A stretch of 64,000 nucleotides of DNA from Ruditapes philippinarum (taxonomy: Eukaryota): positions 124,001-188,000 of the forward strand of contig NW_026859211.1 in NCBI RefSeq assembly GCF_026571515.1, written 5' to 3'. The translations under genes and the position numbers were made by a program. This document shows positions 1 to 64,000 of the stretch, in pieces. Below the pieces are notes generated by a model. It did not search any database and was not told the origin of the DNA. It saw only the letters and a list, made by a program, of their open reading frames with translations. The stretch's first letter is position 1. Every line of letters begins with the position of its first letter.

Positions 1-297
1 ATAAAATAAATCCAGGTTTTATCACTAACAAATCACTGTGTTATGTAATTTTGGTAATAAAATATGTTTGTTTTTATTCAATAAAAGCCGTTTTTAGTAT
101 AATTTTCAGCATTAATTTATGTAATTTACCAATGAAATATAAAATGGAAAGAAGGTTTCATAGACAGTTTTAATGTAGATGTGAAAAAATTTGTATTTTC
201 AACATGTGGCGAATCGTTAATAACTGTGGCGAATCGTTATTATTCTGTGACGAATCGTTATGTGACGAATCGTTAATGTGGCGAATCGTTTCATTAC
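1..297. mobile_element. End of a putative non-autonomous DNA transposon with subterminal repeats (truncated by window start)
   Basis: Five copies of TGTG(G/A)CGAATCGTT at 205-290. Similarity to the upstream regions of copies 4 and 7 begins only at ~302 (tcactgtgtcatatctg). Confidence 0.45.
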
Positions 298-301
298 TAT
301 C

Positions 302-399
302 TCACTGTGTCATATCTGAAGACAAACATTACGCCCCCTGCGAACTAGAATTTAAACTTCAGCCTTCCAAAGTTCGGGTTGAGACGGACTGTTAGAAAG
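302..399 (+). other. Putative non-coding leader exon of TRIM-like copy 1
   Basis: Block conserved upstream of the paralogues, ending in donor AAAG|GTGAGC (GT at 400). Matching acceptor TTTTTTTTCATTTAAG| lies 3 nt before ATG 1470. 5' boundary approximate. Confidence 0.55.
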
Positions 400-1469
400 G
401 TGAGCATTTTTTCTACAACTTTTCTTTATAATATAGCAAGATGTACATGGTTAAGCACGATGAGTTTATTAGGAAATAAATTACAAATCTTTGGATGTTT
501 CTTCTTTCATGTTTTCATCATTAACTGTTGAATTCTGCATAAATCGGTGATAAGGGGCGTAGACAATAGTTTGCATAAATTAGTTAATCACTGCACGATA
601 TTCACTTCTTTTTGTAAGTTGATTAACATTTAATATGCCCTATCCGTTATTTTAGTGTCGGACTTTTTAAGCTATATTCTGTTATTTATCTGTATTTGTT
701 TTTTTTTTTAAATTCACACAAATTGTTTTCAAGTTTAGATAATTAAATCTGTAATAGCATCATGATGGACTATTTTAATATGTTTTTAACATTATGCCTC
801 AGAAATCAATATTTTAATTCTTAAGAAAAGCTGAACATGTATTCAATACATTGTAATTAAATTATTGAAAATGTCAAAAATCTGAAAAAAGAATTAGTAA
901 CCGTCCGTACGATAAATAAATCTGCATAACTATATATCAACCGTTACGCTCTTTTCTACAGCTTTTCTTAATAATATAGCAAAATGTACATGGTCAAGCA
1001 CGATGAGTTTATTAGTGAGGATAAATAGTTATACGAGCATATAATTTATAATAAAAAGATGTGATATAGTGAAACAACTGAACAATATAAATCAGATCAC
1101 GTGACTGTTATATAAAAAACAGGTAAACTTTACGTGAAAAACATTTTAATTAATACTAAACTAACGTTTACAATGAAAGTTCAATGAAATATCCAGGATA
1201 AAAAGCTATAATGTTTATAATTATTAATTGGACACTAACTGATTAATATGTGACGTGTTTAGGCTTGAGAGAAATGCATATTGAGATATTGGATTACACA
1301 GGAACAAACAGTAGATACGGTGTATTTAATGTTAGTCATAAAGGTTTAAACAATTTATATTTCCCAGGAATATATATAATAATATATATTTATATTTATT
1401 TCATATTGTTTAGAACCTTGATATGTCGTTGGCTGAAAATTGATTATTAATTTTTTTTCATTTAAGAAA

Positions 1470-3212
1470 ATGGAGGTCTCGGGAAAGGTAACTTCGACAT
1501 CAAAGACGAACTTTAACCTCTACTGTATTACGTGTGATACAGATGGATTAAAGGAGCCAGCTTACGGATTTTGTCAAGACTGCCAAGAACATCTTTGCAA
1601 AAGTTGTTTTCAACATCATAGAAGGTCAAGGCTATCTAGAAACCACGTACTGCTTGATAAAGACGCTATGCCAACACAACAAACGACCGTTGACGACGTA
1701 AATGCAGACGTCATTACGGACAACTGTACCAACCATAAAGATAAACCACTGGAGTTCTATTGTAACAATCACGACACTGTGGCATGTTATGTCTGTGTTA
1801 CACTTGAACACAAACAATGTAAAGTTGACTATATTCCTGATGTTTCAGGTAACGTATCTGGCGAGTTGATAGATTTGAACAAAAAGATGAAAGATTTAGT
1901 CAAGAAATGTGAAAATAACATTATGAAGGCTTCAGCTGCTAAAAAGCAACTAGAACAAAAAGGTGTGAAAGTTGTTGAAGACATACGGCTCTTGAGAAAG
2001 GAAATAAACGACCGGTTAGATGAGATGGAATCTATGATGATAAAAGAAGCTGAAGCTGTTGTTAACACAGCAAACTACAAACTCGAGAATGTCAATTTTG
2101 CTTGCACAAAAATAAACGAGGAAGTGAAACTTTCACAGTCAATTCTTAATGCCCTGACGGAAGAAAAAAAGCAGAATCAGCTTTTTATTTTAATGAAGAA
2201 CGTCACACCACGTATGATGACACTGGAAAGTGAAGAAATGCAGATTGTCAAAGATAATATGACATATGACGACATTCAATTTGACCGAAACGAAAAGCTA
2301 CTTGATCAGCTGAAAAATGAGAAAAACTTTGGAAAAATTTCAACATACCGAAAACCATCAGAAGATACTGAAATATGTGCGAATTATGAAAGATCGCACA
2401 ACGTGACTTTTCCTTCTGATGAAAAAAGAAGCAATATCAGTGGGATGGTAATGGTTTCTGCCACACAAATGGTCATCGCTGATTCCGGTAATAAAAAAAT
2501 TAAAACGATAGATGTTATCACAGGATCGTTGTTGTCAGAGAAGATGTTGTTTTCAGCACCATACGATGTTATAAAAATCCCACAAAATAAGCTTGCTGTT
2601 GCATTATATCCTGAAAAATGTATCCAGATAATGTCTTATACTGATACAAGTTTATCTTTAGATCGTCGAATTAGTGTCGGTGAAAATGGTTTATGTGTAG
2701 CTTATTGTCAAGACAAGCTAGTAGTGGGCTGTAATAAGAATCAAGGGAAGCTGGTTATTCTGGATTTAGATGGAAATATGATGCAAGTGTTTGATGCTCC
2801 TGGATTGTTTTGTGGACCTGAAAAGATTGTTATCAGCAGTGATGAGAAGTTCATGTATGTGTCTGATTTCTTCCCTTTCAAAGATAGCAAGTGTATAAAG
2901 ATAGACTGGCAAGGTAATGTTGTACAAAGATTCAAGGATCAAGGATATAGAGGTCCTCAAGGAATACAGGAGTTGTCAGATGGTACGTTGTTAGTTTGCT
3001 TCAATGGCAGTGAAAAAATTGTTAGACTGTCGAGCAGCTTCAAGATATGTGAGATTACCGGATTAGAGAAAATAAACCTTTGTTCTCCACAGGCTGTAAC
3101 ATACAGTAAAAGGAATAACAAACTATATGTTAGTTGTTCTTCAACGCACGGACTTTATTCAAATGATACAATAAAAGTATTTAATGTGGGATGGATTGAT
3201 AGTAGGTTTTGA
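1470..3212 (+). CDS. RING-less TRIM-like protein, copy 1 (B-box1, B-box2, coiled coil, NHL-like beta-propeller), 580 aa
   Basis: B-box1 CITC..CQDC..CKSC..H..H; B-box2 CTNH..CNNH..CYVC..H..C; heptad-rich K/E/L region; propeller blades (MVIADSGNKKIK, MYVSDF, GPQGI, LYVSC). The ORF-track TTG start lies in the intron; the first ATG after the acceptor is 1470. Confidence 0.93.
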   Translation: MEVSGKVTSTSKTNFNLYCITCDTDGLKEPAYGFCQDCQEHLCKSCFQHHRRSRLSRNHVLLDKDAMPTQQTTVDDVNADVITDNCTNHKDKPLEFYCNNHDTVACYVCVTLEHKQCKVDYIPDVSGNVSGELIDLNKKMKDLVKKCENNIMKASAAKKQLEQKGVKVVEDIRLLRKEINDRLDEMESMMIKEAEAVVNTANYKLENVNFACTKINEEVKLSQSILNALTEEKKQNQLFILMKNVTPRMMTLESEEMQIVKDNMTYDDIQFDRNEKLLDQLKNEKNFGKISTYRKPSEDTEICANYERSHNVTFPSDEKRSNISGMVMVSATQMVIADSGNKKIKTIDVITGSLLSEKMLFSAPYDVIKIPQNKLAVALYPEKCIQIMSYTDTSLSLDRRISVGENGLCVAYCQDKLVVGCNKNQGKLVILDLDGNMMQVFDAPGLFCGPEKIVISSDEKFMYVSDFFPFKDSKCIKIDWQGNVVQRFKDQGYRGPQGIQELSDGTLLVCFNGSEKIVRLSSSFKICEITGLEKINLCSPQAVTYSKRNNKLYVSCSSTHGLYSNDTIKVFNVGWIDSRF

Positions 3213-4795
3213 ATGTGAATATATCCTGCAAGATGATACATTGAATGACAGATTAAATCAATATTGGGAGTATACTAAATTCAAAAACACATCTTCTATT
3301 CAAAGTTAAAAAAAACTCTAGAAAATGTATGATGAATGTAGATTATCAGTTTTAAATCCGAATAATTATTAAATAAAGATCATCATTTATATACTATGTT
3401 GAAGAGCAACCTATTAATTTGACTATTCAATTACTTATTTACTTGTCCAGTGAATATCTCCGTTTGTCTTTAATTTATAAGTCTGCTATGAAGAAATCTT
3501 AACTCTGTATTCCTTGCTGTTGTTTGTTTGTGTGTGTAAATAAAAATATTCTTATGTTGAAGTATACTTTATTATACTAAACAAATGTGGTTACTCTCTT
3601 TTAATTCCATGATAGAAAGGGAATAAGAATATTTCAATACATGATGGGCAGACAAATGTTTCATTTGTAATAATTACTAAGTGATTTTTGTGGACTACAT
3701 CAGTGATTTTGAAAATAATTTTACTATTTGCATTTCACATTGATTTATTTCAGCTGAATATGAAAAAAATGTTGACTATATATATTTATTAATATGTTAC
3801 AGACTCTTAACATTTAAAATGCTATATTTCATAGTGATAAAAATAATGATAAACAAAAGAAGGTTATCTTAATATTTGTGAGAGTAATTGGCATACTGTG
3901 AAGTGATTTTTGCAAATAATTTATGTATATAATAAACCCCATGTTTGTATGATGAGATGAATAAATTTGATTGATTTGATACGATTTGATTGGAATTACG
4001 TTTACATCCCTGGTTAATCATTTGTTTATTTAATTAAATTGTTTGGCTTATAACATCAGTGATACATAAACACTGAAATAAAATCAAATTTTAATAAATG
4101 ATAATTAAATACTGTTTTAAAACGATTAACAATTTATCATTTGGAATAACAAAATGGGAAGTAGATAATTTATTTAAGATATCAGACACGATTTATTTCG
4201 CGTCTAATTACGTTCTCTAATCTAATTAAATATTATGGTTTAAATGTCAAGGATTTACTGATAAATTGTTAATACATATAACTGGGTCTTTACAAATATC
4301 TAAACAAATGAAATGATAAAGTCAAAGTCATATGATTGGACGACTATATTTTTATATTTTATAAAGTGAAATACCAATCTAATCTACATCATTCTATCAC
4401 AAAATTAAGCAGCCGGACGGACACGTTGAAGAATCCTCACAAAAATGTACCGGTTGAAGAATTTTAAATTTCATTGCATAGATAAGACTTTCCACTATAA
4501 AACGTTTGTAACGGAACAACTACGAGTATAAATCCAAGAGACGAGTGAGGCATGAGCAAAATAACAAAATGTAGACATAACTGGGCTCTTTGACAATATC
4601 CTGTGTTGCTGGTTTTTTTGTTGGGGGATGGATTTTCATTGAATTTCGCATTTCCTTATTGATATTTGTTTTTATTATTTTCACGATAAAATTGAATTGA
4701 TGATAGATTCAGTGAGGGAATGTTTGTGAAAACAGTTATTGATAATATGTGTTGAACTCTTCTATTCAAAATTACAGTTCACGGTTCATCGTTAT

Positions 4796-4826
<31 letters not shown>

Positions 4827-4833
4827 AACAACA
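4796..4833. repeat. (CAA)n microsatellite
   Basis: Visible trinucleotide run. Confidence 0.9.
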
Positions 4834-4959
4834 AAAACATCACCATTATTATTCCAAATTATATATATCACCAGTAAATGTGATTAGTATTAATAAGCAT
4901 TATTATTTTAATTTTCATTTCAATTTATTATAAAACAGACAAGGGAAGGCCGAAGGGGA

Positions 4960-5105
4960 GGAACTTTGGATGTTATCATATGAGGAACCTATCCATTAAG
5001 CTTTTGGAACGCGGAACGTCGATGGGTCAATTCAGGTGCCTGTCCGTGCCTGAAATAATGCATGGAAGGGCATCTTAGTTCTTCCTGCACCAGTAAAGCT
5101 AAAAA
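4960..5105 (+). mobile_element. Degraded SINE body, same family as 55489-55762
   Basis: caggtgcctgtccgtgcctgaaataatgcatggaagggc...caccagtaaagct matches the core of the full-length copy. Confidence 0.7.
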
Positions 5106-6317
5106 ACAGGGATCCTGTGAAACCAACCATATTCTTTTTAAAGGTATTACTTGTGTAAATCTGAAAAGCGAATAAGACTATCTTTCATATATGCCATCGT
5201 TTAACCCGCTCAGCTAAAATCAGCAGAATGTAGTGCGGAAATATCAATAGAAACCGCTATCAATGTGCCTTTTCCGTTGAAAAAGTCTTTATGAAACTTT
5301 CAATCTTCTCTTTGAAACTATTTATGTATAAATGTCATCTATTAAGTATAAAATTACCCGCATATATTACCTAACCAGGCACAATATATTACTAAATTTG
5401 CTGGCCACACATGATAATTTTTGATAAATGAATGCCTGTCATTCCGTAATATTTCAGTAAAATGGCAATTGAGTGCTTTAGTTTTGCTTCAATTATGTTC
5501 AAGATATGGATCTTTGGGGTGAATTCAAAATGGCCTCCAGGGTTGTACTGAGATGCCAAGTTTATTGACTGACAGACTAATTGCTATTTAATGCTGCGCA
5601 TAAAGTAAAGGCGATACAATAAAACAACCAATGAGGTATTATAAAACGTTTTCCACTTCATAATTACAGTTTAGAACAACAGTGTTTGAAACTGATTCAT
5701 TTCACTGAGAGATATATAAATAAATAAATAATAAAAAAAATGAAATTATAAAAAAATGAATAAAAAATGAAACAAAAATGAAGTAAAATAAAGCAAAAAT
5801 GTCAAATGAAAAAAAAAAGTTTTGGTATCGTTTGCACTTAGAAAAGCGATAATCGTCACAAATCAGATCAAAGAGAGTTTGAGTCATTGGCTGACATTGC
5901 TGTTTTATGTAAATAATCGTCTCTATACTAGACTATTTGTTTTCAAAGAGAAAAAAATCATGTTTTTTTCAAAGAACCTTTTTGAAAATAACCGTTTCTA
6001 TTGAAATTTCTGCAACACCATTATCATTTTTTTGCTGCGCACAAAACACTGAACCGTTTTATAAGACTCGTATCAAATTGTAACATGAATGCTTATTAGT
6101 TGTATGATCATTATCTGACAGAAAATTCAATAGTGAATTTACTGTCATATACCTGTTACATATAACTGGAACAACCCATGAAGATTATTAGTCGAGTTAT
6201 CATGTCTGTGTTTGTGAATTGATACAGCCGTTACCCCTTTAAAGTGGGGATCCGGGTTTTTTACATGTCCGATATTGAGTGTCTCGGTTGCAAAATATGA
6301 TTAGAATTGATTAGAAT

Positions 6318-7272
6318 TAGTTCCGCCCATTGTTTTTTCGTTTAGGGCAAAAGCATTCTTTTACTTGGGGACCATACGCCGCTTTTCATGGAATGGCACT
6401 ACTGTGTCACATTGAAGGTTCCATTATAACCGCCGTATGAACACATCTGCGGATGTTTCTAAATTCAAAATTTCACCATTTTCGTGTTAAATGTTGAATT
6501 CTGCTTAAGCCGGTGCTAGGGGGCGTGGACGGTAACTTGCACTTTCCATTACCGTCCATGAACAGGCTCAATCAAACCGAGCCTGCAACATTTTCAATTT
6601 TGTTGTGTTGGACTTTCTTTAGGGATTCTGTTTTTCTCTATTTTATTGTCACATCCGTGTTATTTGTGCTGTGTGGCGGCTGTAAAAAGTCTCCCCGAAC
6701 ATTTAATCAACGATGTTATATTTTCGATCCTTGTAGATCGTTCAGCACGACATTATTGTTGTGTATACATGTTATGTGGTACTTTTAGTTTCTTCAGTTT
6801 GGCCATTTTCAACTTGGGTGGTTCCAGTATTCCTTGAATACTGAATAATCACCCTTGGAATACACTGCCTGCTTTTTAAAAGTGTCTTCTGTCGTCTTAT
6901 CTGCGATATGCAGGCTTCATAACCTCAGACCCCCTTTCAAATTTCCATATTATTTAGTTCCGCCCATTGTTATTCGTTTAGGGCAAAAGCATTCTTTTAC
7001 TTGAGGACCATACGCCGCTTTTCATGGAATGGCACTACTGCGTCACATTGAAGGTTCCATTATAACCGCCGTATAAAAACATCTGCAGATGTTTCTAAAT
7101 TCAAAATTTCACCATTTTCGTGTTAAATGTTGAATTCTGCTTAAGCCGGTGCGTGGACGGTAACTTGCACTTTCCATTACCGTCCATGAACAGACTCAAT
7201 CAAACCGAGCCTGCAACATTTTCAATTTTGTTGTGTTGGACTTTCTTTAGGGATTCTGTTTTTCTCTATTTT
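6318..7272. repeat. Tandem repeat of ~636 bp unit (1.5 units), unclassified
   Basis: ttagttccgcccattg... starts at 6318 and again at ~6954, nearly identical. Further copies at 21860-22670. Confidence 0.85.
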
Positions 7273-7642
7273 GATAAAACCTCCGGCCCTTGGGCTACAA
7301 AAGCAGCGCGTTACCAATGCACCTCAGATCAATTTACAAAATTACAGAATAGCAAATAATTTGTGTTCAGCAAATTATGTGTTTCATAACTTAAGCTTTT
7401 CCGATCGACTATTCATGTGATGATAACCGTTATAATTAACAGATTCTGACTGTAAGATATTTTCTTTTCGAACATAATGTTACCGATATAAAAATTGGTA
7501 TATTTGATATACATAATGCTGTGCCTTTGTTTATTTCAAAAGTCACTTGCTAGAACTCCTTTAAATCCGTACTAGTATAATTCCATTATGGCTATTTGTA
7601 ATCAACGATGTGTTCAGAATGAATGCTAAAATGAGAACCCAC

Positions 7643-7747
7643 TTTTGCAGCGCAAAGAGTTGTCGAGTTCTTGAATGTAGCGCGTGAACCGATACTTGAT
7701 ATGTTCACAATTGAACCCCATGTCTTTCTTAGATATGGAGGCGCATA
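7643..7747 (-). pseudogene. HSD17B14: Isolated exon of a short-chain dehydrogenase/reductase (HSD17B14-like)
   Basis: 105-nt exon with TTTTTCAG| and |GTGGGT encoding YAPPYLRKTWGSIVNISSIGSRATFKNSTTLCAAK, similar to LALPYLRKSQGNVINISS..PYVATK. The catalytic YxxxK reads LxxxK. Confidence 0.75.
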
Positions 7748-8220
7748 CTGAAAAATGAAGGCAATACTCAACTGTATATTGAAAAACAAAGCTAGAAATT
7801 CCATGATAACAGAGAGATAGCTTGCTGTTTGATTTTATGAATCGGTCACTTTTGACTACATTAATACTCTTTCTGAATAGTCCATCAAAACTGCCCCAGC
7901 CTTAACATATCCTAGAATAAGTAAGAAATATATTACAAATATTTTGAAAAGTCACATGTTAGGTTAAAGAAATAATAGTGTTGAATCACATTCCCCGATA
8001 ACACAATCGAAAAGAAACTTGCCTGATATGACAGATGTCTTTGATTCGAACCCCATCGTTGTTAAGACATGTTTATCTGTGTGTGTTTTTTACTCTGCAA
8101 TATAATCTCATGGAAATTGCCAAGTGCTAACATTGTAGACATGGTTACAGAGATAAAAATCTATGGACGGCATTATGGACTTTAAAAGACGACGTTAGTT
8201 GGAACTCGATAGTAGCAGAG

Positions 8221-8373
8221 TTTGATTGATTGTTGTGATTTTAAGTGGCACTGTAAAGACTTAAGCTTTACTGGTGTAGGAGGACCTCGTGAGTCCCTTC
8301 GATTATTATTTAGTATTGACTGGACACCTGAATAGAACTACCGACATTCGATAACATAGCTCAAAAGCTTCCT
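8221..8373 (-). mobile_element. Degraded SINE fragment
   Basis: agctttactggtgtaggaggacctc...cacctgaatagaactaccgacattc matches the minus-strand copy at 55550-55640. Confidence 0.55.
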
Positions 8374-8789
8374 AAAATTACAAATACCAAAGTTGTCATC
8401 AGTTAGATACAATATCGATGTTTCGTCTATATTTGTCTGTCCATGAAATAATAGTCTAGACAATGTCCGTTCAACAGGTTCCCAAATCAACCGGTCATAT
8501 CTAAAAACTATGCTGTTGTTGCCTGATAGACATGCTTTATAGAAGTGATGACAACAAAGTGGTCAGAAAAATCATGTAGGCTGCATCCTTAAACAAAGCG
8601 TATTATAATTGTACGCATTTAATATGCATTTTACTGAATTCATGCGTAATTAATGATACTTTTTCTTTTAATAAATTGTTTGTAGCCAAAATCTGACTTT
8701 ATCTGTGTTTTGACGTGATAACAAATCAGGCGCAATTTGCTTAATATCAGGTACGACAGCATTTATATGTTGATGTCGTGTTATAATCG

Positions 8790-8960
8790 AAATAATATAT
8801 CCAAATCGGTCATTTTATCGCTTGATAACTTCACTGTTTGTCGTTCGGATGCGCATTATTATACCCCTCGGGCTACGCCCTCGTGATATAATTCGTCGCA
8901 TCGTAACTCCAAACAGTGATGTTATTGAACGATAAAATCTCTGTTTGGGATATATTATTT
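8790..8960. mobile_element. Long imperfect palindrome (Crypton-like non-autonomous element)
   Basis: Arms aaataatatatcc..cactgtttg..gatgcg and cgcatc..caaacagtg..ggatatattattt around ctcgggctacgccctcg. Family assignment from memory. Confidence 0.55.
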
Positions 8961-11900
8961 CTTAAATAATACGATACGAATAAGTAAAAAGAAAAGAAAT
9001 GTGATAAAAATAAAGTGTAGAATATCCTTTTTTCATATCTTGAAATGTTTTAGAAGAAAGAGCCTGAAATAACATTAAGGCATGTAAAATAGAAATAAAA
9101 TTGAAAAAAAAAATAAAATTACGCATTATTCATTGAATTTTTGCTATAAGATATGTGTGGGAATGTTAAATATGAAGTGCGTATATATACACACATGTAT
9201 ATTGATATGTGCCGAGAAGCCTTGGGAGCTTAACACTGCCACTATAGAAAGATTGTCACTAAAATAACTTATTGAATTTTCCTCCGGAATGTCCCTTACT
9301 TTGCACAGTAAGCTCGACTACGCTCTATACTTTTCGCACCATTATCTGAATATAAATACAGGCCCAATGATCGACTGTTCTTTCTTATCCTTTGATAAGT
9401 AAACTTGGGAAACTACCTTGGTAAAAATTAAAATCATGCTAATATGCAAGAATTATATTTCTAAAATTACACATTAAAATTAACAAAAGCATGGCATGCG
9501 GTGTTAACATTTGTCTGTTAAGAGCAATGCCTATCAATCACACATTTGTTACAAGCATTTAAGATAAAAGGGACATAACTTCTTACATCATTGCTTTTAT
9601 AAAATGTCATTTTCTTTCAATTGTTCATAATCATGATTATCAACTATTCTAAGTTTTATATTGGCTAATATTTTTTTCATAGTTTTTCCCAATCACATTC
9701 TACTTAACAAGCAATTTTGACAAAAACAAAATAATAAAAGACATAACTCTAGAAATTAAGCTTTCTGAAAAATGCCCGATGTCTAACAAATGTGCCTTGT
9801 CACTATAAGAAAGTATTCTAAGATTCGTGTTGATGTTTATAAAATGGCCTTCAATAAAATTTTGCATGACAACGACGCCGCCATAAAGACCAAAATAGCT
9901 CCACATTTTCTTCGAAACAGACGAGCATATATAAAAAATAGCTAAAACATTCAACATTTGACATATATTTGTTCGAGAGATTAAAAATCATCTATCAAAA
10001 TGGTATTATGTCCTCAAAGTGTAGATGATGAGTACAGTTAAAAGTTATGCAATAAGTGTTTTCAAAGTTATATTTCTTTTCAAGAATAACCAATAAGCCA
10101 TGTGACCCACTGAAATGTCTGCTAATTTCCTTCGGAATGTATCGGTTACGTCCACTTAGTCTCCTTGTTATATCGTGGGCAGTTTAAATAATATATTACC
10201 CACACATTTGTCGTCAGTAAATAAGATGACCCACATTATAAAAAAATGCAAAAGAATTTATAGAGAAATAATTATAATAAATACAAAAGAAGCCGAAGAA
10301 GAAATACAAGGATGTCCACCGCTTTATATGTTAAAACACTAAACAATTTGAAAATAATATGTTATGATGGGGCATCATAGTTGGTATTCTTGAACTTTTT
10401 TTGCAATAAAAAACAGTTTAAAGTAAGCGAACATATGGCTCTTGATAAAAATCACAAGGCCTTAATTGTAGAGTAATAGAACACAAATTTCTCAATAAAG
10501 TCTGAAACGGAGCCCAAATCTGGAAAACTAAAAGTTTATAACGTGCAATAGGTTTTCCTTTATCCCCCCTTCCCCAGGTCTCCTGTCCCCTTCCCCTATG
10601 CCCTCTGCCTTTGTGGACCTGTTTTTCAATCATTTATATGTTTCTTTGACTTCCTTATCAGGTACAAATGATTTCCAATTATTCAATCATTTATTTGTTT
10701 TCTTTGAATTCCTTGTGCCCTGCCCTGATTTTGTTTGGGGTCCGCCTCGGCTCCTTGCCACTGGTTCTTGTTGCTGGGTCATGTGGGGTTGCGTTCATTG
10801 AACGCCGCCTTTCCTTGTTGATCTTCTTTATCATATTTTTTGACATAAGCAACATATTTTTTATTGACAGAGTTAGAAACATTGATTATCACAACTGCAA
10901 GGACAACAAGGACTCATTATGCTAAACAATTTTACAAAGTGACTGCATAACAAGAGTTATGTGCCTGACGACTTTTCTTACAAATAACTCTTACTGCTGA
11001 TATCTGACCTATAAGTGTTTTTTTCTATACCTTTGAGATATGGGTCAGTTTGTGCATGACACACCGCTTTGTCATTTTCATGGCGTGGAATAAAAGAAAG
11101 AAAAAAACTTGATGCATTTAAAACTTGAGGGGCTGGATATATGACTGTGCAGTTTTGGAAAACTCACCCTACGATATAGGCTGGTAGTCGTGACCGAGGA
11201 TACTTCCTTTTATAAATACTTAATATAAGAATTTTTAATTACTTTGTGGGACCTTGATCTAGATCTTAGGAAACCTAAACTTGATGATTTGTGCATATTT
11301 TCTCATTATCATTAATACTTCTCTGCTAAATATATTTAATTTCCTTCTATCGATTTAAACCATGGTGTACATACACGTTTGATATTGACCCATAATGAGA
11401 AAGTATGACCTAGACCTGAAGTCGAAGAAACCGATGCCGCAGCTCTGCAGCCCATTTCATTACATTAAATACTTTTGTCAAAAGGTTTAATTTTCTCCCT
11501 TCGGCAAAAAAAAATTAGACAACAGACAGAGAATTAAGCTAAAAGGCGACAACACATAACAAGAAGTTACTAATGACAATGAAACTCGCATACGTTGGGG
11601 TCAAGCTACTCTAAGTCATCGACCGGTATTATACCATTTATATAAAATGTAACAAATGAAACACAAATGTTATCATTCGGTGTATAAATTTCCTGCAGCT
11701 TTAAATGTCTATCACTAGTGGTAGGTATCTTTAAATCAGATTTTCAAAATCATTACTTATCAGGCCAACTCTATGATCCCTTTACGTAACCGACTGAACA
11801 CGATAAATAAACATCTCTGTAAAATTGCTCGAACGACATTTCATTACATACATTCAGTGCGGGATTTTAAAGTAGTCTATCATTATTTCCATTATTTATT

Positions 11901-12168
11901 TCCTTTGTTTCCATTTTGCAAAAAATATTGTCCTTATATAGAAAGATAATCAATATTTTACTGTAGGAAGGAATAATGTCAGTTTTTAATCCACAAGTAT
12001 AAAGGATTTCAATATTTAATTGTGTTGAACATCAAAAAAACAGTTTAAAAACGTTTGTATTTTAGATATTCGTATACACAATCTAGTTGATCAAGCTTCT
12101 TTTCGGTTTCATCTTTACGGCTCTATGAAATAGGTTACACTATAAATCTAAAACAAGACAACATATAA

Positions 12169-12730
12169 AACAAGAACCGGTTGAACCGTGTGATGCTCCC
12201 CGAATCGGTTTTGGACACAGAAAAGAATACCTCTTGTTATGTCCCGGACAAAGTTCAAAGTGCAATAATTCCAAACTTAGGAAAGACAGAGCTACTGTTC
12301 TTTGCACAGCTTATCTACCCAATGATATATATCTACCTACAAAGTTTCTTGTTCATATCTCTTTAATTGTCAGAGTTATGCCGCGGACACAGTACAAAAT
12401 GTCAATGTGAACAAAGGACACTCACTCCAAAATTAGATAATTTAGAGTTACGATTCTTGTGCACTACACATCTACCAAATGAGATCTATCTAACTACAAA
12501 GTTTCTTGTTTATACCCATTATACTTTCAGACCTGTGTTCAAAATGTAAAAATGGACAAAGGGCGTTAACTCCAAAATTATGCAAGGCAGAGTTATGGTT
12601 CTTTTGCACTGCATATCTACCTTTACCTCTTGTTGTTACAGAGTTATGTCCCGGACAAGAAAAGCGGAAGGCGCGCGAACGGACAAAGCGGAGACTATAT
12701 GCTAACCCTTCGGGGGGTGGGGACAAAAAA
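12169..12730 (-). mobile_element. Helentron-associated (HINE/DINE-1-like) element with internal tandem repeats
   Basis: AACAAG terminus, ~130-140 bp internal repeats (gttatgtcccggaca..ctccaaaatta..gagttatgg), cggac microsatellite relic and GC-rich end hairpin. Confidence 0.65.
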
Positions 12731-13528
12731 ATAAATACGTTTGAAGTAAAAAGATTGAATATATATTAAAGGCCACGTGAATGAGACATTTAAACAACAG
12801 AAGACTTAAAAAAGGTTACCCAAAGTTAAGGCATAATAAAGCATAAGTTTCACAATCTGTATAACATGATATAGAGAAGTTATATTTTGTTATCACCAAA
12901 ATCTGAGCGTTCATATCGGGAATTTGGCCTTTTGCTTCTATTATTTTATTCAAAATAAGAAATAGCTAAACTAGAAATTTAACCAATGACAATATTTTGA
13001 AGTGCATGGAAATCCAAGACTCTGTTGAATAGAGAATCTTAAAAAAACTCCTCAACCTTAAGATGTATTTAATGGTAGCCATAGGTAGTTCTGATTTATG
13101 ATATTCATTCATTTATTCATTCACTTTTAACATCTAAAACGGGAAAGCATACACTTCTACTTTAAAGCTTACAAGCGTCTACCTAATATTATCATTATCC
13201 ATCTCGTAGACCTGCTTGGGTTATTTTAAAGAAAGGGGCAAAATAAAGCTTAATAAAAGCTGCTTTAGACATTTTATTGAAAATATAAAGAAGTTTTCAA
13301 ATAAGGTGTCGCTTATAGGACAAAATGTTAAGCAAATACTACGATGATTCAAATTTTTTTGTTAAGAAAATGCTCGAATGTCCTGTCCTTTTTATTGTCC
13401 TGCTGGACTCTCGCGGATGGTCTTGTGTTGGGGGATGCGCTCATTGAATGCCGTCCTTCTTTGTTGATCTTGTTTTTCATATTGGAATATCGAATCAAAG
13501 AAGCTGAAATATTGTAAACTGCAAGTAC

Positions 13529-13610
13529 CTTAATTTCTTCTCCCTTTCTCATATCACAATGGAAGTATATGATTTCCTCAGGGCCATCTGAATTCATATT
13601 TTTCCAACTT
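13529..13610 (-). pseudogene. HSD17B14: Second SDR (HSD17B14-like) exon relic
   Basis: KLEK(frameshift)MNSDGPEEIIYFHCDMRKGEEIK followed by donor |GTACTT. Resembles the SDR 'CD(V/M)xxEEdvK' segment. Confidence 0.6.
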
Positions 13611-13859
13611 AATCTTTAATATACTAAACATTAATGTTAATCAACATGTGTTGATGATACAGGGATGCACGGGCCAAACTAAGTTATAAGTATGCTACAT
13701 ACTAAAGATTTGGAGAGAAAGTTTGCGTCATGCACGCCGATAACTGTGGTTGTGAGTATTTTACCGTATATGTGTTTTCAGTTAAATATTAGTATAGCAT
13801 TGACCATTCCGATGCGACACTTTACAATGCATCGTTTTAGTTCAAATTGTGAATATATT

Positions 13860-15496
13860 TTTATTACAGCGCAGAATAAAACTCGCTTTATGTTAGCGTA
13901 TCTGGCATGGCGGATTCATATGGGGATCCATGATTAGATAACACTCCTGAAATGAATTCGTGGTCACACAAATTAATTTATGTTTTTATTCATATTATAT
14001 TTTATTCTCGTATAATGCAGATTCATATATTTTAGTTTATGACAATCCGCTAAATTAATTTGTGGATTTTTGGTCTGCACAAAACGAGCATTTGCTACTT
14101 TTGTACGTGTTCAAACACGTACGTGCGTGCATACCAGCGGGCGTTTTTTATACATGTCATAGAACATCGTACAAGAAGAGAATCTGGCCATAGGATTAAA
14201 ACTAAAACACTGGCGAATAAAGCGATTATTCTAGAACAAATCTACTTGCAATTATTATGTTCCTATAGAAATATAGAAATCATTAAACGTGAACTATAAA
14301 TAAGCAGTTTTCGATATAGTTTTTATTCGATTTCAGGTGTCTTGTGGATGGAGAATTTGGGCATATCAAGAAGCTGTATAGACGCAAGGATTGCGACAGT
14401 ATTTCGCAGGTGGCATCTGTCGTAAGAAAGTCTGCTTCAAGCAATTCCCTCGTGCTCTTCCGCGAGTACCATGGATATCAGAATTGGCTGGATATTCTAT
14501 ACAAATATTTTAATTTCTTAAATTTACACCCTATTTTGTACAATAAAAAACTAAAAAATTAAACACAGAGCTAAATTCTGCTTCGGCAGAAACGTTGTCA
14601 TATTACTGGTTAGTGTATTAAATATTGCTTGTTATGGTTAAATATCAAGTAATTTACGATTGACTTATTATTAACAATGTCAAAATATATTACAGGTATG
14701 ACTGGAAGACATTTCTGCCGTGTTTCCTTTTACCATTACGGGGTTAAAGCGGTATCACTCTTTCCGTATAACGAAGGATGGTACGATGCTCGTATATACG
14801 CGAGAGAGCGCTCAACTGACGTAGAGCAGCGGGTCACATTTCTGAAGAGGAATACTACAGTACCAGACGACATTCTACCTGCAGATTTGCTACCTAGTGG
14901 ACTATCTGTTAAAAATGTACGACCTTTTGTACGTCAGGCGTACCGTGATGTGGCGTGCCCACAACTACGGGAAGAATGACATTCATTTTACGATTCATAT
15001 GTACAAATGTATCTATCTTTGACTGTATCAATAAACTAGATATTTGTTTGATATAAGAATGATCTAATTATTTATTATTTCGTTAATTATAAATTAAACA
15101 ATATACTGGGTACATTATTGCCGATCATTTTTTTGTGATTTCTTCCCCGTTAACTTTTTATATTCATGATTTTTAAGTTTGCAACTTCATAGGACAGAAA
15201 CGTAAATTCACTTGAGCTTAGTGTCTTTATTTGTTCTTACAAAATCCATTCTTAAAACAATAGCAGTTCAGATATAAACCACGACGTTCTTTAAAGCGTT
15301 TAACGTTGATAGAAACGTCGTCGACGTCAGAACAACACTTTGGTACATGTACATAAAAAGATATATCTTGGACATTTTTCAAAATCATTTAGTCAATAAA
15401 AAGTAAAATCATCTGCAATAATTGATTTATATATAAATTATGATACAAAAAAATGATGAAAATTGTCCGAAGGGTCATTTTTTCATGGCGTCGCTC
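13860..15496 (+). mobile_element. Right part of a Sola-like DDE transposon with a decayed, apparently intron-containing transposase
   Basis: QNKTRFMLAYLAWRIHMGIHD*..GHT, LVDGEFGHIKKLYRR..VASVVRKS, YDWKTFL, RPFVRQAYRDVACP. Terminus catggcgtcgCTC followed by AATT. Confidence 0.65.
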
Positions 15497-15594
15497 AATT
15501 GGATATAAGTGTAGACATACTGTACCATTGAGATAAACAAGCCCTCTAAACATAATTATTAAGAAAATCAAAATGAATAAAAAACCAACTTTGA

Positions 15595-16270
15595 ACGACA
15601 CAATTAGCTATGTATTGAACCTGACATCACAATAAGCTATGTTGATAAACCAGACGACAAATAAGCTATGTTGAAAAACTTGACAACACAAATTGCTATC
15701 CTGATTAGCATAACAAAATAATTAGCTTTGTCGATAATCCTTTTATCACAATTAGCTATGCTATAAACAAAAAACGATTACATTTAGATATATGTTGATA
15801 AACTTAGCATCACAATAAGCTGTGTTTATAAATTGGCATCTCAAGTAGTTCTGTTGATAAACCTCACAACAAAATTAGCTTTCTTAATATGTATGACAAA
15901 ACAATATATGAAAATAACCTGACATCAGAATTAGCTATATAAATATGACAACAAAATTAGGAATGATTATAAATATGATAACACAAATAGCTATGTTGAT
16001 AAACATTACGACACAATTAGCTGTGTTCATATACCTGACATCATAATAAGCCCTGTTGACAAACTTGACAAACAATTAGCCATGTTATAAATAGGACGAC
16101 AAAATTAGCTATTTTGATAAACATGACAACATAATTAGCTATATTGATAAACCTGACATAAAATATTCGGTATGTTGATTATATGAAATCACAATAAACA
16201 TAACGTCCAATTACCTATCTAATAAACCGGACGAGCTATAAGCGATTATTATAAAACAACATGATAACAA
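15595..16270. repeat. ~29-bp minisatellite, about 20 or more degenerate units
   Basis: Consensus near caattagctatgttgataaacctgacaca, recurring at 15601, 15630, 15659 and onward. Confidence 0.9.
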
Positions 16271-16486
16271 AAATAGATTTGTTTACAAAAAATACACTTT
16301 TAGAATATCTTCATTTGTAAACGTTTCAATTCTTATTTTCAAAATTAAGAAAACATTGTTTGTTTAGACATGCGCTTGAAAGTATAAATGACTTAATTTT
16401 TGTATACAATTTTGCATTGTTGTGAAAAATAATTTTCTATTTCACGGGCAATAAACGCAAGGTATCTTAAATGATAGGAATACAAA

Positions 16487-16557
16487 TTGCTTCCCTTGTG
16501 TACTCGTTTTTAAACTTCCGCGTTCCAAAGTTCATATTTAGACAAACGAATAGAAAG
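16487..16557 (+). other. Putative promoter/leader exon of copy 2
   Basis: aaacttccgcgttccaaagttc...GAAAG|GTGAGA (GT at 16558). Acceptor TTTAG| at 17025. Confidence 0.5.
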
Positions 16558-17029
16558 GTGAGATCTTTAATAGATTTTTGTATTTATATTACAAAATATA
16601 TGTTTGGTTAATCAGAAAAGTTTGCTACTTTATTGAGAAACATTAGTTATTGTAACACTTAAGGTTTATAGGATAAGTTTGATAAAATAATACCTTTCAC
16701 ATGAAAATTTATGTAAAGTTTCTATGCGACAACGCCTATTGAGTATACGACATGTTTGGGCTCATTCTTTTGAAACAAAATATTGATTACTCTTTCATCA
16801 ACTAAAGTAAATTGATGTATTTAATTTGATGAATTAAGTATTTGTGCTTTTACATTAAGTTAAGGGTATTCAAACCGGGTTTCAATATCGCAATTTTGTT
16901 CCATATATTAAACACATATGTTCAATGCTGGATGTACATTTACACTGTAGCTTTATCTTGGCATTTTTTAAATATTAGTATGTTTTTGTAAGAAGGATTG
17001 ACAGTTATGAATTCTTGTCGTTTAGGAAA

Positions 17030-18772
17030 ATGGAAGTGCCAGGAAATATAGCTTTGCCATCAAAGACAAACCAAAACTTATATTGTATCCCATGTGAAAG
17101 AGATGGGTTAAAGGAGCCAGCCCATGGATTTTGTCAAGACTGCCAGGAACATTTGTGTAAAGTTTGTTTTCAACATCATAGAAGGTCAAGACCATCTATG
17201 AACCATGTGCTGTTTGATAGAGACGCTATGCCAACACAACAAACGACCATTGACGTAAATGAAGACGTCATTACTGACAACTGTACCAAACATAGGGATA
17301 AATCACTGGAGTTCTATTGTAACAGTCACGAAACTGTAGCATGCTATGTCTGTGTTACGCTTGAACATAAACAATGTAAAGTTGACTATATTCCTGATGT
17401 TTCAGGTAACGTATCTGGTGATTTAATAGATTTGAACAAAAAGATGGAAGTGCTAGCCATGAAATGTGAAAATAATATAATGAATGCTTCAGCTGCTACA
17501 AAACAACTAGAACAAAGTCACGGAAAAGTTGTTGAAGACATACGACTCTTGAGAAAGGAAATAAACGATCGTTTCGATCAGATGGAATCGATTATGCTAA
17601 AAGAAGCTGAAGCTGTTGTTAATACAGCAAACCAGAAACTCGATAATATCAAGGTTGCTTGCGAAAAAATAGCCGAGGAAGTGAAACGTTCACAGTCATT
17701 TCTAAATGGCCTGAAGGAAGTTAACAAGCATAATACGCTTTTCATTGAATTGAAAAATGTCAGACCTCGTTTAATGACACTGGAAAGTGAAGAAAAACAA
17801 ATTGTCAAGGATAATATGACATATGACGACATTCTATTTGACGGGAACCAAAAGCTATTTGATCAACTGGAATGTGAGAAAAACTTTGGAATAATTTCAA
17901 CATACAGAAAACCATCTCCAGATACTGAAATATGTGTGAATTATGAAAGATCGCTCAACGTGAAATTTTCTTCTGATAAAGTACAAAGTGATGTCTTTGG
18001 GATGGTAATGGTTTCTGCAACACAAATGATCATTGCTGATAATGCCAATAAGACAATAAAAACTATAGATGTAGACACAGGAAAGTTGGTTTCAGAGAAA
18101 ACCCTGTCTTCAGGACCACGCGATATTATAAAACTTCCACAAAATAAACTTGCTGTTGCATTACGTGATGAAAAGTGTATCCAGATCATTTCTTATACTG
18201 ATACAAGTTTGTCTTTAGGTCGTCGTATAGATGTCGGAGATAAGTGTAATTGTGTAGCTTATTGTCAGGACAAGCTAGTAGTAGGCTGTAATTGCAATCC
18301 AGGAAAGCTGGTTATTCTGGGTTTAGACGGAAATATCGCACATGTGTTTAATACTCCTGGTTTATTTGATGGTCCTGGACAGATTTCTATCAGTAGTGAT
18401 GGGAAGTTTGTGTATTTATCTGATTACTACTACTGGAAAGGTCATGGCAAGTGCCTGAAGATAGACTGGCAAGGTAATGTTGTACAAAGATTTGAGGATC
18501 AAGGATATGTATGTCCAAAAGGAATTCAAGAGTTGGATGATGGTACGTTGTTAGTTTGCTTCTACTCCAGTCACAAAATAGTCAGATTGTCTGGCAGCTT
18601 CAAGAAACGTGAGATCACAGGATTAGAGAATATAAACATTTATTATCCAAAAACCGTAACATATCTTGAAAGAAATCGCAAATTATATGTAAGTTGTTCT
18701 TCTCAGCAGGAGCGTGGTTCAAATGATACAATAAAAGTATTTAATGTGAGATCGATTGATGGTACGTTTTGA
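17030..18772 (+). CDS. RING-less TRIM-like B-box/coiled-coil/NHL-propeller protein, copy 2, 580 aa
   Basis: Intact ORF collinear with copy 1. All zinc ligands present. ATG just after a splice acceptor. Confidence 0.93.
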   Translation: MEVPGNIALPSKTNQNLYCIPCERDGLKEPAHGFCQDCQEHLCKVCFQHHRRSRPSMNHVLFDRDAMPTQQTTIDVNEDVITDNCTKHRDKSLEFYCNSHETVACYVCVTLEHKQCKVDYIPDVSGNVSGDLIDLNKKMEVLAMKCENNIMNASAATKQLEQSHGKVVEDIRLLRKEINDRFDQMESIMLKEAEAVVNTANQKLDNIKVACEKIAEEVKRSQSFLNGLKEVNKHNTLFIELKNVRPRLMTLESEEKQIVKDNMTYDDILFDGNQKLFDQLECEKNFGIISTYRKPSPDTEICVNYERSLNVKFSSDKVQSDVFGMVMVSATQMIIADNANKTIKTIDVDTGKLVSEKTLSSGPRDIIKLPQNKLAVALRDEKCIQIISYTDTSLSLGRRIDVGDKCNCVAYCQDKLVVGCNCNPGKLVILGLDGNIAHVFNTPGLFDGPGQISISSDGKFVYLSDYYYWKGHGKCLKIDWQGNVVQRFEDQGYVCPKGIQELDDGTLLVCFYSSHKIVRLSGSFKKREITGLENINIYYPKTVTYLERNRKLYVSCSSQQERGSNDTIKVFNVRSIDGTF

Positions 18773-20374
18773 ATGTGAAAATATGCTGCAACGTAAAATG
18801 TTAAATGTAATAGACACATTATATTGCAGTGGACATACTAAATTCAAACACAACTGTTGTTATGGATATTCAGATTAATATTTCATTGTACAGAAAAAGT
18901 ATACTAAAAATAGAAAGCTTATTTACTTGTCCGATGAATATCTCCGTGTTGAATTTAATTTAATTTAATGTGTCTGCTCTGAAGATGTGTTAGCCCTTTA
19001 TTTTATTTGTTTTGTTTTTTTCATTTTTCAAAAAGCAATTGAAGAAGAAATGGCAATTGGCCAATGAGAAACCTTTTGGATACCATTAAACACCAAAATT
19101 AAAAAGGTTTTTGAGAAATTAAAGCAAAAGCATTTCTGAGGCATAATGGGCCTTTAAATATATAATGAACAAATCTTGTGTACATGACCAAAAGGAAAAA
19201 GAATATATCAATACATGTGGGCAGATAAGTGTTTGATTAAATGATTCACGTTGACTTTATCAGTGGTTTTGAAAAGAATTTTACTATTTACATGTCACAT
19301 TGCAACACTTGATAGTAGGAACAAAAGTAAATTTTTTTTAATACAATTAAAATGTTCGATGAGTGACAAGTGAGTTTGTGGATCAAGGTCGTATTTCAGC
19401 ATAACAAATCATTGACAATGTGTAGGTGTCCCTTATGTCCAACTACAAAATATCCCTGACAGTACTAGGCTTATTTTGAGTTTATCCCGAGCATCAACTT
19501 CATGTATTTAATGAAAGAAGAATTGCAAAGTCTAACGTGTACAGTGTTTTAAATAATTCAAGTTATTAACTATTAGAAAAAACAAACCATATCAGGTGTC
19601 TCTATTGTAATAAAGTTTGGTTTTATTTCCTGTTTAGCAAGTTTTTCTTTGTTATGTTTCTTTTGTTTCATCATTACTTAACATGAGATATAATCCAGGA
19701 AATATCTTTTAAATTATCTATACGACTTTAATACATACAACAGCCTTAATGTTTTAGTGTTACGAAAAGTTATCGAATTCATAGCTTAATTGTAATATTG
19801 CACGATTAAGTCCCTTTAAATCTTTTTAATGCGTATTATGTCAATGTTGAAGACAATAATATTGTCTTTAACAGTTTTTCTTCCCAACTTCACTCTTTCA
19901 ATTTCCATTCGAAATTTTTAATTTATTTCATTACGAATTAAAAAACCTCAAGCTCATTTAAGCATTTTAGTATAAAAAGGCTCGACAACTCGTTATCTAA
20001 AGCCGTTGAAAATAAAAGAATTTGGTCATAATGTGTCTTTTATGGCTATACATTGTTCTCGTTGTTTAGTTGTCTATGTTTTAAATATGTATAGATGAGA
20101 CTACGTATAATAAAGAATATGTAATTGTTTGCAGAAGTATGCAATTTATTTCTATTTCTATACTTTATAGAAATACAGTAAAAACAAATTTCAGTAGTAA
20201 TATTTTGTAAATACATGTATTCTTTTTATTGTCAAGTAAACGAAGGGTTTGGTTTGTGACGATAAATAATGGCAATGATTCGCTGCAAAGATCTGTTTCT
20301 TAGAGCCCAAACTATTCTACACAATTTGAAATGAATATATTAAGATGATATGAATGTTACTAAGTTAGAATATA

Positions 20375-21300
20375 AAAGAGCAATATCTCCAAAATTAGGC
20401 AAGGCAGAGCTATAAGCACTGCACTTCTACCCAATGAGATATACCTACACATTTTTATGTTGATATTTTTTTTAGATTCATAGTTATGTCCCGGAGAAAG
20501 TTTAAAGTGTCAAAATGAACAAAGGATAATAACTAAAAAATAAGGCTAGGAAAAGTAATGTTTTGCACTGCACTACCCAATGAGATGTATCTATCTACAA
20601 AGTTTCATGTTGATCTCTCTACAGTTTTAGAGTTATGTCCTGGACAAAGTTCATAGTATAAACATGAACATAGGGCAATAATTCCAAAATTAAGCAAGGC
20701 AGCGTTACGGTTTTTATGCACTGCATATCTACTCAAACAGATCAATCTACCTTTAATGTTTCTTGTTCATTTCTATTATACTTTCAGAACTTTGTCCTGG
20801 ACAATGTTCAAAGTGTAAAAATGAACAAAAGGCAATTTCTCCAAAATTAGGCAAGACAGAGTTATGGTTCTTTCGCCCTAAACTTCTTCCTCCCAATGAG
20901 ATCTATCTACCTACAAAGTTTTATGTTGATATCTCTGATAGTTTCAGACTTATGTCCCAGACAAAGTTTAAAGTGTAAAAACGAACAAAGGACAATAACT
21001 CCAAAATTAGGCAAGGAGTTATGGTTGTTTTTCACTGCACTTTTACCCAATGAGATCTATCTTCATACAAAATTTCATGTTGATATCTCTTAAAGTTCCA
21101 GATTTATGTCCCGAACAAAGTTCAAAGCAATTAAATGAACAAGGGCAATAACTCCAAAAATAGGCAAGACAGAGTTATGATTCTTTTGCACTGCACATCT
21201 ACCTATACCTCTTGTTGTTACAGTGTTATGTCCCGGACAAGAAAAGCGGACGGACGGACAAAACGGCGACTATATGCTCAACCATCAGGGGGGGGTGAAA
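20375..21300 (-). mobile_element. HINE-type element with about 6 tandem ~140-bp units
   Basis: Repeated unit gttatgtcccggacaaagttcaaagtg..aatgagatctatctacctacaaagttt. Ends cggacggacggaca..ctatatgctc..ggggg, like the element at 12169-12730. Confidence 0.7.
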
Positions 21301-21859
21301 AATAAAAATCAATCCGTTTGAACTAAAAACGTGACGACTTTTAAATTAAATATATATAAAAGGCAAAGTGAATAAGACATTTAACATTTAAATAACAGAA
21401 GACTTAAAAAAGTTACCCAAATTAAGCGTGATAAAGCATAACTATGTTTTAAAATTTACATTCTGTATAACATAATATAGGGAAATTATATTTTGTTATC
21501 ACCAGAATCTGAGCGTTCATGTCGGGAATTTGACCTTTTCTTCTTTTATTTTATTCAAAATAAGAAATAACTAATGCTTGCAAGCGTGCACCTCATATAA
21601 CCCCTATCCATATTCTCGTAGACCTGCGTGGGTTTTTTAAAAGGAGGCGACATTATAAAGAATGTACGGCTTAATAAAATGTGCTTTAGACATTTTATTG
21701 AAAATATACAGACGTTTTCAAATAAGGTGTCGCTTATTGGACAAAATGTTAAGCAAATACTACGACGATTCAATAATTTTTGTCAGGAAAATGCTCGTGT
21801 GTCCTGTCCTTTTTGGTGTCCTGCTTGGCTCCTTGCGGATGGCATTTTTGATCTTTCAT

Positions 21860-22670
21860 AATTCAAAATTGTACCAGTTCATGTTAAAAGTTGAATCCTT
21901 CTTAAGCTGGTGCAAGGGGCGTGGAGAGTAGTTTGCTATTGACAGTACCGTCCATGAACAGGCTAAATCAAACTACAACATTTTCAATTTTGCTGTGTTG
22001 GGCTTTCCTTAGGGATTCTCATTTTCTCTGTTTTATCGCCACATCAGCGTTGTTTGTGCCGTGAGGAGGCTGTAAAAAGTCGCCCCGTACATTCAATCAG
22101 AAATGTTATATTTCCAAGCCTTTAATATTGTTCAGCACGACATTATTGTTGTGCTTGTTGTAATTTAGTTATTTCTATTCGGCTTTTTTCTTGTTAGGTG
22201 GTTCCAGTATTCCTCACTTGAATACTGTTGATTCACCCTTAAGATATGTGGCCTGCTTTTTAAATTTGTCTTTTGACGTCTTATCTGTGATATGCAGGCT
22301 TCATTACCTCTGATCCCCTTTCAAAATTTCATTTTATTTAGTTCCACCCATTGTTTTCTCGTTAAGGGCACACGTATTTTTTTTACTTGGGGACCATATG
22401 CCGCTTTTCATGGAATGGCACTTACGTGTCACATTGAAGGTTCCATGAAAACCGCCATATGAACACATCTGCGGATGTTTCAAAAAAATAAAAATTGCAC
22501 CAGTTCATGTTTAATGTTGAATTCTGCTTAAGCCGGTGCTAGGGGTCGTGGACGGTAGTTTGCACTTAACAGTTCCGTCCATGAACAGGCTCTATCAAAC
22601 CGAGCCTGCAACATTTTCAATTTTGTCGTGTTGGGCTTTCTTTAAGGATTCTTTTTTTCTCTATTTTGTG
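21860..22670. repeat. Diverged copies of the ~636-bp repeat
   Basis: Collinear with 6318-7272 (ccgcttttcatggaatggcac, ccgtccatgaacaggct). Confidence 0.8.
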
Positions 22671-25519
22671 TAGTTTATTAATTTAGAACGTGTTTAAATA
22701 TGATTTTGTCATTATTCGACATTTTAGATATGATATGCGTATATAAAACTTTATGTTAACTTTAAATTCAATAACAACAGATATCATAAGATTCTTAAAC
22801 GTGTTTAATATTGATTTCTTTGTGAAATGAGGCGATTGAATTGTATTATGAAATATATCAATATATGACGAACAATTTTCCATTGGATATTGCAATTGGT
22901 TGCTGATGTCATTTGTATACAAATTTTGTAAACATGAACAAACCTCAGACTTTTCTGTCAGCTTGTTATTTGCGTGATCAGCTTTGCAAATGTAGCAAAT
23001 AAAGAACTTTAATGTTATCAATATCATAGTGTTGACTAAAGTGTCATAAAATAGATTGATTAAACCAATGAAAATAGCATGTGGTTGTAGCCGTAACCTT
23101 CCTTTCATACTATTTTAGCCACAGTCTCATTAAATATTTTCTTCTTTTTAAAAAATGGAAGACATTAAGCTGGAGACTGTTTTATCAACCGTACGTTAGT
23201 TTTTGTCGCAGACATGTCGCACACCAGTAAGAACCGTTTTATAAACCTTTATTCATAGTCTACGACCTTGTGAGAAATGTCGCAGCTCTGCGACAGGGGT
23301 CTTAGCTCTGCGACAGAGTTTGGGCTGTCGTACGATGTTTATGTGACGTCAAGTTTGTCAATCGCTGTTTACATGTATAAATGCTCAGCACATTATTAAA
23401 AAAACATTTCCAGAATTTTTTTTAGACAAATCATTATATTTTTACTAGATTTTATATAAATTTAGATATTTTTTTAGGAACACCCATATGATATAAAGTA
23501 AAAGACATCGGAAGGTTACCGTGGTCACGAGAAAAATAAAATAAAAAACAATCCAAAAAATATCAACCAAATTAGGCGACACTAAGTAGAAGTCATCGTG
23601 GATGAAAAGCAATATGCAGTATAGATATATCAATACGTAAGGCTGCACAAATTGCATGGTGTATATATTTTGCATTTCATTTTTTTTTAAATAATCTAGT
23701 ATCTGCACTGTAACTACGTTATTTACAAATCCGGGGTTTGGGGATTATTAAGTATACTAATACCACTTGAGATATATTTATATACATCTATGGAAAAAAT
23801 CGGCTTTCCGAAAAAAAAACCCAAAAACACTACGTTCTAAAGTGAAATATTTTACGTAAATTACAAGTTGGGACAGAATAAAGAACAACCTGTTACTTTT
23901 CAATAAAAAAGTAGTGCGTTCCTTACCATATAACTTTACAAAAATATGTCAAAACATCAATTTATCATTTCAAAACATTATAAATACTAAATCTATAAGA
24001 TTCATTATATTATATATATATATAAATTTCTTTCAAACAACGAGAAAGAACAGTTAACTAGAAATTGCTTGTTTTGAACTTATGTGCACTGTATACCTCG
24101 GAAATTACTATCAAAAATTATTATACATGTACCCAAATGTTCTCGAAAACAATAATTCCGAGTTTTTCTTAGTTTTACGTGTACTGTGCAGATTCTAACG
24201 TTAGAATCGGTTGAGTAAAAAAAAGGTAAAAAACAACTGAATTGGGCAAAAAATGCGCCACACGTTACATTCGGTGCCCTTTAAGTAATTTATATGTTCA
24301 AACAGACAAGTAAGTATTGGTTTTATAATGACAGCCTTCTTTTATTTTGCAGTACTTTAATAATTTTGGCGTTTCTTAAAAATGCAGCTATAATTGTTTC
24401 TATCGCGCAAGACAAGCTTTTCATAAAGCCCGCTTTTATTTGTTTAAAGCTTTTTAATTTTTTATATTAATTTATTTCCATTACTTATTGATCGATCATT
24501 AACCTGAACTATCGTTTGCTTCTGTTATTTTTTTGGCAATTTAGTTTGCTGATAATGATTTAGTAATTTGTATGAAAGTCAAATACTACTTTGTTTACAA
24601 TTTGCTACTTTGATAACAATTAAATTAATTTGACATTCATCACTACTTTCTTCAGGTGATAAGCACCTGACTTTCTCTAATTATATGAACGTTATAAAAC
24701 CAATGTTTGCTATTTTAACAGAAGAAGAGAATATTCCTTTATAAGGTAATTTGCCTTTACCGTTCAGTAAAAAACAGGTAAGGGGGAAGGATAGCATGAA
24801 AGAGATGGACCGAGTTCAAAAATGTAGCTGTTTTTCTCACAAAAAGTGTTCCTTGAATGACATTAAAAAGTATCTATACGTATCATAATAATTATGTAAA
24901 TTTCAGAATAGTCTTCCAACAGTCTACATAAAGTATTTTTTAAAATTTATTTTGCCATTTCATGTTTTTATGCTTTCTGCTGTCACTTCTGATAGCTGTG
25001 GCATCAAAGCGCACACTAACTAGATTGTGTCTCGCCGAAGAAACACGACGTCAGCGATATGTTTCATTAAACGGTCGTACGACGTTGTCAAGGACATACG
25101 TCACCGACAATAAAATGTCGTAGACTACACGTTGCAATTGTGTAAGCATACTACGACATTATAATTGTTGTCTTTTCAGAAAATCAAACTTAATACAAAC
25201 CATATCAAGGATTGAAGCAATGTATAAAAACAAGTATTCATAACCTATATTGAGCTGTTGGAATATTTGATTATATAAAGCATAATTGAATCCAGTTATC
25301 TTGCCATTTTTCCACTTAGTCTCTTTCCATACTTTGATATATTTAAGTCTGATTTGTTTTGCTGTTGCGAGGGTACACCATCATGTGTAAAGACTTGACA
25401 ATGATTTGTACTTTTTTATTTTATATCTCTTTCTATGTATTAATAAAAACAAAGCTTTAATACGTATGTGTGTCGCTTAGATTAAGGGAGTTTAACGTCA
25501 TTATGTACATGACAGACAC

Positions 25520-25585
25520 AGAGAGTTGTTTCCCTTGTATACCAGAATATTCAATCTTACGCGTTCCAAAGTTCTTGAAAGAAAG
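25520..25585 (+). other. Putative promoter/leader exon of copy 3
   Basis: gttgtttcccttg..cttacgcgttccaaagttc..GAAAG|GTAAGA (GT at 25586). Confidence 0.5.
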
Positions 25586-26432
25586 GTAAGACATTTTTTA
25601 TTTTGTTTCCTTCAAATTGTAAATAATATTTCTATGAACTTATGAACGTTTGCTAAACGTTATCATCATTATTCTCTATTTAGATTTAATAGTCCTACTT
25701 TCATGTAAATACAAATATAACAATACTAAAAAGTTAAATCATCTGAAATTTTGTTCTATTTTGGTACAAAAGAGTATTATTTATTCAAATAGAAATAGGA
25801 CACTATCTAAAGAATTCATCGAATTATACCTGTAAACCAAGTTACAATAAAAAGTCGCGTAGATCATATTGGTTTAACAATCAATCGATATGTTGAATAA
25901 GAAGCACATTAGATATAAGCGGTTGTTGCGCAAACAAAATTGTTTAAAATCGCTCGCCTTTTAATTCAGTAGACAATGGTTACCCGTGATTTTTCCTATA
26001 CTTTGATCATATCAAGTTCGTCATGAAAGAGACAAATAAATTGTAGAATGGATATAGTATATAGAAAGAGGGCAAATTCCGGCGGTATAAACTCTCAAAT
26101 TGGATATTCGAAAAAGTAATGATTTTGCTTTCATAAAACCCCATTGGATCACTCACATCTGGACTTAAATATTCGAGTTATAATTATTAGGATGTTTCTT
26201 AATTACGTAAACCCATGTGAAACATTGAACGATTAAACATATAAATAACAATGTGGCTGTAACTGTCATTTCAACTTTATACTATGTTAGTTAGGAAAAA
26301 CATATCAATTCTGAGTGCATTGTTGTAGAATAATGCACGGTTTGAGTTCAAATGCGTAGTAATATAATCAGGAAAGCCGATAGGCCTGAGTGATTAATTA
26401 CAAAGCATTTGAACGAAAAACGTTCATTATTA

Positions 26433-27182
26433 CGAGGGTTGTTCAAAAAGTAATAGGACTAAGAGTCTTATGTCTCCATATTCCATTAGATTTTAAATAT
26501 TTTCATATCCACGGCAATAGTTAATTGTTTTCTACAACTTCAGCATAAGTTTATTGAATTATTGCACTAAACGTGCGTTCCCTGTGATATTAAATAACCA
26601 TGGTAACACGCACCCGGCGCAGCGCATCAAAAATATTTTGACGCTTATTTGTACTTTCAGTTTATTCATAATATGTTGTCTGTTTCCCCTAATTTTTCAC
26701 CAACACATTTTATCGTATTAAAGTGTCATGTAATCCAAAATTGACGTAATTCAGACAAGAAATCGCTAAACTATAACGTTTTGAAAAGCAGTGATATTAG
26801 CCTTAAATGTAGAAAAATGACGTTCGTTGAAAAACTTAAAATGTGTACGATCATTAAATTTTGCCAACAGATAGGCCCTACTCCTTCAGCTTCGTATGAA
26901 AAGATTAAATTTTTACAGAACAATAACTAGGACACTCGTTTTCGGCTGGGGAAAGCAGTTCAAAGACGCTGAATATGAGATCACAGACACGAAAGGGCCA
27001 GGGAGAAAGCGGAAAATTGACCGACGTTAGAGACGTTAATTGCAATAGCGCTACAAAAGTATCGGCGATATACAGTCCGCGAACTGTCCGGCATGTTTGA
27101 TGTTTGCATCGGGTCTACTGTTTCAGTTCTAAGAAAATTATTGAATAGGGGAAATTTGTTTTAAACACTATTTCATTTTATT

Positions 27183-27268
<86 letters not shown>

Positions 27269-27923
27269 TATCATTGAATAAATTTGATGATACGCGGTAA
27301 TTATTGGTATCAATTTTCCTCGATTTTGTTTAATAAATGATAGCCTATGCTCAGAAGAAGAGAATATTTTCAATTAATAAGCATTTTTAATTTACTGTAC
27401 ATACTCATATTGTTTTAAGAATGTAAGATGGCATGTGTAAATAAATAATATAATTCACTTTGTCATTTACATTTTTTGTCCATGCCCGTTTAGCTTCCAG
27501 AATACTCAAAATCACGAGATAAAACCGAAAGTTGCCGGCCACCGGGCATGTTTCGAATAAAGAAATGAAAATGTGATTGCTTTTTTTCGCTACATCTCCA
27601 CAGATGAGTTCTGGTTATAGTTACATGATTCAAGCACCTAGAACATTGTGGAGAATAAATTCAGAAAGAATGACGCTGTTTACATTTTGAATTTATTTTA
27701 CGACGTCATGAACGTCATTTATTCAACTATTAGCGTGCGCCGGGTCGCGTACCCCTTGTCATTTGTAAGTTGTACAGCATTGTTGTTTTTAAACATATTG
27801 TTTTTATATTTTCACTGTATATAAAGGACAAGTTCCGATATTCGATTTTTGTAAACACGTGTACGTAGATGAAAAAATGTGAACAGTAGAGCTGCAGTCC
27901 TATTACTTTTTGAACAACCCTCG
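26433..27923 (+). mobile_element. Internally deleted Tc1/mariner transposon
   Basis: Perfect 28-bp TIRs CGAGGGTTGTTCAAAAAGTAATAGGACT with TA target duplications. Decayed N-terminal HTH from ~26817 (IIKFCQQIGPTP..VFGWGKQFKD..GPGRK..RRYTVRELS). Absent from block B. Confidence 0.9.
27185..27260. repeat. (AT)n microsatellite inside the mariner element
   Basis: About 38 perfect dinucleotide units. Confidence 0.95.
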
Positions 27924-28610
27924 TATACAATAATGCACGAAAAAATTATTTCCATTCTAACACGTCATGTAAAAATATCATAATTATTACATAGTTGGAC
28001 TTTACGTTTGGTGATTAAATTCTTTCAGAGTTTCCAATCGAAACGTTCTTTAAAGGCTATTCCAGTGGGTTGAAATCTACGTGGGAACATTTTTGGAATA
28101 ACGTATTTAAAAAAAAATTTTTTTAAAATTTGTTTTTCTTTTTTCCTTTATATTTTTCAAAGGGGGAAAAACAAAATATTATTATTATTAAAATGAAAAT
28201 TTTAATCGTTTGCCGTCATTTAAAAAAGCTTCGTTCTTGATTTTGTTGGTTTTCACGTGTGTTAAAGCCCCCAAATTTTGGCGTCCGTAACAACACTTTA
28301 CCCTCTTACAGTGTTAAACTGAATTAAAGAATTGGGTTTTGGTTATTTTTTTAGTTGACAATTTTTTTTATTTTTAATAGTTTTTTACAACAAAATCGAC
28401 AAAAAAAAATTTTTTTGTTTTTAACCAAAAAAAACGGGGCCAAAATTTTTTTTGGTTTGAAAAAACACATGAGGTTTAAGAAAAGGCGAGGGATTGTTGC
28501 GAAAAATGCCGCTTGGCCTTTTTGTTTTTAAAAGAAAAATTTTTAATTGTGTTAGAATATAAAATTGTTCCACCGCTGTCATATTGAAGATGTTTTTTTT
28601 TCAGATAAAC

Positions 28611-30305
28611 ATGGATGTATCCCGAAAAGATTATTTGCTGAATACGAACGCAGTGAGCCTGGAATGTAACTGCCTTCCATGCTGATCAAAAGATGGTTTG
28701 AAAAGTGTCGGTTTCATGGGAATATGTCGAGACTGCAAGGAACTACCTCTGCAAAACTTTGTTTTTGAAAAATCATACAGGCGCGAAGCCATGTAGTAAT
28801 CACATCGCTTGCATATAGAACCCATGCCCAGGATCAACGTAACAGACGTTAGTGCATAAATGAAAAAAGCATATGTCTGAAAACTGCGAGCCAACCATAT
28901 GGAATAAAACCACTGGGAGTTCATGTAACAGATCACTAGAAACTCAGTGGCATGCTTATGTCTGGTGTTGCACTCGAAACATAAACGAATGCAAGCAGAA
29001 TATTATTCCTGATATGCCAGTAAATGTTTCTCGTGCAGTTTAAAGATTTTGACAAAAAATGGAAGTGTTGTAAAGTTGGGGAATAAAATTATGAAGGGGT
29101 TTTGTCTAAAAAAAAAAAAAACCCAAAATACAAAAAGTTGTTTTGGGACAACGGTTTTTTTTAAGGGAAAAAAAAGCCCTTTTAGATCAGATTGTCGGTG
29201 ATATCAAAAGCAACCGTTGTAAAAAGCAAATAAAAAATTGGGATTTAGGTTGCTTGCGAAAAAATTAGCCGGAAAAGGTGAAACGTTAAGTCTTTTTTTA
29301 AACCCCTTTTTGGGGGAAAAGCAAGTTTAAGTTTTCACTGATTGAAAAATGTCGGACCCCATTTTTTGGGCACTAGAAAAAATGAAAAAATAAGATTGTC
29401 AAAAATAATATGCATTTGACCATTCATTTTGTCGGAACGGAAAGCTTTAGCAGCTGAAAAAATAGAAAAAAGCTTTGGGGAAAAAAATTTAAATAAGAAA
29501 AACCCTTCAGTACTGAAAAAATGTGTCAATATGAAATCGCTCAAAAGTGAAATTTCCTTTTGATAAACGCAAATAAATGTTGTTGGGAAAGGGAATGGTT
29601 TTTTTCCCCCCGCGAATGTCATTTCTGATTTTAATAACAACAAAAATTAAACAATAGAGTAGCCCCTGGAAGCTGGGGTCAGAAAAAACCCTGACTTTTT
29701 GCCCACTCCCTGTTAAAAAAATTCAGAAAATAAAATTTGGGGTTTCCTTTCCTGGTGAAAAAATTTTATCCAGTAAAAGTCTTATACCCCCATACGGGTT
29801 TTTCCTTTGATGTCGCATAGATGGGGAGAAAGATTTTTTTGTGTAGCTTTTGTCAGGAAAAAGTAGAAATGGGCAAAAATTTTAATCCCGGGGAAGCTGT
29901 TTTTAATTTAGAGGGGAAAAAAATACGGGTTTTTTCTCCTGGGGTTTTGGATTACCTAAAAAATGTTATCGCCAGTGATGAATTTTCTGTAGTATTATTA
30001 TTCGTAGGGAAAAAGCAAATGTGTTAAAATAGACTGGGAGGAAATTTGGCAAAATTTGAGGTCAAAGGGTGTGAAACCCCCATAGGAATCAAAGTTGGAA
30101 GTGGGACTTTGTTGTTTTTCTTATATCCCGTCGCAAAAATTTTCGATTGTCGAGCATTCAAAAAATGTAAAATCATGATTAGAGGGCATAAAATTTCCTA
30201 TCAACAAAAATTGAAAAACATGAAATAATCCACGTTATATGTTAGTTGTTCTTCTGGCACAAAAAAGTTTTTTAAAAAATACAATAAAAAGTATTCAAAA
30301 TGTGA
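28611..30305 (+). pseudogene. TRIM-like copy 3 (counterpart of copy 5). Frame destroyed in this sequence, probably by sequencing error
   Basis: Collinear with 50411-52129 from CAG|ataaacATG to aaaatgTGA, but full of small indels and inflated homopolymers. Confidence 0.75.
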
Positions 30306-31799
30306 AAAATGGATAATTGGATGTTTAAATGTGAAAAGTGCAATGTTGTAAAATTGTTATGATCAGTGGGGGGTCAATTTATCATTGGAAACATACTTAA
30401 TACAAAAATATATATCGTAATCAAAGTTGATTTATCTTGGAGATATTATAGATATCCATCCAGTTGTTAGAAAAATGTATAATAATGAAAGAAAATATCT
30501 TTTTTTTTCAAATAATTGATAAATGGTGATCGTCATTTATATATCATTTCAAAGAACAAACTTTTTAATTACGTTTTTACTTGTCCAGTAAATATTTCCT
30601 TTTCGTATTTAATTAATACTTCTGCTTCGAAGTATTTAATTGATATTTCTGCTCCGAAGAAGTGTAAAAACTTATATTTCTTGCCTTTTTTGTAAATATT
30701 GTTTTGTTTTATATTTAATTACTATAAAAATTAATTTTGCCTTTTTTGATTCGAAGGAGTAAGAATGTTTCAATACATATAATAGATTTGTAATAATTAC
30801 TTAATGATTAACGATTACTTTATTTGTGATTTTGAAAATAGTTTTTACTATTTAATGCCACATGGTTTTGATATCAGTGTATATTAAAGCTTTTTTGACC
30901 TTCGATATTTTTATTTTAGAATCTTCACATTCTTAATGCTACTTTCATATTGAAAAAAAAACTTTTTTAACAATAGGGGTATTTTAGTAAAATGGCATGC
31001 TATTTAGTGTGTTTTTGCCAAAAATTACAGGATATAAAATCTGTTTGTTGATTACTGAGATGAATAAAATTTTTTTGATTTTATAAAAATTTAGTGAAAA
31101 ATTTCTTAACATCCCGGTTAAAAAACGTTTTTTCAATTCAGTTGAATTTACAAATTAAACTAAAAAAACGTAAAAAAAAATGTGAAAAAATAAAAAAAAA
31201 GTAAATTAGGGGGTTTCCAAAAGATTAAAAATTTAAATTGGGGAAATTTAGATTTTATTAAGGTTCATACACAATTAATTTTGCGCCTAATTCTTGTAAT
31301 AGCTAAAAAAATTTCATAAGTTTGGTTGGTCGCCAATTAAAACTGCTACAGGTTTTTACAAAATTTTAAAATGTGAAAACTTTATTAGTAAAATTTTAAA
31401 TAAACAAAAAATCCCTTTTTTTTTTTAAAAAAAGCCTTTGCCACTAAAAAAAATGTAAAAAAAAAAGTTACCCTTTTTTTGTATAAAAATTTGAATTTTC
31501 CCCAATAAGAGGATCTAGGAATTTTGGGGTTTCAATTCTGTTGGGGCATTTCAAAAGAAAGCATGTGCAGTGTGTCTCTTTATATAAAGGCCATGGTTTA
31601 ATTTATTCAAATAAATAGGAATTTTTTTTACAGTATTTTTAGCTGTATTAAACTTTGAAAAAAGCAGTTGCAGTAAATTTCTTAATACTTCTTTTTCCAT
31701 TAATCTTTCCTATTTCTGGAAACTTAAAAAAAACATTATAATTTAAAAAAAAAATCATTACAAAAATGTTGTAAATAAAAATTCCTTTTTTTGCGAAAA

Positions 31800-32360
31800 T
31801 CTATTTTTTTGTATTTACACAGAAAATTATACGGGGTTTATTCTGGCCCGTTTTTATTCCCCTTGCAAAATTTTTATACATTTATTTTAAAAATTATGGA
31901 TTTCTGATTACTTCTTTAAGCAAATTTATGAAGCTGGGGGCTGCAAAATTAATGAGTAAAAATTAAAGAAGATCCGGATATTTGTTGTTTGTTGGGTTTA
32001 CGTCCAAAACCCACAGGTATAGGCCATTTTGGGGACTTCCCGCTTACTGGTCGAGGAAACCTCAGGTGCACTTCTGATAAGGCACGAAAAAAGGGGGAAA
32101 CCCTTTAAAAACCACCGACGTTCGTAAGCTGTGGATAGCTTCATAATTGGGAAAAAAATCCAAATCCCTGCGGGATTCAAACCCCCGCAGCGGGGGGCAG
32201 GGGTTTAAGTCAAAGACCTTAAAACCCCTCGGCCCCCGGACGCCCCCCCTCCAGGTATGAAAACCAAAAGGAAACAAGAGGGGAAGATGGTTAAAGTTTT
32301 TGTTTACAGAGACATAGCAATTTATAAGATTGTCCGGCCAGCTTTAAAAAAATTATGAGA
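31800..32360 (+). pseudogene. 3' remnant of TRIM pseudogene with its SINE (31981-32250), counterpart of 55290-55880
   Basis: gaagatccggatat-SINE-ccaggtatgaaaacc matches block B. About 1.6 kb upstream is missing. Confidence 0.7.
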
Positions 32361-34319
32361 ATTTTATTTTTAATATACAAACAAGACTAGGTACAAACAA
32401 AAAAATTGAACCCAAATTTGAATTTTATGGTCAATCAGGTAAAATTCATAAAATTTTTATGTTTCAATTTTCTGGATCTTGCTTAGCACGGTCTTACTAT
32501 AAATTGACTTTATATCGCTTTTTTTTAATTTGACAAATGAAACCCCTTTTTTTTGTCCCTTTTGTACAGTTGAAATTTGGGAAAATTTTTTTAATATTTA
32601 AAAATTTTATATTTGTTTTAATGTTTTTTTGAACTTTTAAACTCTGACCTAGATAAAATTGATATAGTTTTACCCCCTTTTTTTTCCCTTTTGCAAAAAA
32701 ATTGGGCTATGTGGGCCAGTTTTTAATGCAAAACAAAAATTTAGATTATGGAAAAAATTCATACGTTTAACAAAACGGGGTGACTCCTATCTAATGAAAT
32801 GAAAAAAAAGGGAAAAAAATAAATTTAATTAATTTTTTAAAGATTTTTTTTAAATTTTATTTTTTAACTTTGGCCAAGGAAAAAAAGTAAAACCTTTTAA
32901 AAACGTAAAAATGCGAGCGATTTTTCCCCCCTTTGGGCGGAGCTCTTTTTAGTTTTCCCAGCTTTTTAAAAAAAAGTAAAGGGGTATTGGGAGATTTTTT
33001 AAATTTTTTAAATTTGGGGTTTTGTTGAAAACTTTTGTTTTAAAAAAAAAAACAAAAAATAAAAAAAAAAGGGCCCTTTTTCTTTGGAAATTTCTAAAAA
33101 TGACTGTTTTTTGAAAAAAATTTTAGTTAAAAAAATTTAAATTTATTTTTTTACGCCTTAATGGGTTTTTTCTTTCCTTTTGGGCATGACAAAAACGGGT
33201 TCCTCGAAGGAAAAATTAACCATGTTTAAACCCCCAAAAGGGGAAGTGGGGGTTTTTTTGGGGGATGGATAAAAAGCTTAACAAGGGGGCCCGCAACCAC
33301 AAAAGGGGTTTAAGCCAATTCAGCCATAGGGGAAATGCCAGGTGGTGCATCTCTTACCATCAGTGGAGGCCGTTTAATCCTGGCAAATGGGGAAAGTGCC
33401 CCGCTGACAACTGATCCAACCAGTATGTTTGTGACTTGAAATGTTTTATTATGTCCCCCTTCGTAAAAGAAGCGGTTTTTAGTTTTGTTTGTCTGTTCGT
33501 CCGTAGACCACATGGCTTTGCACTTGTTATCTTTAAAATTATTTATCACAACAAACTCTTTATATTTCACATACTGGTAGGTCATAACTACTATTGATTT
33601 TGGGGTCACTAGGTAAAAATTGAAGGTGACAGGGGCATTAAATGTCAGAATGGTTTCCGCTCTTTACACTTATGATAGCTTCCATTCAGTTTCAGGTCAT
33701 ACATTGGTCATTATTTTTTTTTCATAACTAAACATTCCATGTACCCATTTATGGCATGTTTCTATAACAAAATTACCTATAGTATGTGTTAAGGGCTAGA
33801 AAGGAGGTCAAATGTGCCGTGTCTTGTTTCTCTTTGTGATCACCTGTTGTCTTGTCCAACTTATAACCTGCCTTGAGCTGTCTGTAATTATCCAGAATTT
33901 CTCTTAGCATCATTATATCTTTAACCTCATAGTGCAATTTGACAAAATTCTAAAGAAATGATTTTAGGTGAGGTGTCTGGAGCTTAAAATAAAATTTTAA
34001 AATGAAATCTTTAAAAATCCTCTAAGAATATAATGCACAGATCTAAAGATAATGACTATAGCATATCATTATAACCTTTTGGTCCTCTACAAAAGTTATA
34101 TATAATGAGTAATGCTCTTTGGATCAAGTCTGTCTGTTCGTTAAGGGTCACTTAGTATGGAAAAAGCCTTGTATATAAAAACAGATTTACATCATCATCT
34201 CCGAAACTACATATCCTTATGCTTAGGTGTTAGGTGTGAAGCTTTGCCAAATGAACTCTACAGAATTATATGTATCAAGCCGGTTGAATAAAAAATGTTC
34301 TGAATAATGGGACCATTTT

Positions 34320-34606
34320 GTTTAGCTCCACTATTCAACGAGGGGAGAGCTAATGTATCCATCCCAGCATCTGCGTCACACTTTCTTTGTGTTTTCATCT
34401 CCAAAGCTACTGAAGGGAGTGGGTTGAAAGTTCACACACTTACTTTATAGTATAACTGGAAATCATTGCATAAGGCACATTACATTGACAGAAATATGGC
34501 CCTATTTGAACTTCTAAAAATTCTACATTATCCAAGCTCGTGGGTTACTTTCAAGCACTGAGAATAGTCAAGTTTGCTGTCCTACTCAGAACTGACAGCT
34601 CTTGTT
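34320..34606 (+). mobile_element. Short HINE-type element (also 57755-58041)
   Basis: TTTAGCTCcactattc start, gaatagtcaag subterminal inverted repeat, gacagctCTTGTT end. Confidence 0.55.
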
Positions 34607-34728
34607 TCATACTGAGATTAGGAAATGATAAATATTTTATGATTTTCTGCCGATATCAATGCAACAGTTACTGTGATGAACTTAAGGGATATTTTGGATT
34701 ATATTTATTTTGGACGCATTCTATGCAA

Positions 34729-35660
34729 TTTATTGTCCCCGCCTTTTCGAAGAAAAAATGGGGGATATAGAAATAGGCTCCGTCGCATCTGTCCGACCGT
34801 CCGTCACACTTTCGTGTCCGGTCCATAACTTTGTCATTTATCAAAGGAATTTGAAATAACTTGCACAAAAGTTTGTTATAATAAGACAATGTGTCATACG
34901 CAACAACCAGACCCCTACCTTCAGGGTCAAGGTAGCTTTTTGTTCATTCAAGGTCAACATTTGTCTATTTGAGGGTATATGTCGTGTCTGTTCCATAACT
35001 TTCTTATCTTTGTAGGGATTTTGTAAATATTTGCCAGAATTGTTCACAATTATAAATGAAATGATATGTCATGCGCAACAACCGGTTACCTACCTCCAAG
35101 GTCAAGGTCACACTAAGAGGTCAAAGATTTACATAGTCTGTTATAGGGTATATTTGCGTCCAGTCCATAACTTTTTCATACATCAATGGATTTTTAAATA
35201 CTTTGCACAAATAATCACAATAATAAGACGATATGTCAGGCGCAAAACATTGGTCCCCTACCTCCAAGGTCACACTTAGAGGTCAAAGATTAACATAATC
35301 ATCGTTATAGGGTATATTTTGTGTCTGGATCTATAACTTCTTCATAGTTCAAGGGATTTTGAAAAAACTTGACACAAACAATTATAAGACGATATGTCAT
35401 GCACAACACCAGCACCACAATCTCCAAGGTCAAGGGCACACTTAGAGGTCAAAGCTTAACATTATAGATTTTTAAATTCTGTGTTTCATTTTATTTCTTT
35501 AATAAATTTATTGATGCATTTGCAGATCTAGCATTGATCATAATATTGAACTGAAAGTCCTGAGATCCATACATCAATCTTTTGAAATAGTACAACTTTA
35601 TGCTTCATATAAAACTTCCCTGAGACGGGGAACGTTGGTTACTCTGTTACAAATTCTTGT
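34729..35660 (+). mobile_element. HINE-type element with internal tandem repeats
   Basis: TTTATTGTCCCC start with hairpin, cgtc microsatellite, repeats containing aaggtcaaggtcacac and gtccataact, end TTCTTGT. Confidence 0.7.
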
Positions 35661-35679
35661 GTAAATTGTAAGTGTTTGT

Positions 35680-35868
35680 GAGTGGTTTAGGTCGTTGACT
35701 TTAAACCACTTGCCCCTTACCGCTGTGGATTCAAATCTTGACAGGGACTTGAGATTCTTTCATGCAAGGAAGCTATCTAGCTAGCTTATGGAATGTTAGT
35801 GGTTCTGCTCAGATGCCCGTGTGTGCCTGAAATAATGCGTGGAAGCGTTCCTGAGGTCTTCCTCCACC
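35680..35868 (+). mobile_element. tRNA-derived SINE, truncated
   Basis: gagtggtttaggtcgttgactttaaaccacttgcccc...gaggtcttcctccacc matches the family. Confidence 0.8.
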
Positions 35869-38243
35869 CGTCACCCCCAAAAAGTAAATTTTAAGGACAT
35901 AATGCTTAGCTAGCTTAGATTATCTATCTATAATCAATTGATATTTCAAAAGCATCTGCCCAAGCAGCCTTAGATTATATTTATATCATAATGTATAACT
36001 TCAAAATAATTGTCAAATTGTCAAATTGCATTTCTTATTTCAGCTGGAATGATGTCAATACCTGTCTCAATATATCAAAGTCTTATGGCATCCCAGCAAC
36101 AGGGAACACTGGATCTGGGGTCAACTGGTCAGGTGGTGTTCACACAGGCAACTACAAACCAGCAAGTCCAACAGCCTCAGATTATCACACAGCAGCAACT
36201 GGAGCAGCTGCAGCAGCTGCAGCAGCAACAAAGCCTCCAACAGCATTTAGAGGCTCACCAGGAGATTGTACATGTAGGGGAACCTCTAGGTGTACAGTTA
36301 AATCAACAACATATACAAGGTGCCAGTGGGGATGGATCAGATAGCTTGATAGCTACAGGAACTGTTGCATGTAAAACTGAGACTTCATAGTTAACAAACT
36401 GTTTGGATATTTTAATATGTATTCTTTATATTTGTATATAAGAGCCAATGTGTTCAAATTATGAAAATGTGACAGAAGGGGAAAATAACACCCCCAACTT
36501 TGTAATGTTCTGCCATATATCTATTAAATGAAATAAGTCTCTGAGGTGTTGAGTAAGGGGATATTGATCTTTACTTTACTAAATATCTTAAATAGAATTG
36601 TTCATCTTTCAGTGTGGACTAGGTAGCACTGTATGCTGTATGCACAGGTAAGCATTATATATGCTGAATTTCTGAATGTACAAAGGTTGCAAGAACGACA
36701 TACACTGACGGAGTTTGAAAATGCATCCATTGTTTTTTTCTCTTTTTTATAAGGAAAGGCATATTCGATTTTTAACTTTTTTTGCAAACTGAAGGACACG
36801 TGTCTATAATGCTCATTTAAAATTGTTACTGTCACAGCCTCTGTTGAGTTTAAGTTGAAAACGCATGGTAACCTGCATTCACAAAAATCACAACCGACCT
36901 GTTTTATGAGCATAGTCCCAATCTCAGTCATGATCTCACTGGGATTGTTTAAGATTATGTCCCTCCTCCCGACGAGGACGTGAGGACGTGTGGGTTTTTT
37001 TAAAAAAACATTTTATATATTATTTTAGCTAAGCTTATAAATGAGGCGTTCAGTATCTCGTGTATGACCCATTAGCCTGAATGCTAGCAAGACACCTTTG
37101 TCTCATTGACAGAATCTTTGCAGCAATTGGATTATTATTCCATTCTTGCACTAAAATTTGTTGAAGCTACATTTCGTGGAGGTGGTATACGTGCATTAAT
37201 TCTACGGCATAAATCGCCCCATACATGCTCTATTCGTGAGTCTAGCACATTAATTTGATTATATATTTTCATTATCAACTGACCAATTTAAAGCTTTAGT
37301 CATCAGCTAATGTTGGTATTTGTCTTTATTTACAATTCCTTTTAACAGCTTCAAACCAATGGGTACATTTTTTTGAAAACATAGTGGTCCTTTACACAAG
37401 TCATATAAATTATCATTGAATTCTGTATATGTAGGTTACTTGAACTTGAAATCTTGGAGAAACTCTTTGTCAGTATGTAGAAAGAAGCCAGACCTTTGAT
37501 ATATGGTAAATAACATGGCTTAGTGAGTCATTCATAAATGCCCTTAGAATAAAATTTACCCGCACTTTGATACTTTACTTAGTCTTACATAATATAACAA
37601 CTTGTAATCTTCTTGCCTTTGTATATAAATGTCCCTGGATTCAGATGTTATCCCATTTTGTGGTTCTGTTTCAATTTATAGAGAAAAACGATTGAAACTT
37701 AAAACCAAAGAGATTGTCTATAATATGTTACATAACTTTTCCTTTTATAATATGTTACATAACTTTGCCAAGAGTTAGTCTTATGCATGTCATTTTTAGT
37801 TAATTGTTTTCAAAATAATCAGAATCAAGCTCTATTGACTTTAATACACTTATATTATGTGAAATATTTATTTGCCCATTATGTTGATTTATATGTCATG
37901 AATGTGACTCATTAATTGGAAATAAACTATTCGATTCTATTCTTCAAATCGTGGATCTTGCATAAAAAAGTCCATTTAGCTTCTTTGATTTAGTAATAGA
38001 TTATTTATAGAGTTTAAGCATGCATGAATATTGAATACCCATAACAGGGTACATAGTATATGTTTGTCAAAATTCTTAAATGTATCGGAGATGTAGATAT
38101 GTTATCTATGTATCTGAATGTGTAAATAAACTTTTGATTTATTTATTTCTTTTATTTATATTTCATTGCATACGATTAAATTGTATGTCAAAGTTTCAAT
38201 GACAGGCATGTATAGTATGTACATATTAATTAATGTTCCTTAA

Positions 38244-38610
38244 AGATCCTGTATGTTTTGTGATTGATATTGTTACTGTATGTATCATACACTTGCAAAA
38301 TGTTATATATGTATATAATTATGCAAATAAAACAATTTTCAAACATCCAAGAATATGTAAAATGTGTACTGCAAATATTTGTGCACATTATATTTAATCA
38401 ATAAGTTACCTGCATTCATTTCTTATTGGAAAATTTGACTTGGAATTTATAGAAAATAAATTTCTAATTACCTCCCTTTATTTACGCAAAATGTTAAATT
38501 GGGTAATATCTTTATAGATAATGCTTATTTGAACTTACAAGATTGACAAATCTTAATTTGAGCGTCATATTTATGAAATAAAACCATGAAAAAAATGTGT
38601 TACAGGATCT
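38244..38610. mobile_element. MITE with TTAA target duplication (Kolobok-like)
   Basis: TTAA-AGATCCTGTA...TACAGGATCT-TTAA. Empty site ccTTAAcc at 61743 in block B. Confidence 0.85.
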
Positions 38611-39296
38611 TTAACCAATTACTTCATGAGCATTTTGTGAAAAATGACTGTTTTCATTGAAAAGCCCTGTTATAAGTTCAAATTGCTATGAAACTATAAA
38701 AAAGACTTCAAAACTGTTCAAACTTGGCACAAATGTTGACTGGACCATAGCCTTTGTAACGGCATACTCAATCTTATGTCCTGTTACCATGGCAACGAGG
38801 GGAAGTTTCAAAATTACCAAAAATCACTATTTTGTCAAAATGCTGCAATTTCTCAATGGATTGAGATAGAGCCAAAAGCTTTCAGCGTTGCTTACACGTT
38901 ACCTTAAGGTCAACCTGAGGCTATTTAAGCTTCTCACTAGTCCAAAATTTTCGTGGAGATGAGGGGGTCAGAAGAGTCCCCCCAAGCAGAAGCTCTTGCA
39001 CCCCTTTTTTATCTATTTGATAGGGGATGGCGCCGAAAAACTGATCACTTTTTTTTTACAAGTGTTTGAGGTCTAAATAGGTACATGTGTATTTTTCCCC
39101 ACTATTTGAGGCCTCAAAGGGGTGGTGAAAAGACGTCTATATGAAGTAATTGGTTATTATTTATAATTTAAATGATGACACACTTTGTTTTAATTAATCT
39201 TTTTGTAAACATTACAAAACATGTTTATTTTTAACATGAACAGCAGTCTTTTATAAAAGGATATATTATCTAAATTTGCTTTCAAGGGAGATAATG

Positions 39297-39394
39297 TCAC
39301 TGTGTCATATCTGAAAGACAAACATTACGCCCCCTGCGAACTAGAATTTAAACTTCCGCGTTCCAAGGTTCGGGTTGAAACGGACTTAAAAAAG
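39297..39394 (+). other. Putative leader exon of copy 4
   Basis: Homologous to 302-399. Donor AAAG|GTGAGG (GT at 39395); acceptor at 39966. Confidence 0.55.
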
Positions 39395-39969
39395 GTGAGG
39401 ATTTTCTACAGCTTTTCAGTATAATATTGCAAAATATATATTATGTTTAAGCACGATGAGTTTACTAGATAAAGTGAGGATAAATAGTTATACGAGCATA
39501 TTTTAATTTTAAGATAAGTTAAATATGAGATAAAATGAAACAACTGAATAATATTAATCGGATCACGTGACTTCTCTTTGTTTTCGTAAAACACAAAATA
39601 AAACCGCTTAACCTTACTTAAAATGGTTTATTTAATTAATACTAAATAAACGTTTACAATAAAAGTTCAATGAAATATCCAAGATGAAAAGCTATTATGT
39701 TAAACTTGATAATGAATTGTACACTAGTTGATAAATACAATGTATGTGACATGTTTAGGCTTGCAAGATCGCATTGAGAAATGCAGATATTTGATTACGC
39801 AGGAACAAACAGTAGATACGGTGTATTTAATGTTAGTCATAAAGGTTTAAACATATTTATTTCCCATGAATATATATAATAATATATATTAATCTTTATT
39901 TCATATTGTTCAGAAGTTTGATATGTCGTCGGCGGAAAATTGATTAGTTATTTATTTTCATTTAAGAAA

Positions 39970-41691
39970 ATGGAGGTATCTGGAAAGGTAACTTCGACAT
40001 CAAAGACGAACTTTAACCTCTACTGTATTACGTGTGATACAGATGGATTAAAGGAGCCAGCTTACGGATTTTGTCAAGACTGCCAAGAACATCTTTGCAA
40101 AAGTTGCTTTCAACATCACAGAAGGTCAAGGCTATCTAGAAACCACGTACTGCTTGATAAAGACGCTATGCCAACACAACAAACAGCCGTTGACGTAAAT
40201 ACAGACGTCATTACTGACAACTGTACCAACCATAGGGATAAACCACTGGAGTTCTATTGTAACAATCACAAAACTGTAGCATGTTATGTCTGTGTGACAC
40301 TTGAACACAAACAATGTAAAGTTGACTATATTCCTGATGTTTCAGGTAACATATCTGGCGAGTTGATAGATTTGAACAAAAAGATGGAAGATTTAGTCAA
40401 GAAATGTGAATATAACATTATGAAGGCTTCAGCTGCTACAAAGCAACTAGAACAAAGTCGTGGAAAAGTTGTTGAAGACATACGGCTCTTGAGAAAGGAA
40501 ATAAACGATCGGTTAGATGAGATGGAATCTATGATGATAAAAGAAGCTGAAGCTGTTGTTAACACAGCAACCTACAAAATCAAGAATATCAAGGTTGTTT
40601 GTGAAAAAATAGCCGAGGAAGTGAAACGTTCACAGTCAATTCTTAATGCCCTGAAGGAAGCAAAAAAGCAGAATAAGCTTTTTATTGTAATGAAGAACGC
40701 CACACCACGTATGATGACACTGGAAAGTGAAGAAATACAGATTGTCAAAGATAATATGACATATGACGACATTCAATTTGACCGGAACGAAAAGCTGCTT
40801 GATCAACTGAAAAGTGAGAAAAACTTTGGAACAATTTCAACATACAGAAAACCATCAGAAGATACTGAAATATGTGCGAATAATGAAAGATCGCACAACG
40901 TGACTTTTCCTTCTGATAAAGAAAGAAGCAATGTCGTTGGGATGGTAATGGTTTCTGCCACAGAAATGGTCATCGCTGATTACGATAATAAAAATATTAA
41001 AATGATAGATGTAAACTCAGGATCGTTGTTGTCAGAGGAAACCCTGTCTTCAGCACCACGCGATGTTATAAGACTTCCGCAAAATGACCTTGCTATTGCA
41101 TTACCGGGTGAAAAGTGTATCCAGATAATGTCTTATATTGATACAAGTTTGTCTTTAGATCGTCGTATAGATGTCAGAGAATTATGTAATTGTGTAGCTT
41201 ATTGTAAGGACAAGCTAGTAGTGGGCTGTAATTATAATCTAGGAAAGCTGGTTATTCTGGGTTTAGACGGAAAATTGATTCAGGTGTTTGATACTCCTGG
41301 ATTGTTTGATAGACCTAAAAATATTGTTATCAGCAGAGATGAGAAGTTCATGTATGTGTCCGATTACAGTAGATATATAGCTAGCAAGTGTATAAAGCTA
41401 GACTGGCAAGGTAATGTTGTACAAAGCTTCACGGATAAAGGATATAGAGGTCCTCAAGGAATACAGGAGTTGTCAGATGGTACATTGTTAGTCTGCTACA
41501 ACGGCAGTCACAAAATTGTCAGATTGTCGAGCAGCTTTAAGAAATGTGAGATCACAGGATTAGAGAAAATAAACCTTTTCTTTCCAAATGCCGTAACATA
41601 CAGTGAAAGCAATAACAAATTATATGTTAGCTGTTCTTCTGATAAGGTGTGGGGTTCAAATGATACAATAAAGGTGTTCAATGTGAGATAG
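39970..41691 (+). CDS. RING-less TRIM-like B-box/coiled-coil/NHL-propeller protein, copy 4, 573 aa
   Basis: Intact ORF; first 72 aa identical to copy 1. Confidence 0.93.
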   Translation: MEVSGKVTSTSKTNFNLYCITCDTDGLKEPAYGFCQDCQEHLCKSCFQHHRRSRLSRNHVLLDKDAMPTQQTAVDVNTDVITDNCTNHRDKPLEFYCNNHKTVACYVCVTLEHKQCKVDYIPDVSGNISGELIDLNKKMEDLVKKCEYNIMKASAATKQLEQSRGKVVEDIRLLRKEINDRLDEMESMMIKEAEAVVNTATYKIKNIKVVCEKIAEEVKRSQSILNALKEAKKQNKLFIVMKNATPRMMTLESEEIQIVKDNMTYDDIQFDRNEKLLDQLKSEKNFGTISTYRKPSEDTEICANNERSHNVTFPSDKERSNVVGMVMVSATEMVIADYDNKNIKMIDVNSGSLLSEETLSSAPRDVIRLPQNDLAIALPGEKCIQIMSYIDTSLSLDRRIDVRELCNCVAYCKDKLVVGCNYNLGKLVILGLDGKLIQVFDTPGLFDRPKNIVISRDEKFMYVSDYSRYIASKCIKLDWQGNVVQSFTDKGYRGPQGIQELSDGTLLVCYNGSHKIVRLSSSFKKCEITGLEKINLFFPNAVTYSESNNKLYVSCSSDKVWGSNDTIKVFNVR

Positions 41692-42669
41692 ATTATTAAT
41701 ATGTTTTGAATGCGAATATATGCTGAAATGTGACACATTGGATATAATCAGTAGTAGACAGATTATATTATTGGGAACATACTAAATTAAAAATAGACAT
41801 CTTCTATTCAAAGTTGATAAACTCTAGAAATTCAGATTAATGTTTAACAGAAAAATGCATAATGAATGTAGATTATTATTTTTAAATCAGACTAATTATT
41901 AACTTAAGATCATCATTTATATACCATGTTAAAGAACAACCTATTAGTATGACTTTTCAATTAATCATTTAATTGTCCAGTGAATATCCCCGCTTTGTTT
42001 TTAATTGATAAGTCTGCAATGAAGGAATGTTAGCTGTTGTTTTTTTGTGTGTAAATAAAAATATTATGTTAAGTTATACTTTATTATACTAAACAAATGT
42101 GGTTATTCTCTTTCAAATGCCATAATAAAAAGGAATATGAATATTTCAATACGTACATGTGGGCAGAAAAGTGTTTGATTTGTAATAATTACTGCATGAG
42201 TGATCCTTGTTGACTTCATCAGTGATTTTGAAAATGATATAACTATTTGCATTTCACATGGTTTCAGCTGAATATGAACAAAATTGTTGACCATAGTTAT
42301 TTATTTATATGTTACAGACTCTTTACATTTACAATGCTATATTTCATATTGATAAAAATGATAAACAATAGAAGCTTATCTTAATATTTGTGATAGTAAT
42401 TGACATGCTATGTTGTGCTGTTTTTGCAAACAATTACTGAATATAAAATTCATGTTTGTATGATGTATTATGTACTGAGATGAATAAATTTGATTGATTG
42501 GATTCGATTTGATTTGAATTACGTTTACATCCCTGGTTAATCATACAGAGATTTTATCTTTTTCCATTTTGCCGTTTTGGATAGCCTTAGCAATACTGAT
42601 GTAATTGATATTTGGTTAATTAAATTACAAATCTGTGGATGTTTCTTCATTCATTTTTCATCATTAACT

Positions 42670-45529
42670 CGTCGCCCTAATTCCATAATGATGTAAGTCG
42701 TATTTTTACCATTTTGAGAAAATCGACTTCAAAGATTTAACAGGCTATATCTTCACACTTACTCAACAAATTTTAATATAAAAAACATCATAGTGTGCAG
42801 AATTATTTTAACTTTTACACTTTTAGTTACGAAGAAGTTCCTGTAGACAGTTTTTTAAAAAATCAAAATAAAAGAAATGAAAAATCACTGAAAATATATT
42901 TTGTTGACAAAAATACAAGAACCAGAATGATGTAATAAGTTTCAGCAATGTGACCCTAAAATATCATTACATTTAGGAGTTAAAACAGTGTGAAATAATG
43001 ACTATTTTACTGTTTTATACTGAAATTATATTAAATTTAGACGTAACTAGAAATTGAATGCTTTAACAAATAGTCTGGATCCACATTTATTTAGGCACCA
43101 CAGAGCATGTAATGTAATCAGGATCAAAACAGTAAATTTAGTCTTAAAAGTCAATAATAGAAATCCAGACAATGCGGTGAAGTGTGAATAGCCACGAACA
43201 GGCATTTTAAGATTGAAATTGAACTCGGGCTTCATTATCTTATGACCATTTACATGAAATAGTGAGCCTTGCAAATGAACAAAAAAAATATTTATTTACT
43301 GATTTTGTAAAAGTATCACATTGAGTTAAACAAAATGAAATCAAAATTTAGGAACATCGTCATTGTATTGATATTTACCACATTAAATAGCAAAACTTTT
43401 ATCATATGATATGCTATTTTCACATTAACATTGTACACTATAAAATATTTGGAATTCAGATTTACATTTGGTTTCGTTATTATATCATTAATTCATTCCA
43501 AATTCAATTTTGAATACCTGTTACTTGCATACAAACAGCATGTTGAACACAATTTGACTTACAAAACACACAAAAATGTTTGAAAGATGTAACTGCTTCA
43601 ACTTTGAAAAACAACATTAACAATGAGTTCATTTCTCTGTAACATGAAAAAGAATAAACCTATGTATTTTACTTTTCTAAGAACAGCATTACTTAATATT
43701 TTGTTTTTAAAAAAAGAAAAATATGAAATACAACTCAAAGCTCACAAATTTTCAAAGATGCTACAGATCTGGATATGGTGTTTCAATGAACTACTGTACT
43801 TCAATTACTTCAAGTATTTATATATCAAGTGGCATACAACTTCTTTACATACAATAACAATTAAGTATACGTTTGCTATTAATGTTTTTAACTGAACTGT
43901 TTACATCAATAACTCATTCGTATAAAATCAATGGTCAATATCTAAGAGTTTCAGTCAAATATTAATTCTATTTTACTTCAACAAACATTTGATGAAACAA
44001 ATATGACAATTTAAAGATTCCTTAATGTTTTATATGGTCTTAAGACTTTGTAACTTTTTTTCACGAAATCATTTTTTCTACGTTTCAATCAAATGACAAT
44101 TTTTAACTAAGCATATTTTTTTTTCTTTTTAAAAATAGTTTTGGTAATGGATAATTTTCAGATCACAGGTTCGAATCACTTGATAATTAATTACAGGTAG
44201 TATTACATTACGAGTTGGAAGTAGATGTACCAGAATTATTTTTAACTTAGAAACTTAGATTAATTTTGCTTTGCATGTTCCAATTATTTAAGAAATTTTA
44301 GCATAAGATTATGTTGACAAAATGGTATAGACTGACACCCTGTTGATTTATGCAAAATAGCTGAGTAGGTCATTAGGGTGGCATTCTGTTTAATAAGTAT
44401 TTGTTGTGCAAATGACATCTCTTATTCCATTTGTATTCAACGCTAAATGGTGCATCTGAGACAACTCGGTCTCAGCTTTTAAACTTTTGTTATAGGGATA
44501 TTATCAACTTTAACCCACCATATAGGCTTTGACGTTTGGACGTACTGTTTTAAGAACACAAACGAGTGATGTAGGACTGAATACTTCTGCAATTTTAAAA
44601 GTGTTTTGTCTTTCTTCCTATATTACAGTGGGTATTGTTAACCACTGTGGATTGCATAATGCCTCGGACAGCAAAACTTTTGATTTTTTTGTGATCGTTT
44701 TATAAAAGTGCAGAATTTTGAAATTATGAAATTATAAATTATGAAATAAACATGATTAACATAATTTAACATCAGTTATGAGTGGTAAAGTTATATATGT
44801 GTAAATTTTATTCGAATCTCTTAGCACCAGTATGTTAATTTGTCTTATATAGTAAAAGAAAAACATTGTACAAAATGTAACAATGGCAGTAGTATGATTC
44901 CATTTGATGAGTTTTGTTTGTAAGTTAAAAGTATAAACAATCTTATGCAAAACCTGATTGTCCGTATTTAATGGTAACATTGATCAATCAATCATATAAT
45001 CAATCACATATCAAGTTATTAACAGTTGATACTTGTGAATATTGAAAGTTTGTATCAATTTATCCGATTTCCATGCTATCCGAATTTCATAACACAGCAT
45101 GGTGCTTTGAATTTAGCTCAAGGGTTAAGAGTAGTTATTATTTCTTTTTAAGGTTTGAAACAGTTCAATAAAAAATTAATCTATAGATAATTAGATAACA
45201 TCTAAAGCTAAACACTTACATGTTATCAAGCAATATAAAACGTAAAATGTCATTCCTGATACCTTGAAAAATCAGCCATTTTGTCAAAACAGCATCACGT
45301 GACTAGAATCTTAACAAACTATTGGTTCAGAAGTTACGATATTATGGACTGTATTTTTATCACAATTTTTGGACTTATAGCACTCTGACCCATTCAATAT
45401 ATTGTAACAGGCAAGAACCAGAGTGATGTTGTTCTAACCATTAGATAGAGACAAAAATTACGAACATTTTGATACCAAACACTCATTTTTTTCAAAATTG
45501 GAGTTATACACTCTGGAATTAGGGCGACG
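42670..45529. mobile_element. Non-autonomous DNA transposon with 16-bp TIRs and 4-bp TSD (possibly Sola-type)
   Basis: AACT-CGTCGCCCTAATTCCA...TGGAATTAGGGCGACG-AACT. The empty site cattAACTgttgaa is present at ~519-532. Confidence 0.85.
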
Positions 45530-47216
45530 AACTGTTGAATTCTGCTTAAACCGGTGATAAGGGGCCTAGACAATAGCTTGCATAAATTACTTAATTACTG
45601 CACGATATTCACTTCTTTTTGTAAGTTGATTAACATCTAACATGCCCTATCCATCATTTAGTGTCGGACGTTTTAAGCTATATTCTCTTATGTATCTGTA
45701 TTTGTTTTTCTTTTTAATTCACACAAATTGTTTTCAAGTTTAAATAACCAAATCAGTGATAAGCATTATAATATGATGCACTATAATAATCTGTTAAAAG
45801 GACATTATGCCTCAGAAATCATTTCTTTTATTCTTGAGAAAGGCCGAACATGTGTTTAACAATTTCATTATTGATTCGGGCATGTTAGATGTCAAAAAAC
45901 TGAAACAATAAATAAATATCGTGCAGAAATAGTTACCGTCCGTACTAAAAATAGGGCTGTATAGTATTTACAGACCCTTTAAAACTATCAACCGTTACGC
46001 TCTTGTAATTTGAAATGCAGTAGATGAGGGGTTACATGTACAAGTTTATTGAAATTCACTTTTTTAATGTACAAAGGTCAGGTTGATATATTGAAATATC
46101 ACAGAAAATGGGTCCAGATCTGGAGGAGATTCTATTATAAAAACGGCTAATTATTTTTTGAAATATATGCATATAAATATAAAATCAAGAAAAAACCCAA
46201 AAAGATTTAAAATAAATGCAGTATGTTTAAACAATAGTTACATCTTGTTTATCAAGTTTATCAAGTTTATCTTGTTTTGGGACGGAGTTGAATAAATCAA
46301 ACGAAAATTATGAATTATAAAAAAGGCAAATATCTATATTTAATGGCGATTTCCGCAAGTATCTTCAATACATTATTGCAGGTACGAACTGGCTTAGTAA
46401 AACTGACAACATTCAATAATCTTCTAAAAAAGGAAAGAAGGAGCGATCGGTCTCTCTTTGACAGTCTGCTTAAATACTTTGGCGTATGTCTGGCTTATAA
46501 CTATTCAAATGACGTTATCCAATAAAAATTCCATCAGGCTATTCAAACAGACGGTATAAAAAGGGAATCTATAACTTTTTGACTCACAGAACAAGTGACG
46601 TCTAATAGATTTACAGGCACGTGGTTCCCTTTGTGAGGCTGACATTTTTGACAAATGCGCATTTAAACAAAAAAAGAGCCCTAAAAGTGAAATATTTTAT
46701 CCATGTGAACTCAAATTCATGATAAATAATAGTTTGTCAGGCTTTCAATTTAAATATATAATGTTTATATTCAAGGTCAATTAGTGACGAGACTTCTAAG
46801 AATGAATAAATAAATTGCATTATGAATTTTATGTTTTAAATGATATGGTTTTGCCGTGTCATAGATGTCTGATAGTATATATTCCTTGAAATCAACGTGC
46901 ATGTCTTCGTCCCGTAAATGTTCTTTTAGTATATCCTTAAATAGCACTCCCCTTCTATATCTGTTTAGTAACAGCACACGAAGACAGCACGCGCAGTCTA
47001 GCACGGACCATAGGGACTTGAAACACTGTAATCAAATTAAACGCAAACGGTTCTTACCGTATTAACAAAAAAATCCCAAGAAAATTCATGTATTCGCTTT
47101 GTAATAATTACCAAACCATCAATCTGAAAACAACTTTATGCGTTCGTCTGTTTTGAATAGAACAAGAACCCATATAATACTTTGGACATTGATTTTGCTT
47201 TTCGGAATAACTTTAA

Positions 47217-47393
47217 AGATCCTGTATGATTTGTGCTGTGTGTATACCACACTTACAAAAAATTATATATGTATATAATTATGCAAATAAAACAATTTTC
47301 AAACATCCAAGAATTTGTAAAATGTGAACTGCAAATATTTGTGCACATTATATTTAATCAATAAATTACATGCATTTATTTCTTATTGGAAAA
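47217..47393. mobile_element. Truncated copy of the TTAA MITE
   Basis: TTAA-AGATCCTGTATG... collinear with 38244-38433. Confidence 0.8.
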
Positions 47394-49344
47394 AATTAAC
47401 CTGAACTATCGTTTGCTTCTGTTAATGTTTGGCAATTTAGTTTGATGATTATGATAAAGTAATTTGTATGAAAGTCAAATACTACTTTGTTTACATTTTG
47501 CTACTTAAATAACAATTAAAAACAATTTGACATTCATAACTACTTTCTTGAGGTGATAAGCACCTGACTTTCTCTAATTTTATAAACGTTATAAAACCAA
47601 TGTTTGCTATTTTAACAGAAGAAGAGAATATTCCTTTATGAAGTAATGTGCCTTTACCGTTCAGTAAAGAACAGGAAGTAAGGGTGGAAGCATAGCATAA
47701 AAGAGATGGACCGAGTGCCAAAAATGTAGTTGTTTTCTCACAAAAACGTGTTCATTGAAATACACTAAAAAGTATTTATACGTATCATAATAATTATGTA
47801 AATTTCAGAATAGTCTTCCAACAGTCTACATAAAGTCTGTTTTAAAATTCTACTGCCATTTCATGTTTTTATGCTTTCTGCTGTCACTTCTGATAGCTGT
47901 GGCGTCAAAGCGCACACTAACTAGATTGTGTCTCGCCGAAGAAACACGACGTCAGCGATATGTTTCATTAAACGGTCGCACGACGTTGTCAAAGACATAC
48001 GTCACCGACAATAAAATGTCGTAGACTACGACACGTTGTAATTGTGTAAGCATACTACGACATTATAATTGTTGTCTTTTTAGAAAATCAAACTTAATAC
48101 AAACCATATCAAGGATTGAAGCAATGTATAAAAACAGGTATTCATTATCTATATTGGGCTGTTGAAATATTTGATTATATAAAATATAATGTTGAATCCA
48201 GTTATCTTACCATTTTTCCACTTAGTCTCTTTCCATACTTTGATATAGTTAAGTCTGGTTTGTTTTGCTGGTGCGAGTGTACATCATTTGACAATGATTT
48301 GTACTTTTTATATCTCTTTCTAAGTATTTATAAAAAACAAAGCTTTAATACGTGTGTGTGACGCTTAGATCAAGGGAGCTTAACGTCATAATGTACGTGA
48401 CAGACACAGAGAGTTGTTTCCCTTGTATACTAGAATATTCAATCTTACGCGTTTCAAAGTTCAGGTTGAGACAGGTTAAAATAAAGCTAAGACATTTTTT
48501 ATTTTGTCTCCTTCAAATTGTAAATAATATTTTTATGACCTTATGAACGTTTGCTTAACGTTATAATCATTTTTCTCTATTTAGATTTTATAGTCCTACC
48601 TTTCATGTAAATACAAATATAACAATACTAAAAAGTTAAATCATCTAGACTTTGTTCTTTTTTGATACAAAAGAGTTTTATTTATTCAAATTGAAATAGG
48701 ACACTATCTTTTAAAGAATTCATGGAATTATACCTGTAAACCAAGTTACAATAAAAAGTCGCGTAAATCATATTGGTTTAACAATCAATCGATATGTTGA
48801 ATAAGAAGCACATTAGATATAATCGGTTGTTGCCTAAACAAAATTGTTTAAAATCGCTCGCCTTTTAATTCAGTAGACAATGGTTACTCGTAATTTATCA
48901 TATACTTTGATCATATCAAGTTTGTCATGAAAGAGACAAATAAATTGTAGAGTGGATATAGTATATAAAAAGAGGGCTTTTTCCGGCGGTATAAACTCTC
49001 AAATTGGATATCCGAAAAGGTAATGATGTTGCTTTCATGAAACCCCATTGGATCACTCACTTTTAGATCTGATCATCTGGACTAAAATATTCAAGTTATA
49101 ATTATTAAGGTGTTTCTTAATAGCGTATATCAATGTGAAACATTGAATATTTAACATATAAATAACAATGTGGCTGTAACTGTCAGCTAATTTTAACTTT
49201 ATACTATGTTAGTTAGGAAATAGAGATCAATTCTGAGTGCAATGTTGTAGAAATATGCACGGTTTGAGTTCAAATGCGTAGTAATAACAGGCCTTAGTGA
49301 TTAATTACAAAGCATTTGAACAAAAAAACGTGGATTATTATACA

Positions 49345-49695
49345 TTATCACACACCCGTGCCGATTTTGCGACTCCGTAAATATGGTATTGCACGGCCGT
49401 GCATATATTTTGACGTGACGTCATTAGCGTTATACAAACAAAGAGTAAAGACGCGCTAAATGTTAGCGTTATACTATAGGCGCGTCAATGAAAAATTATT
49501 CTTATTTCACTTTAAAAGGTCTTTATTTTGGGTATGTGATAAATAGAATATTAAATTCGTGTAAGTTCATTACTGAATTTATTGCACTCGTTGAATAAAA
49601 TAATATTATGCTCGCCAGAGGCTCGCATAATATAATTTTATTCAACTCGTGCAATAAATTCAGTATTGAACTTACACTCATTTAATATCCTCTAT
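49345..49695. mobile_element. Crypton-like insertion with ~150-bp palindrome
   Basis: Absent from block A. Arms tgtaagttcattactgaatttattgcac..ttgaataaaat and attttattcaa..gtgcaataaattcagtattgaacttaca around gctcgccagaggctcgc. No TSD seen. Confidence 0.65.
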
Positions 49696-50410
49696 ATAAT
49701 GCATGAAGAATTAATATCTATTTCCATTCTAACACGTCATGAAAAAATATAATAATTATTACATAGTTGGACTTTATGTTTGGTGATTAAATTTGTTTTC
49801 GCCTCAGAGTTTCCAATAGAAACGTTCTTTAAAGACTGTTCCAGTGGGTTGAAAAATCTTAAATCTACCGTGTGTAGAATAACAAATATTGAAAACGTTG
49901 ATTAAACTTTGTTTGTTTATTTTATTTCACTTTATATTTTTCAACCAAAATACAATGTAATAATAGTGAAATAAATGTGAAATTTAACTCGTTTGCGACA
50001 TTGAAATAGCGTTCTTGATTCGATTGTGTTTGCACGTGCTGTTTAGCGCTACATTGTGACGTCACGTAAACAAAACTGTAAACCTCTATACAGTGTTATC
50101 GACTGAATTAAAGATATTGGTGTTCGAATTAATTTTCTTAGTTAGACCATTTTCTTTCATTCTAAATAGTTTTCACAACAAAATCCGACAAAAAAATGTT
50201 TTTTTTTTATTTATCAGATTTTCAAACAAAAAGGCGCCGTCAATGTGTCGGTTTAAAAATACACAGAGAGGTAATAAGAACGACGAGTGCATTGTTGTAG
50301 AATAATGAACGCATCCGGCCTTCTTTGTTTATACAGAGAAATTTCCGATAGTGTTAGAATATGAAATTGTTACACCGCTGTCTAATTGAAGATGTCTTTT
50401 TCAGACAAAC

Positions 50411-52129
50411 ATGGATGAATCTCAAAAGATTATTGCTGAAACGAAGCAGAGCCTGGAATTATACTGCCTTCCATGTGATCAAGATGGTTTGAAAGTGTCG
50501 GTTCATGGATATTGTCGAGACTGCAAGGAACACCTCTGCAAAACTTGTTTTGAAAATCATACAAGGCCGAAGCCATGTAGGAATCACATTCTGCTTGATA
50601 TAAACGCCATGCCAGATCAACTAACGACCGTTAATATAAATGAAAAAGCATATTCCGAAAACTGCACCAACCATATGGATAAACCAATGGAGTTCTATTG
50701 TAACAATCACAAAACTACGGCATGCTATGTATGTGTTGCACTCGAACATAAAGAATGTAAAGCAGAATATATTCCTGATATGCCAGGAAACGTATCTGGT
50801 GAGTTCATAGATTTGGACAAAAAGATGGAAGTGCTAGTCAAGAAATGTGAAAGTAACATTATGAAGGCTTCAGCTGCTAAAAAACAACCAGAACAAAGTC
50901 ACGGAAAAGTTGTTGAGGACATACGGCTTTTGAGGAAGGAAATAAACGACCGTTTAGATCAGATTGAATCGGTGTTGATGACAGAAGCTGAAGCTGTTCT
51001 TAACACAGCAAACTACAAATTGGAGAATATTAAGGTTGCTTGCGAAAAATTAGCCGGAAAGGTGAAACGTTTACAGTCATTTCTTAACGCCTTGATGGAG
51101 GAAAGCAAGCTTAATAAGATTTTCACTGAATTGAAAAATGTCGGACCACATTTTATGACACTAGAAAGTGAAGAAATACAGATTGTCAAAGATAATATGG
51201 CATTTGACGACATTCGATTTGATCGTAACGGAAAGCTACTTGAGCAGCTGAAAAGTGAGAACAGCTTTGGAACAATTTCAACATACAGAAAACCATCAGC
51301 AGATACTGAAATATGTGTCAAATATGATAAATCGCTCAACGTGGAATTTCCTTCTGATAAATCGCAAAGTAATGTTGTTGGGATGGCAATGGTTTCTTCC
51401 ACGCGAATGATCATTGCTGATTATAATAACAACAAAATTAAAACAATAGATGTAGAAACTGGAACGCTGGTGTCAGAGAAAACCCTGACTTCAGCACCAC
51501 TCGATGTTACAAAACTTCCAGAAAATAAACTTGGTGTTGCTTTACCTAATGAAAAGTGTATCCAGATAATGTCTTATACCGATACAAGTTTGCCTTTAGA
51601 TCGTCGCATAGATGTGGGAGAAAAGTTTTTTTGTGTAGCTTATTGTCAGGACAAGCTAGTAGTGGGCAGAAATTGTAATCCAGGAAAGCTGGTTATTCTA
51701 GATTTAGACGGACAAATGATACAGGTGTTTGATACTCCTGGATTGTTTGATGGACCTAAAAGGATTGTTATCAGCAGAGATGAGATGTTCATGTATGTAT
51801 CTGATTACTCTCGTAGCAAAGATAGCAAGTGTGTAAAGATAGACTGGGAAGGTAATGTTGTGCAAAGATTTGAGGATCAAGGATGTGAAGGCCCTATAGG
51901 AGTACAAGAGTTGGAAGATGGTACTTTGTTAGTTTGCTTATACTCCAGTCGCAAAATTGTCAGATTGTCGAGCAGCTTCAAAGAATGTAAGATCACTGGA
52001 TTAGAGGACATAGACCTTTCCTATCAACAAATTGTAACATATAGTGAAAGTAATCACAAGTTATATGTTAGTTGTTCTTCTGAGCACGAAAATGTTTTAA
52101 AGCATACAATAGAAGTATTCAAAATGTGA
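50411..52129 (+). CDS. RING-less TRIM-like B-box/coiled-coil/NHL-propeller protein, copy 5, 572 aa
   Basis: Intact ORF after acceptor TCTTTTTCAG|. Zinc ligands retained; N-terminus divergent. Confidence 0.9.
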   Translation: MDESQKIIAETKQSLELYCLPCDQDGLKVSVHGYCRDCKEHLCKTCFENHTRPKPCRNHILLDINAMPDQLTTVNINEKAYSENCTNHMDKPMEFYCNNHKTTACYVCVALEHKECKAEYIPDMPGNVSGEFIDLDKKMEVLVKKCESNIMKASAAKKQPEQSHGKVVEDIRLLRKEINDRLDQIESVLMTEAEAVLNTANYKLENIKVACEKLAGKVKRLQSFLNALMEESKLNKIFTELKNVGPHFMTLESEEIQIVKDNMAFDDIRFDRNGKLLEQLKSENSFGTISTYRKPSADTEICVKYDKSLNVEFPSDKSQSNVVGMAMVSSTRMIIADYNNNKIKTIDVETGTLVSEKTLTSAPLDVTKLPENKLGVALPNEKCIQIMSYTDTSLPLDRRIDVGEKFFCVAYCQDKLVVGRNCNPGKLVILDLDGQMIQVFDTPGLFDGPKRIVISRDEMFMYVSDYSRSKDSKCVKIDWEGNVVQRFEDQGCEGPIGVQELEDGTLLVCLYSSRKIVRLSSSFKECKITGLEDIDLSYQQIVTYSESNHKLYVSCSSEHENVLKHTIEVFKM

Positions 52130-54169
52130 GATGGATAATTGGTATGTTTTAAATGTGAATATATGATGCAATGTGGTAAATTGTATATGATCAATATTAG
52201 ACACATTTTACCATTGGGAAAATACTAAATACAAAAACATATATCGTAATCAAAGTTGAGATGTCTTGGATATATTATAGATATCCATCCAGTTGTTTGA
52301 AAAATGTATAATAATGAAGGAGAATATCTTTTTTTTGAATAATTGATAAATGGTGATCATCATTTATATATCATTTTAAAGAACAACCATTTTTATTACA
52401 TATTTACTTGTCCATTAAATATTTCCTTTTCGTATTTAATTAATACTTCTGCTTCGAAGAATTTAATTGATATTTCTGCTTCGAAGAAGTGTAAAACCTA
52501 TATTTCTTGTCTTTTTTTGTAAATATCATTTTGTTTTATATTTAATTACTAAAAAAACTTAATTTTGCCTTTTTTGATTCCAAGGAGTAAGAATGTTTCA
52601 ATACATACAATAGATTTGTAATAATTACTTAATGAATAACGATGACTTTATCGGTGATTTTGAAAATAGTTTTACTATTTATATGCCACATGGTTTGATA
52701 TCAGCTGTATATGACAGCATTTTTTGACCTTCGATATTTATTATCTTGCAGAATCTTCACATTCTTAATGCTACATTTCATATTGATTGATAAAAAAATC
52801 TTTTTTTAAACAATAGGAGGTTTACATCATTATTTGTATATTATATTATGTATTGTGATTGTAAAATGGCATGCTATTTAGTGCTGTTTTTGCCAATAAT
52901 TACAGCGCATAAAACTCATGTTTGTATGATGTATGATGTACTGAGATGAATAAATTTGATTGATTTGATAAAATCTGAGTGAAATTTCGTTAACATGCCT
53001 GGTTAATAATTCGTTTATTCAATTCAATTGAGTTGTTTACAATAATTAAACATAAACACGTAAATAAAATAATATGTGAAAAATAAAAAAAGTAAATAAG
53101 GGTTTCACAACAATTAAAAGATTAAAAAATTGGATGTTAGTAATTTGTTAAGGTATCAGACACAATTAATTTCACGCCTAATTGCGTTGTAATAGCTAAG
53201 AAATATTATCATAATGATGTGTAGGATTCGCCAATTAAATCTGCATAACAGAGTCTTTACAAATATCTAAACTGATGAAATCTTTAATTAAAGTAATATA
53301 TTAAAGTAACTATAACAAGATCGCATTTGTATTAAAAAATGCTTTGCCACTAAAACAATGTAACAAAAGAAGTATACCCTTTTATTTGTATACATTTGAA
53401 CTTTGCCATAATGCAAGAGGATCTAGTGAATTTTGGGGTCAAGATCATAGTTGAGCATTTCAAATGAAAGACAATGTGCAGATGTGTCTCTATTCATATA
53501 CAAAGGCCATGGTGTAATAATTGATTCAAAATACAATAAGAATTTTGTTATTTACTGTATTATTTAGCTGTATTAAACTTTGAAATGCAGTTGCAGTAAA
53601 ATTCTTAAATGCTATATTTTTATTAATCTTTACCTATTTCTGAAAACATAAAAAAAACATTCATAATTTAAAATCATCATTACATAAATGTTGTAAATAA
53701 TAATTTCCTTATAATGTGCTCAGCTCTTTCATAAATATCCCTGCAAAGCAAACATTACTCTTTAGGTCATGATCTCTAATCATACCTAAAGATAGAATCT
53801 TTGAAAGCAAACATTTCTCTTGCCATTCAAGGCCAGCTGCATGATTATTAGATTAGAACGTGTTTATAAAGTAATAATACAAAGTCGGTAGATCTCACCA
53901 TATGTCGACATAAAGTATTTGAGTTGTAAAAAACATATGTTATGACTTTAATTTATTGTGGATACAATTAATATAAACGTAAAGCTTGACTTTTAATCAG
54001 AGAAAACGGTGATCTACTCTAAACAAGTTTAATATCGATTTCTTTGCGAAATGGGGTAATTAAATAATATGATAAAAACATATCAATAGCTGACGGAAAA
54101 TCAATCTTCCTTTTGAACATTGTAATTGATTGACATTTTTTTTCATTTGAGAAAATATTTATTCCTAAC

Positions 54170-54480
54170 AGAAATGGCTGGTTAAATAAATTGAAAACAT
54201 TAGATACATTAATAAATCAGTGGTACACAGGATACGAAAATAAATCTTATTGTAAAAGTATAATATTGATAGAAAAGAAATTTGAAATTTACAAAAATCT
54301 GCCTCTTGAAACTGGAAATTTGCATAGGTTTCCTTAAGAACATAGAAAATGCATTATTTGCAATCAAAACATAGGGGATGACTTTTATCTTCTATTATAT
54401 TGTCAAAATCTAACTATGAGAAGAAATCTCAATATAACAAAGTTTGAAAGTTTAATGAATACTAACCATTTTATGGTGTG
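54170..54480 (+). mobile_element. Decayed 3' end of a LINE ORF2
   Basis: LPLETGNLHRFP*EHRKCIICNQNIGDDFYLLLYC resembles the LINE C-terminal zinc-knuckle region LPIETGR..R.C..C..GDEFH.LL.C. Confidence 0.6.
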
Positions 54481-54808
54481 GTATGTAAACAATTTGCATA
54501 CTTTTTTGAATTTTGATTTTATTGTGTATTAATAACAATTTTACACAAATATTGTAAACCCAGAACAAACTTCAGACTTTTCTGTATGTTCATTAAGGGC
54601 TCATTAGTGTGATCAACTTTAAAAATTTACCAAATCAAAAATATCAATTTATCTTAAGTAGTGCTATTAATATCATTGTGTTACTTAAATTTCCATAATA
54701 AATATTGATAGATTCAACCAAAAGATGTAAGATGTGGTCCTTTATATTTGGTTAGATATTAATTGTTACACCACAGTCTAATTATATATTGTCTTCTTTT
54801 AGAAAGAA

Positions 54809-55880
54809 ATGGAGAAATGTTGGAAGACCACTATCGACACAAAGCAGAACCCGAAATTAAAGTGTCCTCCATATGATAAAGATGGTTTAGGCGAGTCGGC
54901 TCATGGATATTGTCAAGCATGTTTTCAGTTTGAAGGATCACTTAATGTGAAGTTCCCCTCTGATAAATCACAATGTAATGTCTGTGGGATAGTAATGATA
55001 ACAGCAACACAAATGATCGTTGACTACGGGAATAAGAAAATTAAAATGATTGATGTAAACAAAGGGACTCTGGTATCAGATGTATTTCTATCATCGGGAC
55101 CAGAAGATGTAATAAAACTTCCAGGAAATAACTTGCTGTTGCATTGCGGTTTGAAAACTGTATTCAAATTATTTCTTATACTGACCAAAGTTTGACACAA
55201 GATCTTCGTATAGATATTGGATATACATGTATATGTTATTGTGTAGCTTATTGTCAAGACAAACGAGTGGTAGGTTGTAATTCTAATCCAGGAAAGCTGA
55301 TTATTTTGTATTTACACAGAAATATCATACAGGTGTTTGATGCTCCTGGACTGTTTGATTCGCTTGCAAAGATTGTTATCAGCATTGATGAAAAGTTCAT
55401 GTATGTATCTGATTACTACTCTTTAAGCAAGTTTATGAAGCTGGACTGGCAAGTTAATGATGTACAAATATATGAAGATCCAGGATATTTGTTTGTTTGA
55501 TTGGGTTTTACGTCACACCGACAGAGTATAGGCCATATGGCGACGTTCCAGCTTTACTGGTGGAGGAAGACCTCACGTGCACTTCCGTGCATTATTTCAG
55601 GCACGAACGGGCACCTTAATAGAACCACCGACGTTCCGTAAGCTAGCTGGATAGCTTCATCACATGAAAGAATCCAAAGTCCCTGTCGGGATTCGAACCC
55701 GCAGCGGTGAGGGGCAAGTGGTTTAAAGTCAACGACCTTAACCACTCGGCCACGGACGCCCCAAGATCCAGGATATGAAAGACCAACCGGAATACAAGAG
55801 ATGGAAGATGGTACGTTATTAGTATGCTACAGAGACAGTAGCAATATTATAAGATTGTCGGCCAGCTTCAAGAAAATATA
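54809..55880 (+). pseudogene. TRIM-like pseudogene, copy 6
   Basis: GYCQACFQ joined directly to FEGSLNVKFPSDK (B-box2 and coiled coil deleted), frameshift near 55133, SINE insertion, last blade missing. Confidence 0.88.
55489..55762 (-). mobile_element. Full-length tRNA-derived SINE with 14-bp TSD
   Basis: A box TGGCCGAGTGG, B box GGTTCGAATCC, (CAAA)n tail. TSD AAGATCCAGGATAT at 55475-55488 and 55763-55776. Resembles bivalve V-domain/RUDI-type SINEs (from memory). Confidence 0.92.
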
Positions 55881-58158
55881 TGAGAATTTGATTTATAGAT
55901 ATACAAAACAAGACTAGCTACGAAACAAAGATATTGAACAATTCAGACATGATGGTCAAGGTCAAGTTCATGAAGTTTCATTATGTTTCATATAGCAATG
56001 AGATCTTGACCTTAAGCACGGTCTTACATATAAAATTGAACCTTGATATCAGCTTACCTTGATAATTTGACAAAGTGACCTACTTTCTTGTCCTTTGATG
56101 TACAGTTAGAAATTTGGAATATTTGCACAGTTTTAAATGTTAATTTGAACTTTGATATCATCTGACCTAGATAATTTGATATAGTGACCCACTTTCTTGT
56201 CCTTTGATGCATAAAATTTGGACTATGTGCACAGTTTCATATGCAAAACAGAACATTGAACATTATGGAAATGATTCATACGTTAACAAAACAAGTGTGA
56301 CTAGACCTATCTAATGAAATGAAAAAAACGAAAACAGAAAATTTAATTAATTTTTCTAAAGATTTATTTAAACCTTTTATTTGTTTAACTGCAGAAAACG
56401 TAAACCTGTAGAAAACGTAAAAAATGTCGAGCGTTGCCCCGTTAGTCGGTAGCTCTTTTTAGTTGCTAGCTTTGAAACAGTAAGGATATTGCAGATTTGA
56501 TTTGATTTATGTTATGTGTTGCAAACGTCTGTTTTAAAGAAAAACAACAATAAAAAACAGGCTTATCTTTGGATATCTAATAATGACTGTATATGAAACA
56601 TTTCAGTAAAAAATGGATTGATTTATATACGCCTTAATGTTTTGTCTGCCTATGTCATGTACAAATACAGATACCTCAAGAAAATATAAACCATGTTAGC
56701 AAAGATGTGAGTGGTGGTTTACAGGCTATGGATACAGCATTAACAACCCAGCAATCACAAGAGGTTCAAGCTAACTCTGCTATAGTGGAAATGCCAGGTG
56801 GTGCACCTCTTACCATCAGTGGAGGCCGTTTAGTCCTGGCAAACTGCCCCACTGACAACTGATCCAACCAGTAAGTGTTTGTGAATATTTCATTATGCCC
56901 TCCTTCGAAAATGAGGCGGTATATTGTTATGTTTGTCTCTTCGTCGGTAAACTACATGGCTTTGCACTTCTTATCTTAAAAAAATATTTATCACAAGGTA
57001 TAGGTCATAACTACTATTGATTTTGGGGTCACTAGGTCAAAAGTGAAGGTGACAGGGACATTAAATGTCAGAATGGTTGCCGCTCATTATACTTATGATA
57101 GCTTCCATTCAGTTTCAGGTCATATATTGGTCATTATGTTTCTTTTTTCATAACTAAAAACAATTCCATGTACCCATTTATGGCATGTTTCTATAACAAA
57201 ATTACCTATAATATGAGTTAAAGGCTAGAAAGTCGGTCAAATGTGCCGTGTCTTGTTTCCCTTTGTGATCACCTGTTGTCTTGTCCAACTTATAACCTGC
57301 CTTGAGCTGTCTGTCATTATCTTATCCAGAATTTCTCTTAGCATCATTATATCTTTAACCTCATAGTACATTTTGACAAAATTTTGAAGAAATGATTTTA
57401 GGTGAGGTGTCTGGAGCTTAAAATAAACTTTAAAAATGAAATCTTTAAAAATCTTCTAAGAATATAATGCACAGATCTAAAGATAATGCCTATAGCATAT
57501 CATTATAACCTTTTGGTCCTCTACAAAAGTTATATATAATAAGTAATGCACCTTGGATCAAATCTGGCTGTTCTTTAAGGGTCACTTAGTATGGAAAAAG
57601 CCTTGTATATAAAAACAGATTTACATCATCTTCTCTGAAACTACATATCCTTATGCTTAGATATTTGGTGTGAAGCTTTGCCAAATGAACTCTACAGAAT
57701 TATATGTATCAAGCCGCTTAAATAAAAAATGTTCTGAATCATGGGACCATTTTTTTTAGCTCCACTATTCAACGAAGGGAGAGCTAATGTATCCATCCCG
57801 GCATCCGCGTCACACTTTCTTTGTGTTTTCATCTCCAAGGCTACTGAAGGGAGTGGGTTGAAAGTTCACACACTTACTTTATAGTATAACTGGAAATCAT
57901 TGCATAAGGCACATTACATTGACAGAAATATGGCCCTATTTGAACTTATAAAAAATTCTACATTATCCAAGCTCTTGGGTTACTTTCAAGCACTGAGAAT
58001 AGTCAAGTTTGCTGTCCTACTCAGAACTGACAGCTCTTGTTTCATACTGAGATTAGGAAATGATAAATATTTTATGATTTTCTGCCGATATCATGCAACA
58101 GTTACTGATGAACTTAAGGGATATTTTGGATTATTTTATTTTGGACGCATTCTATGCA

Positions 58159-59082
58159 ATTTATTGTCCCCCGCCTTTTCGAAGAAAAAAGGGGGATATA
58201 GAAATAGGCTCCGTCCATCTGTCCGACCGTCCGTCACACTTTCGTGTCCGGTCCATAACTTTGTCATTTATCAAAGGAATTTGAAATAACTTGGCACAAA
58301 TGTTTGTTATAATAAGACAATGTGTCATACGCAACAACCAGACCCCTACCTTCAGGGTCAATGTAGCTTTTGTTCATTCAAGGTCAACATTGTCTATTTG
58401 AGGGTATATGTCGTGTCTGTTCCATAACTTTCTTATCTTTGTAGGGATTTTGTAAATATTTGCCAGAATTGTTCACAATAATGAAATGATATGTCATGCG
58501 CAACAACCGGTTACCTACCTCCAAGGTCAAGGTCACACTAAGAGGTCAAAGATTTACATAGTCTGTTATAGGGTATATTTTGCGTCCAGTCCATAACTTT
58601 TTCATACATCAATGGATTTTTAAATACTTTGCACAAATAATCACAATAATAAGACGATATGTCAGGCGCAAAACATTGGTCCCTACCTCCAAGGTCACAC
58701 TTAGAGGTCAAAGATTAACATAATCTGCTATAGGGTATATTTTGTGTCTGATCTATAACTTCTTCATAGTTCAAGGGATTTTGAAAAAACTTGGCACAAA
58801 CAATTATAAGACGATATGTCATGCACAACACCAGCACCACAATCTCCAAGGTCAAGGGCACACTTAGAGGTCAAAGCTTAACATTATAGATTTTTAAATT
58901 CTGTGTTTCATTTTATTTCTTTAATAAATTTATTGATGCATTTGCAGATCTAGCATTGATCATAATATTGAACTGAAAGTCCTGAGATCCATACATCAAT
59001 CTTTTGAAATAGCACAATTTTATGCTTTATATAAAACTTCCCTGAGACGGGGAACGTTGGTAACTCTGTTACAAATTCTTGT
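58159..59082 (+). mobile_element. HINE-type element (counterpart of 34729-35660)
   Basis: Near-identical to the block A copy. Confidence 0.7.
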
Positions 59083-59101
59083 GTAAATTGTAAGTGTTTG
59101 T

Positions 59102-59291
59102 GAGTGGTTTAGGTCGTTGACTTCAAACCACTTGCCCCTTACCGCTGTGGATTCAAATCTTGACAGGGACTTGAGATTCTTTCATGCGAGGAAGCTATCT
59201 AGCTAGCTTATGGAATGTTAGTGGTTCTGCTCAGATGCCCGTGTGTGCCTGAAATAATGCGTGGAAGCGTTCCTGAGGTCTTCCTCCACCC
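59102..59291 (+). mobile_element. tRNA-derived SINE, truncated (counterpart of 35680-35868)
   Basis: Near-identical to the block A copy. Confidence 0.8.
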
Positions 59292-62233
59292 GTCACCCCC
59301 AAAAAGTAAATTTTAAGGACATAATGCTTAGCTAGCTTAGATTATCTATCTATATCAATTGATATTTCAAAGCATCTGCCCAAGCAGCCTTAGATTATAT
59401 TTATGCAATAATGTATAACTTCAAAATAATTGTCAAATTGTCAAATTGCATTTCTTATTTCAGCTGGAATGATGTCAATACCTGTCTCAATATATCAAAG
59501 TCTTATGGCATCCCAGCAACAGGGAACACTGGATCTGGGGTCAACTGGTCAGGTGGTGTTCACACAGGCAACTACCAACCAGCAAGTCCAGCAGCCTCAG
59601 ATTATCACACAGCAGCAACTGGAGCAGCTGCAGCAGCAACAAACCCTCCAACAGCATTTAGAGGCTCACCAGGAGATTGTACATGTAGGGGAACCTCTAG
59701 GTGTACAGTTAAATCAACAACATATACAAGGTGCCAGTGGGGATGGATCAGATAGCTTGATAGCTACAGGAACTGTTGCATGTAAAACTGAGACTTCATA
59801 GTTCACAAACTGTTTGGATATTTTAATATGTATTGTATATTTGTATATAAGAGCCAATGTGTTCAAATTATGAAAATGTGACAGAAAGGGAAAATAACAC
59901 CCCCAACTTTGTAATGTTCTGTCATATAAATGTATCTATTGAAATGAAATAAGTCTCTGAGGTTTTAGGTGTTGAGTAAGGGGATATTGATCTTTACTGC
60001 ACTAAATATCTTAAATAGAATTGTTCATCTTTCAGTGTGGACAAGTCCATTCATAAATTATAGGGAAAATTTCCAAATAAGTATTAACTGAATAGTGTAA
60101 AGTGCACAACATGTTGTGTATTCTTATCTTTGTTTGAACTGGTACCAGGTAAGCGTTACATGTATATATGCTGAAAAACTGTACAAAGCTTGCAAGAACG
60201 ACATACACTGCTGGACATTGGAAACGCATCCATTGTTTTTTACCTTTTTTATAAGGAAGGGCGTATTTGATTTTTTTGCAAACTGAAGGACACATGTCTA
60301 TACTTCTTATTTAAAATTGTTACTGTCACGACTCTATTGTTGAGTTTAAGTAAAAAATGTGTGGTAATCCGCATTTACAAAAATCAAAACCGACCTGTTT
60401 TATGAGCATAGTCCCAATCACAGTCATGATCTCACTGGGATTGTTTAAGATCATATCCTTCCTCTACGACGAGGACGTGTCGGGGACGTTGGTGGCGTTT
60501 TGTATAAAACATTTTATATATTATTTCAACTAGGCTTATAAATGAGGCGTTCAGTATCTCGTGTATGACGCATTAAGCTGAATGCTAGAAAGACACCTGA
60601 CTTATTGCAGCAATTGGATTATTATTCCATTCTTGCACTGAGGCTTGTTGAAGTTGTGCTTCATTTTGTCGAGATGGTTTACGTGTATTAATTCTACCGC
60701 CGAAATCGTCCCATACATGCTATATTGGTGACATGTCTGGTGACATCGCTCGCCAGTCTAGCACATTAATTTGATTATATATTTTCATTATCAACACTAT
60801 GTTTAGACCTGACCAATATAAAGCTTAAGTCATCAGCTAATGTTGGTATTTGTCTTTATTCACAATTCCTTTCAACAGCTCCAACCCAATTTTTATTCAA
60901 AACATAGTGGTCCTTTACACAAGTCATATAAATTATCATTGAATTCTGTATATGTAGGTTACTTGAACTTAAGTTAAAAGAATTGAAATCGTGGAGAATC
61001 TCTTTGTCAGTATCTAGAAAGAAGCCAGACCTTATATATATGGTAAATAACATGGCTAAGTGAGTCATACATAAATGCCCTTGGGATAAAATTTACCCAC
61101 ACTTCTGATACTTTTCTAAGTCTTACATAATATAACAATTTGTAATCCTCTTGCCTTTGTATATAAATGTCCCTGGATTCAGATATTGTCCCATTTTGTG
61201 GTCCTGTTTCAATTTATAGAGAACAAAAACGATTGAAACTTAAAACCAAGGAGTTTGTCTATAATATGTTACATAACTTTGCCAAGAGTTAGTCTTATAC
61301 ATGTCATCTTTAATTGTTTTCAAAATAATCAGAATCAAGCTTTATTGACTTTAATACACTTATATTATGCGAAATATTTATTTGCCCATTATTTTGATTT
61401 ATATGTCATGAATGTGACCTATTAATTCGAAATAAACTATTCTATTCTATTCTACAAATCGTGGATCTTGCATAAAAAGTCCAATTAGCTTCTTTGATTT
61501 AGTAATAGATTATTTATAGAGTTTTAGCATGGATGAATATTGAATACCCAACAGGGTACATAGTATATGTTTGTCAAAATTCTTAAATGTATCGGAGATG
61601 TAGATATGTTATCTATGTATCTGAATGTGTAAATAAACTTTTGATTTATTTATTTATTTTATTTATATTTCATTGCATACGATCAAATTGTATGTCAAAG
61701 TTTCAATGACAGGCATGTATATTATGTACATATTAATGTTCCTTAACCAATTACTTCATAATTTCTCAAAATGCTGCAATTTCTCAATGGATTGAGATAG
61801 AGCCAAAAGCTTTCAGCGTTGCTTTCACGTTACCTTAAGGTCGACCTGAGGGCATTTAAGCTTCTCACTAGTCCAAAATTTTCGTGTAGATGAGGGGGTC
61901 AGAAGATCCCTTTCAAACCCCCCAAGCAGATGCTCTTGTACCCCTTTTTATCTATTTGATAGCGGATGGCGCCGAAAAACTGACTACTTTTTTTACAAGT
62001 ATTTGGGGTCTAAATAGGTATTTTTTTCCACTATTTGAGGCCTCAAAGGGGTGGTGAAAAGACGTCTATATGAAGTAACGGTTATTATTTATAATTTAAA
62101 TGATGACACACTTTGTTTTAATTAATCTTTTTGTAAACATTACAAAACATGTTTATTTTTAACATGAACAGCAGTTTTTTATGAAACATTGTACTTAAAA
62201 ATCTATCTAAATTTGCTTTCAAGGGAGATAATG

Positions 62234-62328
62234 TCACTGTCATATTTGAAAGACAACATTACGCCCCCTGCGAACTAGAATTTAAACTTCCGCGTTCCAA
62301 GGTTCGGGTTGAAACGGACTTAAAAAAG
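62234..62328 (+). other. Putative leader exon of copy 7
   Basis: Homologous to 39297-39394. GT at 62329; acceptor at 62921. Confidence 0.55.
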
Positions 62329-62924
62329 GTGAGGATTTTCTACAGCTTTTCAGTATAATATTGCAAAATATATATGTTTAAGCAGGATGAGTTTACTAGA
62401 TAAAGTGGGGATAAATAGTTATACGAGCATTATTTTAATTTTAAGATAAGTTATATGTGAGATATAGTGAAACAACTGAATAATATAAATCGGATCACGT
62501 GACTTCTCTTTGTTTTCGTAAAACACAAAACAAAACCGCTTTACCTTTAGTTAAATTTAATTAATACTAAATAAACGTTTACAATAAAAGTTCAATGAAA
62601 TATTCAAGATGAAAAACTATAAAGTTAAACTTAATAATAAATGTGACACTAGTTAGCTATGTGACACTAGCTAGCTGATAAATATGGGACGTGTTTAAGC
62701 ATGCAAACTAAATTCTTTCAAGATCGCATTGAGAAATGCATATTGATATATTGGATTACAAACAGTTGATACGATGTATTTTATGTAAGTCATAAAGGTT
62801 TAAACATATTCATTTCCCATGAATATATATAGTAATAAATATTTATCTTTTTTTTTCATATTGTTCAGAACTTTGATATGTCGTCGGCGGAAAATTGATT
62901 AGTAATTTATTTCCATTTAAGAAA

Positions 62925-64000
62925 ATGGAGGTATCTGGAAAGGTAACTTCGACATCAAAGACGAACTTTAACCTCTACTGTATTACGTGTGATACAGATG
63001 GATTAAAGGAGCCAGCTCACGGATTTTGTCAAGACTGCCAAGAACATCTTTGCAAAAGTTGCCTTCAACATCATAGAAGGTCAAGGCTTTCTAGAAACCA
63101 CGTATTGCTTGATAAAGACGCAATGCCAACACAACAAACGACCATTGACGACGTAAATGCAGAAGTAATTACGGACAACTGTACCAACCATAGGGATAAA
63201 CAACTGGAGTTCTATTGTAACAATCACAAAACTGTAGCATGTTATGTCTGTGTTACACTTGAACACAAACAATGCAAAGTTGATTATATTCCTGATGTTT
63301 CAGGTAACATATCTGGCGACTTGATAGATTTGAACAAAAAGATGAAAAATTTAGTCAAGAAATGTGAAAATAACATTATGAAGGCTTCAGCTGCTACAAA
63401 GCAACTAGAACAAAGTCGTGGAAAAGTTGTTGAAGACATACGACTCTTGAGAAAAGAAATAAACGATCGGTTAGATCAGATGGAATCTATGATGATAAAA
63501 GAAGCTGAAGCTGTTGTTAACACAGCAACCTACAAACACAAGAATATCACAGTTGCTTGTGAAAAAATAGCCGAGGATGTGAAACGTTCACAGTCATTTC
63601 TTAATGCCTTGAAGGAAGCAAACAAGAATAATAAGCTTTTCATTGAATTGAAAAATGTCAGACCTCGTTTGATGACACTGGAAAGTGAGGAAATACAGAC
63701 TGTTAAAGAGAACATGACATATGACGACATTCAGTTTGACCGGAACGAAAAGCTGCTTGATCAACTGAAAAGTGAGACAATCTTTGGAACAATTTCCACA
63801 TACAGAAAATCATCAACAGATATTGAAATATGTGTCAAATATGAAAGATCGCTCAACGTGACATTTCCTTCTGATGAAGAACAAAGTGATGTTTTTGGGA
63901 TGGTAACGATTTCTGCTTCACACATGATCTTAGCTGACTACGGAAATAAAAAAATTAAAATGATAGATGTAGACACAGGAACGCTGGTGTCTGAGAAGAC
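62925..64000 (+). CDS. RING-less TRIM-like protein, copy 7 (5' part, runs off the window; not in the ORF track)
   Basis: Manually translated open frame MEVSGKVTST...ADYGNKKIKMIDVDTGTLVSEK with no stop to the window end. Confidence 0.9.
   Translation, partial: MEVSGKVTSTSKTNFNLYCITCDTDGLKEPAHGFCQDCQEHLCKSCLQHHRRSRLSRNHVLLDKDAMPTQQTTIDDVNAEVITDNCTNHRDKQLEFYCNNHKTVACYVCVTLEHKQCKVDYIPDVSGNISGDLIDLNKKMKNLVKKCENNIMKASAATKQLEQSRGKVVEDIRLLRKEINDRLDQMESMMIKEAEAVVNTATYKHKNITVACEKIAEDVKRSQSFLNALKEANKNNKLFIELKNVRPRLMTLESEEIQTVKENMTYDDIQFDRNEKLLDQLKSETIFGTISTYRKSSTDIEICVKYERSLNVTFPSDEEQSDVFGMVTISASHMILADYGNKKIKMIDVDTGTLVSEK

What the first reader, a model, noticed from the sequence alone, without database searches (positions are those of the whole stretch)
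1470..64000. Tandem RING-less TRIM-NHL array with hypervariable propeller loops: candidate diversified innate-immune receptor repertoire
Seen: scaffold positions are conserved while short loops differ in nearly every copy (copies 1/2/4/5). Examples: ADSGN/ADNAN/ADYDN/ADYNN; ALYPE/ALRDE/ALPGE/ALPNE; GENGLC/GDKCNC/RELCNC/GEKFFC; FCGPEK/FDGPGQ/FDRPKN/FDGPKR; SDFFPFKD/SDYYYWKGH/SDYSRYIA/SDYSRSKD; LCSPQA/IYYPKT/LFFPNA/LSYQQI; SSTHGLY/SSQQERG/SSDKVWG/SSEHENV. Copies 1 and 4 are identical over their first 72 aa yet differ at all of these loops. Known: in NHL propellers (TRIM71, Brat) the b-c and d-a loops form the top, ligand-binding face, and TRIM-like expansions occur in molluscs. Inference: a constant oligomerisation module displays a variable, aromatic-rich recognition surface, as with TRIM5 SPRY loops or fish finTRIMs. 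Without a RING the proteins would be sensors or adaptors rather than stand-alone E3 ligases.
Basis: partly seen in the sequence, partly recalled or inferred. Interest (0 to 1): 0.85.

Follow-up and report, generated by a model that had tools for sequence, protein, structure and literature searches.

The report
Clam RING-less TRIM-NHL gene array
A Manila-clam locus carries seven tandem copies of a Brat-like gene (two zinc B-boxes, a dimerising coiled coil, an NHL propeller, no RING) whose scaffold is conserved. One face of the propeller changes at or above the neutral rate, which fits a diversified intracellular recognition repertoire, though an immune role is untested.

Summary
The window (Ruditapes philippinarum-type clam, contig C7698) carries seven same-strand copies of a single-ORF gene: four intact, one intact but running off the window end, and two pseudogenes. 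The family has at least 77 matches genome-wide.

Each protein is B-box1, B-box2, a roughly 150-residue coiled coil and a six-bladed NHL propeller. The best structural matches are Mei-P26, TRIM2, TRIM3, Thin and Brat, at TM about 0.8. No RING is found within 74 kb, in the RefSeq models of the paralogues, or in 72 of 73 homologues.

dN/dS there is 0.9-1.07, against 0.29-0.48 for the other face, the strands and the N-terminal half.

Standard site models strongly favour a class with omega above 1 in the propeller of three independent clades, and never in the N-terminal half. Stricter tests weaken this: p is about 0.01 in two clades and there is no signal in the third. Diversifying selection is therefore likely but not proven.

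Paralogues recombine. Copy 2 appears transcribed. An immune role is inference only.

The scan already found this family on other pieces of the same genome (s1-803846 and others).

The parts
1470..3212 (+). Copy 1: intact single-ORF gene, 580 aa, B-box1/B-box2/coiled coil/NHL propeller
   Evidence: ORF. Pfam PF22586, PF00643 and a weak PF01436. AF2 model with pLDDT 86.
1521..1649 (+). Copy 1 B-box1 (aa 18-60), ANCHR-like B-box
   Evidence: PF22586, E=3.8e-7. The Cys/His ligands C19, C22, C35, C38, C43, C46, H50 and H59 are invariant or nearly so in 48 homologues.
1719..1820 (+). Copy 1 B-box2 (aa 84-117)
   Evidence: PF00643, E=2e-7. C86, C98, H101, C106, C109, H114 and C117 are invariant in 48 homologues.
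1833..2318 (+). Copy 1 coiled-coil region (aa 122-283): a long helix 130-231, then return helices 235-263 and 275-283
   Evidence: AF2 secondary structure. Aligns to the TRIM28/KAP1 B-box and coiled-coil region, E=2e-24. Predicted antiparallel homodimer, ipSAE 0.67 against a best control of 0.06.
2370..3197 (+). Copy 1 NHL-type six-bladed propeller (aa 301-576), 24 strands. Candidate selected codons across the three clades, in copy-1 numbering: 314, 363, 365, 406, 422, 451, 468-470, 489, 491, 494, 495, 513, 538, 541, 559, 560, 562-564.
   Evidence: AF2 pLDDT above 90. Foldseek hits Mei-P26, TRIM2, TRIM3, Thin and Brat NHL domains at TMt 0.75-0.82. Profile hits to NHL domains at E of 1e-20 to 1e-17. 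Site posteriors.
17030..18772 (+). Copy 2: intact gene, 580 aa, the most divergent of the MEVSG-type copies. Appears transcribed.
   Evidence: ORF. Contigs of two probable RNA runs cover only 17025-18841 and nothing upstream.
17024..17025 (+). Predicted 3' splice acceptor (pyrimidine tract plus AG) 4 nt before the ATG of copy 2. Equivalent AGs lie at 1465-1466 (copy 1, 3 nt before the ATG) and 50403-50404 (copy 5, 6 nt before).
   Evidence: Sequence context. A run X1 contig begins at 17025. The differing distances to the ATG mean no common reading frame could enter from an upstream exon (inference).
28611..30255 (+). Copy 3: copy-5-like pseudogene, or an unpolished assembly stretch. Frame broken many times.
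   Evidence: tblastn hits fall in three frames. 77.7% nucleotide identity to copy 5 with 112 gap openings.
39970..41691 (+). Copy 4: intact gene, 573 aa. Its first 72 aa are identical to copy 1.
50411..52129 (+). Copy 5: intact gene, 572 aa, MDESQ-type N-terminus
54809..55872 (+). Copy 6: pseudogene lacking about aa 39-300, with frameshifts in the propeller
   Evidence: tblastn fragments in different frames. Short ORFs at 54809-55195 and 55144-55500.
62925..64000 (+). Copy 7: 5' part, aa 1-358. The ORF continues beyond the window to 588 aa.
   Evidence: tblastn. Full ORF in L005.
24498..64000 (.). Two copies of a roughly 23-kb segmental duplication unit. Unit 1 is 24498-47394, holding copy 3 and copy 4. 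Unit 2 runs from 47395, holding copies 5, 6 and 7.
   Evidence: Self-blastn shows collinear blocks at 80-95% identity.

Best explanation
This is a lineage-specific tandem array of a clam-expanded, cytosolic, RING-less TRIM-NHL ('Brat-like') gene family.

**Shown or predicted here.**
- Each gene has one coding exon, probably preceded by a non-coding 5' exon.
- It encodes B-box1, B-box2, a TRIM-type coiled coil predicted to form an antiparallel homodimer, and a six-bladed NHL propeller.
- The N-terminal half and the propeller scaffold are under purifying selection. The N-terminal half is also exchanged among paralogues by recombination or gene conversion.
- The top face of the propeller evolves at or above the neutral rate. 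This face comprises the B-C and D-A loops and the first residues of the A strands. A few codons per clade show omega of 2.5-6.

**Inferred mechanism.** A constant dimeric rod displays two variable propeller faces that each bind a different ligand. Protein ligands are more likely than RNA. Lacking a RING, the proteins would act by sequestering or blocking the target, by assembling into higher-order structures, or by recruiting another effector. They would not ubiquitinate a target themselves.

**Inferred driver.** An arms race, most plausibly with intracellular pathogens. This step is inferred, not shown.
For: **Architecture.**
- Pfam finds two B-boxes, and the zinc ligands are invariant in 48 homologues.
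- The AF2 model has pLDDT 86 with 24 propeller strands.
- Foldseek's best hits are TRIM-NHL domains, E=8e-15 and TMt 0.8.
- A profile search hits KAP1 B-box/coiled coil at 2e-24 and the Thin, TRIM3, TRIM2, TRIM71 and Brat NHL domains at 1e-20 to 1e-17.

**RING-less.**
- No RING consensus in the six-frame translation of the window and its flanks.
- No tblastn hit to a bivalve TRIM71-like RING within 74 kb.
- 72 of 73 homologues carry no RING Pfam domain, and RefSeq paralogues of 572-585 aa start at the same Met.

**Dimer.** ipSAE 0.67 against a best control of 0.06. Contacts such as 147 with 212 and 176 with 183 show an antiparallel arrangement.

**One-face variability.**
- NG86 dN/dS is 0.91 for the top loops, 0.29 for the bottom loops, 0.38 for the strands and 0.34 for the N-terminal half.
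- In 13 independent close pairs the values are 1.07, 0.46, 0.48 and 0.38.
- pN of the top loops divided by pS of all other codons is 1.22, bootstrap 95% interval 1.02-1.45.

**Site models** (own code; M0 lnL reproduces IQ-TREE).
- Propeller, M1a vs M2a: 2dlnL of 94.6 in clade A, 65.0 in clade B and 23.3 in clade C. The N-terminal half gives 0.0 in all three.
- Clade A also gives 123 for M7 vs M8 and 80 for M8a vs M8.
- With a separate tree for each propeller third, 2dlnL is 29, 43 and 40.
- Every site with posterior above 0.9 lies in a top loop or within the first four residues of an A strand. None lies on the bottom face.

**Recombination.** AU tests reject the N-terminal tree on propeller data (p=7e-6) and the reverse (p=2e-41).

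**Expression.** Contigs from two studies cover only the copy 2 ORF.
Against: **Omega above 1 is not robust.**
- With class-specific synonymous rates, a 'fast neutral' class fits almost as well. The LRT for omega above 1 drops to 6.09 (p=0.014) in clade A and 6.69 (p=0.0097) in clade B, and is about 0 in clade C.
- Hot spots chosen in two clades and scored in the third give omega of 0.9-1.9, not significant.
- The same test in close pairs gives pN/pS of 0.89, with locally raised apparent pS of 0.235.
- Recombination among paralogues is known to inflate site-model tests.

**The face assignment is indirect.** It rests on strand order and the NHL motif register. I could not inspect the 3D coordinates.

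**Function and expression are thinly supported.**
- There are no data on ligand, induction, tissue or localisation.
- The runs showing expression are only guessed to be RNA.
- The raw RNA reads were too shallow to define the 5' exon.
- The dimer pass may reflect the model's memory of solved TRIM coiled coils.
Confidence: 0.6

Rival explanations
1. Relaxed constraint only. The top-face loops have no sequence-specific function in this family and drift neutrally. The apparent omega above 1 comes from locally raised substitution rates (micro-conversion between diverged paralogues, multi-nucleotide mutations, loop misalignment) together with recombination.
For: - Top-face omega is close to 1, at 0.91 and 1.07.
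- The dual-rate null, with omega fixed at 1 and a 3-6x faster class, fits better than M2a.
- Clade C shows no residual signal.
- Cross-validated hot spots give pN/pS of 0.89 with raised pS.
- Recombination is demonstrated.
Against: - The top-loop class includes invariant scaffold residues yet still averages omega of about 1. Its pN exceeds gene-wide pS by 1.22x, 95% interval 1.02-1.45.
- The dual-rate LRT remains nominally significant in two clades.
- The same loops are hot in three independently duplicated clades.
- The N-terminal half recombines as much but shows no signal.
- Dozens of intact ORFs keep a propeller whose canonical binding face would, on this reading, be useless.
Confidence: 0.25
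2. Diversified RNA-binding regulators. As in Brat, LIN-41/TRIM71 and Mei-P26, the NHL top face binds RNA. The paralogues would have diverged to bind different RNA motifs, whether endogenous mRNAs, transposon RNAs or viral RNAs.
For: - The architecture matches Brat, which has two B-boxes, a coiled coil and an NHL domain but no RING (my own knowledge of Brat).
- The closest folds are RNA-binding NHL domains, including the Brat-RNA complex 5ex7.
- The variable sites lie on the face that binds RNA in those proteins.
Against: - Net charge of the top-face loops ranges from -12 to +5 among paralogues and is mostly negative or neutral in clade A. It is not the uniformly basic surface of RNA-binding NHL domains (the comparison with known RNA binders is from my own knowledge).
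- Sequence identity to those domains is only 14-19%.
Confidence: 0.1
3. Substrate adaptors for housekeeping proteostasis or signalling. The RING-less proteins would heterodimerise through the conserved coiled coil with a RING-bearing TRIM, or would scaffold endogenous partners. Paralogue divergence would then reflect subfunctionalisation rather than conflict.
For: - The coiled coil is conserved, homogenised and predicted to dimerise.
- RING-bearing TRIM71-like proteins exist in bivalves (P0073).
Against: - Subfunctionalisation does not predict that one face evolves at or above the neutral rate in recent duplicates.
- It also does not predict the high turnover seen here, with pseudogenes sitting among intact copies.
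Confidence: 0.05

Closest known systems
Drosophila Brat (Brain tumor), a RING-less TRIM-NHL protein
   Same: Same domain order: B-box1, B-box2, coiled coil, six-bladed NHL propeller, with no RING and no filamin domain. The Brat NHL domain is among the best structural matches (1q7f and 5ex7, TMt 0.76-0.78; profile E=1e-17).
   Different: Brat is a conserved single-copy developmental regulator with a basic, RNA-binding top face (my own knowledge). Here there are at least 77 copies per genome in tandem arrays. The top face is hypervariable and not uniformly basic.
TRIM2, TRIM3, TRIM71/LIN-41, Mei-P26 and Thin/TRIM32 (class VII TRIM-NHL E3 ligases)
   Same: B-box, coiled coil and NHL propeller. 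These are the best fold matches, at TMt 0.80-0.82.
   Different: They carry a RING, and most carry a filamin domain. They are slow-evolving single genes. The clam family lacks both domains and its top face evolves fast.
TRIM5alpha/TRIM22 and fish finTRIM/btr expansions (B30.2/SPRY loops under positive selection)
   Same: Tandemly duplicated TRIM-type genes. A constant B-box and coiled-coil dimerisation module carries a C-terminal recognition domain whose surface loops diversify (PMC2657112 and PMC2151084, listed).
   Different: The recognition domain here is an NHL propeller, not B30.2/SPRY, and there is no RING. Antiviral activity and induction are documented for those vertebrate families and are untested here.
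Bivalve 'TRIM2/3/71-like' and B-box gene expansions
   Same: A B-box orthogroup is expanded in bivalves, at 8.9 genes per bivalve against 0.1 in other groups (PMC8382680). Many 'TRIM2/3-like' transcripts track Perkinsus tolerance in oysters, and that paper cites reports of induction by OsHV-1 (PMC9892467). RefSeq labels several paralogues 'TRIM71-like'.
   Different: Those papers report counts and expression. In the held library I found no paper holding TRIM, NHL, B-box and Crassostrea together. None of the bivalve papers I opened mentions an NHL domain.

Membership tests
TRIM / RBCC (tripartite motif) family | N-terminal RING finger | tested here: not met
   No RING Pfam hit in any of four proteins. 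No RING consensus in six frames of the window and flanks. No tblastn match to a bivalve TRIM71-like RING within 74 kb. RefSeq paralogue models of the same length start at the same Met.
TRIM / RBCC (tripartite motif) family | B-box zinc finger or fingers | tested here: met
   PF22586 (B-box1 type) and PF00643 (B-box2) are above their cut-offs in copies 1, 2 and 4. In copy 5, PF22586 is not reported and PF00643 scores 23.9 against a cut-off of 24.1. The ligand Cys and His are invariant or nearly so in 48 homologues.
TRIM / RBCC (tripartite motif) family | Coiled coil forming an antiparallel dimer | tested here: met
   AF2 helix 130-231 with return helices. Aligns to the KAP1 B-box and coiled-coil region, E=2e-24. 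Predicted antiparallel homodimer, ipSAE 0.67 against control 0.06; this is a prediction only and may reflect memory of solved TRIM structures.
TRIM-NHL subfamily (class VII; Brat, LIN-41/TRIM71, TRIM2/3/32, Mei-P26) | C-terminal six-bladed NHL beta-propeller | tested here: met
   24 strands at pLDDT above 90. Foldseek top hits are all TRIM-NHL domains, E=8e-15 and TMt about 0.8. hmmsearch E of 1e-20 to 1e-17. The Pfam NHL repeat is only weak, reaching 21.3 bits in one blade of copy 1.
TRIM-NHL subfamily (class VII; Brat, LIN-41/TRIM71, TRIM2/3/32, Mei-P26) | Basic, RNA-binding top surface (a feature of the RNA-binding members) | tested here: inconclusive
   Net charge of the top-face loops is -12 to +5 across 31 paralogues. 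The surface was not computed in 3D and no binding assay was done.
Diversifying antiviral TRIM repertoires (TRIM5/22, finTRIM) | Tandem, lineage-specific expansion with pseudogenes | tested here: met
   Seven copies in 64 kb, two of them broken. At least 77 matches genome-wide in several arrays.
Diversifying antiviral TRIM repertoires (TRIM5/22, finTRIM) | Positive selection concentrated in the recognition-domain loops | tested here: inconclusive
   Strong by M1a/M2a, M7/M8 and M8a/M8 in three clades, with sites confined to the top face. Weaker once synonymous-rate variation is allowed: p=0.014, p=0.0097 and no signal. Cross-validated pN/pS is 0.89. Top-loop pN over gene-wide pS is 1.22, interval 1.02-1.45.
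Diversifying antiviral TRIM repertoires (TRIM5/22, finTRIM) | B30.2/SPRY recognition domain | tested here: not met
   The C-terminal domain is an NHL propeller.
Diversifying antiviral TRIM repertoires (TRIM5/22, finTRIM) | Induction by infection, or demonstrated restriction activity | not testable with these tools
   The only evidence obtained is that copy 2 appears transcribed. No challenge data were examined.

The most novel reading that the evidence does not exclude
Venerid clams use the NHL propeller as a hypervariable intracellular recognition domain, where vertebrates use SPRY and many immune receptors use LRR. Dozens of RING-less B-box/coiled-coil/NHL paralogues would form antiparallel dimers through a coiled coil kept uniform by gene conversion, and perhaps mixed heterodimers. 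Their top faces, diversified by selection and by segment exchange, would each recognise a different pathogen protein. That would be a germline-encoded, combinatorial anti-pathogen repertoire of a kind not described for NHL domains.
Probability: 0.3. Interest if true: 0.8.

Novelty: new variant of a known kind. Interest (0 to 1): 0.55.

Why it matters
Bivalves lack adaptive immunity, yet they carry very large, poorly annotated expansions labelled 'TRIM-like', and these recur in disease-resistance transcriptomics. What such proteins recognise, and with which surface, is unknown.

This result points to a specific, testable surface: about 20 codons on the B-C and D-A loops of an NHL propeller. NHL domains have so far been known as conserved RNA- or protein-binding modules in developmental regulators.

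If the diversification is adaptive, it would add the NHL propeller to the short list of folds that animals use as variable recognition domains. It would also give clam aquaculture candidate resistance loci. If the diversification is merely relaxed constraint, it is a caution that standard site-model tests overstate selection in recombining multigene families.

Tried and rejected
1. **Literature.** Eight searches found general reports of bivalve B-box and TRIM expansions and expression (PMC8382680, PMC9892467). No held paper has TRIM, NHL, B-box and Crassostrea together, and two opened papers matched only on 'trimAl'. This shows absence from the held library only.
2. **Other architectures carrying this propeller.** A propeller-only homologue search (residues 296-580) returned only the same B-box family. 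It gave no CARD, Death or TIR fusions and so no guilt by association.
3. **RING search.** Both the regular-expression scan and tblastn were blank. A very divergent RING, or one split across exons, would be missed.
4. **5' exon from RNA reads.** The two raw-read RNA runs gave at most about 2x depth on copy 2 and no joints. A few reads at 15001-15167 and 16003-16169 might be 5' UTR exons, but this is unproven.
5. **Cross-clade validation of hot spots.** This did not confirm omega above 1. I report it as evidence against.
6. **Are contigs C13462 and C8923 allelic haplotigs of this array?** Only the copy-5-like gene reaches 94.7% identity and the rest are 82-91%, so this stays unresolved.
7. **3D mapping of sites.** Faces were assigned from strand order and the NHL motif register.
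8. **Pfam on four other window ORFs** (36010-36390, 22683-23108, 14677-14979, 57900-58289). Nothing reached a cut-off.

Full report
**What is there**

The window is G000:C7698:124001-188000, from a 1.4-Gb assembly of 15,874 contigs. The closest public proteins are RefSeq models of Ruditapes philippinarum, followed by Mercenaria and Mya.

Four long + strand ORFs stand out: 1440-3212, 17015-18772, 39940-41691 and 50411-52129. A tblastn search with copy 1 adds two more:
- a fragmented copy at 54809-55872;
- a copy starting at 62925 that runs off the window. Read on in locus L005, it is an intact 588-aa ORF.

Self-comparison reveals a seventh copy at about 28611-30255. It is 77.7% identical to copy 5, with 112 gap openings. 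It is either a decayed pseudogene or an unpolished stretch of assembly.

The right-hand 40 kb consists of two copies of a roughly 23-kb duplication unit. No other family member lies on this contig.

**The observation**

Copies 1 and 4 are identical for their first 72 residues.

**Architecture**

- Pfam finds an ANCHR-like B-box (PF22586) and a B-box (PF00643), a weak NHL repeat in one blade, and no RING.
- In a 48-sequence family alignment the zinc-binding Cys and His of both B-boxes are invariant or nearly so.
- AlphaFold2 on that alignment gives mean pLDDT 86. The model shows two small zinc-finger folds and a helix spanning residues 130-231. Return helices follow at 235-263 and 275-283. After these come 24 beta strands at pLDDT above 90, which is six four-stranded blades.
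- Foldseek's best PDB matches are the NHL domains of Mei-P26, TRIM2, TRIM3, Thin and Brat (E of 8e-15 to 5e-12, TMt 0.75-0.82, rmsd about 3 Å).
- A sequence profile of the family hits the KAP1/TRIM28 B-box and coiled-coil region (E=2e-24). It also hits the Thin, TRIM3, TRIM2, TRIM71 and Brat NHL domains (1e-20 to 1e-17).

The proteins are therefore true B-box/coiled-coil/NHL proteins. From my own knowledge, the domain order is that of Drosophila Brat.

**Absence of a RING**

- No RING consensus appears in any frame of the window or of 10 kb of flanks.
- tblastn with the RING-bearing N-terminus of a Saccostrea TRIM71-like protein (P0073) matches only the B-box1 of each copy across 74 kb.
- Of 73 homologues, all within a length range that would include a RING-bearing form, only P0073 has a RING Pfam domain. 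RefSeq paralogue models of 572-585 aa start at the same Met.
- Each ATG is preceded by a pyrimidine tract and an AG, 3 nt upstream in copy 1, 4 nt in copy 2 and 6 nt in copy 5. These differing distances cannot all keep one frame. I infer that the upstream exon is a non-coding 5' UTR exon.

**Expression**

Twenty public runs held part of the copy 2 stretch. Their shares of 0.14-0.29 are close to the fraction of the query that is ORF.

When laid on the stretch, contigs of runs X1 and X2 (two studies) cover 17025-18841 only. They give nothing upstream and little downstream, and one contig starts at 17025, at the predicted acceptor. A DNA run would cover the whole stretch, so these are most likely transcripts. 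The tool, however, only guesses that these runs are RNA.

Two raw-read RNA runs were too shallow to define a 5' exon, at no more than about 2x with 4-6% of each run read.

**Which face varies**

In a propeller, successive loops alternate between the two faces.

With this register, all seven quoted loops are B-C or D-A loops, which by convention form the top face. This is inferred from topology. I could not inspect the coordinates.

| Class | Mean entropy, 12 paralogues | dN/dS, 12 paralogues | pN/pS, 13 independent close pairs |
|---|---|---|---|
| Top loops (B-C, D-A) | 1.23 | 0.91 | 1.07 |
| Bottom loops (A-B, C-D) | 0.56 | 0.29 | 0.46 |
| Strands | 0.61 | 0.38 | 0.48 |
| N-terminal half | 0.55 | 0.34 | 0.38 |

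dS is similar across classes among the 12 paralogues. In the close pairs, pS is 0.143 for the top loops against 0.124 for the rest of the propeller.

**Tests for positive selection: standard models**

No PAML or HyPhy was available, so I wrote Goldman-Yang site models. The M0 likelihood reproduces IQ-TREE's (-5285.07).

For the propeller of the 12-gene clade that includes the window copies:
- M1a vs M2a gives 2dlnL of 94.6, with omega2 of 4.6 at 6.3% of codons.
- M7 vs M8 gives 123.
- M8a vs M8 gives 80.
- The N-terminal half gives 0.0, 0.7 and 0.0.

Giving each third of the propeller its own tree still yields 29, 43 and 40.

Two other, independently duplicated clades behave the same way:
- the C7715 array gives 65;
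- the clade drawn from C14098, C5393 and three other contigs gives 23;
- both give 0 in the N-terminal half.

Sites with posterior above 0.9 are 314, 363, 365, 406, 422, 451, 468-470, 489, 491, 494, 495, 513, 538, 541, 559, 560 and 562-564. All lie in top loops or within the first four residues of an A strand, and none lies on the bottom face. The Fisher test for top loops against the rest gives p=0.0014, 0.041 and 0.00086.

**Stricter tests**

These temper the result:
- **Synonymous-rate variation.** A model that gives each class its own synonymous rate lets a 'fast neutral' class (omega of 1, rate 3-6x) fit better than M2a. The remaining LRT for omega above 1 is 6.09 (p=0.014) in clade A, 6.69 (p=0.0097) in clade B and about 0 in clade C.
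- **Cross-validation by likelihood.** Hot spots chosen in two clades and scored in the third give omega of 0.9-1.9, not significant.
- **Cross-validation in close pairs.** The same sites give pN of 0.209 and pS of 0.235, a ratio of 0.89. About half of the apparent synonymous changes come from codons that differ at two or three bases, where path-averaging is unreliable.
- **A class defined in advance.** Taking the whole top-loop class, conserved scaffold residues included, and using the synonymous divergence of all other codons as the neutral yardstick gives pN/pS of 1.22. The bootstrap 95% interval is 1.02-1.45, and 1.4% of replicates fall at or below 1.

My reading is as follows. The top face has at least been released to the neutral rate while the rest of the protein is constrained. 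Diversifying selection on a subset of its codons is likely, at roughly two chances in three, but it is not proven.

**Recombination**

The N-terminal and propeller trees are mutually incompatible. ΔlnL is 109 (p-AU=7e-6) and 191 (p-AU=2e-41). Among copies 1, 4 and 7, dS is 0.10-0.20 in the N-terminal half against 0.25-0.31 in the propeller.

The 'constant' module is therefore partly kept uniform by sequence exchange. It is also a known cause of false positives in site models.

**Oligomerisation**

Two copies of residues 80-300 are predicted to pair, with ipSAE of 0.67 against a best control of 0.06. The three runs agree on at least 95% of contacts, and partner pLDDT is at least 84.

In the tool's calibration, the pass mark was reached by 21 of 30 proteins solved as pairs of one chain and by 0 of 23 solved as single chains. 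On eukaryotes it was reached by 17 of 29.

Contacts such as 147 with 212, 143 with 219 and 176 with 183 show an antiparallel arrangement, as in solved TRIM coiled coils. The pass may therefore come from the model's memory of those structures.

**Ligand type**

Net charge of the top loops ranges from -12 to +5, and is mostly negative or neutral in the window's clade. This does not resemble the uniformly basic RNA-binding faces of Brat or LIN-41 (my own knowledge).

Aromatic residues are modestly enriched at candidate sites, at 15-17%. I therefore favour protein ligands over RNA.

The N-terminus begins MEVSGKVTSTSK and shows no hydrophobic stretch. I ran no signal-peptide predictor, but I take this to mean a cytosolic protein.

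**Comparison with what is known**

- Bivalve B-box and 'TRIM-like' expansions are on record (PMC8382680).
- 'TRIM2/3-like' transcripts are associated with Perkinsus tolerance in oysters, and that paper cites reports of induction by OsHV-1 (PMC9892467).
- Diversifying selection on TRIM recognition loops is classic for B30.2/SPRY in TRIM5 and TRIM22, and in fish finTRIMs (PMC2151084 and PMC2657112, listed).
- I found no held paper describing one-face hypervariability of an NHL propeller in a RING-less B-box family.

I class this as a new variant of a known kind.

**Earlier findings in this scan**

The scan has already flagged this family on other pieces of the same genome. One follow-up there reached the same reading (s1-803846; also s1-794088, s1-803914 and s1-803922).

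The window has no N runs. No spliced model had to be joined.

Noticed in passing
window 19126-19158: A 33-base stretch downstream of copy 2 has very high depth in all four runs (a summed contig word-depth of 1,276-5,941 in its bin, about 55x and 150x in the raw RNA reads). Unrelated sequence continues on both sides of it. It looks like a short motif shared by many transcripts or repeats, possibly the core of a transposon or SINE.
   Followed up: no
window 36010-36390 and 59430-59801 (also 35991-36344 and 59411-59755 in another frame): A Gln-rich ORF of 123-126 aa occurs once in each copy of the 23-kb duplication unit. It has no Pfam family above the cut-off. It may be an exon fragment of a Q-rich transcription-factor-like gene, or chance.
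   Followed up: partly
window 27947-30980: Copy 3 and its flanks differ from the copy 5 unit by many 1-bp insertions and deletions, about 6 gap openings per 100 bp. That is twice the density in the neighbouring duplicated intergenic DNA. This could be raw long-read error left unpolished rather than real decay.
   Followed up: partly
G000:C13462 (54.7 kb) and G000:C8923:62604-64316: Two other contigs carry related arrays. On C13462 the copy-5-like gene is 94.7% identical to window 49696-52230, while its neighbours are only 82-91% identical to window copies. This is either a very divergent haplotig (structural and allelic diversity at the locus) or a paralogous array.
   Followed up: partly
window 15001-15167, 16003-16169, 16337-16503: A few raw RNA-seq reads of run X21 lie 0.5-2 kb upstream of copy 2. 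They may mark non-coding 5' exons of copy 2 or unrelated transcription. No joint reads were reported.
   Followed up: no
window 6317-6644, 6954-7272, 22338-22667: A dispersed repeat of about 330 bp, with local copies 95% identical and a third copy at 89%. Probably a transposon fragment between the genes.
   Followed up: no

What the first reader, a model, noticed from the sequence alone, without database searches (positions are those of the whole stretch)
62925..64000. Copy 7 is a patchwork: sequence exchange shuffles segments among paralogues
Seen: the upstream flank and N-terminus are copy 4/1 type (MEVSGKVTSTSKTNFNLYCITC; NTATYK as in copy 4; the extra Asp in TTIDDVN as in copy 1). However, 63639-63681 (FIELKNVRPRLMTLE) differs by one base from copy 2 (17741-17783) and is unlike copies 1 and 4. 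QSDVFGMV and EPAHGF are also copy-2 type. Inference: gene conversion or unequal crossover recombines modules, which is easy in a single-exon CDS and would generate new receptor variants.
Basis: partly seen in the sequence, partly recalled or inferred. Interest (0 to 1): 0.7.

Follow-up and report, generated by a model that had tools for sequence, protein, structure and literature searches.

The report
Clam TRIM-like gene is a mosaic
One gene in a row of near-copies in a clam matches its nearest twin in its front third and flanking DNA but not in its back two-thirds, so DNA has likely been swapped among copies, remixing the predicted binding end of a protein that may serve immunity, a strategy already known from other immune gene families.

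Summary
It is a RING-less B-box/coiled-coil/NHL-like propeller gene (588 aa) in a ~23-kb tandem duplicate whose positional twin is copy 4. Copy 7 vs copy 4 differ by 6.8% upstream, 4.0% in CDS 1-600, 15.2% in CDS 601-1722, 22% just past the stop and 7.3% further down. Copy 7 has 10 of 10 derived states of the copy-1/4 clade before CDS 640, but 3 of 18 after. One-tree simulations fail (0 of 170; PHI 0 of 1000). The 43-bp match alone is commonplace (660 of 1000 simulations) and is shared with other paralogues. Contigs from other runs bridge the switch, arguing against an assembly chimera there. The neighbouring copy-5 type stays 1-3% conserved over the same region: a Type I/Type II contrast as in plant resistance genes. 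Variation concentrates on one predicted propeller face, dN/dS 0.81 (not above 1). Immune role and somatic exchange are untested. This scan noted the same in a mussel. New member of a known kind.

The parts
62925..64000 (+). Copy 7 CDS, first 358 of 588 codons (whole CDS = L001:2926-4692, running 691 bases past the window): two B-boxes, coiled coil, six-bladed NHL-like propeller, no RING
60000..62924 (+). Upstream flank, copy-4 type (6.8% from copy 4's flank; 4.5-4.9% from that of the copy on C8923)
62925..63560 (+). 5' segment (CDS 1-636) nested in the copy 1/4/C8923/C13462b clade; 10 of 10 clade-derived states present
63561..63622 (+). Switch interval (CDS 637-698) between the last copy-4-type and first non-clade diagnostic site; bridged by a 189-base contig of run X1
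63623..63713 (+).
63828..64000 (+). Start of the propeller (residue 302 on), 14-18% from every paralogue tested over CDS 901-1722 of the copy-4/7 type
39970..41691 (+). Copy 4, positional twin of copy 7 in the tandem duplicate
1470..3212 (+). Copy 1, same 5' clade
17030..18772 (+). Copy 2, proposed donor; not singled out by the tests
50411..52129 (+). Copy 5, conserved type: 1.2% and 2.9% from its counterparts on C13462 and C9757 over CDS 901-1722; internal control
24498..47393 (+). First ~23-kb unit (copy 3 + copy 4)
47395..64000 (+). Second unit (copy 5, fragment 6, copy 7), intergenic divergence from the first 6.3-7.3%, homogeneous (p=0.66)

Best explanation
Copy 7 joins a copy-4-type upstream flank and B-box/coiled-coil front to a differently descended back part, likely through repeated germline homologous exchange (gene conversion and unequal crossover) among paralogues and deeply diverged alleles, which would put long-lived variants of the predicted propeller binding face onto a shared scaffold. 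Shown: the position-dependent change in ancestry, the low-high-low divergence profile against copy 4, the conserved copy-5 control, and the switch region in other runs' contigs. Inferred: that the mechanism is meiotic conversion or crossover, that diverged propellers persist because selection favours variety, and that the proteins recognise something (immune role about 0.4). Direction is not fixed: import of an old propeller block and homogenisation of everything except the propeller both remain possible.
For: Copy 7 vs copy 4: 179/2647 upstream, 24/597 CDS 1-600, 170/1121 CDS 601-1722, 76/344 just past the stop, 194/2662 distal; non-coding 3' block vs flanks Fisher p=9e-18. Same profile against the C13462c unit (15.7% and 23.5% inside, 8.4% distal). 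Clade-derived states 10 of 10 before CDS 640, 3 of 18 after (Fisher 2e-5 with a cut chosen after viewing; cut-free rank test p=0.001). PHI 0 of 1000 permutations, about 10 SD below their mean, while 12 one-tree simulations gave z from -2.8 to 1.3. Four segment trees beat one topology with free branch lengths per segment by 82.7 lnL; null mean 5.4, max 36.7, 0 of 170. Synonymous distance of 13 close copies to the C5393/C2447 outgroup falls from 0.75 to 0.28 in the first half of the propeller, while within the 5' clade it rises from 0.095 to 0.29 along the gene. Copy-5-type genes in the same units differ by 1.2% and 2.9% over CDS 901-1722. X1 contig over CDS 553-741 has 2 differences where every assembly paralogue has 19 or more; X2 over CDS 883-1085 has 0 where paralogues have 31 or more. 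Database protein P0012 from another source alternates copy-7-like and copy-4/C8923-like blocks. 19 of 24 most variable sites lie in the loops of one predicted face, which are 78 of 574 codons.
Against: At strictly four-fold sites the 5'/3' contrast for copy 7 vs copy 4 is not significant (7/65 vs 18/100, p=0.27; vs copy 1 p=0.089; vs C8923 p=0.038; vs C13462b p=0.0066). The copy 7-C7288 and copy 7-copy 2 fragments lose global significance at third positions. No paralogue in the assembly is a close donor for the propeller (nearest 11-17% per 150-base window from CDS 901 on). dN/dS on the variable face is 0.81 (0.60-1.07), not above 1. The assembly has error-rich copies nearby (copy 3, c0). Only contigs were available, the bridging one at depth 2.8; none spans the gene, and linkage of CDS 1-553 and of the part after 1277 is unconfirmed. 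P0012 could itself be an assembly chimera.
Confidence: 0.8

Rival explanations
1. Mostly allelic: copies 4 and 7 are two ancient, balanced alleles of one hyper-polymorphic locus, scrambled by ordinary recombination between alleles and then placed in tandem by one unequal crossover; exchange between true paralogues is rare.
For: Intergenic divergence between the two units is uniform at 6.3-7.3% (p=0.66), the same as between copy 5's upstream flank and its counterparts on other contigs (6.3%, 8.0%), as expected of one recent duplication at allele-level divergence. Other runs carry variant haplotypes, e.g. six clustered differences at CDS 776-789 in X1, four of them the family majority state.
Against: The CDS 565-845 likeness to C7288/C13339 (21% diverged overall) and the propeller likeness to C5393/C2447 (30% overall) need exchange between distinct subfamilies at some time.
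Confidence: 0.3
2. No exchange: one tree, shared states are ancestral, and the propeller simply evolves fast in these lineages.
For: Variable loops sit on one face. Four-fold contrast for copy 7 vs copy 4 is not significant.
Against: Non-coding DNA past the stop is 22% diverged against 7% flanks; derived states segregate by position; topology conflict survives free branch lengths per segment (0 of 170); synonymous distance to the outgroup drops in the propeller.
Confidence: 0.05
3. Assembly or polishing chimera: copy 7 is a consensus of reads from several paralogues.
For: Copy 3 shows 112 indel events in 1.7 kb against copy 5 and c0 34-42, typical of unpolished long reads (interpretation from own knowledge); the contig ends 5.4 kb after copy 7.
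Against: Copy 7 has an intact 588-codon frame; contigs from runs of several studies match it over CDS 553-741, 712-1179, 883-1085, 953-1134 and 818-1277 with 0-6 differences; diagnostic sites across the switch (636, 654, 673, 685, 699) lie under 31 bases apart, so overlapping words phase them.
Confidence: 0.08
4. Somatic exchange in immune cells makes new variants within an animal.
For: None here; haplotype variety among runs is equally explained by germline polymorphism.
Against: The mosaic sits in a genome assembly, carries 28 private substitutions spread over the gene and recurs in other runs, as an inherited, old haplotype would.
Confidence: 0.02

Closest known systems
Zebrafish NLR-B30.2 family (10.1101/027151; passages read)
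   Same: N-terminal part homogeneous within groups, C-terminal putative recognition domain showing low synonymous distance across groups, read by the authors as gene conversion; here synonymous distance to the outgroup is 0.75 in the front and 0.28 in the first propeller half.
   Different: Different fold (B-box/coiled-coil/propeller, not NACHT/LRR/B30.2); one coding exon; positive selection is reported there but not shown here.
Plant Type I and Type II resistance genes (definition in PMC4161772; passages read)
   Same: Chimeric, evenly related copies that lose allelic relationships (copy-4/7 type) interleaved with conserved, non-recombining copies (copy-5 type).
   Different: Resistance function is shown for plant NLRs and untested here; only three readable copy-5-type genes from one assembly were compared.
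Teleost finTRIMs (PMC2657112; passages read)
   Same: Expanded TRIM-type family with a variable C-terminal domain and GARD-detected recombination breakpoints.
   Different: finTRIMs have RING and B30.2; these have no RING in the ORF and an NHL-like propeller.
Sea urchin Sp185/333 (PMC5103432; passages read)
   Same: Clustered invertebrate genes in segmental duplications with mosaic blocks inside one long exon, attributed to recombination and conversion.
   Different: No discrete presence/absence elements or flanking short tandem repeats here; immune induction is not shown.
TRIM-NHL proteins (Mei-P26, TRIM2, TRIM3, TRIM71, Brat, Thin)
   Same: B-boxes, long coiled coil and six-bladed propeller; best fold matches Mei-P26 NHL (TM 0.78 on target) and TRIM2 NHL (0.80-0.81).
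   Different: About 15% identity; no RING found; a large, fast-changing multi-copy family (77 scored matches, a lower bound) rather than few conserved genes.

Membership tests
Mosaic gene by sequence exchange | Different segments support incompatible trees beyond one-tree expectation | tested here: met
   PHI 0 of 1000; 0 of 170 simulations with free segment branch lengths; 10/10 vs 3/18 derived states
Mosaic gene by sequence exchange | Signal present at sites not under protein selection | tested here: met
   Non-coding 3' block 76/341 vs flanks 373/5309; 35 of 153 pairs keep globally significant fragments at third positions; four-fold test for copy 7 vs copy 4 alone not significant
Mosaic gene by sequence exchange | Identified donor with near-identical tract (copy 2) | tested here: not met
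   2 sites exclusive to copies 7 and 2; tract states shared with C13339/C7288, c0, copy-5 type; no third-position fragment with copy 2
Mosaic gene by sequence exchange | Junction exists in real molecules | tested here: inconclusive
   Switch bridged by one X1 contig at depth 2.8, partly by X2, X4, X9 contigs; no long read spans the gene
TRIM-NHL proteins | One or two B-boxes followed by a coiled coil | tested here: met
   PF22586 and PF00643 at or above cut-off in copy 7; helix 130-231; profile match to TIF1-beta B-box/coiled coil E=3e-26
TRIM-NHL proteins | C-terminal six-bladed NHL propeller | tested here: met
   Model pLDDT 85; Foldseek Mei-P26 and TRIM2 NHL, TM 0.78-0.81 on target; Pfam NHL passes cut-off only in copy 1 of the five scanned, and copy 7 was scanned only to residue 358
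TRIM (RBCC) E3 ligases | N-terminal RING finger | tested here: not met
   No RING in Pfam scans of five ORFs; a recalled RING pattern found nothing in six frames of the window and three adjoining stretches. An acceptor-like AG lies 3-4 bases before the ATG in all five copies, so an upstream exon is not excluded
Diversified immune receptor repertoire | Positive selection on the binding surface | tested here: inconclusive
   dN/dS 0.81 (0.60-1.07) in d-a/b-c loops vs 0.29 opposite loops and 0.38 strands; 19 of 24 hypervariable sites there; loop faces assigned from secondary structure by recalled convention
Diversified immune receptor repertoire | Ligand binding or induction by infection | not testable with these tools
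   Only contigs were laid; they cannot show level or strand
Plant-style Type I / Type II dichotomy | Chimeric class beside a conserved class in the same cluster | tested here: met
   CDS 901-1722: copy-5 type 1.2% and 2.9%; copy-4/7 type 10.8-18.4% in 11 pairs. Copy 3 (15.6% from copy 5) set aside as error-rich
Plant-style Type I / Type II dichotomy | Pattern holds across genotypes of the species | not tested
   One assembly plus short contigs only

The most novel reading that the evidence does not exclude
Bivalve RING-less TRIM-NHL-like genes are a germline, recombination-driven repertoire of intracellular sensors organised like plant Type I/Type II resistance genes: in each tandem unit one gene stays fixed while its neighbour keeps a common promoter and B-box/coiled-coil scaffold and trades long-lived propeller faces across the family, so that individuals carry different chimeric sets.
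Probability: 0.3. Interest if true: 0.65.

Novelty: new member of a known kind. Interest (0 to 1): 0.4.

Why it matters
The mechanism is familiar, but eight searches of the paper library (listings and abstract starts only) showed no description of it for molluscan B-box/propeller genes. It marks the copy-4/7 type as the fast-remixing class of a very large unstudied family in a farmed clam, with a conserved neighbour as control, which gives a concrete target for population long-read typing and infection-association tests. It also warns that orthology, allele calls and single-tree selection tests are unreliable for these genes.

Tried and rejected
Copy 2 as donor: rejected. EPAHGF and the extra Asp as modules: single widely shared changes. 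The 43-bp match as proof by itself: 660 of 1000 under one tree. AU tests between segment trees all rejected the other segments' trees but compare each segment with its own best tree, so the calibrated test was used instead. Copies c0 and 3 were left out of the tree, PHI and dN/dS analyses as error-rich; searches used 15, one search used 12, one search used 13 (15 for the outgroup contrast) and one search used 18 of the 21 aligned copies; only about 20 of the 77 matches were fetched, the closest ones. Codon-model tests of positive selection (PAML, HyPhy), GENECONV, RDP and GARD were not available; home-written equivalents were used, and the fragment test does not model regional rate differences. 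The RNA run X16 has no contig over CDS 861-1180; that gap is no evidence either way, and expression of copy 7 itself is not shown (X4 and X6 cover that part but are only guessed to be RNA). Both read tables were cut (237 and 235 pieces not shown). Supplements of the papers were not read; none bears on a claim here.

Full report
Setting. The window is G000:C7698:124001-188000 of a 1.41-Gb assembly; the nearest named homologues are labelled Ruditapes philippinarum (66-78% identity) and then Mercenaria mercenaria (54% and below). It holds four intact ORFs, a fifth cut by the window end (copy 7), an error-rich copy 3 and a fragment 6. Copy 7 continues to 588 codons. The model has two B-boxes, a 100-residue helix, a second helix at 235-262 and a six-bladed propeller from 302 that matches NHL domains of Mei-P26 and TRIM2. 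No RING was found. The genome gave 77 scored matches, a lower bound; 21 close copies were aligned.

Observation. The bases are as described, but the markers are weak. N-terminal identity of copies 1, 4 and 7 against copy 2 carries no topological information, and the quartet count 36/17/12 mostly fits one tree with copy 7 outside copies 1 and 4. A 43-base window with at most one mismatch to copy 2 appeared in 660 of 1000 one-tree simulations; with the added condition of eight or more mismatches to copy 4, in 13 of 1000. EPAHGF is one base and the extra Asp is in 9 of 20 other copies. FIELKNVRP is shared with C13339, C7288 and c0, a further copy 12 kb upstream of the window. Only two sites are exclusive to copies 7 and 2.

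The mosaic is real. Copies 4 and 7 occupy matching places in two ~23-kb tandem units whose intergenic DNA differs by a uniform 6.3-7.3%. Against that background copy 7 differs from copy 4 by 4.0% in CDS 1-600, 15.2% in CDS 601-1722 and 22% in the non-coding bases just past the stop, then returns to 7.3% (Fisher p=9e-18 for the non-coding block). Protein selection cannot raise non-coding divergence threefold. Copy 7 carries 10 of 10 derived states of the clade of copies 1, 4, C8923 and C13462b before CDS 640 and 3 of 18 after. It sits inside that clade in the CDS 1-600 tree (support 92) and outside the clade plus C3859 in the 601-960 tree (support 92). PHI is below all 1000 permutations, about ten standard deviations out, while 12 one-tree simulations gave z of -2.8 to 1.3. 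Allowing each of four segments its own tree gains 82.7 log-likelihood units over one topology with free branch lengths; none of 170 simulations reached that. Against: the strict four-fold contrast for copy 7 vs copy 4 is not significant (p=0.27), and the middle tract loses global significance at third positions.

A family-wide pattern. High-identity stretches among the 5' clade begin at or near the start codon and end at different points between CDS 490 and 1090. Synonymous distance inside the clade rises from 0.095 to 0.29 along the gene, while distance to the C5393/C2447 outgroup falls from 0.75 to 0.28 in the first propeller half; the latter could be one old event. The copy-5 type in the same units behaves conventionally: 1.2% and 2.9% over CDS 901-1722 with upstream flanks at 6-8%, whereas 11 pairs of the copy-4/7 type differ there by 10.8-18.4%. 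That is the contrast defined for plant Type I and Type II resistance genes (PMC4161772, passages), and the domain-wise pattern resembles zebrafish NLR-B30.2 genes (10.1101/027151, passages).

Artefact check. The assembly is uneven: copy 3 has 112 indel events against copy 5 and c0 has 34-42. For copy 7, contigs of other public runs match CDS 553-741 with 2 differences (X1; every assembly paralogue has 19 or more), 712-1179 with 6 (X1), 883-1085 with 0 (X2; paralogues 31 or more), 953-1134 with 0 (X4), 818-1277 with 4 (X5) and 869-1134 with 7 (X6). The first bridges the switch, at depth 2.8 only. No piece spans the gene, so linkage of the first 550 and last 450 bases is unconfirmed. X1's six differences fall within 14 bases, four of them the family majority state, suggesting a short tract that differs between haplotypes. 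P0012, from another source, has copy-7-like residues 201-250 and 376-465 interleaved with copy-1/4/C8923-like blocks, though it could be a chimera of its own assembly.

Mechanism. Best reading (0.8): germline homologous exchange among paralogues and diverged alleles. The single coding exon and 80-95% identity give long targets (inference). Whether an old propeller block was imported or the rest was homogenised is not resolved; the uniform intergenic divergence fits one recent duplication of two already diverged haplotypes, which is the allelic rival (0.3, overlapping the best reading). The outcome is the same: a shared scaffold with remixed propellers. Of the 24 sites with six or more residues among 13 copies, 19 lie in the loops of one face (78 of 574 codons); dN/dS there is 0.81 (0.60-1.07) against 0.29 and 0.38 elsewhere in the propeller, so relaxed or diversifying evolution is shown but not positive selection. 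That this face binds ligands in NHL proteins is recalled knowledge. No evidence bears on ligand, immune induction or somatic exchange.

Novelty. Exchange among clustered paralogues is known from finTRIMs (PMC2657112, passages), Sp185/333 (PMC5103432, passages), NLR-B30.2 and plant resistance genes. Eight library searches, read as listings, showed no such report for molluscan B-box/propeller genes; subscription journals are mostly not covered. This scan noted the family several times in this genome and mosaicism in a mussel array; those are unchecked notes, not support. Verdict: new member of a known kind, interest 0.4.

Noticed in passing
window 28611-30305 (copy 3) and L040:8158-9913 (c0, G000:C7698:112158 on): 112 and 34-42 mostly 1-2-base indel events against intact paralogues, evenly spread; more like unpolished long-read error than decay, so these may be intact genes rather than pseudogenes.
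   Followed up: partly
window 54809-55875 (copy 6): Fragment joining codons 1-38 to about 301-493, then a ~280-base gap before codons 489-525; a similar stretch lies on C9757 (126966-128042, 84%), so the deletion predates that duplication.
   Followed up: partly
L001:4645-4692: Copy 7 ends in a 14-residue tail absent from most relatives, which stop near residue 574-580; an X2 contig differs at 4650 and 4652.
   Followed up: no
window 62885-62924 and the same place in copies 1, 2, 4, 5: Pyrimidine-rich stretch and AG 3-4 bases before the ATG, like a splice acceptor; an upstream exon probably exists.
   Followed up: partly
G000:C13462:26415-30243 (between L018 and L023): A ~3.8-kb insertion splits the copy that matches copy 7 by its downstream flank.
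   Followed up: no
L002 and L028 (G000:C8923:62600-67458, minus strand): Upstream flank 4.5-4.9% from copy 7's, the closest of all, but homology ends at the end of the CDS; possibly the other haplotype with a different 3' side.
   Followed up: partly
L001:8741-9700 (window-equivalent 68741-69699): Matches the start of both units (24162-25099 and 47395-48000), so a third unit probably begins just before the contig ends.
   Followed up: partly
window 20416-21200, 35092-35462, 58474-58884, 15598-16165, 27185-27260: Tandem arrays of period about 157-166 (three places), 29-30, and an (AT)38 run.
   Followed up: no
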